Shown: positions 1 to 56,766 of the stretch, one piece after another
Position numbering within the stretch: position 1 is the stretch's first letter
Layout: each line of letters starts with the position of its first letter
Assembly: GCA_016927185.1 (NCBI GenBank)
Contig: JAFGND010000047.1
Location: forward strand, 1 to 56,766
Direction of reading: 5' to 3'
Length of the DNA: 56,766 nt
Source: Candidatus Coatesbacteria bacterium
Lineage (GTDB): Bacteria > JAFGND01
Translations under genes and position numbers: made by a program
Notes under the pieces: generated by a model
The model's database searches: none
What the model was told of the DNA's origin: nothing
What the model saw: only the letters and a program-made list of their open reading frames with translations

Positions 1-275
1 GAGGAGAAAACATAACTATCTGTCTTATATTTCCATTTAAGAGTTCCATCTGAGCAGTTTATTGCATAAAGATAATTATCATGACTACCAACATAAACAA
101 CTCCATCTGAAACACAAGGTGAGGATCTAACATAATCACCTGTCTGATATCTCCATTTAAGATGCTCATCTGAGCAGTTTATTGCATAAAGATAATTATC
201 CTCACTTCCAACATAAACAATTCCATCTGAGACACAAGGAGAGGAGAAAACCCTATCACCTGTCTTATATTTCCA
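1..275 (-). repeat. 120-bp coding tandem repeat (units 156-275, 36-155, partial 1-35)
   Basis: The two complete units differ at 18 of 120 nt by manual comparison; each encodes one propeller blade. Confidence 0.9.
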
Positions 276-344
276 TAACAAATCCCCAGGTGCTGAGAAA
301 AGGAAAGTGACTTGTAATATCATTATTAGAAGAAATACTTTCAT
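1..344 (-). CDS. Secreted PQQ-like/BamB-type beta-propeller repeat protein (N-terminal part; runs off the window start; missing from the ORF track)
   Basis: Manual translation from ATG 344 (GGAGG upstream): MKVFLLIMILQVTFLFSAPGDLLWKYKTGDRVFSSPCVSDGIVYVGSEDNYLYAINCSDEHLKWRYQTGDYVRSSPCVSDGVVYVGSHDNYLYAINCSDGTLKWKY. Signal peptide followed by 40-aa propeller blades. Confidence 0.9.
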   Translation of the reverse strand, partial: MKVFLLIMILQVTFLFSAPGDLLWKYKTGDRVFSSPCVSDGIVYVGSEDNYLYAINCSDEHLKWRYQTGDYVRSSPCVSDGVVYVGSHDNYLYAINCSDGTLKWKYKTDSYVFS

Positions 345-456
345 AGATTAATCCTCCAAAATAATGTATCAATCATTACTAGTTAAGTAATTGCTTCATT
401 TTAAGCTCAAGTTAATATTCTTTGCTCAGGTTTTAATGTCAATCTCTTTCTCAGCT

Positions 457-497
457 GTTTTTAAAAACTCAAGGAATTATTCCTGATTTTTAAAAAC
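457..497. repeat. Imperfect intergenic inverted repeat between divergent genes
   Basis: gtttttaaaaa-c-tca-a-ggaat-t-attcc-tga-tttttaaaaa-c. Confidence 0.5.
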
Positions 498-620
498 TGA
501 CATAAGAAGCTACACATTACTCAACATCTTAGCAAGTCATGATAAAAGATAATCATGTACATACCTTATTTCAGTATTATTCTCTTGACCAAAACAATGC
601 TTTTATAAAGTGAAATTTGC

Positions 621-1187
621 ATGAATAAGTTCTTGATGCTCTCCATATTAGTCATCTTCATTGTTTCAAGCTGTGCAAGAGTGAAGAATGACAAGAAGAA
701 TTTCAGTACTCCTGAAGGCAATCTTGCTGATATTGTAAAACTGGAGCTTCAGATTTTCAGGCTGCAAAGCGAGAACGATTCACTTAAAAACCTGTCCAGG
801 CAGAATGCTGCCATAATCCTGGTTGAGACAAGATATTATGAGAAAGTAGTTCAGGAAAACAACATAATGAAGGGCAAGAATGAATATTCTGACGAAAAGT
901 CGAGAAAGAACAAGAATTATATTGAATGCAAGGTTGACAGCAGGGGATATGTCTGGAAAATGATTGAATATGATGCAGCTGGAAAAATAAGGCAGGATAA
1001 ATATGGATTGAGGATTTTCATGTTCAATTATTCTGCTGATAACCTGATTGAAAAAATCCGTTTTAAATCTGAAGGCAAGATAAGCCATAAGTATATATAT
1101 GAATACAGGGATAACAAGAGAACAAGTACTGCATTGCTTGATGAAGAAGGAAACAAAATCCAGACAATCATTATAGATGAAGAATAG
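621..1187 (+). CDS. Hypothetical lipoprotein (coiled coil plus beta-hairpin C-terminal region)
   Basis: Signal peptide with lipobox VSS-C; heptad-like segment; YD/YS/YE hairpin-like repeats. Confidence 0.7.
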   Translation: MNKFLMLSILVIFIVSSCARVKNDKKNFSTPEGNLADIVKLELQIFRLQSENDSLKNLSRQNAAIILVETRYYEKVVQENNIMKGKNEYSDEKSRKNKNYIECKVDSRGYVWKMIEYDAAGKIRQDKYGLRIFMFNYSADNLIEKIRFKSEGKISHKYIYEYRDNKRTSTALLDEEGNKIQTIIIDEE

Positions 1188-1217
1188 ATGCAGCAAATTT
1201 AAAATGAAAGAAGAATA

Positions 1218-2687
1218 ATGAAAGTAGCGTTCATAATACCATATTTTGATATAACAGCCTATGGAGTCAGGATGCTGTCATCATGCCTGATGGATGCAGG
1301 TCATGAAAGAAGAATGATTTTCCTCCCGATTGGTGAGGAAAGAGGAGGTTATGTATATCCCAAAGAAATTGCAGAGCTTTTGAAACCTCTGGTTGCAGGT
1401 TTCGACGTAATAGGTTTCAGCTTGATGACAAACCATTTCTCAAGGATTGCTGATCTTTCATCAAGGCTGAGAAAGGACAATAATGCCTTTTTCGTATGGG
1501 GAGGAGTTCATCCAACCATAGCACCAGAAACCTGTTTCCCTTATACTAATGCTGTTGCATATGGAGAAGCTGAATATACATTCCTTGAGTTGCTTGAAAG
1601 ACTTGAAAAGAATCTTCCGCTTGAAGATGTATCAGGCTTCTATATAAGCAATAATGGGGAATTCAGGAAAGGTCCATCTCCAAGGCTCATAGAAGATCTT
1701 GATTCACTGCCATTTCCTGATTACTCACTTCAGGATGACTGGGCATTATATGATAATGATTCAACTGAATTTGAAAAACTCTCTCTTGATAACATAAAGA
1801 AGTATTTCGATAAGATATATGTATCAAAGATAAAACCCGGAACAGCCTATCAGACAATGACAAGCAGGGGCTGTCCTTATGACTGTACTTATTGCTGCAA
1901 CTACGCATTCAAGAACAAAGTATATGGGGGCAAGTATCAGTTCCGCTCAAGGGATTTCTCAAGCGTTGTAAAAGAAATCCGGGAGATAATGGATAAGTTT
2001 TCATGGATTGAGTTTGTTGGAATCTCTGATGATGCATTTTTCATGAACAGCACTCCAAGAATGAAGGAATTCTCGGAGCTATGGAACAAGGAGATAAAAC
2101 TGAAGTTCTTCTGCCTTGGAAGCCCGGTTACTGTAACAAAGGAAAAGCTTGATTACCTTGTTGATGCTGGATTGATTGCATTGCAGATGGGTGTGCAGAC
2201 GGGATCAGAGAGAATAAATGAACTTTACAATCGCTCGAGAATTCACAGATCCAAAATAATTGAAACAGCTTATGTAATGAATGAATTCAAGGACAGGCTT
2301 CTTCCAACCTATGACATAATAATAAACAATCCATGGGAGAATCTTCAGGACAAGCTTGATACACTGTCTCTTTTCAGGGAACTGCCTAAACCATTCAGAC
2401 CTAATATATTCTCTCTTGTCCTTTTCCCTGGAACAAAGCTGCACAGCATGGCAAAGGAGGACAAATCCATTCCACTTGAGTTCTATGAATTCTATGTCGG
2501 AGGTTATGAACACAGACCACTTGATTATGTAAATTTTTTATGGGCATTGCATACAAGATTTCTTCCAGAAAAACTTCTTTCGCTTGTTTCCTCTTATCCT
2601 GTGGCATGGTTTTTCACGAGACCTGTTATAAGAAATATTTTTGCACTCTCTTATAATATCGGAAGAAAGATATTTGGATTGAAGTAG
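1218..2687 (+). CDS. B12-binding-domain radical SAM protein (paralog 1)
   Basis: N-terminal B12-binding fold motifs GGVHPT and GEAE; SRGCPYDCTYCCN (CxxxCxxC); DDAF; GVQTGS. Confidence 0.92.
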   Translation: MKVAFIIPYFDITAYGVRMLSSCLMDAGHERRMIFLPIGEERGGYVYPKEIAELLKPLVAGFDVIGFSLMTNHFSRIADLSSRLRKDNNAFFVWGGVHPTIAPETCFPYTNAVAYGEAEYTFLELLERLEKNLPLEDVSGFYISNNGEFRKGPSPRLIEDLDSLPFPDYSLQDDWALYDNDSTEFEKLSLDNIKKYFDKIYVSKIKPGTAYQTMTSRGCPYDCTYCCNYAFKNKVYGGKYQFRSRDFSSVVKEIREIMDKFSWIEFVGISDDAFFMNSTPRMKEFSELWNKEIKLKFFCLGSPVTVTKEKLDYLVDAGLIALQMGVQTGSERINELYNRSRIHRSKIIETAYVMNEFKDRLLPTYDIIINNPWENLQDKLDTLSLFRELPKPFRPNIFSLVLFPGTKLHSMAKEDKSIPLEFYEFYVGGYEHRPLDYVNFLWALHTRFLPEKLLSLVSSYPVAWFFTRPVIRNIFALSYNIGRKIFGLK

Positions 2688-2697
2688 TTCCATTTAA

Positions 2698-4167
2698 ATG
2701 AAAATTGCATTCATAATTCCCTATCTTGATATAACTGCATATGGCGTCAGGATGCTGTCATCATGCATGATGAAGGCAGGTCATCAGAGAAGGCTTATAT
2801 TTCTGCCATTTGGTGATGAGCTTGGCAATTATGAATATCCAGAACACATTTCAGAAATAATCCTGCCATTGATAAAGGACTATGATATTACTGGCTTCAG
2901 CTTGATGACAAATCATTACACAAGAATGACTAAACTTGCAAAAGAGCTAAGGGGTGGAACAAGCTCTTTCTTTGTTTTTGGTGGCATACATCCTACAGTT
3001 GATCCATCAAGCTGTTTCCCATATGCTGATGCAGTTGCAGTAGGGGAAGCCGAGAACAGCTTCCTGGAGCTTATTTCAAGAATGCAGCATGCTGAAGATT
3101 TCATGAACATCGCAGGTTTTCATTTTCTTTCCAGTGGCAGCATAAGGGAAAATCCCGCTCCTGAGCTGATTGAAAAACTTGATGAGCTGCCAGATGCTGA
3201 TTATTCACTGGCTGATGACTGGATAATAGAGGGAGATAAGGAAGAAAACGCTATTCAGATAACAGAATTTAATTTCAAGAAATTCCTGGATAAAGGTTAT
3301 ATTTCCAGGATAAAACCGGGAACGGCTTATCAGACAATGACAAGCAGGGGCTGTCCCCATACATGCTCATATTGCTGTAATGATGCATTCAAGAACAATA
3401 TCTATAAGGGACAGAAATACTTGAGAACAAGAAGCCTGAAGCTGGTTATTGATGAGCTGAAAAGTATCAGGCAGAGATTCCCTTTCATAGAAGTGATTGG
3501 CCTTTCAGATGATTCTTTCTTTATAAATTCATTCGAGAAGCTTGAGGAATTTTCAAAATTATACAAAAAAGAAATAAATCTGCCATTCTTCTGTCTGGGA
3601 AGCCCTTTGACAATTACAGAAGAGAAAATGGAGGTTTTGGTAGATGCAGGATTACTCGGGCTTCAGATGGGAATACAAACGGGATCCGACAGGATAAACG
3701 AGCTTTATTTCAGAAAAATATCGAGAGATAAAGTGCTGCATGCAGCTGAAATAATAAACAAGTACAAAGACAGGATAAAACCACCTGCATATGATTTCAT
3801 TATAAACAACCCATGGGAGACATTGAAAGACAGGCTTGAGAGTCTAAGGCTTGTCAGGGAATTGCCAAAACCATTTCATCCTCAGGTTTTCTCGCTTGTG
3901 CTTTTCCCAGGAACAAAGCTGTATGAAAAAGCCAAAACAGACAGCAATATTTCAAAGGATTTCCTGGAGTATTACAAGACAGGATATGAATGGAGATCCC
4001 TTGATTACATCAATTTCCTTTGGGCATTGCATGTAAGACATTTGCCTTTATCGCTGCTTTCAATACTGTCATTATATACTGTTGCCTTTTTCTTCAGCCT
4101 GCCTGTCATAAGGAGTTTGTTTGCCTTCTTCTACTGGATTGGAAGGAAGCTCTTCGGAATAAAGTAA
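2698..4167 (+). CDS. B12-binding-domain radical SAM protein (paralog 2, tandem duplicate)
   Basis: GGIHPT, GEAE, SRGCPHTCSYCCN; same length (489 aa) as and colinear with 1218..2687. Confidence 0.92.
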   Translation: MKIAFIIPYLDITAYGVRMLSSCMMKAGHQRRLIFLPFGDELGNYEYPEHISEIILPLIKDYDITGFSLMTNHYTRMTKLAKELRGGTSSFFVFGGIHPTVDPSSCFPYADAVAVGEAENSFLELISRMQHAEDFMNIAGFHFLSSGSIRENPAPELIEKLDELPDADYSLADDWIIEGDKEENAIQITEFNFKKFLDKGYISRIKPGTAYQTMTSRGCPHTCSYCCNDAFKNNIYKGQKYLRTRSLKLVIDELKSIRQRFPFIEVIGLSDDSFFINSFEKLEEFSKLYKKEINLPFFCLGSPLTITEEKMEVLVDAGLLGLQMGIQTGSDRINELYFRKISRDKVLHAAEIINKYKDRIKPPAYDFIINNPWETLKDRLESLRLVRELPKPFHPQVFSLVLFPGTKLYEKAKTDSNISKDFLEYYKTGYEWRSLDYINFLWALHVRHLPLSLLSILSLYTVAFFFSLPVIRSLFAFFYWIGRKLFGIK

Positions 4168-4713
4168 TGCACCTTTTCTCCATGCCTGATTCATTGAAAA
4201 TGTAAACAGTACAAAAAAAGCAATATTACCTGTGAAACCAGAAAACAGGTCATAGTCAAGATAAGGGATGTTCCAGAGCAATCCGGGAATTGTGAAAACT
4301 GATATAATAAATGAGAATATCCATATCCCGAAATATCTCCTGTTCCATGAAGTCGCATCCAGAGTTTTTACCTTGCCATCCATCAATCTGAATAAAAAGT
4401 CACAAGTTATGCAGATCAGCAATGGTACTGTATAAGCGAAAGATATCTTTCCAAGCCTTGAAATAAGCTCTTCATGGAACTGCAGTTCAGTTTTGCCGAG
4501 AAGCAGCATTTTTATAATTATATATAAGATCCACAAGGGGATAAGTGGTATCAGAAGCTTCTTCCATTCAAGATAAGGTATTGATCGTATGCTAAAAAAT
4601 ATCCTCTCCTTGAATTTCATCTTTTTTCTCGGCATTATCTGGGTTTTCCTGGAAGAAAGGGGTTTCTCAAGAAAGGATTTTGCTTCTTTTTTTGTGAATT
4701 TCAAATGCTTCAT
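4072..4713 (-). CDS. Hypothetical membrane protein (about 4 TM)
   Basis: Four hydrophobic segments; start is 1 nt after the psd stop; 3' end overlaps the convergent rSAM by ~96 nt. Confidence 0.6.
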   Translation of the reverse strand: MKHLKFTKKEAKSFLEKPLSSRKTQIMPRKKMKFKERIFFSIRSIPYLEWKKLLIPLIPLWILYIIIKMLLLGKTELQFHEELISRLGKISFAYTVPLLICITCDFLFRLMDGKVKTLDATSWNRRYFGIWIFSFIISVFTIPGLLWNIPYLDYDLFSGFTGNIAFFVLFTFSMNQAWRKGALLYSEELPSNPVEEGKQTPYDRQAEEKGNSI

Positions 4714-4714
4714 G

Positions 4715-5536
4715 CTATTTCCATAAAGCTATGACTTTTCCAACCTTCACTTTGTCATCTTTGTTAATTATGGATTGTATTTTACCTTCCTCAAAAAGAA
4801 GGATGATAGTTGAACCAATATTGAATTTTCCAAGCAAATCTCCCTTTTTCAGGAAAACAGGTGGAGAATAGATCCTGTCAATAATTCCATTTTCCCTGTT
4901 GGTTACAAGATCTCTGTCATATTCGACAGTTATTGAACCAACATTTGCAGCTCCCACTTTTACATAAGCACATATTCCGTTTTGGCTTCTCATATAAGTT
5001 ACAAGTCTTTCGTTTACTGAAAAAAGCTTTCGTACGTATTTAATACCGATTGAATTGACTGGATACAGCTTCCCTGGAATTGCCTTTGCCTTGAATATTT
5101 CACAATCGAATGGTGTATGAAATCTGTGATAATCTCCTGGAGAAAGATATACTGCAATGAAATCCCCGTTTTCAAACAACTTTGCATCTTCCTTGCTTCC
5201 TAGAAGCTCTTCCACTGTTGTCTGCATACCCTTTACGCTGAACAAGGTGAAATTTCTGACTTGCCCCGTGTCTATTATCTTGCCATCTGCAGGAGAAATG
5301 ATATTATGAGGAGATTGATCAATGAAACGATCTTTCTCCCTGATTTTCCTTGTAAAGAAATCATTGAATGTACTAAAGCCTTCTTCAGGAATACAAGCTT
5401 CTTCCATATTAACCTTGTAAATGTTTGTGAACAAACTTATCAACGGTTGAAGCAAGCAACCCTTTACTCTTAGTGAAGCAAGTTTGCCTGCAATCCTGCT
5501 TATCTCCCTTCCTGAAATCCAGTCCAGTATAAACAT
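4715..5536 (-). CDS. psd: Phosphatidylserine decarboxylase proenzyme
   Basis: FNDFFTR, SPADG, YLSPGDYHRFHTP, NER, VGAANVGSI and the self-cleavage motif FNIG-STII. Confidence 0.93.
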   Translation of the reverse strand: MFILDWISGREISRIAGKLASLRVKGCLLQPLISLFTNIYKVNMEEACIPEEGFSTFNDFFTRKIREKDRFIDQSPHNIISPADGKIIDTGQVRNFTLFSVKGMQTTVEELLGSKEDAKLFENGDFIAVYLSPGDYHRFHTPFDCEIFKAKAIPGKLYPVNSIGIKYVRKLFSVNERLVTYMRSQNGICAYVKVGAANVGSITVEYDRDLVTNRENGIIDRIYSPPVFLKKGDLLGKFNIGSTIILLFEEGKIQSIINKDDKVKVGKVIALWK

Positions 5537-5592
5537 ATTCTCCTCATAATAAAATGGTTGATAAAAATCACCTTGTTACAGAAATCAGCTGC

Positions 5593-6381
5593 ATGTTAAG
5601 GCGAATTGCAAGCTCAATACTGTTTGTCTTTTTGCTGTTCTTTCTGATCAAGGAAGCAAATCTGTACTACAAGAACAGACAGAAAATAAATGAATTCTTG
5701 CAAGGACTTTATTTGAAAAATGAGAAAACAAGAACTGATACAACTCTTGCTGTTTTCAGGTATGTCTATAATAATATACAGATTGCTGAAAGGAAGAGAA
5801 GCGGTTTCCTGCGTAGTGATGCAATTTATATTATTGAAAATGGGGGCATTTGTGGTGATTTCGCAAGGTTATTCATATTGATCCTGCATGAACTTGAAAT
5901 TCCTGCAAGAAGAATAAACATAACTGATTTCGATTATCCAGAAAACAGCAAAATAAGGAAGGAAAATCTTGGTCATGTCAGCACAGAAGTCATGATAAAG
6001 GAAAATAAATGGCTTGTCTTTGATACACACCAGAGAGTTTTTTTCAAAAATGAGAATGGTGAATTTCTTGGGAGGGAATCTCTTCATTCACTGGATGCAA
6101 TGAAGAAATATATTGTTAGAGATTCCAGGTACAATCCGGATTTTGTCTATTCATACAGAAACAGTGAGCTTTTTAACTGGAACAAGTTTTTCCTTTTAAA
6201 GTTTGCAGAAAAGATATTGACAGCGATATCAGGCAGGAAGACAGTCGAGAATATTCCAACTCCATATTTATTCGAAAACACTCATCTTCTAATGGTGTTT
6301 GTTTTCTCTGTCCTCATCTTGTTTGAAATCCTTGTAACGGTTTTAATTGAATACAGACTCATGAGGAAGAAGAGTCATTAA
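5593..6381 (+). CDS. Membrane-anchored transglutaminase-like (Cys-His-Asp) protein
   Basis: GGICGDFARLF, GHVSTEV, WLVFD triad; N- and C-terminal TM helices. Start chosen at MLRRIASS (ORF track starts at 5554). Confidence 0.75.
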   Translation: MLRRIASSILFVFLLFFLIKEANLYYKNRQKINEFLQGLYLKNEKTRTDTTLAVFRYVYNNIQIAERKRSGFLRSDAIYIIENGGICGDFARLFILILHELEIPARRINITDFDYPENSKIRKENLGHVSTEVMIKENKWLVFDTHQRVFFKNENGEFLGRESLHSLDAMKKYIVRDSRYNPDFVYSYRNSELFNWNKFFLLKFAEKILTAISGRKTVENIPTPYLFENTHLLMVFVFSVLILFEILVTVLIEYRLMRKKSH

Positions 6382-7546
6382 AGACTGGATTTTCGAAGGA
6401 ATGTTTTCCCTCCATAATCCTTTCCTCGAATATGGGAAATACTGACTCTATGCTGTATTTCTTTACCCATTCAAGACCGTGCGCTGATAATTCCTTTTGC
6501 TTGTTTTCATCATAAAGCAGATTCAAGCATAAATTGTGAAATCTATCTATATCTTCCGGCGGGATAATGAATTCCTGCTGCATTGTGGAAGTATACTCTA
6601 ATATGCTTCCTCCACCAGTTGTTGCTACGAATGGTGTTCCCATTGCCATGCTTTCAAGAAGAACCCTCGAGAAACCTTCAAACTTGCTTGGCATTATGAA
6701 AAGATCTGCAGCCAGGTAGTATTTCTGTATCACTTCATTTGGTACAAAACCTTTCCAGCTGACCTTGTCCCAGAGTCCGTATTTATCAAGACCATTCTTG
6801 AAGTATTCAGTCAGATCCTTCTCCGCATCCCATAATCCACCTGCTACAAGAAAATGCAAATCATCTCTGGCAAGCGTCATTTTATGAAATATGTCAGGTA
6901 AATATCCTGCACCTTTTCCTGAAGACAAAGTATGAACGAAAAGCACAATCTTCTTGTTAAGAGGGAGTTCTAGCTCTTTCCTGATTTCTTCCTTGCTGTA
7001 CTTGTTGGGATCAAATCTGTTTAGACTTATCCAGTTTGGAACCACAACAACCTTGCTTAAATCGAATTCACCGAAATCCTCATATAATTTTGCCACGAAA
7101 TTTGAACCTGTAACAATATATTGAATCTTGTTAAGTGTCTGCTTGAGTTTTTCCTGCATCTCGATACTTGCCTTGCTTTCCTTGTGCATCTTTTTTACAC
7201 ACATGCAATGCCACAAATAGGTTCTTCCTCCAAGTATCCTGGTTATGAAACTAGCTATCAAAGCAGTTCTGTAAGCATAATGGCTGTAAAATACCTTGTA
7301 TCCCTTAATTCTCAGATACAGAATTATCAAGAATATCTCAATTCTTGAAAGGATCTTTTTCCTGAATTTTGCAAGATAATACTGATATGATGAATGTTCA
7401 TGCTCTAAGGGATCTCCTGTCTCTGCAATAACGAAAAGCTTTGCTTTCCTTGAAAGTACATCGAAAAAATCGAGCAAATGCTGATAGTGTTTGGAAGTCT
7501 TTGCCTTGTACTCAGGCATGATATAGCATATTTTTCTTGTTGTCAT
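6359..7546 (-). CDS. Glycosyltransferase family 4 (GT-B)
   Basis: VVPNWI, KG, ADLFIMPSKFEGFSRVLLESMAMGTP (Ex7E motif). Confidence 0.9.
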   Translation of the reverse strand: MTTRKICYIMPEYKAKTSKHYQHLLDFFDVLSRKAKLFVIAETGDPLEHEHSSYQYYLAKFRKKILSRIEIFLIILYLRIKGYKVFYSHYAYRTALIASFITRILGGRTYLWHCMCVKKMHKESKASIEMQEKLKQTLNKIQYIVTGSNFVAKLYEDFGEFDLSKVVVVPNWISLNRFDPNKYSKEEIRKELELPLNKKIVLFVHTLSSGKGAGYLPDIFHKMTLARDDLHFLVAGGLWDAEKDLTEYFKNGLDKYGLWDKVSWKGFVPNEVIQKYYLAADLFIMPSKFEGFSRVLLESMAMGTPFVATTGGGSILEYTSTMQQEFIIPPEDIDRFHNLCLNLLYDENKQKELSAHGLEWVKKYSIESVFPIFEERIMEGKHSFENPVFNDSSSS

Positions 7547-7606
7547 AGCTCAAGCATAGACCTTTTCAGTCTTCTTTTGTGTCAATAGTTTTTTCATGGA
7601 AAGGGC

Positions 7607-8164
7607 TTACTTGCCTTTTTCCCTTTCTACCATCTTGATGCAATTAACTGAACAGACAATTCTGCAATTACCACATCCATAACATCTGGAAGAATCTATC
7701 TGCAGACGGTCCTGCTTGAATGTCCTTGCCTTGAAAAAGCATGCATCAACACATAAACAGCAATTAGTACATCTCGACAAATCCGTTTTCTCTATATATC
7801 TTCCCTTGTCACTTATCTCATTCTCGTCATTGAAATAACTACAGCAATCATCACAGCAGAAACAGATTCCTGCAATTATGTTCCTGTTTTCAGGATCCCT
7901 GAATGGACGCGTAACAAGGAGTTTCTCTCTTGCTTCAAGTATTAGCTTGTTTGCGAAATCCCTGTCTACTTCATGCTGATTGGAACCACTTCCGCTGTTG
8001 TTCTCCACAAGACTGAGACAGACATCCATTCTTGATCTTTCACAATTTCCCTTGTTTTCCCTGCATCCGCAATTGGAGACAAGAAAGACATTACTCTCAT
8101 CTATCAATTTCTGGGCTTCTTCATGCGTGCACACATAATGCATATTGAAATTATTATCAGTCAT
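7607..8164 (-). CDS. 4Fe-4S ferredoxin-domain protein with Cys-rich N-terminal domain
   Basis: CGCR..C..C, ICFCCDDCC, then CTNCCLCVDAC and CYGCGNCRIVC. Confidence 0.85.
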   Translation of the reverse strand: MTDNNFNMHYVCTHEEAQKLIDESNVFLVSNCGCRENKGNCERSRMDVCLSLVENNSGSGSNQHEVDRDFANKLILEAREKLLVTRPFRDPENRNIIAGICFCCDDCCSYFNDENEISDKGRYIEKTDLSRCTNCCLCVDACFFKARTFKQDRLQIDSSRCYGCGNCRIVCSVNCIKMVEREKGK

Positions 8165-8187
8165 TTCAATCCCTTTTTATGAGTATT

Positions 8188-9801
8188 TTAACTTTCCTTG
8201 TTTTTTCTTTCCATTGTATCAAGATCAAGCACATCCTTGAATCTTTCGGCAAAACCTTTCAGCATAAGCTCGGAAAAGCCTTGCTTCTGAAGACCTATCA
8301 TTCGCAAGAACATCCTGCCAACTAAGATTCCCTTATCAACAAAATATCTTAAAACAGCAAAAAGAGGGGCAAAAGGTTTTCTCTGGAATATGATTATGAA
8401 AAGCGGATTTGCCAGCAGCCTTATTATGAATCTTGGAAGTGCATTGAATGAGGAAAGATAAATAAGGAAATTCAAATATGTGGGGTATGGAGCACTAAAT
8501 GCTTTCCTGTAAATCTCTTTATATTCATCATTTACCATATTCTCGGAAATGGCTTTTTTATATACTCCTGTTCCGGGATAGAGAATAAGTGAAGCAGGTT
8601 TCAGGCTGAATGGTTTGGGTACATCAAGCATAAGTTTCAAGGTCAAGATGACATCCTCAGTCCTTTCCCATGGATTATCCAGGATGAGGTGATAATCAGG
8701 AGTTAGCATGTAATTCTTGAATTTTGCTATTGCATTTGTCGCAGAAATTACATTTTCCTTACTATATTGCCTGTGATAAATCTCACTTATTCTTGGAGAA
8801 CCTGTCTGTATTCCCATTTCGATATAGACCATACCTGCCTCTACTAAAGCCTTCATTTTTTCTTCGTTTGTTGTTTGAGGTGATGATTGAGTAGCAAATG
8901 GCAATCCAACTTCCTTTTTGTATCTTTCTGCAAATTTCTGGATAACCTCAGTTGGCTGAGAAAAGAAACTGTCATCAAAGAAGGATATGGTGTTCAGGAA
9001 AGGCATTTTCTTTAATGCATCACGTAGCTCTCCAAACAAGTGATCCCAGGATCTCCATCTCAAGTACTTCTGGTTAGAATACATACCTCTATATATATTA
9101 TTGCAGCAATAAGCACAATTGTGGGGACAACCTCTTGATGCCATTGTCTGGTAATGATAAAATCTACCTAACGGAAGAAGAGGTCCTACGCTCATTATTT
9201 CCTTCAATCTCTCTTCGGTCATTGGTTCTATATGTCCTGTATGACCATCCAGTACAAAATGAACCTGTAAATAATCATGATCAATATATGGAAGGCTGTC
9301 AAGATCCTGTATAAGAGGTCTTATTGGCTCCATGACTAAGTCTCCATCTTTAATATATCTGAGATTCTTGACGCCATGCCATGTTTCACCATTCTCGATT
9401 CTCTCATACAATTCAAGTAATGTGTCTTCAGCTTCACCAGCTATTACAAGATCCGCAACCTTCAGAGCATCTTCAGGTCTTGTGGTCGCATGTATTCCGC
9501 CCCATACAACTATCTTGCCTGCCTTCTTTAATGCATTTGAAAGCTGGATTGCTTTGTCATAATAATATGTAAGCACTGAAATGCCTACAATGTCACTGTC
9601 TTCAGTAATTTTAAGAACGTCTTCTATCACTTCATCAGAATACAGTATTACATCTCCACTCTTGCTTCTAAGTTTTTCGAGATGGGGAGGAAGAAAAATG
9701 ATTTTCACTTTCTTGTTTTTTGCCCTCAGATAAGCACTCAACGATCTCACTCCGTATGCTCTTGTATCAGGGCAACTTATCTCAATCAAAGTCATTATCA
9801 T
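8188..9801 (-). CDS. B12-binding-domain radical SAM protein (paralog 3)
   Basis: [52 protein letters not shown], all shared with paralogs 1 and 2. Confidence 0.92.
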
Positions 9802-11677
9802 TTTTTCTCCTCCGATTCCTTAGCTCCAGAGCGATAAGAATGACTGCAATATCAGAAGGATTGATTCCGGAAATCCTGGCTGCCTGTCCTATTGTTCTGG
9901 GCTTTATCAAATCAAGCTTCTCTTGAGCTTCTTTGGTAAGACCACTCAGGGTAAAATAATCAATGTCACCTGGCAAATGTTTCTGTTCAAATTCAAGCTG
10001 TTTTTTTATTTCTGATAATTGTTTGTCAATGTATCCTTCATATTTTATTTCTATATCAAGCTTTTCAGAAAGACTCTTTTCAAGATGAACTCCATCAAGC
10101 AATGGAAGGAAATCCCTTGTCTTTATGAATGGTCTCCTTATGTATTCCAGGAGAGGTTTAGATTCTGTTGGAAAAGCTTCTCTTGAATTCCAGAAGGATT
10201 GAAGATCCTTAAGTGGAATTTTAATGTTATCAAGCATTTTCCTCACTTCATCCAGTTTTTCTCTTCTCCTGCGGTATTCATTCCAGATATCTTCTTCAAG
10301 AAGACCAATATCATGACCTATATTCATCAATCTGTCATCAGCATTATCGCATCTCAAGAGGAGCCTGTATTCAGCTCTTGAAGTAAACATCCTGTACGGC
10401 TCTTTTGTTCCCTTTGTTACAAGATCATCTATCAGCACGCCAATATAAGCCTGATCCCTTCTTAAAATAAGCGGTTCCTCTTTCCTGATAAATCTTGCTG
10501 CATTTATGCCAGCAATCAAACCCTGTGCAGCTGCCTCTTCATATCCGCTTGTACCATTGATTTGACCTGCACAGAAAAGACCGCTTACATTTTTTACTTC
10601 CAGAGAAGGTGAAAGCTGGGTTGGATCTATGTAATCATACTCTACTGCATAACCATATCTTGTAACTTTTACGTTTTGTAAGCCATTTATTGATTTCAAT
10701 GCCTGAAGCTGGATTACAGAAGGCAAGCTGGTTGCAAATCCGTTCAGATAGACTTCCGGTGTATGAAGTCCTTCAGGCTCTATGAACAAGTGATGACTGT
10801 CTCTTTCGCTGAACCTGTTTATTTTATCTTCAATGGAAGGGCAATATCTTGGACCTTTTGCCTTTATCTGACCAGTGAAAATAGGAGCTTTATCAAGATT
10901 GGAATGGATTATATCATGGGTAGTACTGTTTGTTCTTGCTATGAAGCATGGAAGCTGGTTTTCAAGCAAACCTTTCCTGTAATGCCTGAAAAAAGGAGCT
11001 TCCAGATCACCGTCCTGTTTTTCGAATGTTGAATAATCTATGCTTCTTCCATCAAGCCTTGGAGGTGTCCCTGTTTTCAATCTTCCAATCCTTATGCCAA
11101 GATCTTCAAGGCTTGAAGAGAGTTTATCTGCTGATGTTTCTCCCATCCTTCCACCCTTGATCTGCATTTCTCCAATATGAAGCATTCCTTTGAGAAATGT
11201 TCCAGTTGCAAGGATAACGCAAGCAGCCTTGAATACAGTCATGGAAGATGTCTCAACACCAGTCACTTTGCTGTCACTTGTAATTATTTTGGTAACTTCC
11301 CCTTCATGAATATCGAGATTTTCCTGATTCAATACCGCTTTCAGTATTCTCTCCCTATATGAGGATCTGTCGTTTTGCTGCCTTGGTGCCTTGACTGCTG
11401 CACCCTTTGTGGAATTCAGAATCCTTATCTGTATTGCAGTGTCATCACCAGCAGTTGCCATTTCACCACCAAGTGCATCAATCTCATATATGAGATGGCT
11501 TTTTGCCAAACCACCAAGTGCTGGATTACACGACATCTGTCCTATTGTCTCTATATGCAATGTTATCATCAGTGTTTTCAGGGATAATCTCGCACATGCA
11601 AGTGCTGCTTCAACTCCTGCATGTCCTCCTCCAACAATAATGGCATCATATGAATAAAAAATGGAACTATCAGTCAT
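9782..11677 (-). CDS. mnmG: tRNA uridine-5-carboxymethylaminomethyl(34) synthesis enzyme MnmG (GidA)
   Basis: [70 protein letters not shown] 11677 overlaps the upstream stop. Confidence 0.97.
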
Positions 11678-12671
11678 TGGCTGATTCAATCTGTAATTTG
11701 TATTGATTCATCATTTCTTCCATTGGTTTCATATCAAATTTGTAATTTCCAGACTCATCAATCACATAGAATTTTTCGAGAGGAAAGCTTATTGCGTTAG
11801 CTCCAATTTTTATGCATTCCTCTATACTTCCCTCGAAAATTTGTTCTATTTCACTGCTTATTGTTATCGTACTGTCAGGATTCAAAAGACGGCATATTGC
11901 AATCATCTTGAGCATCAGGGAAAGTGGTACTGGATTTGCTTTTTCAAGTGGCGTGCCGATCCCTGGTATGAATGGTTCAAGAGCTATCAGGTCAATACCA
12001 ATCTGTTTGAATATCATTGCATCTCCATACAAGGTATTGGCAAGCTGATATGGCAAACCTATCCTGTTTGTTATACTTACCGAAAGACCTGATGAGTGTA
12101 TCCATTCCATGGCACGTATCCTGTGAAGATAACTTGTATATGGATGATAGCGCCTGAATAAATCAGGATCAGCTATGCTTTCAGAAAGCATACAGGAATC
12201 AAGACCTGCTCTTCTCAATGCTGCAAATTGATCAAAAGAGAATTCGCCAGCAGAAAGTATCAGTTTCAGATCAACCTGCTTTGACAGGTTTTCTATAACC
12301 TGGATAATCTGTACAAAAGGGAAATTTACATCATGACCAGCCTGGAGAATCAATGTTCTGTAACCCATATTTATTATCTGCCAGCTTAAGTAAATAATAT
12401 CTTCTGGCTTGAGTCTGTATCTCTTTATCTTCTTGTTATGTTGCCTCAAAGTGCAAAACAGGCAGTGTCTGCTGCAATGATTGGTGAAACTGAGCTTCGG
12501 AATTAGCTGGCTTTCAGTCTTTCTCAATCTGTTGTTCTCAATGAAAAGGTTCAAGATCCTTCCCAGCTGATTGTTTTCTGGTAATTCCATAAGAGAGATC
12601 AATGAACGCTCATCAGGAACTTGATTGTTCTTGAGAAACTGATTTATATTATGATAGAGAATATCTGGCAT
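11670..12671 (-). CDS. HydE/BioB-family radical SAM protein, strongly diverged
   Basis: [66 protein letters not shown] follow the HydE pattern. Start taken at ATG 12671, just after the upstream stop. Confidence 0.8.
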
Positions 12672-12672
12672 T

Positions 12673-13140
12673 TCAGAAAAAAATGTGTGCTCCCAGACCA
12701 CCATGCACATTAATATCAGTATCATCAATAATATTCATTCTCAGTTGTGCTTCTCCAAATATGTCAAACTGGTTACCAAGAATTATTCTCAATCCGAAAA
12801 CTCCCTGGGGACCGAATCTTGTATCATGATGATGTTCATCACTATAATGGTCTCCGGTATGTGAAGCAATGAAAACCCCTGGACCAACATATACTCCAAG
12901 ATCAGCACTGCTTGAGATTGGGAAATTCCATAAGTAATCAGCATGAAGGAAGATCCATTCATCGAAATCAAAACCAAGCATTGCATCAATATCATTCCTG
13001 TTACTTAACCTGAATTTCGCGTGAAATCCTGATGGTTCTCCTATTATGAAACCAAGTCCTACTGGCTTTGGAGAACCACCATCAGTATAAGCACTGTTGA
13101 ATGAAAACAAAATGAAAACGAATATCAACACATATCGCAT
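12673..13140 (-). CDS. Small outer-membrane beta-barrel protein (DUF3996-like)
   Basis: ATG 13140 with AAGGAG RBS; signal peptide; GLGFIIGEPSG; alternating beta strands; C-terminal GGLGAHIFF (terminal Phe). The longer ORF-track N-terminus overlaps the opposite gene. Confidence 0.75.
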   Translation of the reverse strand: MRYVLIFVFILFSFNSAYTDGGSPKPVGLGFIIGEPSGFHAKFRLSNRNDIDAMLGFDFDEWIFLHADYLWNFPISSSADLGVYVGPGVFIASHTGDHYSDEHHHDTRFGPQGVFGLRIILGNQFDIFGEAQLRMNIIDDTDINVHGGLGAHIFF

Positions 13141-13222
13141 TTCTCTCCTTTCATGTTTGCTCTTCAACTGTTTAATATTGACAGAATCAATGCAAGTAAA
13201 TTCTATGTTGATTGAGAGTAAT

Positions 13223-14413
13223 ATGTTGATAAATATATATTTGATAATGTCACTGATATGCTCAATAAATTCCCTTCCAGTGGATAAGCCCAGAATAACT
13301 GAAAACCTGTTGAAAGAGAATATCGGTTTCATAGTGCTAAAGCTTGAGAATGCACCACCGGAATCATTCGAACTCCTTGAATCAATTATAGAAACCGCAA
13401 GAAATGATGCAAAAAATCTTAATGAACCTGAAGACTTTCTGAGATTTTTCTTCAATACAATCAGGTTTACGTATAATATAAGGTATGAAAAGAATGATTT
13501 GCCTGGAGCAGGACTGAAGAACGGGGTACTGGATTGCGATAATCTTGCCTTGATATATCTGTCTATGGCAGAGGAACTTAAATTACCCTTGCATATGGTA
13601 ATTCTTCCGACACATGCATTCGTAAGATGGAAAGATGAGAATATCACCATAGACTGGGAATCTATTATAGGAGAGAAGAGAGAAAAAAATTTCTACAAAA
13701 TATCTTATGAAATATCTGATTATTCTGAAAAAAAGGGTACTTATCTGAGGAATTTGACAAGGAATGAAGTAATTGCATTCAATCTATCCGTAATAGGCAA
13801 AGTCCTGTTGTATGAAGGGAATAACAAACTGGCACAGGAATACATGAAAGAAGCTTGCAAGAACGGTCTTAGAATCCCTTCTGTAATATCTGCAAGAGTA
13901 GATATGGAGAGGAAAATGGGAAATCTCGGCAAGGCTCTTTACTATACAGACATGTTATTGAAACTGGATTCTTTTGATTTCGAGTTTTACAACGAAAAAG
14001 CTCAGATACTTTCCCAAATGGGTAAGAAGAAAAAAGCCCTTGAGAATTTTGACATATCTACAAAGCTAAATCCTTATCAACCGGAAATTTATATGAGAAA
14101 ATATGAACTTGACAGTAGAAATTTCGAAAATATGGAAAAAGCGTACTTGATTGATCCCACCAATCATCATGTTTCAGAGATATATGCAGCAGAGCTGAAC
14201 AAGAAAGGTTTTTTCAGGAAATCGTTGGGGATATGGAATAAACTGATTTCTGAAAATCCCTTCAATCCATATCTTTATGCGGGAAGGGCAGTTTCAAAAT
14301 CAGGTTTGGGTTATCATTTCCTTGCCATAAATGATGCAGAAAGTTCAAGAAATCTTGGTCTTGGGAAAAGGGAATTCGATATCTTGATAGGGAATTTGAA
14401 AAAGCCTAATTGA
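13223..14413 (+). CDS. Transglutaminase-like (SirB1-like) domain plus TPR repeat protein
   Basis: LDCDNLALIYLSMAEELKLPL..LPTHAFVRW..WE, then several TPR-like helices. Start uncertain (ORF track 13097). Confidence 0.75.
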   Translation: MLINIYLIMSLICSINSLPVDKPRITENLLKENIGFIVLKLENAPPESFELLESIIETARNDAKNLNEPEDFLRFFFNTIRFTYNIRYEKNDLPGAGLKNGVLDCDNLALIYLSMAEELKLPLHMVILPTHAFVRWKDENITIDWESIIGEKREKNFYKISYEISDYSEKKGTYLRNLTRNEVIAFNLSVIGKVLLYEGNNKLAQEYMKEACKNGLRIPSVISARVDMERKMGNLGKALYYTDMLLKLDSFDFEFYNEKAQILSQMGKKKKALENFDISTKLNPYQPEIYMRKYELDSRNFENMEKAYLIDPTNHHVSEIYAAELNKKGFFRKSLGIWNKLISENPFNPYLYAGRAVSKSGLGYHFLAINDAESSRNLGLGKREFDILIGNLKKPN

Positions 14414-14420
14414 AACAATA

Positions 14421-14798
14421 CTAATCATCAATTATCTGTATAGCTTTAGTGAAACAGACTTCGCTGCAAAGCCTTTCTGAGCAAACCTGACATTTGACAG
14501 ATTTCCCTTCTCTTATCTTGACTGCACCAAATGGGCAGTTTTTTTCGCAATTGCCACATCCTATGCATTTTTCAGTAGCCAGTCTCCATATTCCATCTTT
14601 TTCTCTGTAGAAAACTTTATTGGGGCAACTCTCTGCTGCCTTGCATATCTTGCATTGTCTGCATATCCTGATTTTGTTTTTGCCTTCAAAAAAATCAAGA
14701 TCCACTTCAAGAAGCTCTCCATCATTATAACTCCTGCAATATGTAACGCAGGACAGACATCCACTGCATTCCCTTTCATTGACAATTATCCTGATCAT
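14421..14798 (-). CDS. 4Fe-4S dicluster electron-transfer protein (DmsB/HydN-like)
   Basis: CSGCLSCVTYC, CRQC..C..CP, CIGCGNCEKNCPFGA, KCQVC..CSEVC. Confidence 0.88.
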   Translation of the reverse strand: MIRIIVNERECSGCLSCVTYCRSYNDGELLEVDLDFFEGKNKIRICRQCKICKAAESCPNKVFYREKDGIWRLATEKCIGCGNCEKNCPFGAVKIREGKSVKCQVCSERLCSEVCFTKAIQIIDD

Positions 14799-15001
14799 GG
14801 TTTTTTATCTAGCTCTTTATCGAGATCCTTTTTCAGATTTTCCTGAAATTTCTTCTGCTCCTTTTTTTCTATTTCCCTGCTTTTCTCCTGGAATGGTCTT
14901 ACATAAATATGAAGAAAAAGAAAAGCTGCTGCTATATATATTACAATAGCTATCAAAGTGCTTATTATATATCCGGGGATATTGCTTTTCTTCTTATTCA
15001 T
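14795..15001 (-). CDS. Small single-TM hypothetical protein
   Basis: MNKKKSNIPGYIISTLIAIVIYIAAAFLFLHIY plus a charged tail; ATG overlaps the aminotransferase stop and its stop overlaps the next ATG. Confidence 0.6.
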   Translation of the reverse strand: MNKKKSNIPGYIISTLIAIVIYIAAAFLFLHIYVRPFQEKSREIEKKEQKKFQENLKKDLDKELDKKP

Positions 15002-16079
15002 TAATTGCTTTTTCAAGCTTTTCAAGACCCTTTTCCAGATTCTCGGAAAGACAACCATAACCAATCCTGAATGAATGACAGTCTCCAAAAACCGAGCCAT
15101 TTACGACCTGAACCCTGAATTTCCTTGCCCAGTAATCTGTGTCAGGAATAATACTCTCGTCCTTGAATCTCAAAAAGCATATCACTCCTGTCTCTGGTAT
15201 CTTTCCTGTCAGTTTATCCTGCCTTGAAAGCCATTCCTTGAGAATTTTCCTGTTTTTCTCTATCATCACTATTCTTTTATTCCATATTTCCTGGATTTTT
15301 GGGAAAACCTGCAGACATGAACCTACATAAAAATAGGGTAACTCTACGTAGCATATATTTTCGAATTTCCTTAACTTTTCAATTACATCTGGCGGTGCGA
15401 AGGTCCATCCGCACCTCATCGAACCAAGACCGAAAACCTTTGTGAATGATTGCGTAGTGACTATCCTGGATTTTGATTTGTATGAAGTAACACCCTTCCC
15501 GTTGGCATTGAAATCCAGATAAATCTCGTCACTCAATAGCCAGATATTCATTTCTTCACATAATCCAATCAAATCATTCATTGTTTTTTCCTTCAATGTA
15601 AAACCTGATGGATTATGGCTTTGAGAGATAATTATTCCCCTTGTCCTGGCAGTTATCCTCGATTTTAATTCATCAATATTTATTTCATAGTCTTTATTCT
15701 TGTCCCTGTAAAATTCCCTTATGGCAAGATCATAAAATTCTGCTATAGCATGAAAAGCCTTGTAAGTAGGCATTTCAATAAGAACTTCATCACCATAGTC
15801 GAATAATGCACCAAATGCAAGAAAGTTGGATTGCGAAGCACCAAGTGTGAACAGGATTTCATCAGTCCCTACCTTGTATCTTTCACCAATAACTTCCTTG
15901 ATTTCAATGAATTGTGCATATGCTTCCTTCCTGTTGATAGTCATCTTCGAAATATCCACATTAAGCTCATCAGTTGTGACATGTACCACTTCACTCACAC
16001 CGAGATTTATCAAATCAGGTTCCGGATTTGCAGTGTGAGCTCTTGCCCATTCCATATAAGGGAAAGAAATCCTAGGCAT
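14994..16079 (-). CDS. PLP-dependent aminotransferase class I/II
   Basis: HNPSG, SDEIY, SFTKVFGLGSMRCGW (PLP lysine), FRIGY; ATG 16079 with AAGGAG RBS. Confidence 0.9.
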   Translation of the reverse strand: MPRISFPYMEWARAHTANPEPDLINLGVSEVVHVTTDELNVDISKMTINRKEAYAQFIEIKEVIGERYKVGTDEILFTLGASQSNFLAFGALFDYGDEVLIEMPTYKAFHAIAEFYDLAIREFYRDKNKDYEINIDELKSRITARTRGIIISQSHNPSGFTLKEKTMNDLIGLCEEMNIWLLSDEIYLDFNANGKGVTSYKSKSRIVTTQSFTKVFGLGSMRCGWTFAPPDVIEKLRKFENICYVELPYFYVGSCLQVFPKIQEIWNKRIVMIEKNRKILKEWLSRQDKLTGKIPETGVICFLRFKDESIIPDTDYWARKFRVQVVNGSVFGDCHSFRIGYGCLSENLEKGLEKLEKAINE

Positions 16080-16215
16080 ACTTGTTCTCCTTTCAATCTG
16101 AATAACTTGAAGCAATTTAAGCTCTTTAATGTCAATTGAAAATGGTTTTTGCAGAATCCATGCAGGGAACTGCAAAAGATGTTATATGGCCGGATTGGAA
16201 TTAACAAAGCGTTTT

Positions 16216-17550
16216 CTAGAAAGCCTCTTCTTCCTCATCTTCAGAAAGCGAGCTGAAATCGATATTGTAAAGATTGATAAGTTTTCTCAACCTGTTAGGA
16301 GAGAAGAAAACACATGATTCCTTGTCTTCCTGACCTGATGCCACTTCTTCCGCGAATGTACTGCATGTAGGGCAGCCACATAACCCGCAATTGAACTTTG
16401 GCAGAAGTTTAAGGAATTCATCCCTTTTCTTCATTTTCTTGACTGCTCTCAAGATATTGGTATCTAAAGGCTTTAATGGTCTAGGCAGGAGTTTTCCATG
16501 CAGGAAAGAGATTTTATCATCATAGTATTTCTTTGCTGCATCAAGGTCTATCTCTAATCTCTGGGGAAACCTGTTGCTTAAATCAATTAGTCTGCTCCTG
16601 TTTATATACGAGCTTTCTACTGTCAGGGAACCACCGCAACAGCCAAGCGGAGACGACCAGCATTCTATGAATTCCACCCCCCTGAGCCTTCCCGATTCTA
16701 TTTCCTGGAAAATCCTTATCAGATTTGATAAACCTGCAACAGCTAGCCATCTTTCCTTTGCAAGTATTCTTAGTAAACCTCCAACATAACCGAAACTGAT
16801 GCCAAGACCTGATATAGGTGATATCGGTTCACTCAAGGTATGTTCCTTGGAAATCTCGAAAACCTTGGAATACAAATGATTGTAAATATCCTGTATTCCT
16901 ATTGTCCCATCAAGAGATGATCTGGAGCCTTCTGCAGGTTGCTTGATTGAGATCATAATCGCACTGCAAGGAGCAATGAAGAAGCATGAAATTTCCTCAG
17001 GCTTTACCCCCAATCTTTCAGATATAGTAACCTTGGCGAGCATTGCAATAAACTCTCTTGGAGGCTGGAGGGGAAGAACATGCTCAACGAGACTTGGGAA
17101 AAGAACCTGTATCAGTCTGACAACAGTAGGGCATACGCTCAATATGACAGGTCTCAATGACCTGTTTTCTGAAAGCCATCGTTCTATTGAATATACATAA
17201 TACTCAAGAGCTGTTGAAATATCAAACACTTCATTGAAACCAAGCTGTATAAGTCCTTCCTGAACACATATCGGGGAGATCTCGCTTCCGAAATGACCAT
17301 ATATAGCAGATGAAGGAATTGCGACTTTGTAACTGAATCTTGGAAGAGTGGAAAAAGCATCAGTTTTCGGGACTATTGCCTTATGAGTACAAACCTGAAG
17401 GCACAATCCGCAATCTATGCATCTTTCCGAAACCAGGGCAGCTTTTCCCCTTCGTATCCTTATCGCACTGGTTGGACATATCCTCATGCAAGCCATGCAT
17501 CCAGTGCACGATTCCTCAATAAACTGAATTGAATGATAATACTCAGTCAT
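16216..17550 (-). CDS. [FeFe]-hydrogenase-like protein (sensory/ancestral type) with degenerate H-cluster motifs, N-terminal 2x[4Fe-4S] and C-terminal FeS domain
   Basis: CTGCMACMRICP, CIDCGLCLQVC; L1-like LSVCPTVV; L2-like APCSAIM; L3-like ECWSSPLGCCGG; C-terminal LPKFNCGLCGCPTC..C. Confidence 0.85.
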   Translation of the reverse strand: MTEYYHSIQFIEESCTGCMACMRICPTSAIRIRRGKAALVSERCIDCGLCLQVCTHKAIVPKTDAFSTLPRFSYKVAIPSSAIYGHFGSEISPICVQEGLIQLGFNEVFDISTALEYYVYSIERWLSENRSLRPVILSVCPTVVRLIQVLFPSLVEHVLPLQPPREFIAMLAKVTISERLGVKPEEISCFFIAPCSAIMISIKQPAEGSRSSLDGTIGIQDIYNHLYSKVFEISKEHTLSEPISPISGLGISFGYVGGLLRILAKERWLAVAGLSNLIRIFQEIESGRLRGVEFIECWSSPLGCCGGSLTVESSYINRSRLIDLSNRFPQRLEIDLDAAKKYYDDKISFLHGKLLPRPLKPLDTNILRAVKKMKKRDEFLKLLPKFNCGLCGCPTCSTFAEEVASGQEDKESCVFFSPNRLRKLINLYNIDFSSLSEDEEEEAF

Positions 17551-17552
17551 TT

Positions 17553-17987
17553 TTACAAATAATCAAAGGTCATTATAACTCTTGTTCCCTTGTCTGGTTC
17601 TGATTCTATCCTGAAGGTGTTAGAATTCTCTTTCATATTGGGTAATCCCAGACCTGCCCCAAAACCGAGCTCCCTCATTTCATCTGTGGCAGTAGACCAG
17701 CCTTTTTGCATGGCTTTCTCCAAATCAGGAATTCCGACACCACAATCTGTTACCTGGACTTCTATTTTCAGATCGGTAAGATTGAATAACACATTTCCAG
17801 GTGAATGTGCATACATGCATATATTCATTTCTGCCTCGAATACTGCAACAGAAACTCGTCTTACAATATCCGGTTTTATACCAAGGCTTTTCAGTATTTC
17901 CCTTATCTTCTCTGTAGCTGTTCCAGCTTTTTCGAAATCCCCTTCCTCAATGTGAAAAGATTGACTTATTAATATTGTTTCTTTCAT
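17553..17987 (-). CDS. RsbT-like anti-sigma regulatory factor / Ser-Thr kinase (HATPase_c)
   Basis: FEAEMNICMYA, DCGVGIPD, GWSTA, GFGAGLGLPNM, GTRV. Confidence 0.88.
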   Translation of the reverse strand: MKETILISQSFHIEEGDFEKAGTATEKIREILKSLGIKPDIVRRVSVAVFEAEMNICMYAHSPGNVLFNLTDLKIEVQVTDCGVGIPDLEKAMQKGWSTATDEMRELGFGAGLGLPNMKENSNTFRIESEPDKGTRVIMTFDYL

Positions 17988-20227
17988 TTCACTGATTCGT
18001 CAATTATCTGTGCAATTGCAAGTCCCTGTATCACTTCTTCATCAATTGATGTAATGTCCCTCGCATTTCCCAATATCCAGACATCCCTGTTATTACTTGA
18101 TTGCAGCAAAGAACCCATTTCATTACTTGCTTTCAGGAATTTTCCTTCATCAAGTTCTAATCCAAGCAATCTTGATATTCCGGGCAGATCATTATGAGGT
18201 CTCGATCCAGTTGCAAGAACTATCAAGTCAGATTCTATTTCTTCTCCATCAGGCATGATAACTTTATCATTATCAAGTATAATCTCATTCTCTACCTTTA
18301 TCAGATTTACATTGGCTTCAATTGATGCTGTCAGTAGTTCCTCTTCTGCCCCTTTCAGCCTGATGCCTCTATGAATAATACTTATCTCACAATCTGGATA
18401 AGATCTCCTTATTTCAAGTGCATTTTCAAGTGTTTCCTTGCAGCAAAACCTGCTGCAGAAGGGGAATTCGACATTTCTCGAACCATGACATTGAAGAAAG
18501 ACTACTTTATTGATTCCTGACAGATCATTTTCAGCTATCCGCCTTGCCAATTGGCTATTGCTTATCATTTTTGGTTTTTCCTCAGTTTCATGTTTCCTTG
18601 ATGAAGTAGCTACTATAATCCTGTCTGCTTCGTATTCATTGCCTGACACCTTTATTTTTCGCTTGAAATAATCCCCTTCTACTTCAATAATATCTTTCAA
18701 ATCAAGCAGAGCAAGGTTCCTGTTAGTGGAAAGCAGCTCATATTTCTCCTTGTACCCGGGAAGAATATATTCCTTGTCAGAATCACTGAAAGCCCAGATA
18801 ACCTCTTTCCCGAAATCAAGGAGAGTATCACAAGCGATTATTGCCGAGACAGAAAAACCCAGTATTAATACTTTTTGAGAGATGCACTTCTTCTTAGGCA
18901 AAGAGAAAAATTCCCTGTGTCTCATTATCATTTCTTCAACTGAAATACTCTTGTCAACAACGGCTCCCTGCATGTTATACTTCTGAGCCATTAAAGAGAA
19001 CATTTTGCTGTTGATTCCATAGCATGGGAAGAGAAGAACTCTCTTTATGTCATTCTCTTTCATGCCCTGCAGTTTGCCAGTTCCATCTTTCTTGCATGCG
19101 AATGAAGATAAGTAAACAAGATCCTTGAAACTGGATTCTGTCAGTTTTTTTAAAACGGAATCTGCATGGTCTTTCCAGATGTTTTTAAGCCCGTATTCAC
19201 AGACAAGTATAGCTGTTTCTCCATCAACAGGAACTATACATTCGCTTTGCACTTCACTGGTATTCAGCTGTTTCAGCAAGGCAGTAGCGGCAGCATGCCC
19301 CGAAAGTACTGCATCCATTGTATTGCATGGTTCAATGAATGAACCAGCTGAAATAATCTTTCCGTTCATCCTTGCAGGTGAGTTGTCTTCTGCAAAGCCG
19401 TATTTGTTTATCTTTATTCCAGCAGTTCTTGCCAGGTTTCTTGTTTCTGCTTCTGCCCCCTGAGCAACTGAGAGTACAGCAAGATCAAATCCCTCTTCCT
19501 GCTCATTGTTGTCTTTATTATACGTTATCATCACTTGTCCATCATCGTTTTGCCTTATGCTGTCTATTTCACAGTTAACAAGCTTTATGGACTTTTTATC
19601 AAGAACCTCACCAAATTGCAGTTCTCCTTCTTTTCCATAAGGTCTCATATCCCTGTAGAAAATTGTAATTCTTGCATCAACAAAGCGTTTCATGATTTCA
19701 AGGGAATGTTTCAATGTAACGCTGCAACAAATATTTCCACAATAATCTCTTCCAAGACCTTCTTCACGTGCTCCTATGCACTGAATGAAAGCAATTTTGT
19801 GTGGGTAAGTGCCATCGAATGGTCTCATCAGAATTCCCTTATAAGGTCCTGTAGGGGATAAAATTCTCTCCAGTTCAATGCTTGTTATTATGTTGCAGTT
19901 GTCCTTGTATCCGAGATGCAAAAGCTTGTCTGGAGAGAATACATCAAGACCTGGTGCAATAATCACTCCATCAATCTCAGTTTCCCTGCTTGCATCCTTC
20001 ATATCAAATTTAATGGCTTCCGTATCACATTCAGCAAGGCACAACCCGCATCCTAGACATCTTCTGCAACTGAAACACCTTTGAGCTTCAATCAATGCCT
20101 GTTCCTCTGTAAAACCTTTCTCTACTTCAAGGAAATTTTCCTTTCTTTCTTCAAGATGAAGCTCATTCATCCTTGTTCTTTTCTGTGGTACATCAGAAAA
20201 ATCAGGAATAAACTTGTCTTTTTTCAT
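17984..20227 (-). CDS. HdrL-like protein, C-terminal half (GltD tail + ferredoxin + HdrA core + second degenerate HdrA module)
   Basis: EERKENFLEVEKGFTEEQALIEAQRCFSC (GltD-type tail), CLGCGLCLAEC, TSIELERILSPTGP, FIQCIGAR..CGNICC; second QCHGSR..CSRFCC. Confidence 0.85.
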   Translation of the reverse strand: MKKDKFIPDFSDVPQKRTRMNELHLEERKENFLEVEKGFTEEQALIEAQRCFSCRRCLGCGLCLAECDTEAIKFDMKDASRETEIDGVIIAPGLDVFSPDKLLHLGYKDNCNIITSIELERILSPTGPYKGILMRPFDGTYPHKIAFIQCIGAREEGLGRDYCGNICCSVTLKHSLEIMKRFVDARITIFYRDMRPYGKEGELQFGEVLDKKSIKLVNCEIDSIRQNDDGQVMITYNKDNNEQEEGFDLAVLSVAQGAEAETRNLARTAGIKINKYGFAEDNSPARMNGKIISAGSFIEPCNTMDAVLSGHAAATALLKQLNTSEVQSECIVPVDGETAILVCEYGLKNIWKDHADSVLKKLTESSFKDLVYLSSFACKKDGTGKLQGMKENDIKRVLLFPCYGINSKMFSLMAQKYNMQGAVVDKSISVEEMIMRHREFFSLPKKKCISQKVLILGFSVSAIIACDTLLDFGKEVIWAFSDSDKEYILPGYKEKYELLSTNRNLALLDLKDIIEVEGDYFKRKIKVSGNEYEADRIIVATSSRKHETEEKPKMISNSQLARRIAENDLSGINKVVFLQCHGSRNVEFPFCSRFCCKETLENALEIRRSYPDCEISIIHRGIRLKGAEEELLTASIEANVNLIKVENEIILDNDKVIMPDGEEIESDLIVLATGSRPHNDLPGISRLLGLELDEGKFLKASNEMGSLLQSSNNRDVWILGNARDITSIDEEVIQGLAIAQIIDESVK

Positions 20228-20236
20228 AATATCCTT

Positions 20237-21910
20237 CTAGTTACTGAGATATTTATCAATTCCTTCAGCTGCAATATGTCCGGCTGCGATTGCCTTTATG
20301 ACTGTCTGAGGACCGGTCACTGCATCACCTCCTGCGAAAATATGCGGGATATTTGTCTGTCCGGTTCTCGTATTTATATTAAAGCTGTTCCATTTGGAAA
20401 TTTCAAGCCCATGACCAGCAGCTAGCCATGATACATCAGGTTCCTGGCTTATTGCAGGGATTATAAGGTCACATTCTATCTCGAATTCACTTCCGGGAAT
20501 TGGAACGGGTTGTCTCCTGCCGCTTGCATCAAGCTTTCCAAGCTTGCTTTTAAGGCATCTTATTCCTGTCACTCTCCCGTTTTCCCCAATGATTTTTTCT
20601 GGTATTATAAGGAAATGAAGATTGACTCCTTCGTCCTCAGCTGCATCAACTTCCCATGAGTTTGCTGGCATTTCAAGTCGGGATCTTCTGTACAGTATGT
20701 AAACTTCATCACACCCAAGCCTCAAGGAAACCCTGGCACTATCTATTGCAGAATTTCCTCCACCAATGACAATGACTTTCTTTCCGGGTTTTGTCTTGTC
20801 TCCAAGATTTACTCTCGTTAGATAAATGATGCAGTCAAGAAGTCCCTTGAAATCATCCTCTCCGGGTATTCTCAGTTTCAATCCCTTATGTGCACCAACC
20901 CCGATAAAAATAGCCTTGAAACCTTCTCTTCTAAGATCATCCAGGGAATGCTCCGATCCTATTGGATGATTGTAGATAATCTCAGTTCCAAGCCTTTCTA
21001 TCTGTTCTGTCTCTACCTGGATAATATCTCTGGGCAATCTGTATTCAGGTATGCATAACCAAAGCATTCCTCCAGGAACAGGAGCTCTTTCGAATATTGT
21101 CGGTCTGTATCCCATTTTAGCAAGATCGTGTGCTACAGTAAGTCCTGCAGGACCTGCACCAATTATAGCCACCTTTTCCTTAGTGGAAGGTGCTTTTATT
21201 GGAAGAGGGCTCAGTTTCCCTTCTCTGTAAAGTGCAAGTTCATAATCTGAAACAAATCGTTTCAGGGCATCTATCGAGATTGCCTCATCATATTTTTTCC
21301 TGTTGCATGCTGTCTCACATGGATGATTGCAAACCCTTCCACAGATACCTGGAAGCGGATTTTTTTCCCTGATTACATTCAATGCTCCAAGATAATCCCT
21401 CGAAGCAATCAACCCTATATATTTCCTTATATCTATATGAACTGGACAAGCTTCTATACAAGCTGGAGTTTCCTTCTCAATGTAGTAGACCTCTTCAGAA
21501 TATGGATTGCTTGTATCAATGGCAGTTCTCAAGGACAAGCCTTCATTGAAAGTGTTGAATGGTTTTGCAGGACAGACTTCAGCACATCTGTCACACAAAT
21601 TGCAGTCATCGTTAGTTCTTTTTGATTCAAGATGAATTTTTGCCTTGAATTTTGTTTCTTCAGGCTTCAGTGATTTCAGCTTTGCAAGGGTCATCAATTC
21701 TATGTTTGGGTGATTCCTTGCAGAAAAGAGAAGATCTGCAATCTTGCATATTGAAGGATCATCATCAGGAAAGACAGTATTCAATTTGCTTAAAAGTCCT
21801 CCTGCAAAAGCTTCTTTTTCCAGCAGGTAAACATATATTCCCTTTTCGGCAAGATCCATAGCTGCTGTTAGTGAAGCTATACCTGTTCCAATAATCAATA
21901 CTTTATCCAT
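20237..21910 (-). CDS. HdrL-like protein, N-terminal half (HdrA FAD N-segment + GltD/SudA-like NAD(P)H oxidoreductase)
   Basis: VLIIGTGIAS..LLEKEAFAGG..TVFP; CNLCDRCAEVCP; PACIEACPVH, CGRVCNHPCETAC, GAGPAG, GGGNSAID, YRRSR, AGGDAVTGP. Confidence 0.88.
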   Translation of the reverse strand: MDKVLIIGTGIASLTAAMDLAEKGIYVYLLEKEAFAGGLLSKLNTVFPDDDPSICKIADLLFSARNHPNIELMTLAKLKSLKPEETKFKAKIHLESKRTNDDCNLCDRCAEVCPAKPFNTFNEGLSLRTAIDTSNPYSEEVYYIEKETPACIEACPVHIDIRKYIGLIASRDYLGALNVIREKNPLPGICGRVCNHPCETACNRKKYDEAISIDALKRFVSDYELALYREGKLSPLPIKAPSTKEKVAIIGAGPAGLTVAHDLAKMGYRPTIFERAPVPGGMLWLCIPEYRLPRDIIQVETEQIERLGTEIIYNHPIGSEHSLDDLRREGFKAIFIGVGAHKGLKLRIPGEDDFKGLLDCIIYLTRVNLGDKTKPGKKVIVIGGGNSAIDSARVSLRLGCDEVYILYRRSRLEMPANSWEVDAAEDEGVNLHFLIIPEKIIGENGRVTGIRCLKSKLGKLDASGRRQPVPIPGSEFEIECDLIIPAISQEPDVSWLAAGHGLEISKWNSFNINTRTGQTNIPHIFAGGDAVTGPQTVIKAIAAGHIAAEGIDKYLSN

Positions 21911-21911
21911 T

Positions 21912-22688
21912 TTACCTGATAACCTCAATCAAACGCTTGTTATTTCCCGCTGTAAATGCAGGGGCATTATCTTTCGATCCGTCCTGCCTTACTATTCCAA
22001 GCCTCAGCATATTCGCAATCTGACGTACAGCTCTTCTAGGTGGAATATTAGTAATTTCAGCCAGTTCTTTTATAGTCAGGGGTGAGTTCTCGAGAAGAAG
22101 TATTATTTCCTGGGTAAGAACTTCATCCTGTGCAACCTCCCTGAAGAGTCTGTTTATCTCATGAGGAGTGAATTTCTCACCATACAAGTTACCATCTGTC
22201 TCGAATTCAGTTTTCTTTCCGGCAAGCCATCTTATTTTTTCTCCCATAACTGCTCTGTATGCTGCATGTAACTTTCTCTGCGTGTTAGCATCATCAGGGA
22301 GCTTTCCTTCCGCTATTATTGTTTCAATGAAATCAGAGACTGACGAAACGAATTTTCCGCTTTCTGCTGAGCTCATCATACTCAGTTTTACACGTTTTTC
22401 TGTAAGTCCTGTATATTTCAAGATATGCTTTGCGAAGATTATTCTGGCTTCTGCCTGGAGATTTCCTGAGGTATAATGGCATTCCCCCTTGAGGCAAGTT
22501 CCTATGAAGACGCCATCTGCACCATTGAGGAAGGCAGAAAAGATCATTTCCAAATCAACTCTCCCTCCGCACATAACGCGAATTATTCTTACATTCGTAG
22601 CATATTGCATTCTCGCCACACCTGCGAGATCAGCTGCCGAGTATGCTCACCAGTTGCAGCAGAAAGCAATAATATTAGGGGAAAACAT
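21912..22688 (-). CDS. mvhD: Selenocysteine-containing MvhD/FlpD [2Fe-2S] subunit with C-terminal winged-HTH-like extension (258 aa, Sec14)
   Basis: Reading from ATG 22688 (GAGGTG RBS): MFSPNIIAFCCNW-TGA-AYSAADLAGVARMQY..RVMCGGRVD..GTCLKGECHY. TGA at 22647-22649 sits at the conserved CCNWC position. Confidence 0.92.
22600..22646 (-). promoter_or_regulatory. Bacterial SECIS-like hairpin of mvhD
   Basis: Directly after UGA: GCAUA..GCA..UCUCGC-A-GGUG-UG-GCGAGA..UGC..UAUGC; G-starting apical loop 24 nt from UGA. Confidence 0.8.
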
Positions 22689-22700
22689 TTTCACCTCTCT

Positions 22701-24374
22701 TTACTCTTTAAAACATGCTTCTATTTGTGCAAGAAGCTGCTCATCCTTGTAATGACTCATTGTTATGGCATGCCTGTAGCAAGTGGAACCACAAACTCCG
22801 CAGCCTTTGCAGGCAGCTATGATTATTTTTGCCTTTTTTCCCTTATCAGTATTGACAAGCTCAATAGCTTTGTAGGGGCACAAACTGACACATAATCCGC
22901 ATCCCCTGCATATATCTTCGTCAAGCAAGCTGTTTATTGGTTCCACCTTCACCTTTCCATTACCGAGAGGAATGGATGCCCTTGCAGCACAAGCTTCTGC
23001 CTGATAGATTGCTTCATTTACTGTGCAGGGCCATCTGGCTGAACCGCATATGAATATTCCATCAGTAGCAAAATCGATTGGTCTCAACTTCATGTGTGCT
23101 TCAAGGAAAAAGTTATTCTCGTCAGTTGGTACCTTGAGTATCCTTGAAAGCTCCTGAGCGTCGCTGTGCGGAATTTGTGGAGTTGCCAGCACTGCTAGTG
23201 AATAGGGAATGTTGAACTCCCTGTTCAGGATATCACTGTAAATTTTCACTGCATCTTTTGTCACTTCAGGAGGCTTTTCTGCTGAATAGTGAATGAACCT
23301 TACTCCAAGATTCTTTGCTTTCCTCAGCAACCTCTCGTTTTCATGTCCTAGTGCCTGGATATCTCGGTAAATTATGTAAACATCTATCCTGTCATCTCTT
23401 TCCTTCAACAGTATGGAGTTCTTTATTGCCTCCATGCAGCAAATCTTGCCACAGAAAACGTTTTCACTATTCCTGCTTCCAACACATTGTATCATTACTA
23501 CGTTATTATTTATCTCTAAATCCTCGTTTGAAAGCAGCTTTTCAAGTTCATACTGGGTTATTATATTTCTTCCATTATAGCCGTAATATGGTGAGGGATC
23601 AAGCATTCTTGTACCGCTTGCCAGTATTATTACTCCTGAATCTATCTCCTTTGTTTCCTTCTTGCTGTTTTCTACTATCATCTTGTATGCACCAATGCAG
23701 CCTTTCAAATCCACTGGTTTGTAACCTTTATATATATTTATGAGAGGCAAGTTCTCTGCCTCGTGCAAGATATCTTCTATAATGCCTTTTGCAGATGTCA
23801 TTTCAGGTTGAATAATATTCAAATCAAGTAGTCTGCCGCCTAACTTGTTGCTTCTCTCCACAAGATGAACCTTGAAACCGCGCTTTGCAAGAGATACTGC
23901 TGAGCTTAATCCTGCAACCCCGCCTCCAATAATTATTGCTTCATTAAGTACGGGGACTTCTATGAATTCCTTAGGTTCAAGCAATGCAGCTCGTGCCACG
24001 CCCATTCTTATAAGATCCCTGGCTTTTTTTGTCCCTTTTTCCCTGTCATTCTTGTGCACCCAGGAAACATGTTCCCTTATATTAACGAACTCGAACAGGA
24101 ATGGATTCAGACCTGCTTCCTGACATGCGGCCCTGAATGTAGGTTCATGCGTTCTTGGAGTACAGGCTGAAACAACAACCCTGTTAAGATTATGCTGCAC
24201 TATGGCATTCTTTATTTCTGAAATTCCTGCCTCTGAGCATGTGAAGAGATTCACTTTGGTGAATACCACATCAGGAAGTGTTGATGAGTATTCGGCAATA
24301 TCCGAAACATCGAGAAATCCTGCAATATTTGTTCCGCACTTGCATACAAAAACGCCAATCCTTGTTTCTTCCAC
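22701..24374 (-). CDS. hdrA: HdrA-family FAD/Fe-S subunit (N-terminal domain + core + C-terminal ferredoxin; QmoB-like without MvhD)
   Basis: IGVFVCKCGTNIAG, ACTPRTHE, NIREHVSWVH, GGGVAG, QCVGSR..CGKICC, FLEAHMKLRP, CRGCGLCVSLCP, CKGCGVCGSTC. Confidence 0.92.
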   Translation of the reverse strand: MEETRIGVFVCKCGTNIAGFLDVSDIAEYSSTLPDVVFTKVNLFTCSEAGISEIKNAIVQHNLNRVVVSACTPRTHEPTFRAACQEAGLNPFLFEFVNIREHVSWVHKNDREKGTKKARDLIRMGVARAALLEPKEFIEVPVLNEAIIIGGGVAGLSSAVSLAKRGFKVHLVERSNKLGGRLLDLNIIQPEMTSAKGIIEDILHEAENLPLINIYKGYKPVDLKGCIGAYKMIVENSKKETKEIDSGVIILASGTRMLDPSPYYGYNGRNIITQYELEKLLSNEDLEINNNVVMIQCVGSRNSENVFCGKICCMEAIKNSILLKERDDRIDVYIIYRDIQALGHENERLLRKAKNLGVRFIHYSAEKPPEVTKDAVKIYSDILNREFNIPYSLAVLATPQIPHSDAQELSRILKVPTDENNFFLEAHMKLRPIDFATDGIFICGSARWPCTVNEAIYQAEACAARASIPLGNGKVKVEPINSLLDEDICRGCGLCVSLCPYKAIELVNTDKGKKAKIIIAACKGCGVCGSTCYRHAITMSHYKDEQLLAQIEACFKE

Positions 24375-24388
24375 TAATTTCTCCTTGT

Positions 24389-25681
24389 CTATCCTGCCCT
24401 GGAAAGGGCAATCTGGGCAGCAAGTCCAGCAGCTGCAGCTCCTTGTGCAACGCTCTCAGGGATATCAGCAGGAGCAATGCAGAAGCCACATGCAAAAATC
24501 CCTTTCCTGCTTGTGGATACTGGAAGTCTGCTGTTTGTCTGTACGAAGCCGTCCTTACCGGTTTCTATCCTCAATTTTCTTGCCAGTTCCTGAAATCCTT
24601 TGGAAGGTATTGTAGCAGTTGCCAGAACGACAAGATCTACAGTAAGCTGCCTTATCTCCTGGGTTTTTGTGTCTTCATAGAACACAATAGGGTTATTGTC
24701 AGCATCCTCTGTGATTTCAGCGGCCCTTCCCCTGATATATTTTATGTCATAATCATTTTTTCCCTTTTTCTCATAATTCTGGAACCATTTGCCAACGTTT
24801 CTGAAATCTGTATGAAATATATAGCCCTCAGCTTCAGAATCATGCTCCTTTGCAAGCATTGCATCTTTTATGGAATACATGCAGCATACAGAACTGCAAT
24901 ATGCACAATTGTTCTGGTCCCTGCTTCCAATGCATTGCAGATAAGCTACCTTGTGAGCCAGTTTCTTATCAGATGGTCTGTAAAGGTGACCTTCAGTAGG
25001 TCCTGTTGCATTTATAAGCCTTTCATATTCCAGTCCTGTAATCACATTTTTTATCTTGCCATAACCATACTGTGTAAGATGACTTACTGGCAGCATATCG
25101 AATCCGGTTGCAATAATAATTGATGCAACTTCTATTTCCACAGTTTCATCTTTCATTTCATAATCAATAGCACCTTTTACGCAAGCTTTTGAACAAATCC
25201 CGCACTTGTTCTGTGTAATCTTCAGGCATTTCGTTCCATCTATTGTCATAATAGAGGGGATTCCCTGCGGAAAATATTGATAAATGGCTTTTCTGACACC
25301 AAAATTCATGTCGAATTCATTTTTCACTTTTACAGGGCACTTGGCGACACAATCACCGCAAGCATTGCAGATAGAAGCATTAACATAACGCGACTTCTTT
25401 CTTATTGTAGCCTTGAAGGAAGAAGATTCTCCTTCAACAGATTCCAGTTCACTATAGGCAAGTATATCAATCATTGGATGTCGACCGACATCTAGCATCT
25501 TAGGCGCAAGAATTCATATACTGCAGTCATTAGTGGGAAAGGTTTTGTCAAATTGAGCCATTTTCCCTCCAATGCTTGGATTTCGCTCAAGAAGATGAAC
25601 CTTTATTCCCATGTCAGCCAGATCAAGGGCTGCCTGTATTCCTGCAATACCTCCTCCAATTATGAGTACATCACCTGGCAT
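24389..25681 (-). CDS. hdrA: Selenocysteine-containing HdrA-family subunit (430 aa, Sec56; FAD core + inserted ferredoxin)
   Basis: From ATG 25681: [62 protein letters not shown] 25514-25516 is in frame with ORF 24389..25498. Also [12 protein letters not shown] and QCIGSR..CSSVCC. Confidence 0.93.
25477..25492 (-). promoter_or_regulatory. Bacterial SECIS-like hairpin of Sec-hdrA
   Basis: GAUGUC-GGUC-GACAUC, a perfect 6-bp stem with the loop starting 27 nt after UGA. Confidence 0.8.
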
Positions 25682-27203
25682 ACAAAACCTCGTTTTTCTT
25701 CGATATTTTACATAAACTATATACGAAACTCGCTAAATCCATCAATTTCACTGACTGTTCATTTGTGTCCTTCTGTGCACATCTCAAATGAATCAGACAC
25801 TTTGGACATGCAGTCAGCATTATTTCTGCTTCCGTTTCTTTCGCATCATCAAGTCTTGACATCTGGATTGATTTGTTACAAGAAGTGCATTGTACCCATC
25901 CGCTTGAACCACAACATATGGAAGTTTCACGGTTTTTCTGCATTTCCTTCAATTTTACATTCTCGAATAATGTCAGAAGATCCCTGGGGCTTTCATAAAT
26001 CCCGCTGTATCTTCCCAGCCTGCATGGATCCTGATATGTTACAGAGACTGTTTCATGGTTATCTATATCAGGGATCAATGCATACTTGTTCTCCATAATT
26101 ATGTCAGTCCAGAAAAGAACTTCAAGACTGGATTCTCCCAGTTCTCTTGGATAAATATTCTTGAATGTATGATAACCTTCCGGGCAGCCGAAAATGACAG
26201 TCTTGTAATTACCCTTTTTTATCCACTCAAGATTATGCCTTGCAAGTCTCTTGAATACATCCAGCTCTCCATTCCAGTATGCATCATGTCCGCAGCATAC
26301 TTCATCAGGAGAAAGTGCTGGATTTATTCCTGCAAGGCGTAGAAGATTCAAGATCGCATTTGTGCTGTCCGTAATCTTCAAATCAAGATATTTGAAAACT
26401 ATATCATATACAGGTGCACAGCCTGCAAAATATGCTATATCAGTATCCAACGATTTTTTTTCACAATTCAACCACTCGAAAGTCTTTTTTCTTGGTTCTT
26501 TTGCTTCAAGCAACCTTGTTTGTTGAAGAATACCTGCATGAGTGAGTGCCATATGAGCTCCTGAATCAGCTGCCTTATCACGCAGCTGTCTTATGAAGTC
26601 CGTGAAATTCACTTTCGATGGGCATACTTCCTCACAAGTTTTACAGGTAAGACATGTCCAGATAATATCTGATGATAAAATCTCGCTTTCAAGTGACAAC
26701 AGGCAATCCTCGACAATTATCCTTGGAGAGAAGCTCTTGTTGATCCTGCTCATTGGACAGATGCCTGTACAGACACCGCATTCCAGGCAGTATTCAGCGT
26801 TTGTCTGTTCTATCATTTCAGTAATCTGCAGCCTGTTTATCCTGGATGCGAAGCGATTTACTATATCCTCGAAAGCAGCTCCTGAAGTATCGGACATAAG
26901 GTTGATTTCCAGTGATTCAGATCTGTGTCCAAGCCATTTCAATATGCTCTTTGCTTCCTCAACTCTTGTTTTTGCGAATTCATTGCCGTTCACGAAATGA
27001 CATTCTCCTGCAGAACAACCCAGCACAAGAACTCCCCTGGCTCCTTCCTCAAAAGGCTGAATGAGCATTGCGGTTGTAAGACTGCCAGTGCATTCCACTG
27101 TAATTATTCTCATGTCGTCAGGAATGCTTCTCTTTTCAACTCCTGCATTATCCGCAGCAATGGAAGGATTCCATTTACAAGCGTAAACTATTATTGAAGG
27201 CAT
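25671..27203 (-). CDS. MvhD-HdrC-HdrB(CCG) fusion (MvhD + HdrD/GlpC-like)
   Basis: [20 protein letters not shown] (MvhD); [12 protein letters not shown] and [12 protein letters not shown]; two CCG domains (FAGC..CCG..GCPEG; DPC..CCG..ACPKC). Confidence 0.9.
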
Positions 27204-27215
27204 TATTCCTTCTCC

Positions 27216-28820
27216 TTAATCTTCTAAAACAGCATGAACAGCTTTTCTTATTTCCTCTTCAGATTGATATTTCATTTTTATAGCTCCTGAAATGCATACA
27301 CCAAGGCATATTCCACATCCCTGACAGAAAGCCACATCCACAGAGGCAAACTTGCCTTCATTTTTTTCTGTGAATGAGATAGCCTTGTATGGGCAAGATT
27401 CAATGCATCTGCCGCAAGCCCTGCAGTAGATTTCGTTCACAGAGCTTACTTTTGCAGTTTTTCTTGCAGTCTCTTTCTTGAATATGTTTATCACCTTGTA
27501 TGCAGCACCATGAGCCTGGATGATTGCCTGGGAAACAGTGCATGGTTTATGAGCACTTCCACAGACATAGATACCACTTGGTAATGTATCCTTCATACGT
27601 AACTTCTTTATATCATCTACAATAAAACCTTCAATATCTGTGACTAAATGCAGGATCTCAGTCAAAGATTTATTCTCTTCTCTTGCTTTCCATTTAATCG
27701 GAAGGCAGATGCATGATGAGCGTATTTCCATGGTTTCTTTTTCATTATTATATATGACAAGATTCTCGCTTAATTCTTCAATTATCTCATAATGGATGAA
27801 GTCAACAGACAGTTTCCTGCATTCATTTATTAGCTGAGTAAATTCCTGAGGTAATGACTTGTAAAGTACAGTTACCTTGATATCCGGCTTTGATTTCTTT
27901 ATTAAATAAGCATATTTCAGCATCAACAATGCATCAATAACTCCCCCTGATAATTCCCTGGGATCTTTATCAATCAAGCTTTGTATGAACAAAATTTCCT
28001 TGCCTATCTGGTCATTTTTCAGTTTTTCCTCAATAATCAGTGGATCCGCGAACTTGTTCTCTCCATAAGATAATCCTGTAGCAACTATTATTGCACCTGC
28101 ATCAATTTTTTCTGATTTATCACCCGATTCAATATTTACAGTGAAATTACCCAGATGACCTTCAATACTCCTTATTTCGGATGAAATAAGAATCTTTGCT
28201 TCCCTCAACAATTCCAGTTTCCTCTTGAGGCAATTGTTGCTTTTCTCAAAAGAAGGAGCAATATAATCGAACCTTCTCAAGCTGCCTCCAAGCATGCCTT
28301 CCTTTTCAACTATATATACTTTATAGCCCTGATCCAGGATATCACAAGCAGCAGTAATTCCAGCAATACCTCCACCAATCACGAGGCATGATTTGTTTAC
28401 CGGAAGGACTATATCTTCCAAAACTTCCCTTGCCTTCAGTCTTGCAATACCCTGCCTTATCAATGAAATGACTGTATCAGTCTGTGTTGCTTTTTCCCTG
28501 TTCCCGCTTATCCATGCGCATCCTTCCCTGATATTGACTATTTCCAATGCAGATCTGGGTATATTAAGATTTTCTGCCCATTCGTAAAAGATAAGTGCCT
28601 GATTTCTTGGACTGCAACCAGCTATAAGCAACTTGCTTTTCCCGTTTTCCTCTATCGTTTTCATGAAAAAATCTTTTCCGCATGATGAACAGAGATAATT
28701 ATGTTGTTCGAAAAAAGCGATATCCTCTATTTTTTTAATAGCATTCTCAATATGGTTCAAATCAAACTTCAGATTACCATTGCAATTACAATAAATAATC
28801 CCGATGCCAGTCAGCTCCAT
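27216..28820 (-). CDS. HdrA-family subunit, diverged (core Fe-S cysteines lost)
   Basis: YCNCNG, YLCS, GCSPR, NIREGCAW, GGGIAG, C-terminal CRACGRCIESCP and CQGCGICLGVC; QCxGSR..CxxxCC is replaced by QSLIDK..GGVIDA. Confidence 0.85.
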   Translation of the reverse strand: MELTGIGIIYCNCNGNLKFDLNHIENAIKKIEDIAFFEQHNYLCSSCGKDFFMKTIEENGKSKLLIAGCSPRNQALIFYEWAENLNIPRSALEIVNIREGCAWISGNREKATQTDTVISLIRQGIARLKAREVLEDIVLPVNKSCLVIGGGIAGITAACDILDQGYKVYIVEKEGMLGGSLRRFDYIAPSFEKSNNCLKRKLELLREAKILISSEIRSIEGHLGNFTVNIESGDKSEKIDAGAIIVATGLSYGENKFADPLIIEEKLKNDQIGKEILFIQSLIDKDPRELSGGVIDALLMLKYAYLIKKSKPDIKVTVLYKSLPQEFTQLINECRKLSVDFIHYEIIEELSENLVIYNNEKETMEIRSSCICLPIKWKAREENKSLTEILHLVTDIEGFIVDDIKKLRMKDTLPSGIYVCGSAHKPCTVSQAIIQAHGAAYKVINIFKKETARKTAKVSSVNEIYCRACGRCIESCPYKAISFTEKNEGKFASVDVAFCQGCGICLGVCISGAIKMKYQSEEEIRKAVHAVLED

Positions 28821-28829
28821 TTTACCTCC

Positions 28830-29513
28830 TTACTGGAGCTCCTCAATCCAGTTATTTACTGAACCCGGTTTCTCGTTATCAACATGATATTTAGAGCATA
28901 TATTACATCTTTGAGTATGAAATCTCCCTTCGTATTCATGAAGAGATTTTATCCTGTCGAATACCTTTATATCAATTGCTCTTGTAGGGCACATTGTTTC
29001 GCATGTCCCACATGAAATGCACGCACTTGTCACTGATTCATAAGGAGGTGAAACAGCCTTGTTCTTCCCTCTTTTTATTAGGCTTATTGCACCTGCCCCG
29101 ACAAGGTTATGACAAGCCCTGACGCATATTCCGCATAATATGCATTTTCCCTCTTCTTCAGGGGGGAATCGGGTTTCAATTAATCCATAACGGGCTGCCA
29201 TTATCTTGATTATTTCAGCGTCAGGACAATCTGCAAGAAGAAGTTCGAGTATAAGTTTCCTTGCATTGATAACCCTCTCTGAATCGGTTTTTACAATAAG
29301 ACCTTCAGAAACAGGATAGGCACAAGAGGCAACAAGAATTTGACCTCTTGGTGCTGCTATTTCAACAACGCATATCCTGCATGCTCCATAAAATCCAAGT
29401 GCTTCATGATAACACAATGTGGGAATATAGAAACCGTTTATCAAGGCAGCTTCCAGTATAGTGCAGTTTTCCCTTACTGTCAGGTCTTGTCCGTTTATAT
29501 TAATATTTACCAT
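28830..29513 (-). CDS. NuoG-N/HoxU-like Fe-S subunit ([2Fe-2S] + 2x[4Fe-4S]; no catalytic domain)
   Basis: IPTLCYH..GACRICVVE..ASC; CILCGICVRAC; CISCGTCETMCP; only 227 aa. Confidence 0.9.
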   Translation of the reverse strand: MVNININGQDLTVRENCTILEAALINGFYIPTLCYHEALGFYGACRICVVEIAAPRGQILVASCAYPVSEGLIVKTDSERVINARKLILELLLADCPDAEIIKIMAARYGLIETRFPPEEEGKCILCGICVRACHNLVGAGAISLIKRGKNKAVSPPYESVTSACISCGTCETMCPTRAIDIKVFDRIKSLHEYEGRFHTQRCNICSKYHVDNEKPGSVNNWIEELQ

Positions 29514-29521
29514 AAATTTTC

Positions 29522-31444
29522 CTATTCCAGTATAATTGCATCACCAGCAATTGCGTCATATTTACAAACTTCGTAACATGCACCACATTTTATGCACTTT
29601 GATTTATCAAGATTATGAGCTTGTGATCTTGGACCTGTTATTGCATGAGTAGGACAGACAGAAACGCATCTCTGGCATCCCGTACATTTCCCGGGAATGA
29701 CCCTGTATTCTATCAATGCCTTGCAAACTGCAGCGGGACATCTCTTATGCTTGATATGAGATTCATATTCAGTCCTGAAAAATTTCAGGGTAGTCAGGAT
29801 TGGATTAGGAGCAGTCTGACCCAGGCCGCATAAAGATGCATCCTTTATTCCTTTCGCCATTTCCTCCAGCAGCTCTATATCCTTCTCTTCACCTTGTCCC
29901 TGCGTAATCCTGTGTATTATCTGCAGCATTCTTTTTATTCCTGATCTGCATGGTACGCATTTTCCGCATGATTCACTTTCCAGGAATTCAAGGAAGAATC
30001 TTGCTACGTCCACCATGCATGTTTTCTCATCCATTACTATAAGACCACCGGATCCCATTATTGCACCTGCTGAGGTTAGTTCTTCATAATCCACCCTTAA
30101 ATCTATAAGGTCCTTGGGTATGCAGCCTCCTGATGGTCCTCCTGTCTGTATGGCCTTGAATTCAAATTTGTCTGACATTCCATCACCAAGATTATATACT
30201 ATCTCTGATATGGTAGTTCCCATTGGCACTTCAATCAGCATCGTATTCTTGACCTTGCCTACTAAAGAGAAGACCTTGGTTCCCTTGCTTTTCTCAGTTC
30301 CTATACTGGAAAAGAATTTTGATCCTTTTGCTATTATCACAGGAATATTTGCCCATGTTTCCACATTATTTATATTGGTAGGTTTTCCGAACAATCCGGA
30401 TTGTGCAGGGAAAGGAGGTCTGGGTCTTGGTTCACCTGGAAGTCCCTCAATGGAAGCTATAAGAGCTGTTTCCTCGCCACAAACGAATGCACCTGCTCCC
30501 ATCGAAATCTTGAGATCGAATGAGAAGTCAGTTCCAAGTACTTTCTGTCCAAGAAGACCGTATTCCCTTGCCTGCTTTATGGCTATCTTCAACCTTTTTA
30601 TTGCAAGGGGATATTCCGCTCTTACATATATATAACCTTCATCTGCACCGATTGCATAAGCACCTATAAGCATTCCTTCTATCACACTATGGGGATCTCC
30701 CTCTAAAACACTTCTATCCATGTATGCTCCGGGATCTCCCTCGTCAGCATTACATATTATATATTTCTTACTTCCTTCTGCCTTCCTTGTGAAGCTCCAT
30801 TTCAAGCCAGTCGGAAAGCCTGCTCCACCTCTACCTCTGAGACCCGAAGCTTTTATTTCCTCTATAACTTCATCAGGTGACATTTCTTTGAGAACCTTGA
30901 ATAATCCCTTGTATCCGCCGAAGGCTATGTATTGATCTATCTGCTCGGGATTTATCCTGCCACAGTTCCTCATGACAATCCTCATCTGTCCCTTGAAAAG
31001 ATTGAGATCTTCCATTGTAGTGATTTCCCTGTAAATGTCAGATATATCACTGGCAAGATTTATTTCATCTTCATTAATGAATTTTTCCTTATCAAGCCTG
31101 TAAAGAACCCATTCCTTTCTTATATCTCCTTCTTCCAGGCTTTTGACAAGTTTCTCTGCTTTGTAAATATTCAAGTCCCCATAATAAATCCTGGAACATC
31201 CCGGCATTCTTAAGTCAACTATTGGTTCCTTGAAACAAAGACCTATGCACCCCACTTCATCAACAATGTACTTGTCAGGTTGATTTGCTGACAATTCCCT
31301 CAGGAATGACAGGGTTTGTCCGGCACCAGTTGCCAAACCGCAGGTTGCGGAACCAACCTGGAATTTTATCTTGCTTATTTGAAACATTTCATTTAAGGTC
31401 TTCTGTGAAATGTTTCTTAAATCTGATACTTCCTTTATCAACAT
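29522..31444 (-). CDS. NuoF/HydB-like FMN NADH-binding subunit (long form: N-terminal [2Fe-2S] thioredoxin-like domain, C-terminal ferredoxin)
   Basis: GCIGLC, LRGRGGAGFPTG, CNADEGDPGAYMDR, GAGAFVCGEETAL, ESCGKCVPCR, SLCGLG, CTGCQRCVSVCP, CIKCGACYEVC. Confidence 0.95.
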   Translation of the reverse strand: MLIKEVSDLRNISQKTLNEMFQISKIKFQVGSATCGLATGAGQTLSFLRELSANQPDKYIVDEVGCIGLCFKEPIVDLRMPGCSRIYYGDLNIYKAEKLVKSLEEGDIRKEWVLYRLDKEKFINEDEINLASDISDIYREITTMEDLNLFKGQMRIVMRNCGRINPEQIDQYIAFGGYKGLFKVLKEMSPDEVIEEIKASGLRGRGGAGFPTGLKWSFTRKAEGSKKYIICNADEGDPGAYMDRSVLEGDPHSVIEGMLIGAYAIGADEGYIYVRAEYPLAIKRLKIAIKQAREYGLLGQKVLGTDFSFDLKISMGAGAFVCGEETALIASIEGLPGEPRPRPPFPAQSGLFGKPTNINNVETWANIPVIIAKGSKFFSSIGTEKSKGTKVFSLVGKVKNTMLIEVPMGTTISEIVYNLGDGMSDKFEFKAIQTGGPSGGCIPKDLIDLRVDYEELTSAGAIMGSGGLIVMDEKTCMVDVARFFLEFLESESCGKCVPCRSGIKRMLQIIHRITQGQGEEKDIELLEEMAKGIKDASLCGLGQTAPNPILTTLKFFRTEYESHIKHKRCPAAVCKALIEYRVIPGKCTGCQRCVSVCPTHAITGPRSQAHNLDKSKCIKCGACYEVCKYDAIAGDAIILE

Positions 31445-31920
31445 TCTTGTCCTTCTGATTTTGCTCTATACTTTTCCAGAATTGAAGGGATGCGTTCCTG
31501 TTTCAAGGTTCCGAATGTTTCCTCGTCAACTCTAATGACTGGGGCAAGACTGCAGCAACCAATGCATCTTACTGCCTCGAGGGTGAATTCACCGTCAGAA
31601 GATGTTTCACCTTCCTCTATCTCGAGCTCTCTCTTGAATTTCTCCAGCAAGTCATTGGCACCTTTTACGTGGCAGGCAGTTCCCAGGCATACATGAATGA
31701 GATGCTTGCCTTTAGGCTTGAGAGAGAATGCATTATAAAATGTTGCTATTGAATATACTTTTGCAGCAGGGATATTTAATCTTTCTGCAATAAGTATCAC
31801 TGCCTCTTCTGGAATATAACGCAAGGAAGCCTGCAAATCCTGGAGAATTGGAATCACTGCTTCTGGATCAGCAGGGAATCTCGACAGTATCTCCTCAATA
31901 ATATATACTTCGTTATCCAT
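31438..31920 (-). CDS. NuoE/HydC-like [2Fe-2S] subunit
   Basis: ATFYNAF, VCLGTACHVKG, RCIGCCSLAPV. Confidence 0.95.
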   Translation of the reverse strand: MDNEVYIIEEILSRFPADPEAVIPILQDLQASLRYIPEEAVILIAERLNIPAAKVYSIATFYNAFSLKPKGKHLIHVCLGTACHVKGANDLLEKFKRELEIEEGETSSDGEFTLEAVRCIGCCSLAPVIRVDEETFGTLKQERIPSILEKYRAKSEGQEC

Positions 31921-31926
31921 ATCAGA

Positions 31927-32256
31927 TTATCTGATGCCAGCTTCGTAAAGCTCATGGCACAAATCATATGTTGATAGACCTGTTGTAAAAACTGTTATCT
32001 CGCTGAGGTTTGCTGCTTCAATGACTTCTTCAAGAGGTTGTTTGTCCCTGGCAATTATTATTGCAGAAACATCAATCATTGCCCCGACACTTATGATTTT
32101 CTTGTGTGTCTGTATGGTAATCCAGAGATTTCCTCCTTTTCCAAAAGCCATAAGATCGCTAACCATATCAGAAACGAAAACACCAGTAATATCTCTATCA
32201 AAAAGGTTGTTAAGTGGAGTAATATTCACTTTTTTGATGAGTTCTGAAATTTTCAT
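31927..32256 (-). CDS. DRTGG-domain protein
   Basis: ITGVFVSDMVSDLMA..LWITIQTH..AIII; family typical of hydrogenase-associated operons. Confidence 0.82.
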   Translation of the reverse strand: MKISELIKKVNITPLNNLFDRDITGVFVSDMVSDLMAFGKGGNLWITIQTHKKIISVGAMIDVSAIIIARDKQPLEEVIEAANLSEITVFTTGLSTYDLCHELYEAGIR

Positions 32257-32270
32257 TTTTCCTCCTTTTA

Positions 32271-32810
32271 TTATTCAGGTTCTTCTTCACTTAAAAGACC
32301 GACATCCTTGAAAATATCACCTCTACAGCCTTTGGGTAATAAGCGCAAAGACGAAGAAACAATAAGGATCTTTTTATCCCTGCTTGCAAGTCTTGAATTA
32401 TAAAGCTTGTTCAAGGCTTTCAGCTGGTCTAAAGTAAGATATTCAGTAACATTCGGTTTGTTCTGGTAACATAATGCTGCATAAACAAGAATTTTGTTAT
32501 CCCTTGCCACCTGAGTGAGATTGTTAAGATGGCATTCTCCTGTGCATCCCGTACAATTCATCAAGCCCAGGAGATTGTCGTAATTTATTATCTGTCCGCA
32601 TAACTGACATTCAAGTTCAAATCTTATTGTCTGGTCAGCTCCCAGAATTATCCAGTACTTGTCTCCATCCTTGTATTCCTGCATTGATGGTGCATCTTCA
32701 GTTGAGAAGTAATCCACATATTCATTAGTATTTATGCATTTTTCAGTAACAATGAAGCCACTTTGCAGATTTATCATTTTCCATTCATGATTACATAATT
32801 CTCTTGGCAT
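32271..32810 (-). CDS. Cys-rich hypothetical protein (first gene of the redox operon)
   Basis: GGAG RBS; CNHEW, CQLC, CTGCTGEC, ALC, GC motifs. Confidence 0.75.
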   Translation of the reverse strand: MPRELCNHEWKMINLQSGFIVTEKCINTNEYVDYFSTEDAPSMQEYKDGDKYWIILGADQTIRFELECQLCGQIINYDNLLGLMNCTGCTGECHLNNLTQVARDNKILVYAALCYQNKPNVTEYLTLDQLKALNKLYNSRLASRDKKILIVSSSLRLLPKGCRGDIFKDVGLLSEEEPE

Positions 32811-32914
32811 TCACAACTCCTTTCTTCTTTAAGAAATTATTTAAAGGATTTTTTAGCTGTTTGTACTGGTATATTGTCAAGTGATATTTTTATTAACATA
32901 AATTTTTATTACAT

Positions 32915-32935
32915 TATGTTAAATTTTTTAACATA
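32915..32935. promoter_or_regulatory. Palindromic operator candidate upstream of the redox operon
   Basis: TATGTTAA-ATTTT-TTAACATA with perfect 8-bp arms, about 35 nt upstream of a minus-strand TTGACA (32875-32880). Confidence 0.5.
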
Positions 32936-33186
32936 TCCTGTGCGCTTTAATTATTTATACTTTCAGGAATATGTTTTTGAAAGATCTGGGTTTCTCTATC
33001 ATTCTTGACTGAATCCTGTAAAAAAACAAGAAAGACCTTGCATGAGTTAAAAGGATTTAGAAATGCGACTCATGTTCATTTATTTTTTATGATGTTTTAA
33101 TTAAGAAGGTTATAAAAGTTATTTGACAAAAATAGACCATTTTTAGAGATGGGACATCTTGCACATGAATAGGGGAGGTATTAGCA

Positions 33187-33624
33187 ATGAATACGCATAC
33201 TGTAAAAAAATCAGATATAAAGGAGAAATGGTATTATATAGATGCCGAAGATAAGGTTCTTGGAAGACTTGCCTCCAGGATTGCCTGGATATTGAGGGGA
33301 AAACATAGACCGGAATTCAGTCCCCATCTTGATTTAGGTGATCATGTCATAGTCGTGAATGCAGAAAAGGTTTATCTGTCAGGAAGAAAACCGGCTCAGA
33401 AAATCTATATGCATTACACTGGCTATCATAGCGGATTGAAAAAGGAACCTTTCAGGATCATGATAAAAAGGGATCCGATCCTTGTCATCAAGCAAGCAGT
33501 CAAGGGAATGCTTCCACATAACAGGCTTGGAAGACAGCTATTGAGAAAGCTGAAAGTGTATCCTGGTTCTGAGCATCCTCATTTGGCACAAAAACCTGAA
33601 ATTTTGGATATTAACGCTAAATAA
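33187..33624 (+). CDS. rplM: 50S ribosomal protein L13
   Basis: [44 protein letters not shown]. Confidence 0.98.
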
Positions 33625-33640
33625 GTATTTTGGAGGGAAA

Positions 33641-34027
33641 ATGGGCAATGATATAGGAACAGGAAGAAGAAAAACAGCAACTGCAAGAGTTTATCTCAAG
33701 GAAGGCAGCGGAAATATCATGATAAACGGCCGCTTACCTTTGAAATACTTTGGCAGGCAACTTCTGGTAGATGATATCAAGAAACCTCTTGTAGTTTCCA
33801 ATATGCTGAATTATTTCGACATAATAGTGAATACAAAGGGTGGAGGTATTGTAGGGCAGGCAGGTGCAACAAGATTAGGCATAGCAAGGGCTCTTGTAAA
33901 GATATTTCCTGAACTGAAGAATATATTGAGACAGGAAAAGCTTTTAACCCGTGATCCTAGAATGAAGGAAAGAAAGAAATACGGATTGGCAGGGGCAAGA
34001 AAGGCTTTCCAATTCTCGAAGAGATAA
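33641..34027 (+). CDS. rpsI: 30S ribosomal protein S9
   Basis: [39 protein letters not shown]. Confidence 0.98.
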
Positions 34028-34038
34028 AAAAGTTTGTT

Positions 34039-34123
34039 TACACATTGAGCTGCTGACTGGTGGTGTCTTTTGGTGGTGACCAAAAAGACAAAAAGTCAGG
34101 TGAAACTCAATGGAAGTTTAACC
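34039..34123 (+). ncRNA. rpsB leader (t44 / S2-binding cis-regulatory RNA)
   Basis: Nested stems CAUUGAG/CUCAAUG, CUGACU/AGUCAG and UGUCUUUUGGU/ACCAAAAAGACA with a GGUG bulge; 5' ACAC and 3' GGAAG..UAACC; lies directly before the rpsB RBS. Confidence 0.78.
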
Positions 34124-34137
34124 AATAAAGGAGAAAT

Positions 34138-34911
34138 ATGGTCACAATCAAAGACTTACTAGAAGCTGGAGTCCATTTCGGACACCAAACAAAACGCTGG
34201 AATCCCAAAATGAAGAAATTCATCTTCATTGAGAGAAATGGAGTTTATATCATTGATTTGCAGAAAACACTTGCTCTTCTTGAGGATGCAGTGAATTTTG
34301 TAGGCAGACTGACACAGCAAAAAGGAACAATACTTTTCGTAGGAACAAAGAAACAAGCTCAGGAAGTTATCCAGTCAGCTGCTGAGGAATGCGGGATGCC
34401 TTATATTGTGGAAAGATGGTTTGGCGGAATGCTTACCAATTTTACCACTATCGCGAGACAGATAAGACAGCTTAAGGCATTGGAAAAAAGAAGACAGGAT
34501 GGTTCTCTTGAAAGAATGTACACAAAGAAGGAAAGACTCAAGATAGAAAGAAAACATGACAAATTGCAGGCAACCCTTGGAGGAGTAAAGGAGATGGCTA
34601 CCTTGCCAGACGCAATATTCGTGGTTGATGCCAAAAAGGAAGCTATAGCAATTCAGGAAGCCCATAAACTTGGAATACCGTCTATAGCTATTCTTGATAC
34701 GAATGCAGATCCTGATATAGTAGATTACCCGATTCCTGGTAATGATGATGCTATAAGATCCATCAAAACTATAACAAATCAGATAAAAGAAGCTATACTT
34801 ACTGCAAGGGAAGGTCAAATGATATCTAGATATAAAGAAGGCAGTGAAGATGAAGAAACAGAGCATGACAATTCTGATAAATATGATATAGAAGGAGATG
34901 AAGATGAGTAA
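34138..34911 (+). CDS. rpsB: 30S ribosomal protein S2
   Basis: LLEAGVHFGHQTKRWNPKM, FVGTKKQA, RWFGGMLTNF, DTNADP, IPGNDDAIRS. Confidence 0.98.
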   Translation: MVTIKDLLEAGVHFGHQTKRWNPKMKKFIFIERNGVYIIDLQKTLALLEDAVNFVGRLTQQKGTILFVGTKKQAQEVIQSAAEECGMPYIVERWFGGMLTNFTTIARQIRQLKALEKRRQDGSLERMYTKKERLKIERKHDKLQATLGGVKEMATLPDAIFVVDAKKEAIAIQEAHKLGIPSIAILDTNADPDIVDYPIPGNDDAIRSIKTITNQIKEAILTAREGQMISRYKEGSEDEETEHDNSDKYDIEGDEDE

Positions 34912-35503
34912 TGAGATTTCGCTCGATATGATAAAATCCTTGAGGGAGAAAACAGGTCTCGGTATAATGGAAGTCAAAGCTGCGCTTAAAGAAACTGATG
35001 GCAATGAGGAAGAAGCAATAAGGATTTTAAGGGAACGCGGCAAAGCAAGAATGGTCAAGAGACAGGACAGGGTTGTCAGACAAGGTATAATACATTCATA
35101 TATACATTTCAACAAGCGTGTTGGTTCTCTTATTGAGCTTAATTGTGAAACAGACTTCGTTGCAAATACAAAGGATTTCAAGGATCTAGCTGAAGAAATT
35201 GCTGAACAGGTTGTTGCTGCATCTCCACTTGCCATAAAAAGAGAGAATCTTGATCCCGAGATTGTTGAAGCTGAAAAAGATATTTACAGGAAGCAAATGG
35301 AGAACGAGAAAAAACCTGCGAATATAATAGAGAAAATAATAGAAGGAAAACTGGATAAGTATTATGAAGAAGTAGTACTCATGGAACAGAAGTACTTCAA
35401 AGACGAGAAAATGACAGTAAAAGACTTGCTAGATGAAATCCAGTCTAAAACAGGAGAAGTAATTTCAGTAGGGAAGATTGCCCGTTTTGAACTTAATGGG
35501 TAA
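34904..35503 (+). CDS. tsf: Elongation factor Ts (short form)
   Basis: IKSLREKTGLG, ELNCETDFVA, IIEGKLDKYY; AAGGAG RBS favours ATG 34904. Confidence 0.96.
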   Translation: MSNEISLDMIKSLREKTGLGIMEVKAALKETDGNEEEAIRILRERGKARMVKRQDRVVRQGIIHSYIHFNKRVGSLIELNCETDFVANTKDFKDLAEEIAEQVVAASPLAIKRENLDPEIVEAEKDIYRKQMENEKKPANIIEKIIEGKLDKYYEEVVLMEQKYFKDEKMTVKDLLDEIQSKTGEVISVGKIARFELNG

Positions 35504-35511
35504 AAATTCCA

Positions 35512-36234
35512 ATGGTTTATAAGAGAATTCTTTTGAAGTTAAGCGGAGAGCTACTGGGAGGAAACGAATCAGGCTCTCCATTCAACAAAGAATCTTTGAA
35601 TTCAATTGCAAGGGATCTCAAGGGAATTAGAAATAATGGTATAGAAATAGCTATTGTATTAGGTGGAGGAAATATTTTAAGAGGCAAGGATGTTAGCTGG
35701 ATGCACAGGGAATATGCAGATAGAATGGGAATGATGGCTACTGTGTTGAATGGTCTGGCATTGAAACAGGCTCTTGACGAGATTGATACAAAATCAATAG
35801 TCATGGGTTCTTTTGCGGTAAAAGAATGCGTAAGGGAGTTTTCTCATGAAGAAGCTTTGAAAGCAATCAAGAACTGCATACTTCTTTTTACTGGTGGAAC
35901 AGGGAATCCATATTTTTCTACAGATTCTGCTGCAGCACTTCGAGGCATACAAATATCTGCAGATTGTCTTCTGAAGGGGACAAAAGTTGATGGAGTATAT
36001 GACAGGGATCCAAAGAAATACAAGGATGCACAAAGATACTCCAGCATCAGTTTCAGAGAAGCTATTGAGAAACAGCTGCAGATAATGGACATGACTGCTT
36101 TTGCTTTATGCATGGAAAATAACCTGCCTGTCCTTGTTTTTGATATAACAAAAAGAGGAAATCTGTTGAAAATATTATCTGGTGAAAAAATCGGTACATT
36201 AGTCTCTGGGGGAGGAGAAAATGAAAGATCCTGA
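35512..36234 (+). CDS. pyrH: UMP kinase
   Basis: RILLKLSGE, GGGNILRG, DRMGMMATVLN, GTGNPYFSTD, TKVDGVYDRDP. Confidence 0.97.
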   Translation: MVYKRILLKLSGELLGGNESGSPFNKESLNSIARDLKGIRNNGIEIAIVLGGGNILRGKDVSWMHREYADRMGMMATVLNGLALKQALDEIDTKSIVMGSFAVKECVREFSHEEALKAIKNCILLFTGGTGNPYFSTDSAAALRGIQISADCLLKGTKVDGVYDRDPKKYKDAQRYSSISFREAIEKQLQIMDMTAFALCMENNLPVLVFDITKRGNLLKILSGEKIGTLVSGGGENERS

Positions 36235-36778
36235 AATTTTAGTATATGACGAAAAAATGCAGAAAGCTCTGGACAGCTTGCATCAATCTTTTGGAAGATT
36301 GAGAAGCGGCAAGGCTTCAATAAATATGCTTGACGGGATAAAAGTGAGCATGTATGGAGATAGTATTCCCATAAATCAGGTAGCAAACATCAAGACACCA
36401 GATCCAAAGCTGATAATAATAAATGCCTGGGACAAGGAAGCTGTTCCTGCAATAATAAAGGCAATTCAGAAAGCAAATATCGGCTTGAATCCTGTACAGG
36501 AGGGAAACAACATAAAACTTCCAATTCCTGCATTGACTGAGGAAATAAGATTATCAATAGTAAAGGAAGCAAAGAAACTGGCAGAGGAAGCAAGAGTGAT
36601 AATGAGAAATGTAAGAAGAGACGCCATAAATGATTTCAAGAAGCAGAAGAAAGATGGTGACCTGTCAGAAGATGAAGAGAAGAGATATGAGAAGGAGATG
36701 CAGGATCTGCACGATAATTTCATGAAGGAAATTGATAATCTGATTTATTTCAAAGAGAAGCAGATCATGGAAGTCTGA
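36221..36778 (+). CDS. frr: Ribosome recycling factor
   Basis: LRSGKAS, PINQVA, GLNP, IPALTEE, RNVRRDA. Confidence 0.96.
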   Translation: MKDPEILVYDEKMQKALDSLHQSFGRLRSGKASINMLDGIKVSMYGDSIPINQVANIKTPDPKLIIINAWDKEAVPAIIKAIQKANIGLNPVQEGNNIKLPIPALTEEIRLSIVKEAKKLAEEARVIMRNVRRDAINDFKKQKKDGDLSEDEEKRYEKEMQDLHDNFMKEIDNLIYFKEKQIMEV

Positions 36779-37515
36779 TGGATATAAAAACTGCTTCGCT
36801 TTCAGAATTGCCATCAAGGGAAAAAAGACCCAGACATATTGCAATAATAATGGATGGCAATGGAAGATGGGCAAAGAAGCAGGGATTGGCAAGAACTGAG
36901 GGACACAGGGCAGGAGTAAAATCGGTAAGGGATGTAATTGAAGCTGGAGTTGAAATAAACCTTTCCCATCTGACACTCTATTCATTCTCATCGGAAAACT
37001 GGAAAAGACCTAAAATTGAAGTTAGTTTTCTTATGGATCTTCTTCATACTTACTTGAAGGACGAAATACAGGAAATGAATGAGAATAATATCAAGTTCAA
37101 TGCAATTGGAAGGATTGAGAATCTGCCTTTCATAGTAAGAAACCAGCTGAGAAAGACAATAGAAGCTACTTTAAGTAATACTGGATTGAAATTGACACTT
37201 GCCTTGTCTTATGGCGGACGTCTCGAAATTGTTGATGCAATAAACAAGATAAGGAAAAGTGATATCAACAGGGAGATAACAGAGAAGGATCTTCCAGACT
37301 ATTTGTATGATCCTTCAATACCAGACGTGGATTTATTGATAAGAACAGGTTCTGAATACAGGATATCCAATTTTCTTCTCTGGCAGTCTGCATATGCAGA
37401 GCTGTTTTTTTCACCTCTATTATGGCCAGAATTCAGGAGACCACATCTTTATGCTGCAATAGTTGATTTCTCAAACAGGGAAAGGCGTTTTGGAGATATT
37501 GCTCCAAAAGTTTGA
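36778..37515 (+). CDS. uppS: Undecaprenyl diphosphate synthase
   Basis: HIAIIMDGNGRWA, FSSENWKRP, LALSYGGR, DLLIRTGSEYRISNFLLWQ, RERRFG. Confidence 0.97.
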   Translation: MDIKTASLSELPSREKRPRHIAIIMDGNGRWAKKQGLARTEGHRAGVKSVRDVIEAGVEINLSHLTLYSFSSENWKRPKIEVSFLMDLLHTYLKDEIQEMNENNIKFNAIGRIENLPFIVRNQLRKTIEATLSNTGLKLTLALSYGGRLEIVDAINKIRKSDINREITEKDLPDYLYDPSIPDVDLLIRTGSEYRISNFLLWQSAYAELFFSPLLWPEFRRPHLYAAIVDFSNRERRFGDIAPKV

Positions 37516-37550
37516 CTTGACATTATATTCAACAAAGCAGAACTTGAAGT

Positions 37551-40500
37551 ATGCTTCCATTGGGATCATATTTGAAGAGAATCCGCATATCTCTTGCAGG
37601 TCTTTCTATTGCAATATCAATTGAATTAGAGTTATTGTTTTTTACTCTCTTTACAGCATTTATAGGAAAACTTTCACAGAACCTATCTCTTGAACTTGCG
37701 TGGGTTTATCTTGTTTCATCACTGATTATTGTAACTTTCCTTCTGGGAAGATTCATATCAAGAACTATCAGCATAAGAAATATTGCTTCTCTCATTGGAA
37801 GAAAGGATGAAAAGACTGCTGAGGAATTGATTGTTGCTCTTTCTCTCTCCAAAAAGGAAGAAAACAATATTTCTTGCTTCTTTATAGACTTGCATAAAAG
37901 GCTGCTGGTTGAAAAGCTCTTGAAATTGAAGATGAATGAGATAATTCCATTCAGGAAATTCCTGTTTTCAATCTGTATCATTCTGGCAAGTCTTGTTTTA
38001 TCATTCAGTTATCTGAACTCAAAAACCGATCTTTACAGGAAAGCATATTTCGTGTTGTTTCAATCATATAAACTAGATTCCATCCCTCCCAGAATAATAA
38101 GACTTGATGTACCTTCTAAAATCCAGAAAGGTGAAACTGCAATGATAGAGGCAGAAATTGTTTTTGCTTCTGAGAGGGAAAAAGGAGAAGTTTTAGCAAA
38201 TTATACAGAGGCAGGCAACAGAAGCAAGATGGTTTCCATGAAGGAAGTCTCCAGGAATAAATACAACATACAGATTGGACCTCTTTTCGAGAATACTGAC
38301 ATATTTATTCAGGCAGGAAATGTAAAGAGCATCAAGAAGAAGATACAGGTTTCATCACCCATAAATTTCCAGGATATTACAATGGAGATAGTTTCACCCC
38401 AGTATACAGGAATAGCAGCAAGAAGTCTGCCTTTGGGGATGATAAAAGCTTATAAGGGGTCGACAGTAATTATAAAGGGCAGTACTACTTCACAAGTTAG
38501 AGAGATTTATTTCCAGTTTTCTAAAAAGCAATTACAGGCAAATCTGCTGAATGATGATAAAGGTTTTGTATTCCGATATGATTTAAGAGAGGAAGACAAT
38601 TTTCAGATTATTGCAATGGACACAACAGATAATGTCTCTGCATCACAGAAGTTTCCAGTTACGCTAATCAAGGATAAGAGTCCTTATGTAAAAATAGGTA
38701 CTCCAGAAAAGGAAATATTAATGCCTACTGGAAGGGAAATACTTATAACTACAGAAGCTTCAGATGATTTCCTTATTACTAAGGTATCACTTGTATATAC
38801 TGCAAATGGAAAAACCAGCACTATTCTGTTAACTGATAAGTCTAATCAGCAATCCATAAAACTTGATTATAAATGGAATTTATCCTCCATACAACCTGGT
38901 GACGGAAGTGAAATAAGATACAAGATAGTTGCATGGGATAATGATAATGTATCAGGTCCAAAGCAGGGAGAGAGTGAAACATATATTATAAAAATTCCAT
39001 CTTTTTCAGGGAAGCTTGATCAACTGAAAAAGGAGGCAAAAAGAAGTGACATTAATCTGAAATCTTTGTCAGATGAAGCAAAAAGACTGACTGAAGAGTC
39101 AGTTAGACTGGCACAGGAAAGCGCTGCTTCTGGCAAAATCACAGATGATCTACAGAATAAGATAAAACAACATCTTAATGCATGGGATGATCTCAAGAAA
39201 AGGGTAAAGGCTCTTTCAGAGGATTACAAACAACAGAGGCTTGCAAAAAAAAGCAATGATGCTGCTAACAACGATTTGCTTGAAAGAGAGAGAGAAATAG
39301 AAAGACTTCTCAAGAAACTGGAGGAAAATGACTTCATGAAAGACCTGCAGAAAGAAATGCAGAGAAATAATCCATATGACATGTCCAGAAAACTTGATGA
39401 TCTCTCTAAGAAGGGAGAAAAATATAAGGATGAATTGCAGAAACTTGAAGAGCTTATGAAATACATGAGAATTGAAGAAGCTCTTCAGAGAATGGAAAAA
39501 ATGGCAGGCAAGATGCATGAACTGGAGGAGAAAGCAAGAACAGCAAACAGCAGTAATAATGCATCTGAAAGGGATCAGGCAAGGAAGGATCAGAAAGATT
39601 TATGGAAACAGCTCAAAGATGATATGAAAGAAACATCCTCTCAGACAAAGGATACCCAATTGAAGCAGGAATTGGGGAATCTGAATGAATGGAATAAGCA
39701 GAATCTTGAAAACAGTATCAATCAGGAGAATTTTGATATGAGCTCTTCCGAAAGCAGGCAGTCAAGTCTCCAGAATCTCAAGCAGCAATTGCAGGATATG
39801 CAGAAGAGGTACAACAGCAGGCAGAAACAGCAGACTTTGAAGAAGATAAATACAATGAAGACACAAGCTTCATTTCTGGCAAGAGAACTTGAAAAAGCTT
39901 ACAAGGAGAACGAGAATGAAAGGAGAACACAATCACTTGAAAGCATAAGGCAAGGAATGGACAAACTGGATAATGAACTGGCAGACATAGAGAGGAGAAG
40001 TTTCCTGGTGCAACCCGGGATTCGCGACATTCTTGAAAAAGCTCTTGATAAAGTAAGGGATGCAAGCGAAAACTCAAGGAACAACTATACACAATCAGGA
40101 AAGCAGTCTTCTCTTCAGGCAATGGGAAATGTAAATACTTTTCATGAGATGCTTGGAGATCTTGCAAAAAGAACAGGTGCCCAGTCAAGTTCATCCGGTT
40201 TCATGGAAGCAATGAAAGAAATTGCACAGCAACAAGCTTCATTGAATTCAGATACGAAGAATATGAGAAAAGGGATGCCAGGCGGAAATACTTTAGGAAG
40301 TCTGGGATTAAGGCAGAGAATGCTGTCATCTCTTTTAATGCAGGCCATGAGAAATCAGGGAAACTCACAATCAAAGGATGAGCTTGGAGGAATGGTGAAA
40401 GAAATGAAAGATATTTCAGAGAGAATTGCAAAAAATGATATAAATGACAGGCTGCTTGAACGTCAAGATAATCTTTATGTAAAAATGCTAGAGTATTCGG

Positions 40501-40703
40501 GAGCACTAAGAAACCAGGAGGAAGAAGAAAAACGTGAGGCAGAGCAACCTTTGAAAATATATCCTGCGCAGGCTTCCACAAGACGAGATGATGAAAAGAG
40601 GGAAGCAGAGAGAAGACTTTTGCTGAAACTTTTAAGAGGTGATTACCCTGAGGCATACAGACAGCTTCTTGAGCAGTATTTCAGGAAAATGGAAGGAATA
40701 TAG
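37551..40703 (+). CDS. DUF4175-like membrane protein (TM + Ig-like domains + long coiled coil)
   Basis: N-terminal TMs; PQYTG, DKSPYV, ASDDF, AWDND motifs; Q/E/K-rich coiled coil; C-terminal YRQLLEQYF. Confidence 0.75.
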   Translation: MLPLGSYLKRIRISLAGLSIAISIELELLFFTLFTAFIGKLSQNLSLELAWVYLVSSLIIVTFLLGRFISRTISIRNIASLIGRKDEKTAEELIVALSLSKKEENNISCFFIDLHKRLLVEKLLKLKMNEIIPFRKFLFSICIILASLVLSFSYLNSKTDLYRKAYFVLFQSYKLDSIPPRIIRLDVPSKIQKGETAMIEAEIVFASEREKGEVLANYTEAGNRSKMVSMKEVSRNKYNIQIGPLFENTDIFIQAGNVKSIKKKIQVSSPINFQDITMEIVSPQYTGIAARSLPLGMIKAYKGSTVIIKGSTTSQVREIYFQFSKKQLQANLLNDDKGFVFRYDLREEDNFQIIAMDTTDNVSASQKFPVTLIKDKSPYVKIGTPEKEILMPTGREILITTEASDDFLITKVSLVYTANGKTSTILLTDKSNQQSIKLDYKWNLSSIQPGDGSEIRYKIVAWDNDNVSGPKQGESETYIIKIPSFSGKLDQLKKEAKRSDINLKSLSDEAKRLTEESVRLAQESAASGKITDDLQNKIKQHLNAWDDLKKRVKALSEDYKQQRLAKKSNDAANNDLLEREREIERLLKKLEENDFMKDLQKEMQRNNPYDMSRKLDDLSKKGEKYKDELQKLEELMKYMRIEEALQRMEKMAGKMHELEEKARTANSSNNASERDQARKDQKDLWKQLKDDMKETSSQTKDTQLKQELGNLNEWNKQNLENSINQENFDMSSSESRQSSLQNLKQQLQDMQKRYNSRQKQQTLKKINTMKTQASFLARELEKAYKENENERRTQSLESIRQGMDKLDNELADIERRSFLVQPGIRDILEKALDKVRDASENSRNNYTQSGKQSSLQAMGNVNTFHEMLGDLAKRTGAQSSSSGFMEAMKEIAQQQASLNSDTKNMRKGMPGGNTLGSLGLRQRMLSSLLMQAMRNQGNSQSKDELGGMVKEMKDISERIAKNDINDRLLERQDNLYVKMLEYSGALRNQEEEEKREAEQPLKIYPAQASTRRDDEKREAERRLLLKLLRGDYPEAYRQLLEQYFRKMEGI

Positions 40704-40705
40704 AC

Positions 40706-41971
40706 TTGAGTTTTTTTGCTCAGAGTAGCTGGACATTCTCTTCAAATCTTGTTACCAAGGCATTTGCTTTTGTATTAAGCGTTTACATTGCCCAGACTTT
40801 CGGTCCCGAGGGAAGAGGAGAATATGCTTACCTTGTTCTTCTTTCAACATTAGGCACTATATGGGGAGGATTTGGTATCTCGAGTGCAGGAGTATATTAC
40901 TATAATAATTCCTCTCAGAAAGAAAGCATACTGAAAACCGTCTGGTTATCAGGTTTTTTGATGGGGCTTTTAGGAATAATTTTCGTCTACATATTCCTTG
41001 CCATTTTGAAGCCAGAAACTGCAAAAAATCCATATATATTCTATGGTGCTTTTTTCGGGGTATTGTCTAGCATGCTTATAAACCATGCCCAGAAAATATA
41101 CCTTGCAACAGGCAGAATAAAATCCTACAATTATGTAATGCCAAGTCTTTATCTGCCGATATTTCTTGGCATATTAGTCTCTCACTTGTTTTTTTACAAA
41201 CAGATCAATGCTGTTCTTGCCTGCTGGTTTTCATGCATGTTCCTGATGTCAATGTACTGGATTTTCAAATCAAAACCATCTTCAGGGAACTTTTCTTTGG
41301 CTATACTGTATTCTTTGATGATATTCGGAATACAATCCCAGGTAGGGGTAATACTTCAACTTGTCAATTATCAAGTGGACAAGATATATATAGAAAAGAT
41401 GCTTTCAACTGAATGGCTTGGAATTTATGCTGTTGCAGTATCACTTAGTCAGGGATTGATGATAATTCCAACCTCAGCTGCTACAATACTTTATCCGAAA
41501 GCATCAAAAGGCTCTCTCAATTCAGATGATAGTGCTTTTATTTGCAGAATAGTCTTATGGATTCTGCTTCTGGCATCGATAGTACTTGGTTTGTCAGGAA
41601 AACTCATCCTGAGGTATGTATTCGGTGAAGATTACGTAGCAGGATATTTAACCCTGATTATCCTGCTTGGAGCTACTTTTGCAGCAGCACCAGGACAGCT
41701 TCTTTCATCTGACCTGACAGGTAGAGGCAAGCCGTTTATCGGGACAATTGCTGCATTTTTTGGCGTAATTACGAATATTGTTCTGAATTTCTATTTCATA
41801 CCGAAATACAAGATAGTAGGGGCTGCTATTACAAGCCTGTTTTCATACAGTACAACTAGCCTGATAATCTGTTTTTATTTCATGAGTTTTCATAAATCAT
41901 GTTTCACCAGGCTTATCATACCTCAAAAAGGTGATTTCAGGAAAATAAGAACTGCTCTCAAAATGAAATGA
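40706..41971 (+). CDS. Oligosaccharide flippase (Wzx/MOP family)
   Basis: FGPEGRGEYA, about 12 TMs, QVDK, LGIYAVA, LNFYFIPKYKIVGAAI. Confidence 0.85.
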   Translation: MSFFAQSSWTFSSNLVTKAFAFVLSVYIAQTFGPEGRGEYAYLVLLSTLGTIWGGFGISSAGVYYYNNSSQKESILKTVWLSGFLMGLLGIIFVYIFLAILKPETAKNPYIFYGAFFGVLSSMLINHAQKIYLATGRIKSYNYVMPSLYLPIFLGILVSHLFFYKQINAVLACWFSCMFLMSMYWIFKSKPSSGNFSLAILYSLMIFGIQSQVGVILQLVNYQVDKIYIEKMLSTEWLGIYAVAVSLSQGLMIIPTSAATILYPKASKGSLNSDDSAFICRIVLWILLLASIVLGLSGKLILRYVFGEDYVAGYLTLIILLGATFAAAPGQLLSSDLTGRGKPFIGTIAAFFGVITNIVLNFYFIPKYKIVGAAITSLFSYSTTSLIICFYFMSFHKSCFTRLIIPQKGDFRKIRTALKMK

Positions 41972-41997
41972 GGGCAAGCTGATTTATTACCCTCATT
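41967..41997 (-). terminator. Hairpin between the convergent flippase and flavoprotein genes
   Basis: AATGAGGG..CCCTCATT inverted repeat, extendable with G-U pairs on the minus strand. Confidence 0.5.
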
Positions 41998-42022
41998 ATT
42001 TATTCCATGTATCAGCGAAATA

Positions 42023-43654
42023 CTAGAATATGCTAAGTCTCTTTACTCTTTTTTCTATCCTGCTGTAATCAGGAAGCAATACAGGGCTTTTCCTGTCTTC
42101 TGGAATCTTTGCTGATTTTAGTTCTTCAACATACTTCTTTACATGATTGAAAGTGAGTTTCTTTGGAATATCCACTGTTTTTACTCTCTTTGCAGCTGCT
42201 ATTCCTGCCCTTCTTCCAAATACGTTTATATCCAGAAGTGAGTTACCCATCAAGCGATTTCTACCATGAATTCCACCTGCAACTTCTCCTGCAAGGAACA
42301 GATTTGGTACTGATGTTTCTGCATCAGAATTAATCATTCCTCCTCCATTCTGATAATGGAGTGTGGGATAAATCAGTATCGGGTCTACTGAGATATCAAT
42401 CCCGAATCTTTCATATTGCCTGAACATGGCAGGAAGATTTTTCTTGACTGCTCCCTTTCCAAGCTTGAGCTCTATCAATGGACTATCAAGCCATACGCCT
42501 ATGTTACCAGTTGGAGTAGGGACTCCCTTTTTAACCTCAAGACATTCCTTAATTATTTTTGCAGATTCAACGTCCCTGGGTTCCAGTGGATATGTAAACT
42601 GTATACCATCTATGTTAAGTACTTGAGCGCCTAGCCCTCTAACCTTTTCTGTGACTAGCAGTCCAACAATCTGTTCTGGCCATATTGCTCCTGTTGGATG
42701 ATACTGAACAGCATCCATGAATGCAAGCTTTACACCAGCTCTGTAAATCATTACAAGACCATCTGCTGTTGCGCCATAATGATTTGTTGTAGGGAAATTC
42801 TGTATATGAAGCCTACCAAATCCACCAGTTGCAACAATCACTGCTTTTGCTCTTGCTATCTTGTACTCCTTGGTTTCCATATTCCAGAGTAATGCACCGG
42901 CAGCTTTTCCTTCATCATCAAGTAACAGGTCTATTGCTGCAGTATATTCGAGAACTGGAATCTTGCGATTTTCCATCTCATCTTTCAATGTTCTCATTAT
43001 GACAGCACCTGTATAATCCCTGGCACTGTGCATTCTCATTCTGCTTGTGCCACCACCATGTTTTATAAGCATGTGATTCTTTTCGTCCTTGTCATACATT
43101 ACACCAAGTTTCTCATGCCATTTTATAATCCCTGGAGCATCATTAGCCATAGCTTCTACAAGTTCCGGGAAATTATCGAAATGACCTCCACCTAAAATAT
43201 CCAGATAATGGATCTGGGGACTGTCAGTCTCTGAAACTGCTGCCTGTATGCCTCCCTGTGCCATCATAGTATTGGCTTCTCCGTGACGAAGTTTTGTACA
43301 CATGAGAACATTAGCACCATTCATGTGAGCCCAGAGTGATGCAGCACTTCCTCCGCCACCGCCTCCGATTATCAATATATCTACATCATAATCTATTGTA
43401 TTTAAATCTATTTCATCTGGTGATTCAAGTGGATATGATTCAAGCACATCCACAAATTCGTTGGGAGCTTTTTCTCCCTTGCTTGGTCCAACTGTTATCT
43501 TTCTGAATGCTTCATCTTTGTGATCAGGATGGAACGCACTTAATATTTTCGCTCTTTCTTCCAAAGTCAATTGCGGGTATTCTTCATGAAGTCTCTTTGC
43601 ACGAGTTGCGTTCACTTTCTTTATTGATTCTCTCATTTCATTAGTATATGACAT
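42023..43654 (-). CDS. SdhA/FrdA/TfrA-family flavoprotein (soluble, probably non-covalent FAD)
   Basis: IIGGGGGG, NTMMAQGGI, VATGGFG, QYHPTG, TEKVRGLG, EPRDV, LHYQNGG, HGRNRLMGNSLLD. Confidence 0.88.
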   Translation of the reverse strand: MSYTNEMRESIKKVNATRAKRLHEEYPQLTLEERAKILSAFHPDHKDEAFRKITVGPSKGEKAPNEFVDVLESYPLESPDEIDLNTIDYDVDILIIGGGGGGSAASLWAHMNGANVLMCTKLRHGEANTMMAQGGIQAAVSETDSPQIHYLDILGGGHFDNFPELVEAMANDAPGIIKWHEKLGVMYDKDEKNHMLIKHGGGTSRMRMHSARDYTGAVIMRTLKDEMENRKIPVLEYTAAIDLLLDDEGKAAGALLWNMETKEYKIARAKAVIVATGGFGRLHIQNFPTTNHYGATADGLVMIYRAGVKLAFMDAVQYHPTGAIWPEQIVGLLVTEKVRGLGAQVLNIDGIQFTYPLEPRDVESAKIIKECLEVKKGVPTPTGNIGVWLDSPLIELKLGKGAVKKNLPAMFRQYERFGIDISVDPILIYPTLHYQNGGGMINSDAETSVPNLFLAGEVAGGIHGRNRLMGNSLLDINVFGRRAGIAAAKRVKTVDIPKKLTFNHVKKYVEELKSAKIPEDRKSPVLLPDYSRIEKRVKRLSIF

Positions 43655-43668
43655 TTTTCCCTCCTCTA

Positions 43669-44376
43669 TTACGCAGACTCGCCTGGTTCTTTTACACGGG
43701 CATTATACAAATCCTTGAGTTTTTTCTTATCAAATTGTGTCATTTCGTTCAATGTTGCATTGAAACCACCATCAAGTGTTGTGCTGACTTTATTTTCCTC
43801 AATTTCCTTGCATCTCTTGTCCAGTCTGTCATCTGCAGGAGCAATATATCTTGAATACAATCTTTTGACAAGATTTCCCACATTATATTGCACTATCTCG
43901 ACTGGACATCTGGTTGCACACAACCCACAATTCAGGCAGTCAAATGAAAGATCAGCAGCTTTGGCTATATCACCGCGCAGTGCAGCCTGAACATAGTCCA
44001 TAACCCTTAGATCCTGTGGACATACCTTGCTGCATGAATTGCAGGAAAGACATCTGAAAACCTCTGGATAGATTTTCAATATCTGTTCAGCAGTTGGCTC
44101 CATGTTTTCAAGCATGTAATCAGGATGATGAGGTGGATAATAAGGAATTTGAGCAAATTGCATCCCATCTTCAACAACTGTCTGACAGGCAAGACCGACT
44201 GTCAGCTTGTATGATCCTTTTTTACGTATTATTGTTCCGCAACCACCGCAAAATCCACCACGGCAGCCGCATCCACGAATGAGGCGGTAACCAGCATATT
44301 CCATAGCTTTCATTATTGTCAGACCTGCTGGAACCTGATATTCCCGTCCCATTATATAGACGGTCACCATATCCAT
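43669..44376 (-). CDS. SdhB/FrdB-like Fe-S subunit ([2Fe-2S] + 2x[4Fe-4S])
   Basis: GCGCRGGFCGGC..LAC; CLSCNSCSKVCP; CLNCGLCATRCP; GGAGG RBS before ATG 44376. Confidence 0.88.
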   Translation of the reverse strand: MDMVTVYIMGREYQVPAGLTIMKAMEYAGYRLIRGCGCRGGFCGGCGTIIRKKGSYKLTVGLACQTVVEDGMQFAQIPYYPPHHPDYMLENMEPTAEQILKIYPEVFRCLSCNSCSKVCPQDLRVMDYVQAALRGDIAKAADLSFDCLNCGLCATRCPVEIVQYNVGNLVKRLYSRYIAPADDRLDKRCKEIEENKVSTTLDGGFNATLNEMTQFDKKKLKDLYNARVKEPGESA

Positions 44377-44580
44377 AGCCAATTCCTCCAAATCTTTCAG
44401 TTAATAATAAGGACGTGTTCGTTTATAATGGTAATGGGTGTCAAGACTTTTTAAGAAAATCATTCATGCTTTATAGCTTTTTTAACTTGATTTTGTCTTG
44501 ATTAGTGAAGCAGTATTGTATGAAATAAGCCTCAAAAAGGTTTCAGACTAAACATGAAGCATTATTGATTAACAATTGAC

Positions 44581-44609
44581 TTGACAATATAGTCATTCAT
44601 TGATAGTAT
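44581..44609 (+). promoter_or_regulatory. Sigma70-type promoter for the C25 protease pair
   Basis: TTGACA, 17-nt spacer, TAGTAT, with an extended -10 TG at 44601-44602. Confidence 0.6.
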
Positions 44610-44634
44610 ATTGGAAAGTTAAAAAGGAGTTTTT

Positions 44635-46182
44635 ATGCGTACTGTTATCATGTTCTGTCTCATTTTTTCAACATTCCTGATGGCGGATAATTGGCTGCCA
44701 AAGGTTACCAGAGATCCAAGTGGGAGGAAGCTGGGTGATTATTATGATTATATAAAAGCCAATCCAGTAACCACTTTCCATTCAAGCACCGTATACTCGG
44801 ACAAGGCAGATTCAAGTCCTTATGATGTTTTAGTAATAGTTGAGGAAAGAATTTATACTCCCCTTATTGCAGTACTTGATCTTTACAAGAATGACCTGAA
44901 ACAGGAAGGTTATACTGTTACCATAATGACTGCACAGGGAGGGACACCCGAGGAACTCAAGCAGACTATAATTGACAAGGATCCGGGTGTAGTTCTTATG
45001 GTTGGTAATCTGCCAGTAGCATGGTTCGAGATGGACGAGTTTTTTGATGGGAAAGCTGCCTATACGAATTTCCCCATAGATTTGTTTTTTATGGATACTA
45101 ATGGAGACTGGATAGATGCAGATAGCAATGGAATGTATGATGAGCATAACGGTGCTCTTGAAGCAGACATTGCTTTCGGGAGAGTTGCTGCCCACAACAT
45201 GACTTTACCCTGGGAAGGGGAGCAGCATGTTACTGAAACTGAAATTATTGGAAACTGGTTCAATAAGGTGCATGCATTCAGGAGAGGTTACAGCTCATAT
45301 ATAACTCACAGTCTGGACTGGATTGATGATGACTGGCAATACTGGGGTGAAGAATGGAGTGGTAATGTCGGACTGGCATATCAGAAAAGGACAACTGTTT
45401 ATGATACCACTCTTACTGTTAAAACGGATTATGTAAACAGGATAAGAAAATCAACCAATAATCGTTATGAGCATTTGCTTTTCTGTTGTCACAGCGGTCC
45501 TAATGCACACGCCATAACATACAGAGGTGGATATCAATGGTTGTATAATCATGAGTTGAAGGATATAATACCGCAAGTGGGTTTTTATAATCTTTTCTGT
45601 TGCTCTATTGCAAGATATACAGAAAGCGATTATATAGCTGGCTGGTATGCATTACAGAAGAGTTTTGGACTTTTATCAGTAGGAAGTACGAAAACAGGAG
45701 CAATGCTTCAATTCCAGGATTTCTATGAGCCGCTTGGCAAGGGACAGACTTATGGAGAGAGCTTCAAGATATGGGCACAGAAGAACATGGAAACAGGAGC
45801 AGGTTCTCAGAGCGATTCCCGTTCATGGTTCTATGGAATGACAATAATAGGTGATCCCACTCTGAAGATGGGTGATAATTTTGTTGGCATGAAAAAGAGA
45901 ATTCATTCAATGAAATTGCCTGTAAAACCTGATCTGACTGTTTATCCAAATCCCGCAAGGACTGAAGCTGTTTTCAAATTCAAGCTTGACAAGGCTGGAA
46001 TTACAGAGATAAGAATATATGATCTTTCCGGAAGGCTTGTTCATTCTGAATCTTCGAAGGTTGATAAACCTGGAATGCAGAACAGGATATGGAAAATAAA
46101 TGCTCAACCAGGTCGCTATCAGGTGGTTGTGAAGGTGAACAACAAGATTCTTGATACCAGGGGATTTGTGGTAATAAAATAG
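44635..46182 (+). CDS. Peptidase C25 (gingipain-like) cysteine protease with T9SS-type C-terminal domain (paralog 1)
   Basis: Signal peptide; VLMVGNLPV, DLFFMD, DIAFGRV, CCHSG (His), NLFCCS (Cys), IIGDPTL; CTD VYPNP..IYDLSGRLV..PGRY. Confidence 0.8.
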   Translation: MRTVIMFCLIFSTFLMADNWLPKVTRDPSGRKLGDYYDYIKANPVTTFHSSTVYSDKADSSPYDVLVIVEERIYTPLIAVLDLYKNDLKQEGYTVTIMTAQGGTPEELKQTIIDKDPGVVLMVGNLPVAWFEMDEFFDGKAAYTNFPIDLFFMDTNGDWIDADSNGMYDEHNGALEADIAFGRVAAHNMTLPWEGEQHVTETEIIGNWFNKVHAFRRGYSSYITHSLDWIDDDWQYWGEEWSGNVGLAYQKRTTVYDTTLTVKTDYVNRIRKSTNNRYEHLLFCCHSGPNAHAITYRGGYQWLYNHELKDIIPQVGFYNLFCCSIARYTESDYIAGWYALQKSFGLLSVGSTKTGAMLQFQDFYEPLGKGQTYGESFKIWAQKNMETGAGSQSDSRSWFYGMTIIGDPTLKMGDNFVGMKKRIHSMKLPVKPDLTVYPNPARTEAVFKFKLDKAGITEIRIYDLSGRLVHSESSKVDKPGMQNRIWKINAQPGRYQVVVKVNNKILDTRGFVVIK

Positions 46183-46198
46183 CAGAAAGGAGATTTAG

Positions 46199-47749
46199 GT
46201 GAAATATTTGTTTGTCTTGGCAATACTTGTTTTTGGAATGCTTTATGCCAATGGTGATTTGCCTCCTGTAACACGTGATCCATCTAATCAGAGACTTATT
46301 TATTACCATGATTACATAAAAGAGCATCCACCATCAGAACTTCATGTAAGCAAGATTTATGCAGACAGGATAGACTCTTCTCCAAATGATGTTCTTGTAA
46401 TAGTAGAGGAGAGGCTTTACAATTCACTTTCAGCAGTTCTTGATGTATACAAAGACGATCTTCAAGATGAGGGATTCAAGGTGACTATTATAACTGCAGA
46501 TGGGGGAACACCAGAAGCATTGAAGCAGGTAATAATAAATAATGATCCAGCTTATGTTTTCATGGTAGGTAATCTTCCAATTGCATGGTATGAAATGGAT
46601 GAATTTTTTGATGGCAAGTCTGATTATACAAACTTTCCGATAGATCTTTTCTACATGGATCTTAATGGTACCTGGGCTGACACCGATACTAATGGAATGT
46701 ATGATAATCATAGTGGTGCACTGGAAGCTGATATTTCATTCGGGAGAATATCAGCTGACAAGATGACACTTCCCTGGGAAGGTAATGAGCAACCTACTGA
46801 ATCAGAGATTCTCATAAACTGGTTCAACAAGGTTCACAATTACAGGAAGCTTCCTCCCAGATACGATTTCGAAAGTCTTGTATGGATTGATGACGACTGG
46901 CAATACTGGGGTAACGAATGGAGTAATGATGTCGGAAAGGCATACAAGACGAGAACAACCGTATATGATACATCCCAGACTACGAAGACAGACTATGTCT
47001 CAAGGATAAGGGCTTCATCCAATAACAAATATGAGCATCTGCTTTTTTGCTGTCATAGCGGACCAAATGGTCATGCAATAACTTACAGGGGAGCTTATCA
47101 ATGGCTTTATAACAGGGAATTGAAAGATATAGTCCCTCAGATAGCATTTTATAATCTTTTCTGCTGCTCGATAGCCCGTTATACTGAAAGTAATTATATG
47201 GCAGGCTGGTATGCAATGCAGAAAACTTATGGACTTCTTTCCATAGGAAGCACAAAGACTGGTGCAATGCTGGAATTTAATGATTTCTATACACCGCTTG
47301 GAGAAGGCAAGACTTTCGGGGAGAGCTTCAAAATATGGGCAATAGAGAATATGGAAAGTGGTGCTGGAAGTCAGCATGAATCTCAATCATGGTTCTATGG
47401 AATGACAATAATTGGAGATCCAACCTTGAAAATAGCAGAACACCAGAATGATTTTACAGACAGAATGATATCAAGCAAGGTTCCATTCAGATTCACTCTT
47501 TCTGTCAATCCAAATCCAGTAAGAACAGAAGCTGTTTTCAAATTCAATATAAGAAAACCTGGATTGACTGAGGTGAATGTCTACAATATACTGGGGAAAC
47601 TTGTTCACAGAGAGACAATCAATACAAGAAATTCAGGTCTGCAGAACAGGATCTTTAAAACCGGAAATATGAATCCCGGACGCTATCAGGTTCTTATAAA
47701 GCTTGATGGAGAAGTACTCGGAAGTAAGGGATTTATAGTCTTGAAGTAA
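46199..47749 (+). CDS. Peptidase C25 (gingipain-like) cysteine protease with T9SS-type CTD (paralog 2)
   Basis: Colinear duplicate of 44635..46182 with the same motifs; GTG start with AAGGAG RBS. Confidence 0.8.
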   Translation: MKYLFVLAILVFGMLYANGDLPPVTRDPSNQRLIYYHDYIKEHPPSELHVSKIYADRIDSSPNDVLVIVEERLYNSLSAVLDVYKDDLQDEGFKVTIITADGGTPEALKQVIINNDPAYVFMVGNLPIAWYEMDEFFDGKSDYTNFPIDLFYMDLNGTWADTDTNGMYDNHSGALEADISFGRISADKMTLPWEGNEQPTESEILINWFNKVHNYRKLPPRYDFESLVWIDDDWQYWGNEWSNDVGKAYKTRTTVYDTSQTTKTDYVSRIRASSNNKYEHLLFCCHSGPNGHAITYRGAYQWLYNRELKDIVPQIAFYNLFCCSIARYTESNYMAGWYAMQKTYGLLSIGSTKTGAMLEFNDFYTPLGEGKTFGESFKIWAIENMESGAGSQHESQSWFYGMTIIGDPTLKIAEHQNDFTDRMISSKVPFRFTLSVNPNPVRTEAVFKFNIRKPGLTEVNVYNILGKLVHRETINTRNSGLQNRIFKTGNMNPGRYQVLIKLDGEVLGSKGFIVLK

Positions 47750-47756
47750 ACGATAT

Positions 47757-47787
47757 GCACCTTATCTAAAGAGATAGGGTGCTTTTT
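47757..47787 (+). terminator. Rho-independent terminator
   Basis: GCACCTTATCT-AAAG-AGATAGGGTGC followed by TTTTT. Confidence 0.75.
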
Positions 47788-48185
47788 CATTCCTTTTCTA
47801 TATAATCGAATATCTCTTTTTTTCTGAAAATGATTTGTTCAGCAAATTCTCTCATCTCACTGTCTTTAGATGGAGTTCTAAGTACCTGTTTCAACGCAGA
47901 GTTGTATCCCATAAGGAGTTTGTCCTTTGTATCACTTATAGATAATTCAGTCATAGAGATTCTTCTTGAGACAGTGAAAAGCTGTGCTATATCATCATAA
48001 TCTTCTTCCAGAGATTTTGCATATGAAAGCAGCTCTTTCTTATGAAATCTCAGATATTCTAACTTGAGGAGAAGATAGGCAAAATGCTGTGCTGGATATG
48101 TGCATTCTTCCTTGATAAAGCAGTATTCAGCCTTATTGTCTTCAGGAAAAATATTGAGGATTGACATGGCATAATTGCATGACAA
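47787..48185 (-). CDS. Hypothetical helical protein
   Basis: 132-aa ORF filling an intergenic gap; no recognised motif; start uncertain. Confidence 0.5.
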   Translation of the reverse strand: MSCNYAMSILNIFPEDNKAEYCFIKEECTYPAQHFAYLLLKLEYLRFHKKELLSYAKSLEEDYDDIAQLFTVSRRISMTELSISDTKDKLLMGYNSALKQVLRTPSKDSEMREFAEQIIFRKKEIFDYIEKE

Positions 48186-48328
48186 TGGATTTATATGTCA
48201 ATTGAATTCAACTTAATCTGCTGCATGAAACCTGTCGCTTGAAAATCACCTTTCCATAGATAGCAAATTATACTTGACAGTATTTGGAAATCATTCGCAC
48301 ATTCTTGACCTATATTCAAGGAGAAATT

Positions 48329-49573
48329 ATGGAAAAGTTGCTTCTTTTAAATCTGTTATTTATATCCATCTTGTTTTCTGAAGAACCTCTATGGAAATAT
48401 AAGACAGATGGAGCGTTAACAAGTGCTTCGCTTGACAGTTCAACAAGCTCATTGTTTTTTGGAAGCAAGGACTGCAATATTTATTCAGTAAATTCAGTTA
48501 CTGGAGAGCTCAGGAATAAATATGCAGTTTCAGGGGAACTTGGTGCCCCATTTTACAAGGATCATTGCCTGTATTTCCCAGCTAGCGATAACACTTTCAG
48601 ATGCATTAACAGTCTCGATTTTACCCTCAAGTGGATATTCAATCCAAGAGGCAGACCACATGAAGGTTTTATATATGATAATAATGTATATTTCGGATGT
48701 CAGGATACTTATGTTTATGCATTGAATGTGCTTGATGCAAACAAGAAATGGGAATTTATGACTGGGAAGGCAGTTTTTGCTAGACCTTATGCAGCAAATG
48801 GTTACCTGTTCATAGGAAGCGAGGATTGTAATTTTTATGCGCTTGATGCACCAAGAGGCTCAATGATATGGAGTTTCAAGACAGAAGGAGGCATATATAC
48901 TTCAGCAGCAGTCAAAGAGAGAATTGTATATTTCACAAGCTCTGATAGTTATCTTTATGCCTTGAATTCCATATCAGGAAGTTTCTACTGGAAATACAAA
49001 GCAGGGGATCAGATTCTCTCTTCACCATGCATTCATGAAGACTTTTTGTATCTGGGTTGTCACGACAGCAACATCTATTCCATAAACAAGAATGACGGAA
49101 CCTTGCTATGGAAATCTTCAATTGGTGCTGAGACAATTTCTCAGCCATGTGTTCTGAAAAGCACTGTTTACATTGGAAGCAGGGACAACTGCTTTTACGG
49201 CTTTTATTCATATACTGGAAAGGAGATATTCAAATTTCAGTCAGGGAACTGGTTTGATGCATCTCCCTGCACGGACGGCATGCATGTTTTTATAGGCTCC
49301 AAAGACACTTATATGTATGCTTTCCAGCATGAAAATGGTTTCAGTGATAACAGTTTCTCAAGTTATCTGCCTTCAGTTTTTTCAGTATACCCTAATCCAT
49401 TCAGGGATCATCTTGTTGTAAAGTCAGTTAACGGATTGAGAATTCATGATATTGCAGGACATCTCAAGGCTATATTGCCGAAGGGAGAAATCAGGATAGT
49501 CACTGATTCCTGGAAAAAGGGAGTCTATATAGTAACTAATGGAATTAATAGTAAGCGTATGGTGAAATACTAA
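48329..49573 (+). CDS. PQQ-like beta-propeller repeat protein with T9SS-type CTD
   Basis: ATG 48329 with AAGGAG RBS; signal peptide; eight W..S.P..YFGSxD..YA blades; VYPNPF..DIAG..GVY tail. Confidence 0.87.
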   Translation: MEKLLLLNLLFISILFSEEPLWKYKTDGALTSASLDSSTSSLFFGSKDCNIYSVNSVTGELRNKYAVSGELGAPFYKDHCLYFPASDNTFRCINSLDFTLKWIFNPRGRPHEGFIYDNNVYFGCQDTYVYALNVLDANKKWEFMTGKAVFARPYAANGYLFIGSEDCNFYALDAPRGSMIWSFKTEGGIYTSAAVKERIVYFTSSDSYLYALNSISGSFYWKYKAGDQILSSPCIHEDFLYLGCHDSNIYSINKNDGTLLWKSSIGAETISQPCVLKSTVYIGSRDNCFYGFYSYTGKEIFKFQSGNWFDASPCTDGMHVFIGSKDTYMYAFQHENGFSDNSFSSYLPSVFSVYPNPFRDHLVVKSVNGLRIHDIAGHLKAILPKGEIRIVTDSWKKGVYIVTNGINSKRMVKY

Positions 49574-49939
49574 CTATTTCTCTATTATCTGATTATCAGC
49601 TTGTTTTGGCAGGAAAATGTGGATCTTGGCTGCATGTTCTTCATCAAGAGGAATAGTAAGAAAAAGGAAATTTCTGTCTTCTGAATCAAGGAAGCCTTTA
49701 GTATTTACTTTTTTTGTTATTGATTTCATGAGAGGACAGTCTTTATGAGCTTCCTTGTTTCCAAGTACCTCGTAGCATTTCATGTTTTCTATTTTCCTTC
49801 CTTCATTCATTTCCTCTGCAAATCTCTCGTTATGCCAGACAACATCAAGTTTTTTATTCAAAACCATTATGGAAAGAAAGGGATTGTCAAGAATGTTCTT
49901 TGCGAGCTTTGAAAGAACAGTTTCAACAAATGCGCTCAT
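49574..49939 (-). CDS. Stand-alone PAS-domain protein
   Basis: ILDNPFLSIMVLNKKLDVVWHN..KCYEVL..CP; GGAGG RBS. Confidence 0.75.
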   Translation of the reverse strand: MSAFVETVLSKLAKNILDNPFLSIMVLNKKLDVVWHNERFAEEMNEGRKIENMKCYEVLGNKEAHKDCPLMKSITKKVNTKGFLDSEDRNFLFLTIPLDEEHAAKIHIFLPKQADNQIIEK

Positions 49940-49977
49940 GATTGTCCTCCTTGAAGAATTTTTTCAGTCTTTGAATG

Positions 49978-50013
49978 AAAAAGCATAAAGCCTGTCAAGT
50001 ACAGCCTTTATGC
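49978..50013 (-). terminator. Rho-independent terminator after the TauE/SafE gene
   Basis: Minus strand GCATAAAGGCTGT-ACTTG-ACAGGCTTTATGC followed by TTTTT. Confidence 0.7.
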
Positions 50014-50026
50014 ATCTTCACGTCAA

Positions 50027-50827
50027 TTACTTGAGAATACTTGGAATAACCTTGAAGGTTTGTAAGAGTTTGAAAACATTTATTACAAGTATAAGAATTG
50101 CAACAAATATCATTAAAGGTTTAGCCTTGATTTTCTTTGTAACATAAGCAGCAAAGGGTGCAGTTATTATTCCACCGACAAGAAGACCCAATATTGCCTT
50201 CCAGTAAGTTGAAAGAAAACCGCTTCCCAGAGTCACTACAAAAGCTGCAGCTTCAGCCATTGTTACAAACCATTCTGAAGCATTAACCGAACCAATAACA
50301 AGCTTTGGATTGTGTCCCCTTGCAATCATTGTTGATGTGACTATTGGACCCCATCCTCCTCCACCTGTTGCATCAAAAAATCCTCCAACAACTCCAAGTG
50401 GAATTATATGCTTTGTCACTTCCTTGTGTTCAGTTACCTTGAGTGCTTTGTAAAATATTGTGATACCTATTATTATTAAATATATCAGTACTATAGGTTT
50501 TATTATCTTGTCAGGAATTGAAGTAAGGACATATGCCCCGATTATTCCACCAATAACTCCTGGAATAACAAGACTCTTGAATAATTTCTTGTCTACATTC
50601 CCGAACTTGAAATGGGAGATTCCTGATATGAATGTTGTGAAGAATTCAGCACAATGGACAAGGGCACTACTCTGACTGGCATTTATTCCAGGATTTAGTG
50701 AAAGCAGCAATGTATTGGAAGTGACACCATAAGCCATACCAAGAGCTCCATCGATAATCTGGGCAACAAAGCCGATTACAATATAAAGAAGAATTTCTTT
50801 ATCCCATAATTGTGATAATATCTCCAC
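50027..50827 (-). CDS. Sulfite exporter TauE/SafE family membrane protein
   Basis: AQIIDGALGMAYGV, SGISHFKFGNVD, DATGGGGWGP, IGSVNASE. Confidence 0.9.
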   Translation of the reverse strand: MEILSQLWDKEILLYIVIGFVAQIIDGALGMAYGVTSNTLLLSLNPGINASQSSALVHCAEFFTTFISGISHFKFGNVDKKLFKSLVIPGVIGGIIGAYVLTSIPDKIIKPIVLIYLIIIGITIFYKALKVTEHKEVTKHIIPLGVVGGFFDATGGGGWGPIVTSTMIARGHNPKLVIGSVNASEWFVTMAEAAAFVVTLGSGFLSTYWKAILGLLVGGIITAPFAAYVTKKIKAKPLMIFVAILILVINVFKLLQTFKVIPSILK

Positions 50828-50883
50828 CAGAATCTCCCTTCTTTAACATATTCTCTTGACAAAAAGCTGGTTAAACATTTTCC

Positions 50884-50931
50884 TTAATCCGGATTAATTA
50901 TTACGAAAGCCGAGTTAAATATAACTTAACT
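50884..50931. promoter_or_regulatory. Operator-like palindromes between the divergent TauE/SafE and repressor genes
   Basis: Perfect TTAATCCGGATTAA (50884-50897) and AGTTAA-N7-TTAACT (50913-50931). Confidence 0.45.
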
Positions 50932-50983
50932 TTTGTCAATAGATTTTATTTTTTGTTTATTATTTTTTAAGAAATTTAGTATT

Positions 50984-51706
50984 ATGGAAGAACAAGAAAT
51001 ACTTGAAAGATTGAAACTTGCAATGGAAAAGATTGGTATGAAACCAAGTGAATTGGCAAGAAGATGTAATGTCAGCAGATCCTATATCTCACAGATTCTA
51101 AGTGGCGTAAGCAAACCAAGATTGAGAAGGATTCTTCCAGCAATTTCCAATGAAATAAATGCTGACTGGATAATCTCGGGAAGAGGACATATGCTCGCAA
51201 ACGAGGAGGCAGAAGGTTTTGAAGAAGCAGATCTGTCTCTCGCTTTCAAGATAATCAAGGTTATAAAGGAGGAAGGAAGAGATCTCAAATATGAAACAAA
51301 GAGATCTGAAAACTTTCTTGATATACCGATAATTTCCTCTACAGGTACTGATGTCATAGACACTCCAGACAAGAAAACTGAATTCATAAGGTTTCCTAAA
51401 AGTTTTTTTGATACAGAGGATGGCATTTTTTTCGCCATGATAATTGAAGAGGATGATCTTTATCCAAATCTTTGCAGGGGAGATATCGCAATATTTCGCC
51501 AGCAGTCAATCATGGAAGATGGAAAGATCGGGATTTTTGCATTTCCTGAAAGAGATTTATACAAGAAAATCGTAAGGATTTTCGACCACAAGAAGAATCA
51601 TATATTCCTGTTCTGCATAGACAGCAAGATAGAACCTTTGATTTTCCTTCCAAATGATGAACTGCATATATTGGGAGTCCTGGTATTAAGCATCAGGAAA
51701 TACTGA
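50984..51706 (+). CDS. XRE-HTH + S24 (LexA/CI-like) transcriptional regulator, catalytic Ser apparently lost
   Basis: PSELARRCNVSRSYISQILSG HTH; INADWIISGRG; C-terminal FAMIIEEDDLYP..RGDIAIF..DGKIG. Start taken at ATG 50984. Confidence 0.8.
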   Translation: MEEQEILERLKLAMEKIGMKPSELARRCNVSRSYISQILSGVSKPRLRRILPAISNEINADWIISGRGHMLANEEAEGFEEADLSLAFKIIKVIKEEGRDLKYETKRSENFLDIPIISSTGTDVIDTPDKKTEFIRFPKSFFDTEDGIFFAMIIEEDDLYPNLCRGDIAIFRQQSIMEDGKIGIFAFPERDLYKKIVRIFDHKKNHIFLFCIDSKIEPLIFLPNDELHILGVLVLSIRKY

Positions 51707-51710
51707 TAAT

Positions 51711-54700
51711 CTAGTCTTGCTTAATCATTGTTTCAATAATATGAGCTAATTTCCTCAGTTGATAAGGTTTTGAAAGAAATGAGGCATTGATATTATCAAT
51801 ATGAGGTTTTAGCTGCTTCGAAACTTCGAAACCGCTTGATAGTATTATCTTCAAAGCAGGATCCAGTTCCCTGAGCTTGAAAAATGTTCTCTCTCCATTC
51901 ATTATAGGCATTATATAATCAAGAAGAACAAGATCGAATTCCCCTGCTTCCTTGTTCTTGAATATCTGTATTCCTTCAACACCATCTTTTGCAAGATGGA
52001 CTCTATGCCCAAGCAACTCCAGCATTCCCTGTGCGGTTAACCTTACTATTTCCTCATCATCTATTACGAGAACATTGAGTTTCCTGGAAGAAACCTTTAT
52101 TGGAGTTGTTTCAGGAAGCATTTCCTCATGTTTCTCAGAAATCGGGAAATAAATAAAGAATTTGGTTCCTATTCCTTTATGGCTTTCCACCCTGATATGA
52201 CCATTATGATTCTTTATTATTGTATATACCATTGCAAGCCCTAATCCAGTGCCTCTTCCTGATGGCTTGGTTGTGAAGAAAGGATCAAAAATCTGATCAA
52301 TGATTTCAGGTTCAATTCCCATGCCTGTATCTTTTATTTCCAGGCAGACAAAAGGCAATCCATCACTGTTCAAGAATATGCTATCCTTGTCATTAATCAT
52401 CCTTATAGAGAATGTTAACTTGCCTCCTTCAACCATTGCATCTCTTGCATTCACAGCAAGATTCAGAATCACTTGTTCTATTTGAGTAGAATCTCCCCTG
52501 ATAAGTATATTCTTGTCTTCAGGGACATCTATTGCAAGCTTGATATCAGGATTGAAGCTAGCTCTGCATATCTGGAAAACATCTTTTGTAATTTCGTTGA
52601 GTTTTATGACCTGGAATACGCTTTCCTGTTTCCTGGCAAGATTAAGCAGGTTTGCAATAAGATTCTTAGCCCTCTCGGAAGCATTTTGCATCAATTCAAG
52701 ACTGGAAAGGATTTCAGAAGCTTTCATTTCAGGATTCTTGCTTATCCTGTATAGAAGCAAACTCAAAGGTCCTACAATCCCGGAAAGAAGATTATTGAAA
52801 TCATGTGCTATGCCACCAGCGAGCGTACCTACTGTCTCCATTTTCTGAGATTGTCTCAACTGCTGTTCAAATACTTCTATCTTTGTAATATCATCCAGTC
52901 TTATAACACAACCGGAAATGCCATTTGTAATAAGAGGGAACAGGAATATGTTATATATCTTTTCTCCATTACCCAGATCTATCTTCTTCTGGAACAGAGT
53001 TTCTTCCTGGATATTACTTAGGACATTCCTGTATTTCTCCTTAAGGAATGATAATTCAGGAACAAGTCTCCATATATTTTTTCCGAATGCTTCTTCCTTC
53101 TCTATTTTTGTTGAATTTGATGCAGATTTGTTCCATTGATTGATGCAGTCCTTTGTATCAAGAGTTATAAGAATAGATGGCATGCTTTCTACGACATTCA
53201 AGAGAAGTTTTTCTGTTTTACTGAGTTTTCTTTTAGTCCTTTCTACCAATGTGATATCCTGGACAAGAATAACAAAGTAAGATTCACTTATCTTCCATAC
53301 AATCTCATTGAATGCCCTGTACGGATTCTCATTCCCCTCGACTACGAATTGAAAACTGTCTGCTTCCCCAGTTTGCATTACTTTCATGAAGTGTTCCATC
53401 TCTTCTTTATGCATATTTATATCATGAAATCTGGAGAAATGCACTCCTATTATTTTTTCTCTCGGGAGCTGTATCATATTCAGGGCAGCAGGATTTGCAT
53501 CTATCAATATGTAATCTACCATCTTTCCTGTTGCATCATATACTGGCTGGCAAACAAGCATTGCATGAGGCAGATTATCTGTAGCTTTTTTCAGTCTTTG
53601 TTCTGCTGCTTTCTGTTTTGCTTCTGCTTCCTTCTTTGCTGTAATGTTCCTTGATATGATAAGTATCTTCTTTTTCCCTTCGATATCTAGCATACTTCCG
53701 GACATCTCCAGATATATCTTTTGTCCATTCTTCATTTTTGCAGTAGTTTCCAGTGTAGGTTCCTTGCCTTCTATAATCATTTTCCTGAAATAATCCAATT
53801 CTTCTTTGCTTAATGTAAGGATTTCCTGAGAATCTAAATTGAGAAACTCCTCTTTTGTATAGCCAAGGGTTTCATAAGATCGCCTGTTAGCATCAATTAT
53901 ACCTTTTTCAGGACTGATAAGTAACAAGGCGTCATGAGATTTTTCAAAAAGATTTCTGTAGCGGATTTCAGATTCCTCAAGTGCTTTCTGGGCATTCAGT
54001 CTTTCAGTAATGTCCCTCACGAGAACAAGGACAAGCGATTTGTTCTGTATCCTTATAAGGCGAGCAGAAGCTTCTATATTTATCCTTGAGCCATTTTTCC
54101 TTATGTTCTCCCCTGCATGAAAGGCATAACCATCTTTCAGAAGAGTCTGTACAAAACTATTAAGACTCTTGACAGTCTCCTGAGGTATCAATTGGTAAAC
54201 CTTTATATTAAGAAGTTCCTGGATGCTATATCCAAGCATTTCTGCCGCTCTACTGTTTGCATCCAGAATGTTTCCTTCAAGATCTTCAAGGAATACCGCA
54301 TCAGAAGCTTGTTCAAATAGTGTCCTGTATCTGTGTTCTGATTCTTCAAGTATCTTGAATGCTGAAATCCTGTCTGTGATATCTCTTGCAAAAACAAGTA
54401 TGTTCTTCTGGTTTTTTATCTCAACAATCCTTGCAGATACTTCTACAGGAATTTCCCTTCCATCCTTATGTATATTAATACCTTCATATCTGACATAGCC
54501 TTCTTTATGAAGTCTGGTTCTGAAATCATCAAGTGATTCTGCTTTTTCTGGGGGAAGTATTCTGTCTACACTGATGTTTATGAATTCATCTTTAGTGTAT
54601 CCATATAGCTTTTCTGCCATAGGATTAACATCTACTATTTTCCCTTCAATATCTTCAAGGAATATGGCTTCAGATGCCTGTTCAAACAATGAACGATACT

Positions 54701-55835
54701 TGTTTTCTGAGGTTTCAAGAGCTTCCTGAAAATCCATTCTGTCAGTTATATCAGTAGTGATTGTAAGCAGGCAAGGTTCATTGTTGATATCTATTATTTC
54801 ACCATTAAGAATGCAATAATTCTGTTTCCTGCTTTTTGAAAATAATTTTATTTCGTAATCATGTATCCTGCCATCTTTTTTAAGAGTCTCAAGCAGATTA
54901 TTCCTGTCCTCTAGTGATTCATATCCTCCAAGCTCTGTTATGGTTTTTCCTATTGCTTCTTCTCTTGTATAACCTGAAATGTTTGTAAAGTTATCATTGA
55001 ATTCTATAAGTCTGCCATCTACAAGACTTGTTATGGTAATGGGATTTGGGGAAGCAAGAAAAGCCTTCCTGAATCTTTCCTCAGAGATTTTCAGTTTTTC
55101 TTCAGCGATAATACGATCTGTAATATCTCTTATTACTGCTTGAAAAATTGTCTCAATTCCAATATTAATCAAGTTAAATGAAATTTCAGAATGAAACAGC
55201 TCTCCTGTGAATCTCCTGAGATGCCAGTATAAACTTATATGGTTATTCGAGAGAACATCATTAAAAATGAGGGAAATCTTTTCAGAAGAAAGACTTCCGT
55301 CAGGCTGCATCTTAGGGGAATAATCAAGCAAAGTATATCCAATAACTTCACTTTTTGTTTTGCAGTTCAGCATGTTAACAGTTGCAGCATTACAATCAAT
55401 AATCTTGTCATCCTGAATAAGCAGTATTGTATCTTTCGAATTTTCGAACATTGCCCTGTATTTGTTCTCGCTTATAAGTAATGCTTCCAGAAGTCTTTCT
55501 TTATCTGATTTTACTGATGATTCCTGACTTTCCCAGGAAAGCAACCATAATTCATTTTTTACTTTTCTACCGTTAACTATACCAGTTTTTTCTCCAGAGG
55601 AGGTCTTCACCAAGACATTTCTTTTGAATTCCTTGTTTTTCTGAGGTAATTTCTTCAGAAAACTCACTTTCTTGTTTATAAGATTATCTGCTGAGCCGAA
55701 CAGGAATTCCCAACTGGAATTAACATCCAGTAATGTTCCTTGATTATCTATAATTGCGTAGGGTACATCGAGATATGACTTGTAAAGATCCAGCTCTTTA
55801 AGAATATCAGAAATATTTGGGTGTTCAGAGTTCAT
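51711..55835 (-). CDS. Cytoplasmic multi-PAS hybrid histidine kinase with C-terminal receiver
   Basis: 7-8 PAS repeats (YRxLFE..DITxR); H-box GGIAHDFNNLL; NARDAM, DTGMG, FDPFFTTK, GTGLGL; receiver IDDE..LLD..KPY; no TM segments. Confidence 0.94.
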   Translation of the reverse strand: MNSEHPNISDILKELDLYKSYLDVPYAIIDNQGTLLDVNSSWEFLFGSADNLINKKVSFLKKLPQKNKEFKRNVLVKTSSGEKTGIVNGRKVKNELWLLSWESQESSVKSDKERLLEALLISENKYRAMFENSKDTILLIQDDKIIDCNAATVNMLNCKTKSEVIGYTLLDYSPKMQPDGSLSSEKISLIFNDVLSNNHISLYWHLRRFTGELFHSEISFNLINIGIETIFQAVIRDITDRIIAEEKLKISEERFRKAFLASPNPITITSLVDGRLIEFNDNFTNISGYTREEAIGKTITELGGYESLEDRNNLLETLKKDGRIHDYEIKLFSKSRKQNYCILNGEIIDINNEPCLLTITTDITDRMDFQEALETSENKYRSLFEQASEAIFLEDIEGKIVDVNPMAEKLYGYTKDEFINISVDRILPPEKAESLDDFRTRLHKEGYVRYEGINIHKDGREIPVEVSARIVEIKNQKNILVFARDITDRISAFKILEESEHRYRTLFEQASDAVFLEDLEGNILDANSRAAEMLGYSIQELLNIKVYQLIPQETVKSLNSFVQTLLKDGYAFHAGENIRKNGSRINIEASARLIRIQNKSLVLVLVRDITERLNAQKALEESEIRYRNLFEKSHDALLLISPEKGIIDANRRSYETLGYTKEEFLNLDSQEILTLSKEELDYFRKMIIEGKEPTLETTAKMKNGQKIYLEMSGSMLDIEGKKKILIISRNITAKKEAEAKQKAAEQRLKKATDNLPHAMLVCQPVYDATGKMVDYILIDANPAALNMIQLPREKIIGVHFSRFHDINMHKEEMEHFMKVMQTGEADSFQFVVEGNENPYRAFNEIVWKISESYFVILVQDITLVERTKRKLSKTEKLLLNVVESMPSILITLDTKDCINQWNKSASNSTKIEKEEAFGKNIWRLVPELSFLKEKYRNVLSNIQEETLFQKKIDLGNGEKIYNIFLFPLITNGISGCVIRLDDITKIEVFEQQLRQSQKMETVGTLAGGIAHDFNNLLSGIVGPLSLLLYRISKNPEMKASEILSSLELMQNASERAKNLIANLLNLARKQESVFQVIKLNEITKDVFQICRASFNPDIKLAIDVPEDKNILIRGDSTQIEQVILNLAVNARDAMVEGGKLTFSIRMINDKDSIFLNSDGLPFVCLEIKDTGMGIEPEIIDQIFDPFFTTKPSGRGTGLGLAMVYTIIKNHNGHIRVESHKGIGTKFFIYFPISEKHEEMLPETTPIKVSSRKLNVLVIDDEEIVRLTAQGMLELLGHRVHLAKDGVEGIQIFKNKEAGEFDLVLLDYIMPIMNGERTFFKLRELDPALKIILSSGFEVSKQLKPHIDNINASFLSKPYQLRKLAHIIETMIKQD

Positions 55836-55928
55836 AATACTCCTTTTTATAATTTGCTTGTTGAAAACTTGAAAAGCTATTTGTCAAGAATTAAAGAAAA
55901 AGAAAATAAAATAATTTTTCGAATATGG

Positions 55929-55970
55929 TTATGACATAAGCAGGAAACAAGTTTCCTGCTTAAATCATAA
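55929..55970. terminator. Long inverted repeat downstream of the T9SS-CTD gene
   Basis: TAAGCAGGAAAC-AA-GTTTCCTGCTTA (55937-55962) flanked by TTATGA/TCATAA. Confidence 0.6.
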
Positions 55971-55976
55971 AAGAAT

Positions 55977-56766
55977 TTATTTACTTATCTTTATTACTTT
56001 CTTTGTTTCGTTGCCTGATTTGATTATATAAACTCCATCTATCCAGTTAGAAGCATCAATTAAATGCTTACCCTTACTCAGCTTCATTATAATCTGACCT
56101 GTAAGTGAATAAATTATTGCTCCTTCAACAAGCTCAAGCTTCAAGTGAGTATTGAAAGGTGATGGATAACATTCAACAATATTCTTGCAGGTTTCAGTTG
56201 TTGTCTCATTCTCAAAGCCATTCTGGTCTGTTATGGAAAATGACGCATCACTCAGATCTTCCCTGTATTCATAATCTGCCCAGTAGCCCTTTACCCAGCA
56301 GTCATTCGATTTATCATCAGGTATCGTCCACTTGAAACTCTTGGTATCTGCATTACCTCTATAGATCTCTTTGAAGTTGCCATTCTTGCCATTGGATGAA
56401 TAAAATATCATTACCCTCCCATTATCTGGACAACTCCATTGTACTGTCTGCTGACTTCCTACTCGCCATCGCTCCCCTCCATTAGGCTTGATGACTGTTA
56501 TATATTTGGTTGGTACTATGGAAAATGCCGCATCACTAAGATCCTCCTTGTATTCATTGTCTGCCCAGTAGCCCTTTACCCAGCAATTATCTGATGGCTC
56601 ATCCGGTATCGTCCAGCTGAAATTCTTTGTCGCTCCTGTCCCCCTGAATATCTCCTTGAAAGTGCCATTATTACCATCAGTGGAATAGAATATCATAACC
56701 CTGCCTTCATTCGGACATTGCCATTCTACTGTCTGATGAGAACCTACCTCCCAGCTCTCTCCTCCA
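55977..56766 (-). CDS. Secreted protein with tandem 95-aa Ig-like PNGGE repeats and T9SS-type CTD (C-terminal part; start lies outside the window)
   Basis: Frame is open to the window end (GGESWEVGSHQTVEWQCPNEGRVMIFYS..); repeat period 285 bp (ATG 56696 vs 56411); CTD CYPSPF..IYSLTGQ..GVYII. Confidence 0.87.
   Translation of the reverse strand, partial: GGESWEVGSHQTVEWQCPNEGRVMIFYSTDGNNGTFKEIFRGTGATKNFSWTIPDEPSDNCWVKGYWADNEYKEDLSDAAFSIVPTKYITVIKPNGGERWRVGSQQTVQWSCPDNGRVMIFYSSNGKNGNFKEIYRGNADTKSFKWTIPDDKSNDCWVKGYWADYEYREDLSDASFSITDQNGFENETTTETCKNIVECYPSPFNTHLKLELVEGAIIYSLTGQIIMKLSKGKHLIDASNWIDGVYIIKSGNETKKVIKISK

Follow-up and report, generated by a model that had tools for sequence, protein, structure and literature searches.

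A total of fourteen co-directional genes were found on the minus strand, from position 32810 to 16216 of contig JAFGND010000047.1 (assembly GCA_016927185.1, Candidatus Coatesbacteria bacterium, JAFGND01), the 56,766 nt of which form the window analyzed here (Table 1). All fourteen open reading frames are present, and the parts list given in the initial annotation proved correct, with nearly every label backed by a Pfam profile match. The genes do overlap or lie less than 15 nt apart, as that annotation had claimed, the largest computed gap being 14 nt and four overlaps being counted. The gaps measure 14 nt (g1/g2 and g8/g9), 12 nt (g6/g7 and g9/g10), 9 nt (g5/g6 and g11/g12), 8 nt (g4/g5), 6 nt (g2/g3) and 2 nt (g13/g14), and the overlaps 11 nt (g7/g8), 7 nt (g3/g4) and 4 nt (g12/g13); g10 and g11 are either 1 nt apart or overlap by 17 nt, the real start of g11 likely being the ATG at 21910. 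The start of g8 is the ATG at 25681, not 25669. A divergent rplM lies upstream of g1 across a 376-nt intergenic region. Contigs from three independent runs cover 30 of 30 bins of the locus, and one independent contig bridges g7-g6-g5, which rules out the Bfu/Hdr junction as an assembly chimera.

Table 1. Genes of the operon, with positions in the window, strand and basis of each assignment.
Gene	Product	Position	Strand	Basis
g1	179-aa Cys-rich protein at the start of the operon	32271..32810	-	ORF
g2	109-aa small alpha/beta protein	31927..32256	-	Pfam Hpr_kinase_N only, E 7e-6
g3	NuoE/HydC/BfuC/BamG-like [2Fe-2S] subunit	31438..31920	-	PF01257 (2Fe-2S_thioredx), E 5.6e-52
g4	640-aa NuoF/HydB/BfuB/BamH-like FMN/NAD(H) subunit	29522..31444	-	Complex1_51K, NADH_4Fe-4S, two Fer4
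g5	227-aa short NuoG-N, type-2 BfuA/BamI-like connector	28830..29513	-	Fer2_4, Fer4_7
g6	534-aa degenerate HdrA-like protein	27216..28820	-	Pfam HdrA-like; alignment with the genome's own HdrA, g9 and BamE-like C-half
g7	510-aa fusion of MvhD and HdrD/BamD-like domains	25671..27203	-	FlpD, E 8.8e-34; CCG, E 2.7e-22
g8	Sec-HdrA, BamE N-half	24389..25681	-	TGA 25514-25516, motif DCSIU
g9	557-aa HdrA-like protein, BamE C-half	22701..24374	-	Alignment with BamE-like C-half
g10	Sec-MvhD with helical and winged-helix C-terminal extension, BamF-like adaptor	21912..22688	-	TGA 22647-22649
g11	N-part of split HdrL	20237..21928	-	Fer4_20 and Pyr_redox_2 behind HdrA-like N-terminus
g12	C-part of split HdrL	17984..20227	-	NCBIfam HdrA2, residues 284-573
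g13	144-aa GHKL ATPase, SpoIIAB/RsbW type (partner-switching serine kinase-like)	17553..17987	-	HATPase_c_2, E 3e-10
g14	444-aa [FeFe]-hydrogenase-like Fe-S protein	16216..17550	-	Fe_hyd_lg_C, 71 bits; C-terminal PF04060

Three of the genes (g3, g4 and g5) make up a Bfu-type module. The g3 product scores 150 bits against the NCBIfam NuoE model NF005722, above its cut-off of 141. An N-terminal extension, a C-terminal 2x[4Fe-4S] domain and the motif DEGDPGAYM were found in g4, so that Pfam, PDB alignments and motif agree with its earlier description as a NuoF with extra N- and C-terminal Fe-S domains and GAYM. Its best PDB matches (9bov_B, 7t2r_B, 7q4v_B and 8oh5_B) have E values of 1e-237 to 1e-222, those to solved Bfu/HydB subunits overall running from 1e-237 to 1e-189, and the alignments with 9mqx_B and 9n5u_B extend over residues 6-635 and 28-632 respectively. 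The best PDB match of g5 is 9mqx_A, a 247-aa NuoG-like protein (E 7e-40) from an entry which, going by its chain names, we take to be a WOR-Bfu complex. By motif g5 has one [2Fe-2S] and two [4Fe-4S] clusters, and Pfam detects in it no PF10588, the His-ligated cluster domain present in the N-termini of the HydA and FdhA of this genome. It is 32-40% identical to BamI-like proteins of AOR-linked loci. No GltD domain occurs in g5, which therefore does not fit the Nfn/Stn-type Bfu transhydrogenase with its GltD/NfnB-like NADPH domain inside BfuA; the GltD domain of this operon sits in an HdrA-like protein. Type-2 BfuA is described as having A1/A2(/A4) clusters and as being without A3 (His-ligated) and A5 (Schut et al. 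2022, PMC9304861). Judged by sequence, g3 and g5 would correspond to BfuC and type-2 BfuA, and g4 to BfuB with its FMN/NAD(H) site, NuoF [4Fe-4S], C-terminal 2x[4Fe-4S] and N-terminal [2Fe-2S]-type extension.

The domains of HdrA are divided between g8, a TrxR1-like FAD domain with an inserted ferredoxin domain, and g9, which has the N-terminal cluster domain, a TrxR2-like domain and the C-terminal 2x[4Fe-4S] domain and is without inserted ferredoxin or CxxC. Like g9, the g8 product is HdrA-like in Pfam. It matches NCBIfam HdrA2 (residues 142-559), and where BamE has its Cys pair it retains the DCSxC-type motif in the form DCSIU, which is absent from g9 and g6. Identity to the BamE-like N-half is 42-44% for g8 (loci L077 and L078) and to the C-half 38% for g9, compared with 58% and 53% respectively to a Syntrophobacteria MAG locus (L099). 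The two genes are separate and stand in the order of the BamE halves, which are fused into one gene in L077, L078, L079, L087 and L094. The bifurcating flavin site is presumed to be in g8. The architecture of g6 is that of the non-bifurcating BamE C-half, with neither an inserted ferredoxin domain nor CxxC, and the cluster cysteines of its TrxR domain are missing (C..CC replaced by S..ID).

In g7, the presumed high-potential exit, Pfam detects FlpD, Fer4_8 and two CCG domains. Its MvhD domain has no extra Cys or Sec, and its HdrD/BamD-like domain comprises two cubane motifs and two CCG motifs, of which the second (CPKC) is complete whereas the first ends in CPEG instead of CxxC. One of the ten CCG cysteines is thus missing; the HdrB of the same genome has CSAC. 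CPEG is common to 103 of the 120 best g7 homologues, and fused MvhD::HdrD-like forms occur elsewhere too. All five BamD-like genes of AOR-linked loci have SPHC at this site, and the BamD-type Cys-to-Ser change at the distal non-cubane site was not found in g7 on comparison with these five.

Both selenocysteine codons, in the contexts CSIU (g8) and CNWU (g10), fall at known Cys/Sec positions. A tRNA-Sec gene was found elsewhere in the genome (contig C102), and the hairpins 3' of the two TGAs were no better than those of shuffled sequences. The g10 product matches FlpD (E 1.1e-44) and HTH_5/HTH_24/MarR_2, and a long-MvhD family of ~250-270 aa matches it over residues 5-250. Its alignment with the BamF-like genes in L077-L094 spans residues 3-241, at 32-36% identity. 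BamF is described as exceeding MvhD in length by over 100 aa, with a winged helix and a Sec near the [2Fe-2S] site (bioRxiv 10.64898/2026.04.10.717634), and all three features are apparent in the g10 sequence.

The g11 product opens with an HdrA-like FAD region (residues 8-160) that has PSIC in place of CxxC; behind it lies an NfnB/GltD-like FAD and NADP(H) domain. Its PDB matches are 9bov_A (E 7e-106), 9n5u_A, 8oh5_C, 5jca_L and 4ylf_B, with which the motif GGGN(S/T)A..YRR(S/T) aligns as GGGNSA...YRRS, and its GltD domain is closest to the NADPH-binding subunits of Nfn/Stn-type enzymes. The NADPH-type site read earlier from GGGNSA plus RRS is therefore borne out as a predicted NfnB-type NADP(H) domain. 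The remainder of the first HdrA-like domain and a second, degenerate TrxR-like domain form g12, whose tblastn matches take in both halves of BamE-like genes. Independent contigs show no indel where g11 meets g12. The combination of an HdrA-like protein, a GltD/NfnB-like domain and an adjoining mvhD, here g10 directly upstream, identifies g11 and g12 as a split HdrL.

The four genes at the ends of the operon look regulatory. No Pfam, NCBIfam or Atlas family was found for g1 (all Atlas matches below 0.9), which is possibly a regulatory or metal-binding accessory protein. For g2, labelled DRTGG in the initial annotation, the DRTGG profile gave no match at E <= 1e-3 and Hpr_kinase_N is its sole Pfam match. 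Genes like g2 adjoin Bfu genes in L168 and directly follow a g13-like gene in L180, and g2 is likely a partner or substrate of the kinase-like ATPase g13, which scores 50.9 bits against TIGR01925, under its cut-off. The Fe_hyd_lg_C score of g14 (71 bits) compares with 352 bits for the true HydA of the genome, and SVCP, APCSAIM and ECWSSPLGCC replace the three H-cluster motifs. The H-cluster motifs are thus degenerate in g14, which is presumed to be a sensor and not a catalytic hydrogenase. Group C (sensory) [FeFe]-hydrogenases combine an H-domain that has an altered proton-relay Cys with a signalling domain, either PAS or kinase (cf. PMC11406978). In g14 the first motif reads SVCP, the first Cys of the third motif is unaligned and no PAS domain was found; a separate HATPase_c_2 gene (g13) adjoins. 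A second set of HATPase (a g13 paralogue) and HydS-like genes, the latter 40% identical to g14, lies beside another Bfu locus of the same genome (contig C40). We take the end genes to provide an H-cluster-derived Fe-S sensor and a partner-switching-type kinase.

None of the window ORFs scanned showed an AOR, hydrogenase catalytic, FDH or molybdopterin domain, in agreement with the initial statements that the operon has no such catalytic subunit and is without BamBC (no AFOR domain). Apart from g14, all matches to these families in the genome are on other contigs, and the trans partners named earlier (HydA, FdhA, AOR) have candidates on C97, C65 and C63; the exception is DsrC, which was not found in this 93%-complete genome. 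The candidates are an M3-type HydA with no HydBC alongside (C97), a NuoG-N-type Sec-FdhA at one end of C65, a lone AOR (C63) and, also on C65, a split AOR with a BfuA-like Fer2_4 and 2xFer4 domain fused to its C-part. AFOR_N matches occur on C63 and C65 only, with no BamC-like neighbour. The C63 AOR matches BamB (4z3w, 163 bits) over its N-domain only, and no more strongly than it matches generic AORs (1aor and 9mqx_D, 172 bits). The genome further contains BfuA-less NuoEF pairs and a NuoF::GltD fusion (C40), an Nfn-Bfu-like BfuA of 1244 aa (C38), and a canonical HdrC-HdrB-HdrA set with a 651-aa HdrA (C45).

The exact fourteen-gene order was found only in near-identical strains from other metagenomes and at no other locus examined. 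Parts of it recur. In the metagenomic or MAG loci L104, L130, L144, L147, L151, L166 and L177, HdrA-like and MvhD genes come after NuoE-NuoF-short NuoG and AOR is absent; none of these loci has g1, g13, g14 or the full g6-g12 behind NuoG-N. Among the 80 best g5-like metagenome loci, 57 have at least 900 bp downstream, and in 11 of these 57 NuoG-N either precedes an HdrA-like gene or forms a fusion with one. The fusions HdrA-N::NuoE and NuoG-N::HdrA::HdrA in L104 and L130 argue for physical contact between Bfu and HdrA proteins. In the AOR-linked loci of the class II benzoyl-CoA reductase (BCRII) type (L077, L078, L079, L087 and L094), NuoE-NuoF-NuoG-N stands alongside a series of BamD-like, fused g8-like::g9-like and long MvhD genes, in this order. 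The order g8-g12 is colinear with L099 and with a Methanophagales MAG locus (L059) in which the block begins at the first base of the contig, so that its upstream side is not visible.

The BCRII complex Bam[(BC)2DEFGHI]2 of Geobacter metallireducens, as far as its subunits are described in the preprint (bioRxiv 10.64898/2026.04.10.717634), offers counterparts for most of these parts: BamGHI (HydBC-type BamGH and three-cluster BamI) for g3-g5, the HdrA dimer of BamE with one CxxC-bearing and one structural half for g8 and g9, the long Sec-MvhD adaptor BamF with its winged helix for g10, and the HdrD-like exit BamD with its modified non-cubane site for the C-terminal part of g7. The D-E-F and G-H-I blocks are colinear with the operon, and together with the BamF-like Sec/winged-helix adaptor they make the likeness to BamDEFGHI stronger than first stated. 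However, identity to BCRII-type loci is only 29-52%, BamB and BamC are missing, BamE is split over two genes with a Sec in its CxxC motif, and the BamD-like domain, joined in one protein to a second MvhD, has CPEG in place of SPHC. Further additions in the operon are g6 as a degenerate HdrA, the split HdrL with its NADP(H) domain, and regulator genes at both ends.

Other relatives are likewise in print. The Bfu family of PMC9304861 shares the type-2 parts (an FMN/NADH BfuB with N- and C-terminal Fe-S domains, a NuoE-type BfuC and a short BfuA), whereas the module attached to BfuA here is an HdrA/MvhD/HdrD/HdrL set and not a hydrogenase, FDH, Nfn, WOR, POR or CODH; Bam-Bfu is the only Hdr-bearing member that we noted in that paper. 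HdrL was described in 2009 in Desulfobacterium autotrophicum (PMC2702500), and fusions of this type also include HdrABC/HdrL of S. fumaroxidans (PMC5947623) and HdrA9-11 (HdrA-NfnB) of ANME-1 (PMC9012536). As reported, these systems share with the operon an HdrA-like protein whose ferredoxin domain contains an NfnB/GltD-like insertion, an adjoining mvhD, and selenocysteine in neighbouring Hdr/MvhD genes. In contrast, HdrL is here two ORFs in the same operon as a Bfu module, DsrC was not found in the genome, and nothing was seen of a methanogenesis context. Transcriptional units of the type nuoEFG-mvhD-hdrA were noted in 2013 in Desulfotignum phosphitoxidans (PMC4046663); these and the seven loci named above have the same NuoE-NuoF-short NuoG, HdrA-like and MvhD genes without AOR, but are shorter or come with HdrBC, FrhB-like or MvhAG genes or with NuoE/NuoG-HdrA fusions. 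Hierarchical coupling of HydBC-type and HdrA-type modules was proposed in 2022 (PMC9304861) and shown structurally, within one complex, for BCRII in the 2026 preprint (bioRxiv 10.64898/2026.04.10.717634). The earlier suggestion of an undescribed system is therefore not supported, and we regard the operon as a new arrangement of the BCRII electron-splitting machinery without the substrate-converting subunit.

By analogy with BamDEFGHI, g3-g12 most likely encode one soluble, multi-flavin, Fe-S and Sec-containing Bfu-Hdr supercomplex without the tungsten load BamBC, a reading to which we give about even odds. Domain content, colinearity, Sec positions and the recurrence of Bfu-HdrA neighbours and fusions are observed here, whereas co-assembly, the course of the electrons, their acceptor and the overall reaction are inferred. 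The g3/g4 BfuBC pair would exchange electrons with NADH and ferredoxin at the FMN/Fe-S site, and the type-2 BfuA connector g5 would hand on mid-potential electrons. The g10 adaptor would deliver them to the HdrA-type FAD of g8 (CxxU), paired with its structural half g9 like the two BamE halves. After splitting of the electron pair at this flavin, the high-potential electron would leave through the MvhD::HdrD-like g7 to an acceptor that could be a thiol/disulfide couple or a protein such as ETF, and the low-potential electron would pass by way of ferredoxin-type domains to ferredoxin or to a different low-potential site. At a second HdrA-like unit, the split HdrL would let electrons in or out through an NfnB-type NADP(H) site, and the particle would thereby link NADH, NADPH and ferredoxin with a fourth carrier. 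It is plausible that the operon combines two bifurcation chemistries. The unknown disulfide of the initial annotation is kept as one option only, because g7 has CPEG in its first CCG and BamD, whose cluster is also modified, uses ETF and not a disulfide as acceptor.

The earlier claim of a single complex was overstated, as the Hdr/HdrL block and the Bfu trio are unlinked in the L099 genome: the g6-g12-like block has another HdrA-like gene upstream, and the trio lies on a separate contig beside a dnaX-like gene. Blocks without adjoining Bfu genes occur in G015 and G002 as well, and g7 is nearer to HdrD-like proteins of Hdr-only clusters (41% identity) than to BamD-like proteins (29-34%), which also speaks against the supercomplex. 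These blocks favour two or more separate enzymes under shared regulation, a distinctly less probable reading in which a g3-g7 Bfu-Hdr unit would couple NADH and ferredoxin to the HdrD-like site, and a g8-g12 HdrL-type unit would couple NADPH to ferredoxin and to a high-potential acceptor, either this one or a different one. The short NuoE-NuoF-NuoG-N-HdrA-MvhD units of L144 and L147, on contigs that end shortly after, and the description of HdrL with MvhD as an independent unit in Desulfobacterium autotrophicum and in Syntrophobacter fumaroxidans point the same way. However, the fourteen genes are continuous, with overlaps at g7/g8 and g10/g11, and each half would miss a part carried by the other, because the sole BamF-like adaptor g10 (the bridge between BamI and BamE in BCRII) is in the second block, far from g5, and the sole HdrD-like exit g7 is in the first.

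It is unlikely, but possible since other Bfu-Hdr loci carry a catalytic partner (MvhAG in L177, FrhB-like in L104/L130 and AOR in the BCRII-type loci), that the operon is an electron-input machine for a subunit in trans, with a BamBC-like enzyme, the orphan HydA, the Sec-FdhA or an AOR-family enzyme as low-potential load. None of the candidates on C97, C65 and C63 has a BamC-like partner or nearby Hdr genes, the C63 AOR is no closer to BamB than to generic AORs, and an AOR match was found in none of the 80 best g5-like metagenome loci. The HydA, FdhA and split AOR moreover carry BfuA-like N-domains of their own, for which the NuoEF pairs on C40 would be a more natural dock. We consider it very improbable that the operon encodes a canonical heterodisulfide (or DsrC-type) reductase that simply takes electrons from NADH by way of NuoEF and lacks a second bifurcation step. 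HdrA, MvhD and CCG domains are all present, and NAD(P)H-linked Flox-Hdr and HdrABC/HdrL systems have been proposed in sulfate reducers, but DsrC was not found in the 93%-complete genome, and canonical HdrABC-MvhD has a single HdrA with all four domains and ten cysteines in the two CCG motifs of HdrB/HdrD, one more than g7. A separate canonical set exists on C45, and the N- and C-terminal Fe-S domains of g4 are of the ferredoxin-interacting Bfu/HydB type and not those of a plain NuoF.

A total of fourteen ORFs were found between positions 32810 and 16216, every one on the minus strand (Table), and they bear out the tightly packed operon described in the initial annotation. The genes overlap at g3/g4 (7 nt), g7/g8 (11 nt) and g12/g13 (4 nt), g10 and g11 either overlap by 17 nt or leave a gap of 1 nt, and the remaining neighbours are separated by 2-14 nt. 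Upstream, a 376-nt intergenic stretch is followed by the divergent rplM-rpsI genes. The aminotransferase gene 3' of g14 lies 40 nt away, or about 136 nt counting from its first ATG, and may or may not be part of the transcription unit. The 2x[4Fe-4S] ferredoxin encoded further downstream could be a ferredoxin partner. The start of g8 was placed at ATG 25681 and the alternative at 25669 was dismissed. When TGA is read as Sec, g8 and g10 (…CCNWU…) regain their N-termini, with the Sec at a conserved Cys position in both cases, and a tRNA-Sec is present in the genome. The SECIS-like hairpins after the two TGAs were unremarkable (z-scores of -0.96 and -0.52), and no excess over shuffled sequences was observed in the promoter scan (64 sites vs 52.7±6.5) or the terminator scan (14 sites vs 13.1±4.1). 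One RNA run gave a single 35-nt piece in g4 at 90-95% identity.

Three independent runs, two of them metagenomes of biogas fermenters and the third another metagenome, yielded contigs that cover 30 of 30 bins, mostly at 95-99% identity and with no indels within the operon, and single contigs span g14-g13-g12, g12-g11-g10, g9-g8-g7 and g7-g6-g5. The gene arrangement is therefore real, including the junction between the HydBC-type NADH/ferredoxin (Bfu) genes and the Hdr genes as well as the split of HdrL.

Coordinates and family content of the operon genes and of other features in the window, in the source genome (contigs with C-numbers) and in other loci examined (L-numbers)
Feature	Location	Strand	Content	Source
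Operon g1-g14	window 16216-32810	-	14 ORFs
g2			Hpr_kinase_N as sole match	Pfam
g3			NuoE	Pfam
g4			long NuoF with two C-terminal Fer4	Pfam
g5			short NuoG-N	Pfam
g6, g8, g9			HdrA-like	Pfam
g7			FlpD + Fer4 + 2 CCG	Pfam
g10			FlpD + winged-helix families	Pfam
g11			HdrA-N + Fer4_20 + Pyr_redox_2	Pfam
g12			HdrA-like	NCBIfam
g13			HATPase_c_2	Pfam
g14			Fe_hyd_lg_C + PF04060	Pfam
Ferredoxin	window 14421-15100	-	125-aa 2x[4Fe-4S] ferredoxin and overlapping 101-aa ORF, downstream of aminotransferase, same strand as g14
Radical SAM paralogues	window 1218-4167; 8188-9801	+; -	three B12-binding genes, 489, 489 and 537 aa
Radical SAM/BATS gene	window 11670-12728
MnmG	window 9782-11689	-
Large ORF	window 37551-40703	+	1050 aa, no Pfam family, among cell-envelope genes
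Flavoprotein	window 42023-44391	-	543-aa FAD_binding_2, preceded by 240-aa Fer2_4 + Fer4, NuoG-N-like Fe-S protein
Hybrid sensor kinase	window 51711-55835	-	1374 aa, multiple PAS domains and receiver domain
Second regulator + Bfu locus	C40:6769-18186 (L047)
Nfn/Stn-Bfu-like trio	C38:25522-31549 (L048:7523-13550)		NuoE, NuoF, 1244-aa BfuA; adjoins PAS histidine kinase and sigma-54 activator
Split AOR	C65:51093-53878 (L052:7094-9879)		separate 264-aa AFOR_N, then 660-aa Fer2_4 + 2xFer4 (BfuA-like)::AFOR_C
[FeFe]-hydrogenase	C97:12671-14443 (L045:6672-8444)		590 aa, M3-type, 352 bits, between helicase and fumarate-lyase-type gene
HdrA/Nuo fusions	L104:3838-9959; L130:3544-9947; L166; L168; L176		HdrA N-terminal FAD segment::NuoE and NuoG-N::HdrA
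Metagenome Bfu-Hdr locus	L177:5625-19264		HdrD-like, NuoE, NuoF, NuoG-N, HdrA, long MvhD, BamE-like, MvhD, MvhG/MvhA

The gene labels given initially agree with Pfam for g3-g11, g13 and g14, and with NCBIfam for the HdrA-like g12. The small gene g2 kept its position in the operon but not its DRTGG label. No Pfam or NCBIfam family was found for g1, and an Atlas search gave no match at or above 0.9. Compared with the solved HydB/BfuB-type subunits (Nfn-Bfu, NiFe-Bfu, HydABC and Stn), g4 aligns from the N-terminal extension to the C-terminal ferredoxin domain with E values from 1e-237 to 1e-189. The g5 protein has motifs for one [2Fe-2S] and two [4Fe-4S] clusters and lacks the His-ligated cluster domain PF10588, which is present in the N-termini of the HydA and FdhA of this genome. 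Among solved structures it comes closest to the 247-aa NuoG-like chain in 9mqx, a structure that also contains a NuoF-like chain and an aldehyde:ferredoxin oxidoreductase. At the sequence level, g3-g5 are a type-2 Bfu module in the terminology of Schut et al. 2022 (PMC9304861), who distinguish 57 clades of BfuB.

Among the HdrA-like proteins, g8 consists of a TrxR-like FAD domain with an inserted ferredoxin domain and a DCSIU motif, and is without the N- and C-terminal domains of HdrA. In the g9 protein, a TrxR-like domain that has neither the insert nor CxxC is flanked by a cluster domain at the N-terminus and a ferredoxin domain at the C-terminus; g6 shares this architecture and has lost the cluster cysteines of the TrxR domain. 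A Lys near the FAD was discarded as a marker of bifurcating versus non-bifurcating HdrA, as all units keep a Lys five residues past CC. In g7, an MvhD with its four cluster cysteines kept and the extra Cys/Sec missing is fused to an HdrD-like domain, where the second CCG motif is intact and the first ends in CPEG, not CxxC. This ending is a trait of the subfamily since it occurs in 103 of the 120 best g7 homologues (CxxC in 17 of 120). In the g10 protein, an MvhD that carries Sec at the special position is followed by a helical and winged-helix extension of about 130 aa, and long MvhDs of this kind form a family; a word-based search with the C-terminal part of g10 returned g10 itself only. Complex prediction for g5 with residues 19-262 of g10 scored 0.00 in two runs, which counts neither for nor against an interaction. 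The HdrA-like tandem g11 and g12, with an NfnB/GltD-like domain inserted into the ferredoxin domain, is of the HdrL type, split here into two ORFs. The nearest relatives of the GltD-like domain of g11 are the NADPH-binding subunits of Nfn-Bfu, Stn and NfnAB, with which its GGGN(S/T)A…YRR(S/T) residues align; this upholds the proposed NADPH-type site at the level of sequence.

The genes at both ends of the operon (g1, g2, g13 and g14) are read as putative regulators because a similar set recurs on contig C40 of the same genome, because g13 is SpoIIAB/RsbW-like, and because a further locus (L180) has a g13-like gene next to a g2-like one, beside NuoF. All three H-cluster motifs of g14 are degenerate, as had been noted, and the protein is 40% identical to its C40 paralogue and 26% to the true HydA of the genome. 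The C40 locus opens with HATPase_c_2, a HydS-like gene (416 aa, the g14 paralogue), a 114-aa ORF and a PHP-like 255-aa ORF, continues with NuoE, HATPase_c, a [2Fe-2S] ferredoxin and a NuoF::GltD fusion of 1017 aa, and ends with a second NuoE, a 526-aa NuoF and two ORFs that match no family. It contains no BfuA-like gene.

The class II benzoyl-CoA reductase, as described in a recent preprint (bioRxiv 10.64898/2026.04.10.717634), is a 1-MDa Bam[(BC)2DEFGHI]2 complex. There, NADH and reduced ferredoxin enter by confurcation at the HydBC-type BamGH, BamI is a connector with three clusters, and the MvhD adaptor BamF exceeds the usual length by more than 100 aa, carries Sec19 and touches BamI with its winged helix. 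BamE is a fused HdrA dimer in which unit 1 holds the bifurcating FAD and Cys59-Cys62 and unit 2 is structural. BamD, HdrD-like and modified at its distal cluster, is the high-potential exit and reduces ETF, not a heterodisulfide. Four MAG loci (L077, L078, L079 and L087) carry an AOR gene together with NuoE-NuoF-NuoG-N, and a fifth (L094) has the trio but no AOR in view; all five show the order BamD-like, a g8-like gene fused to a g9-like gene, and long MvhD. From this order, the C-terminal part of g7 with g8, g9 and g10 is colinear with bamD-E-F, and g3-g5 with bamG-H-I, so the likeness to BamDEFGHI pointed out initially was recovered, as was the absence of BamBC from the operon. Identities to these loci are modest (g7 29-34%, g8 40-44%, g9 37-38%, g10 32-36%, g4 44-52% and g5 36-44%), and the BamD-like genes have SPHC where g7 has CPEG. 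The operon thus appears to be built like BamDEFGHI, yet not to be its orthologue set.

Our best reading, which we give an even chance, is that g3-g12 form a predicted Bfu-Hdr supercomplex wired as in the benzoyl-CoA reductase. NADH and ferredoxin would react at g3/g4, g5 would relay electrons onward and g10 would act as the adaptor. Bifurcation would take place at the FAD of g8 with g9 as structural partner, the high-potential exit would be g7, possibly towards a thiol/disulfide or an ETF-like acceptor, and ferredoxin-type domains would provide the low-potential exit, while HdrL (g11/g12) would add an NADP(H) port. A bolder version, which we regard as doubtful, is a self-contained four-carrier redox hub. 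It would be one particle without a substrate-converting subunit, in which a Bfu-type site acts serially with the flavins of one or two HdrA-type sites and the second HdrA unit is also wired to an NADP(H) site of the NfnB type. Control would fall to a partner-switching kinase and an Fe-S sensor of H-cluster origin. If so, the cell could interconvert its carriers as needed, namely NADH, NADPH, ferredoxin and, as the fourth, thiol/disulfide or ETF.

That two enzymes merely share one operon seems rather unlikely. In a Syntrophobacteria MAG (L099), genes colinear with g6-g12 (41-58% identity) are preceded by another HdrA-like gene, and the Bfu trio of that genome lies on a different contig beside a dnaX-like gene; a Methanophagales MAG (L059) is colinear with g8-g12, its block starting at the first base of the contig. 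Bfu and HdrA-like genes are repeatedly adjacent or fused. The g5 alignment gave 592 confirmed stretches in the metagenome collection, and at least 900 bp downstream was available in 57 of the best 80 loci; in 11 of these 57, NuoG-N is followed by an HdrA-like gene or fused to one. AOR was found in none of the best 80. The fusions in five loci (L104, L130, L166, L168 and L176) link an N-terminal FAD segment of HdrA to NuoE, and NuoG-N to a single HdrA-like unit or a pair of them (1081-1125 aa), so that NuoE-NuoF sit inside an interrupted HdrA-like gene. Two of these, an archaeal (L104) and a bacterial (L130) MAG, have a short MvhD, no AOR and the order HdrC-HdrB-HdrA-[HdrA-N::NuoE]-NuoF-[NuoG-N::HdrA::HdrA]-MvhD-FrhB-like…BamE-like-MvhD, and NuoF-NuoG-N-HdrA-MvhD recurs in another locus (L147). 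In the metagenome locus L177, the Bfu-Hdr genes come together with an Mvh-type load, both subunits of a [NiFe] hydrogenase (small and large).

We consider it unlikely that the operon serves as input machine for a load whose gene lies in trans. The genome (2.99 Mb, 109 contigs, 93% complete) does hold candidate partners of the kinds suggested. Its M3-type HydA has no HydBC as a neighbour, a Sec-FdhA of the NuoG-N type sits where a contig ends, one AOR stands alone, and another AOR is split, with its C-part fused to a BfuA-like domain. No DsrC was found in this 93%-complete assembly. A plain NADH-linked heterodisulfide or DsrC-type reductase is very improbable. An Mvh-type hydrogenase link was ruled out by the lack of any [NiFe] hydrogenase in the 93%-complete genome, and a Wood-Ljungdahl MetFV-Hdr link by the sole MTHFR, which is fused to a homocysteine methyltransferase domain and lies beside BMC/PduS-like genes.

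Among the loci examined in the genome and metagenome collections, the exact 14-gene order was found in near-identical strains only; the search for the full order thus failed elsewhere, although partial blocks were recovered as colinear genes in L099 and L059. The long-MvhD alignment (10 rows) gave 603 confirmed stretches in the genome collection, and 32 of the best 79 loci match past residue 215. NuoE, NuoF and NuoG-N accompany five of these 32, all of them BCRII-type loci, with AOR seen in four of the five. Some match to g7 was found in 26 of 40 other genomes, all same-domain kin, with no NuoEF beside the best matches in these 40; a genome-contig scan with g7 alone gave 40 pattern matches, none confirmed. 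A 2013 paper notes nuoEFG-mvhD-hdrA units in Desulfotignum phosphitoxidans (PMC4046663). Bfu-type and Hdr-type bifurcation in series has so far been shown for benzoyl-CoA reductase alone, where the coupling drives electrons below the usual biological redox window (bioRxiv 10.64898/2026.04.10.717634). The literature search, within the text accessible, found no paper describing the operon's arrangement of Bfu with HdrA, MvhD, HdrD and HdrL.

The initial observation as a whole is confirmed and its interpretation is partly supported. As an undescribed system the operon is not categorically new; its modules and coupling principle are already known, and the arrangement was not found elsewhere in the collections examined. 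Together with the metagenome Bfu-HdrA loci and fusions, it points to reuse of the benzoyl-CoA reductase engine in settings other than aromatic degradation, here with an NADPH port and no visible load. Should the products assemble into one particle, the coupling of both modules could be studied on a simpler object, which would also show the role of such engines in fermenters and syntrophs that live under energy limitation in sediments and biogas reactors, where DNA of this strain occurs. The operon is a good target for testing Bfu-Hdr engines without an aromatic-ring load, in a host that is an uncultured, deep-branching anaerobe.

Elsewhere the genome encodes Rnf, a canonical HdrC-HdrB-HdrA set, an MvhD at the start of a contig, a Bcd-EtfB-EtfA cluster and, on C74, an ETF with a ferredoxin domain. 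The 1244-aa BfuA on C38 comprises Fer2_4, GltD-like, Fer4_Nqo3 and molybdopterin-like domains. The first H-cluster motif of the C97 [FeFe]-hydrogenase is TSCSPGW, the canonical form being TSCCPxW. The lineage looks deep and poorly sampled: the two nearest relatives of MnmG share 66% identity and further ones (Gemmatimonadota, Thermodesulfovibrionales, Planctomycetota and others) at most 53%, and a separate search for related genomes gave same-domain genomes only. T9SS sorting domains are encoded both within the window and in other parts of the genome.
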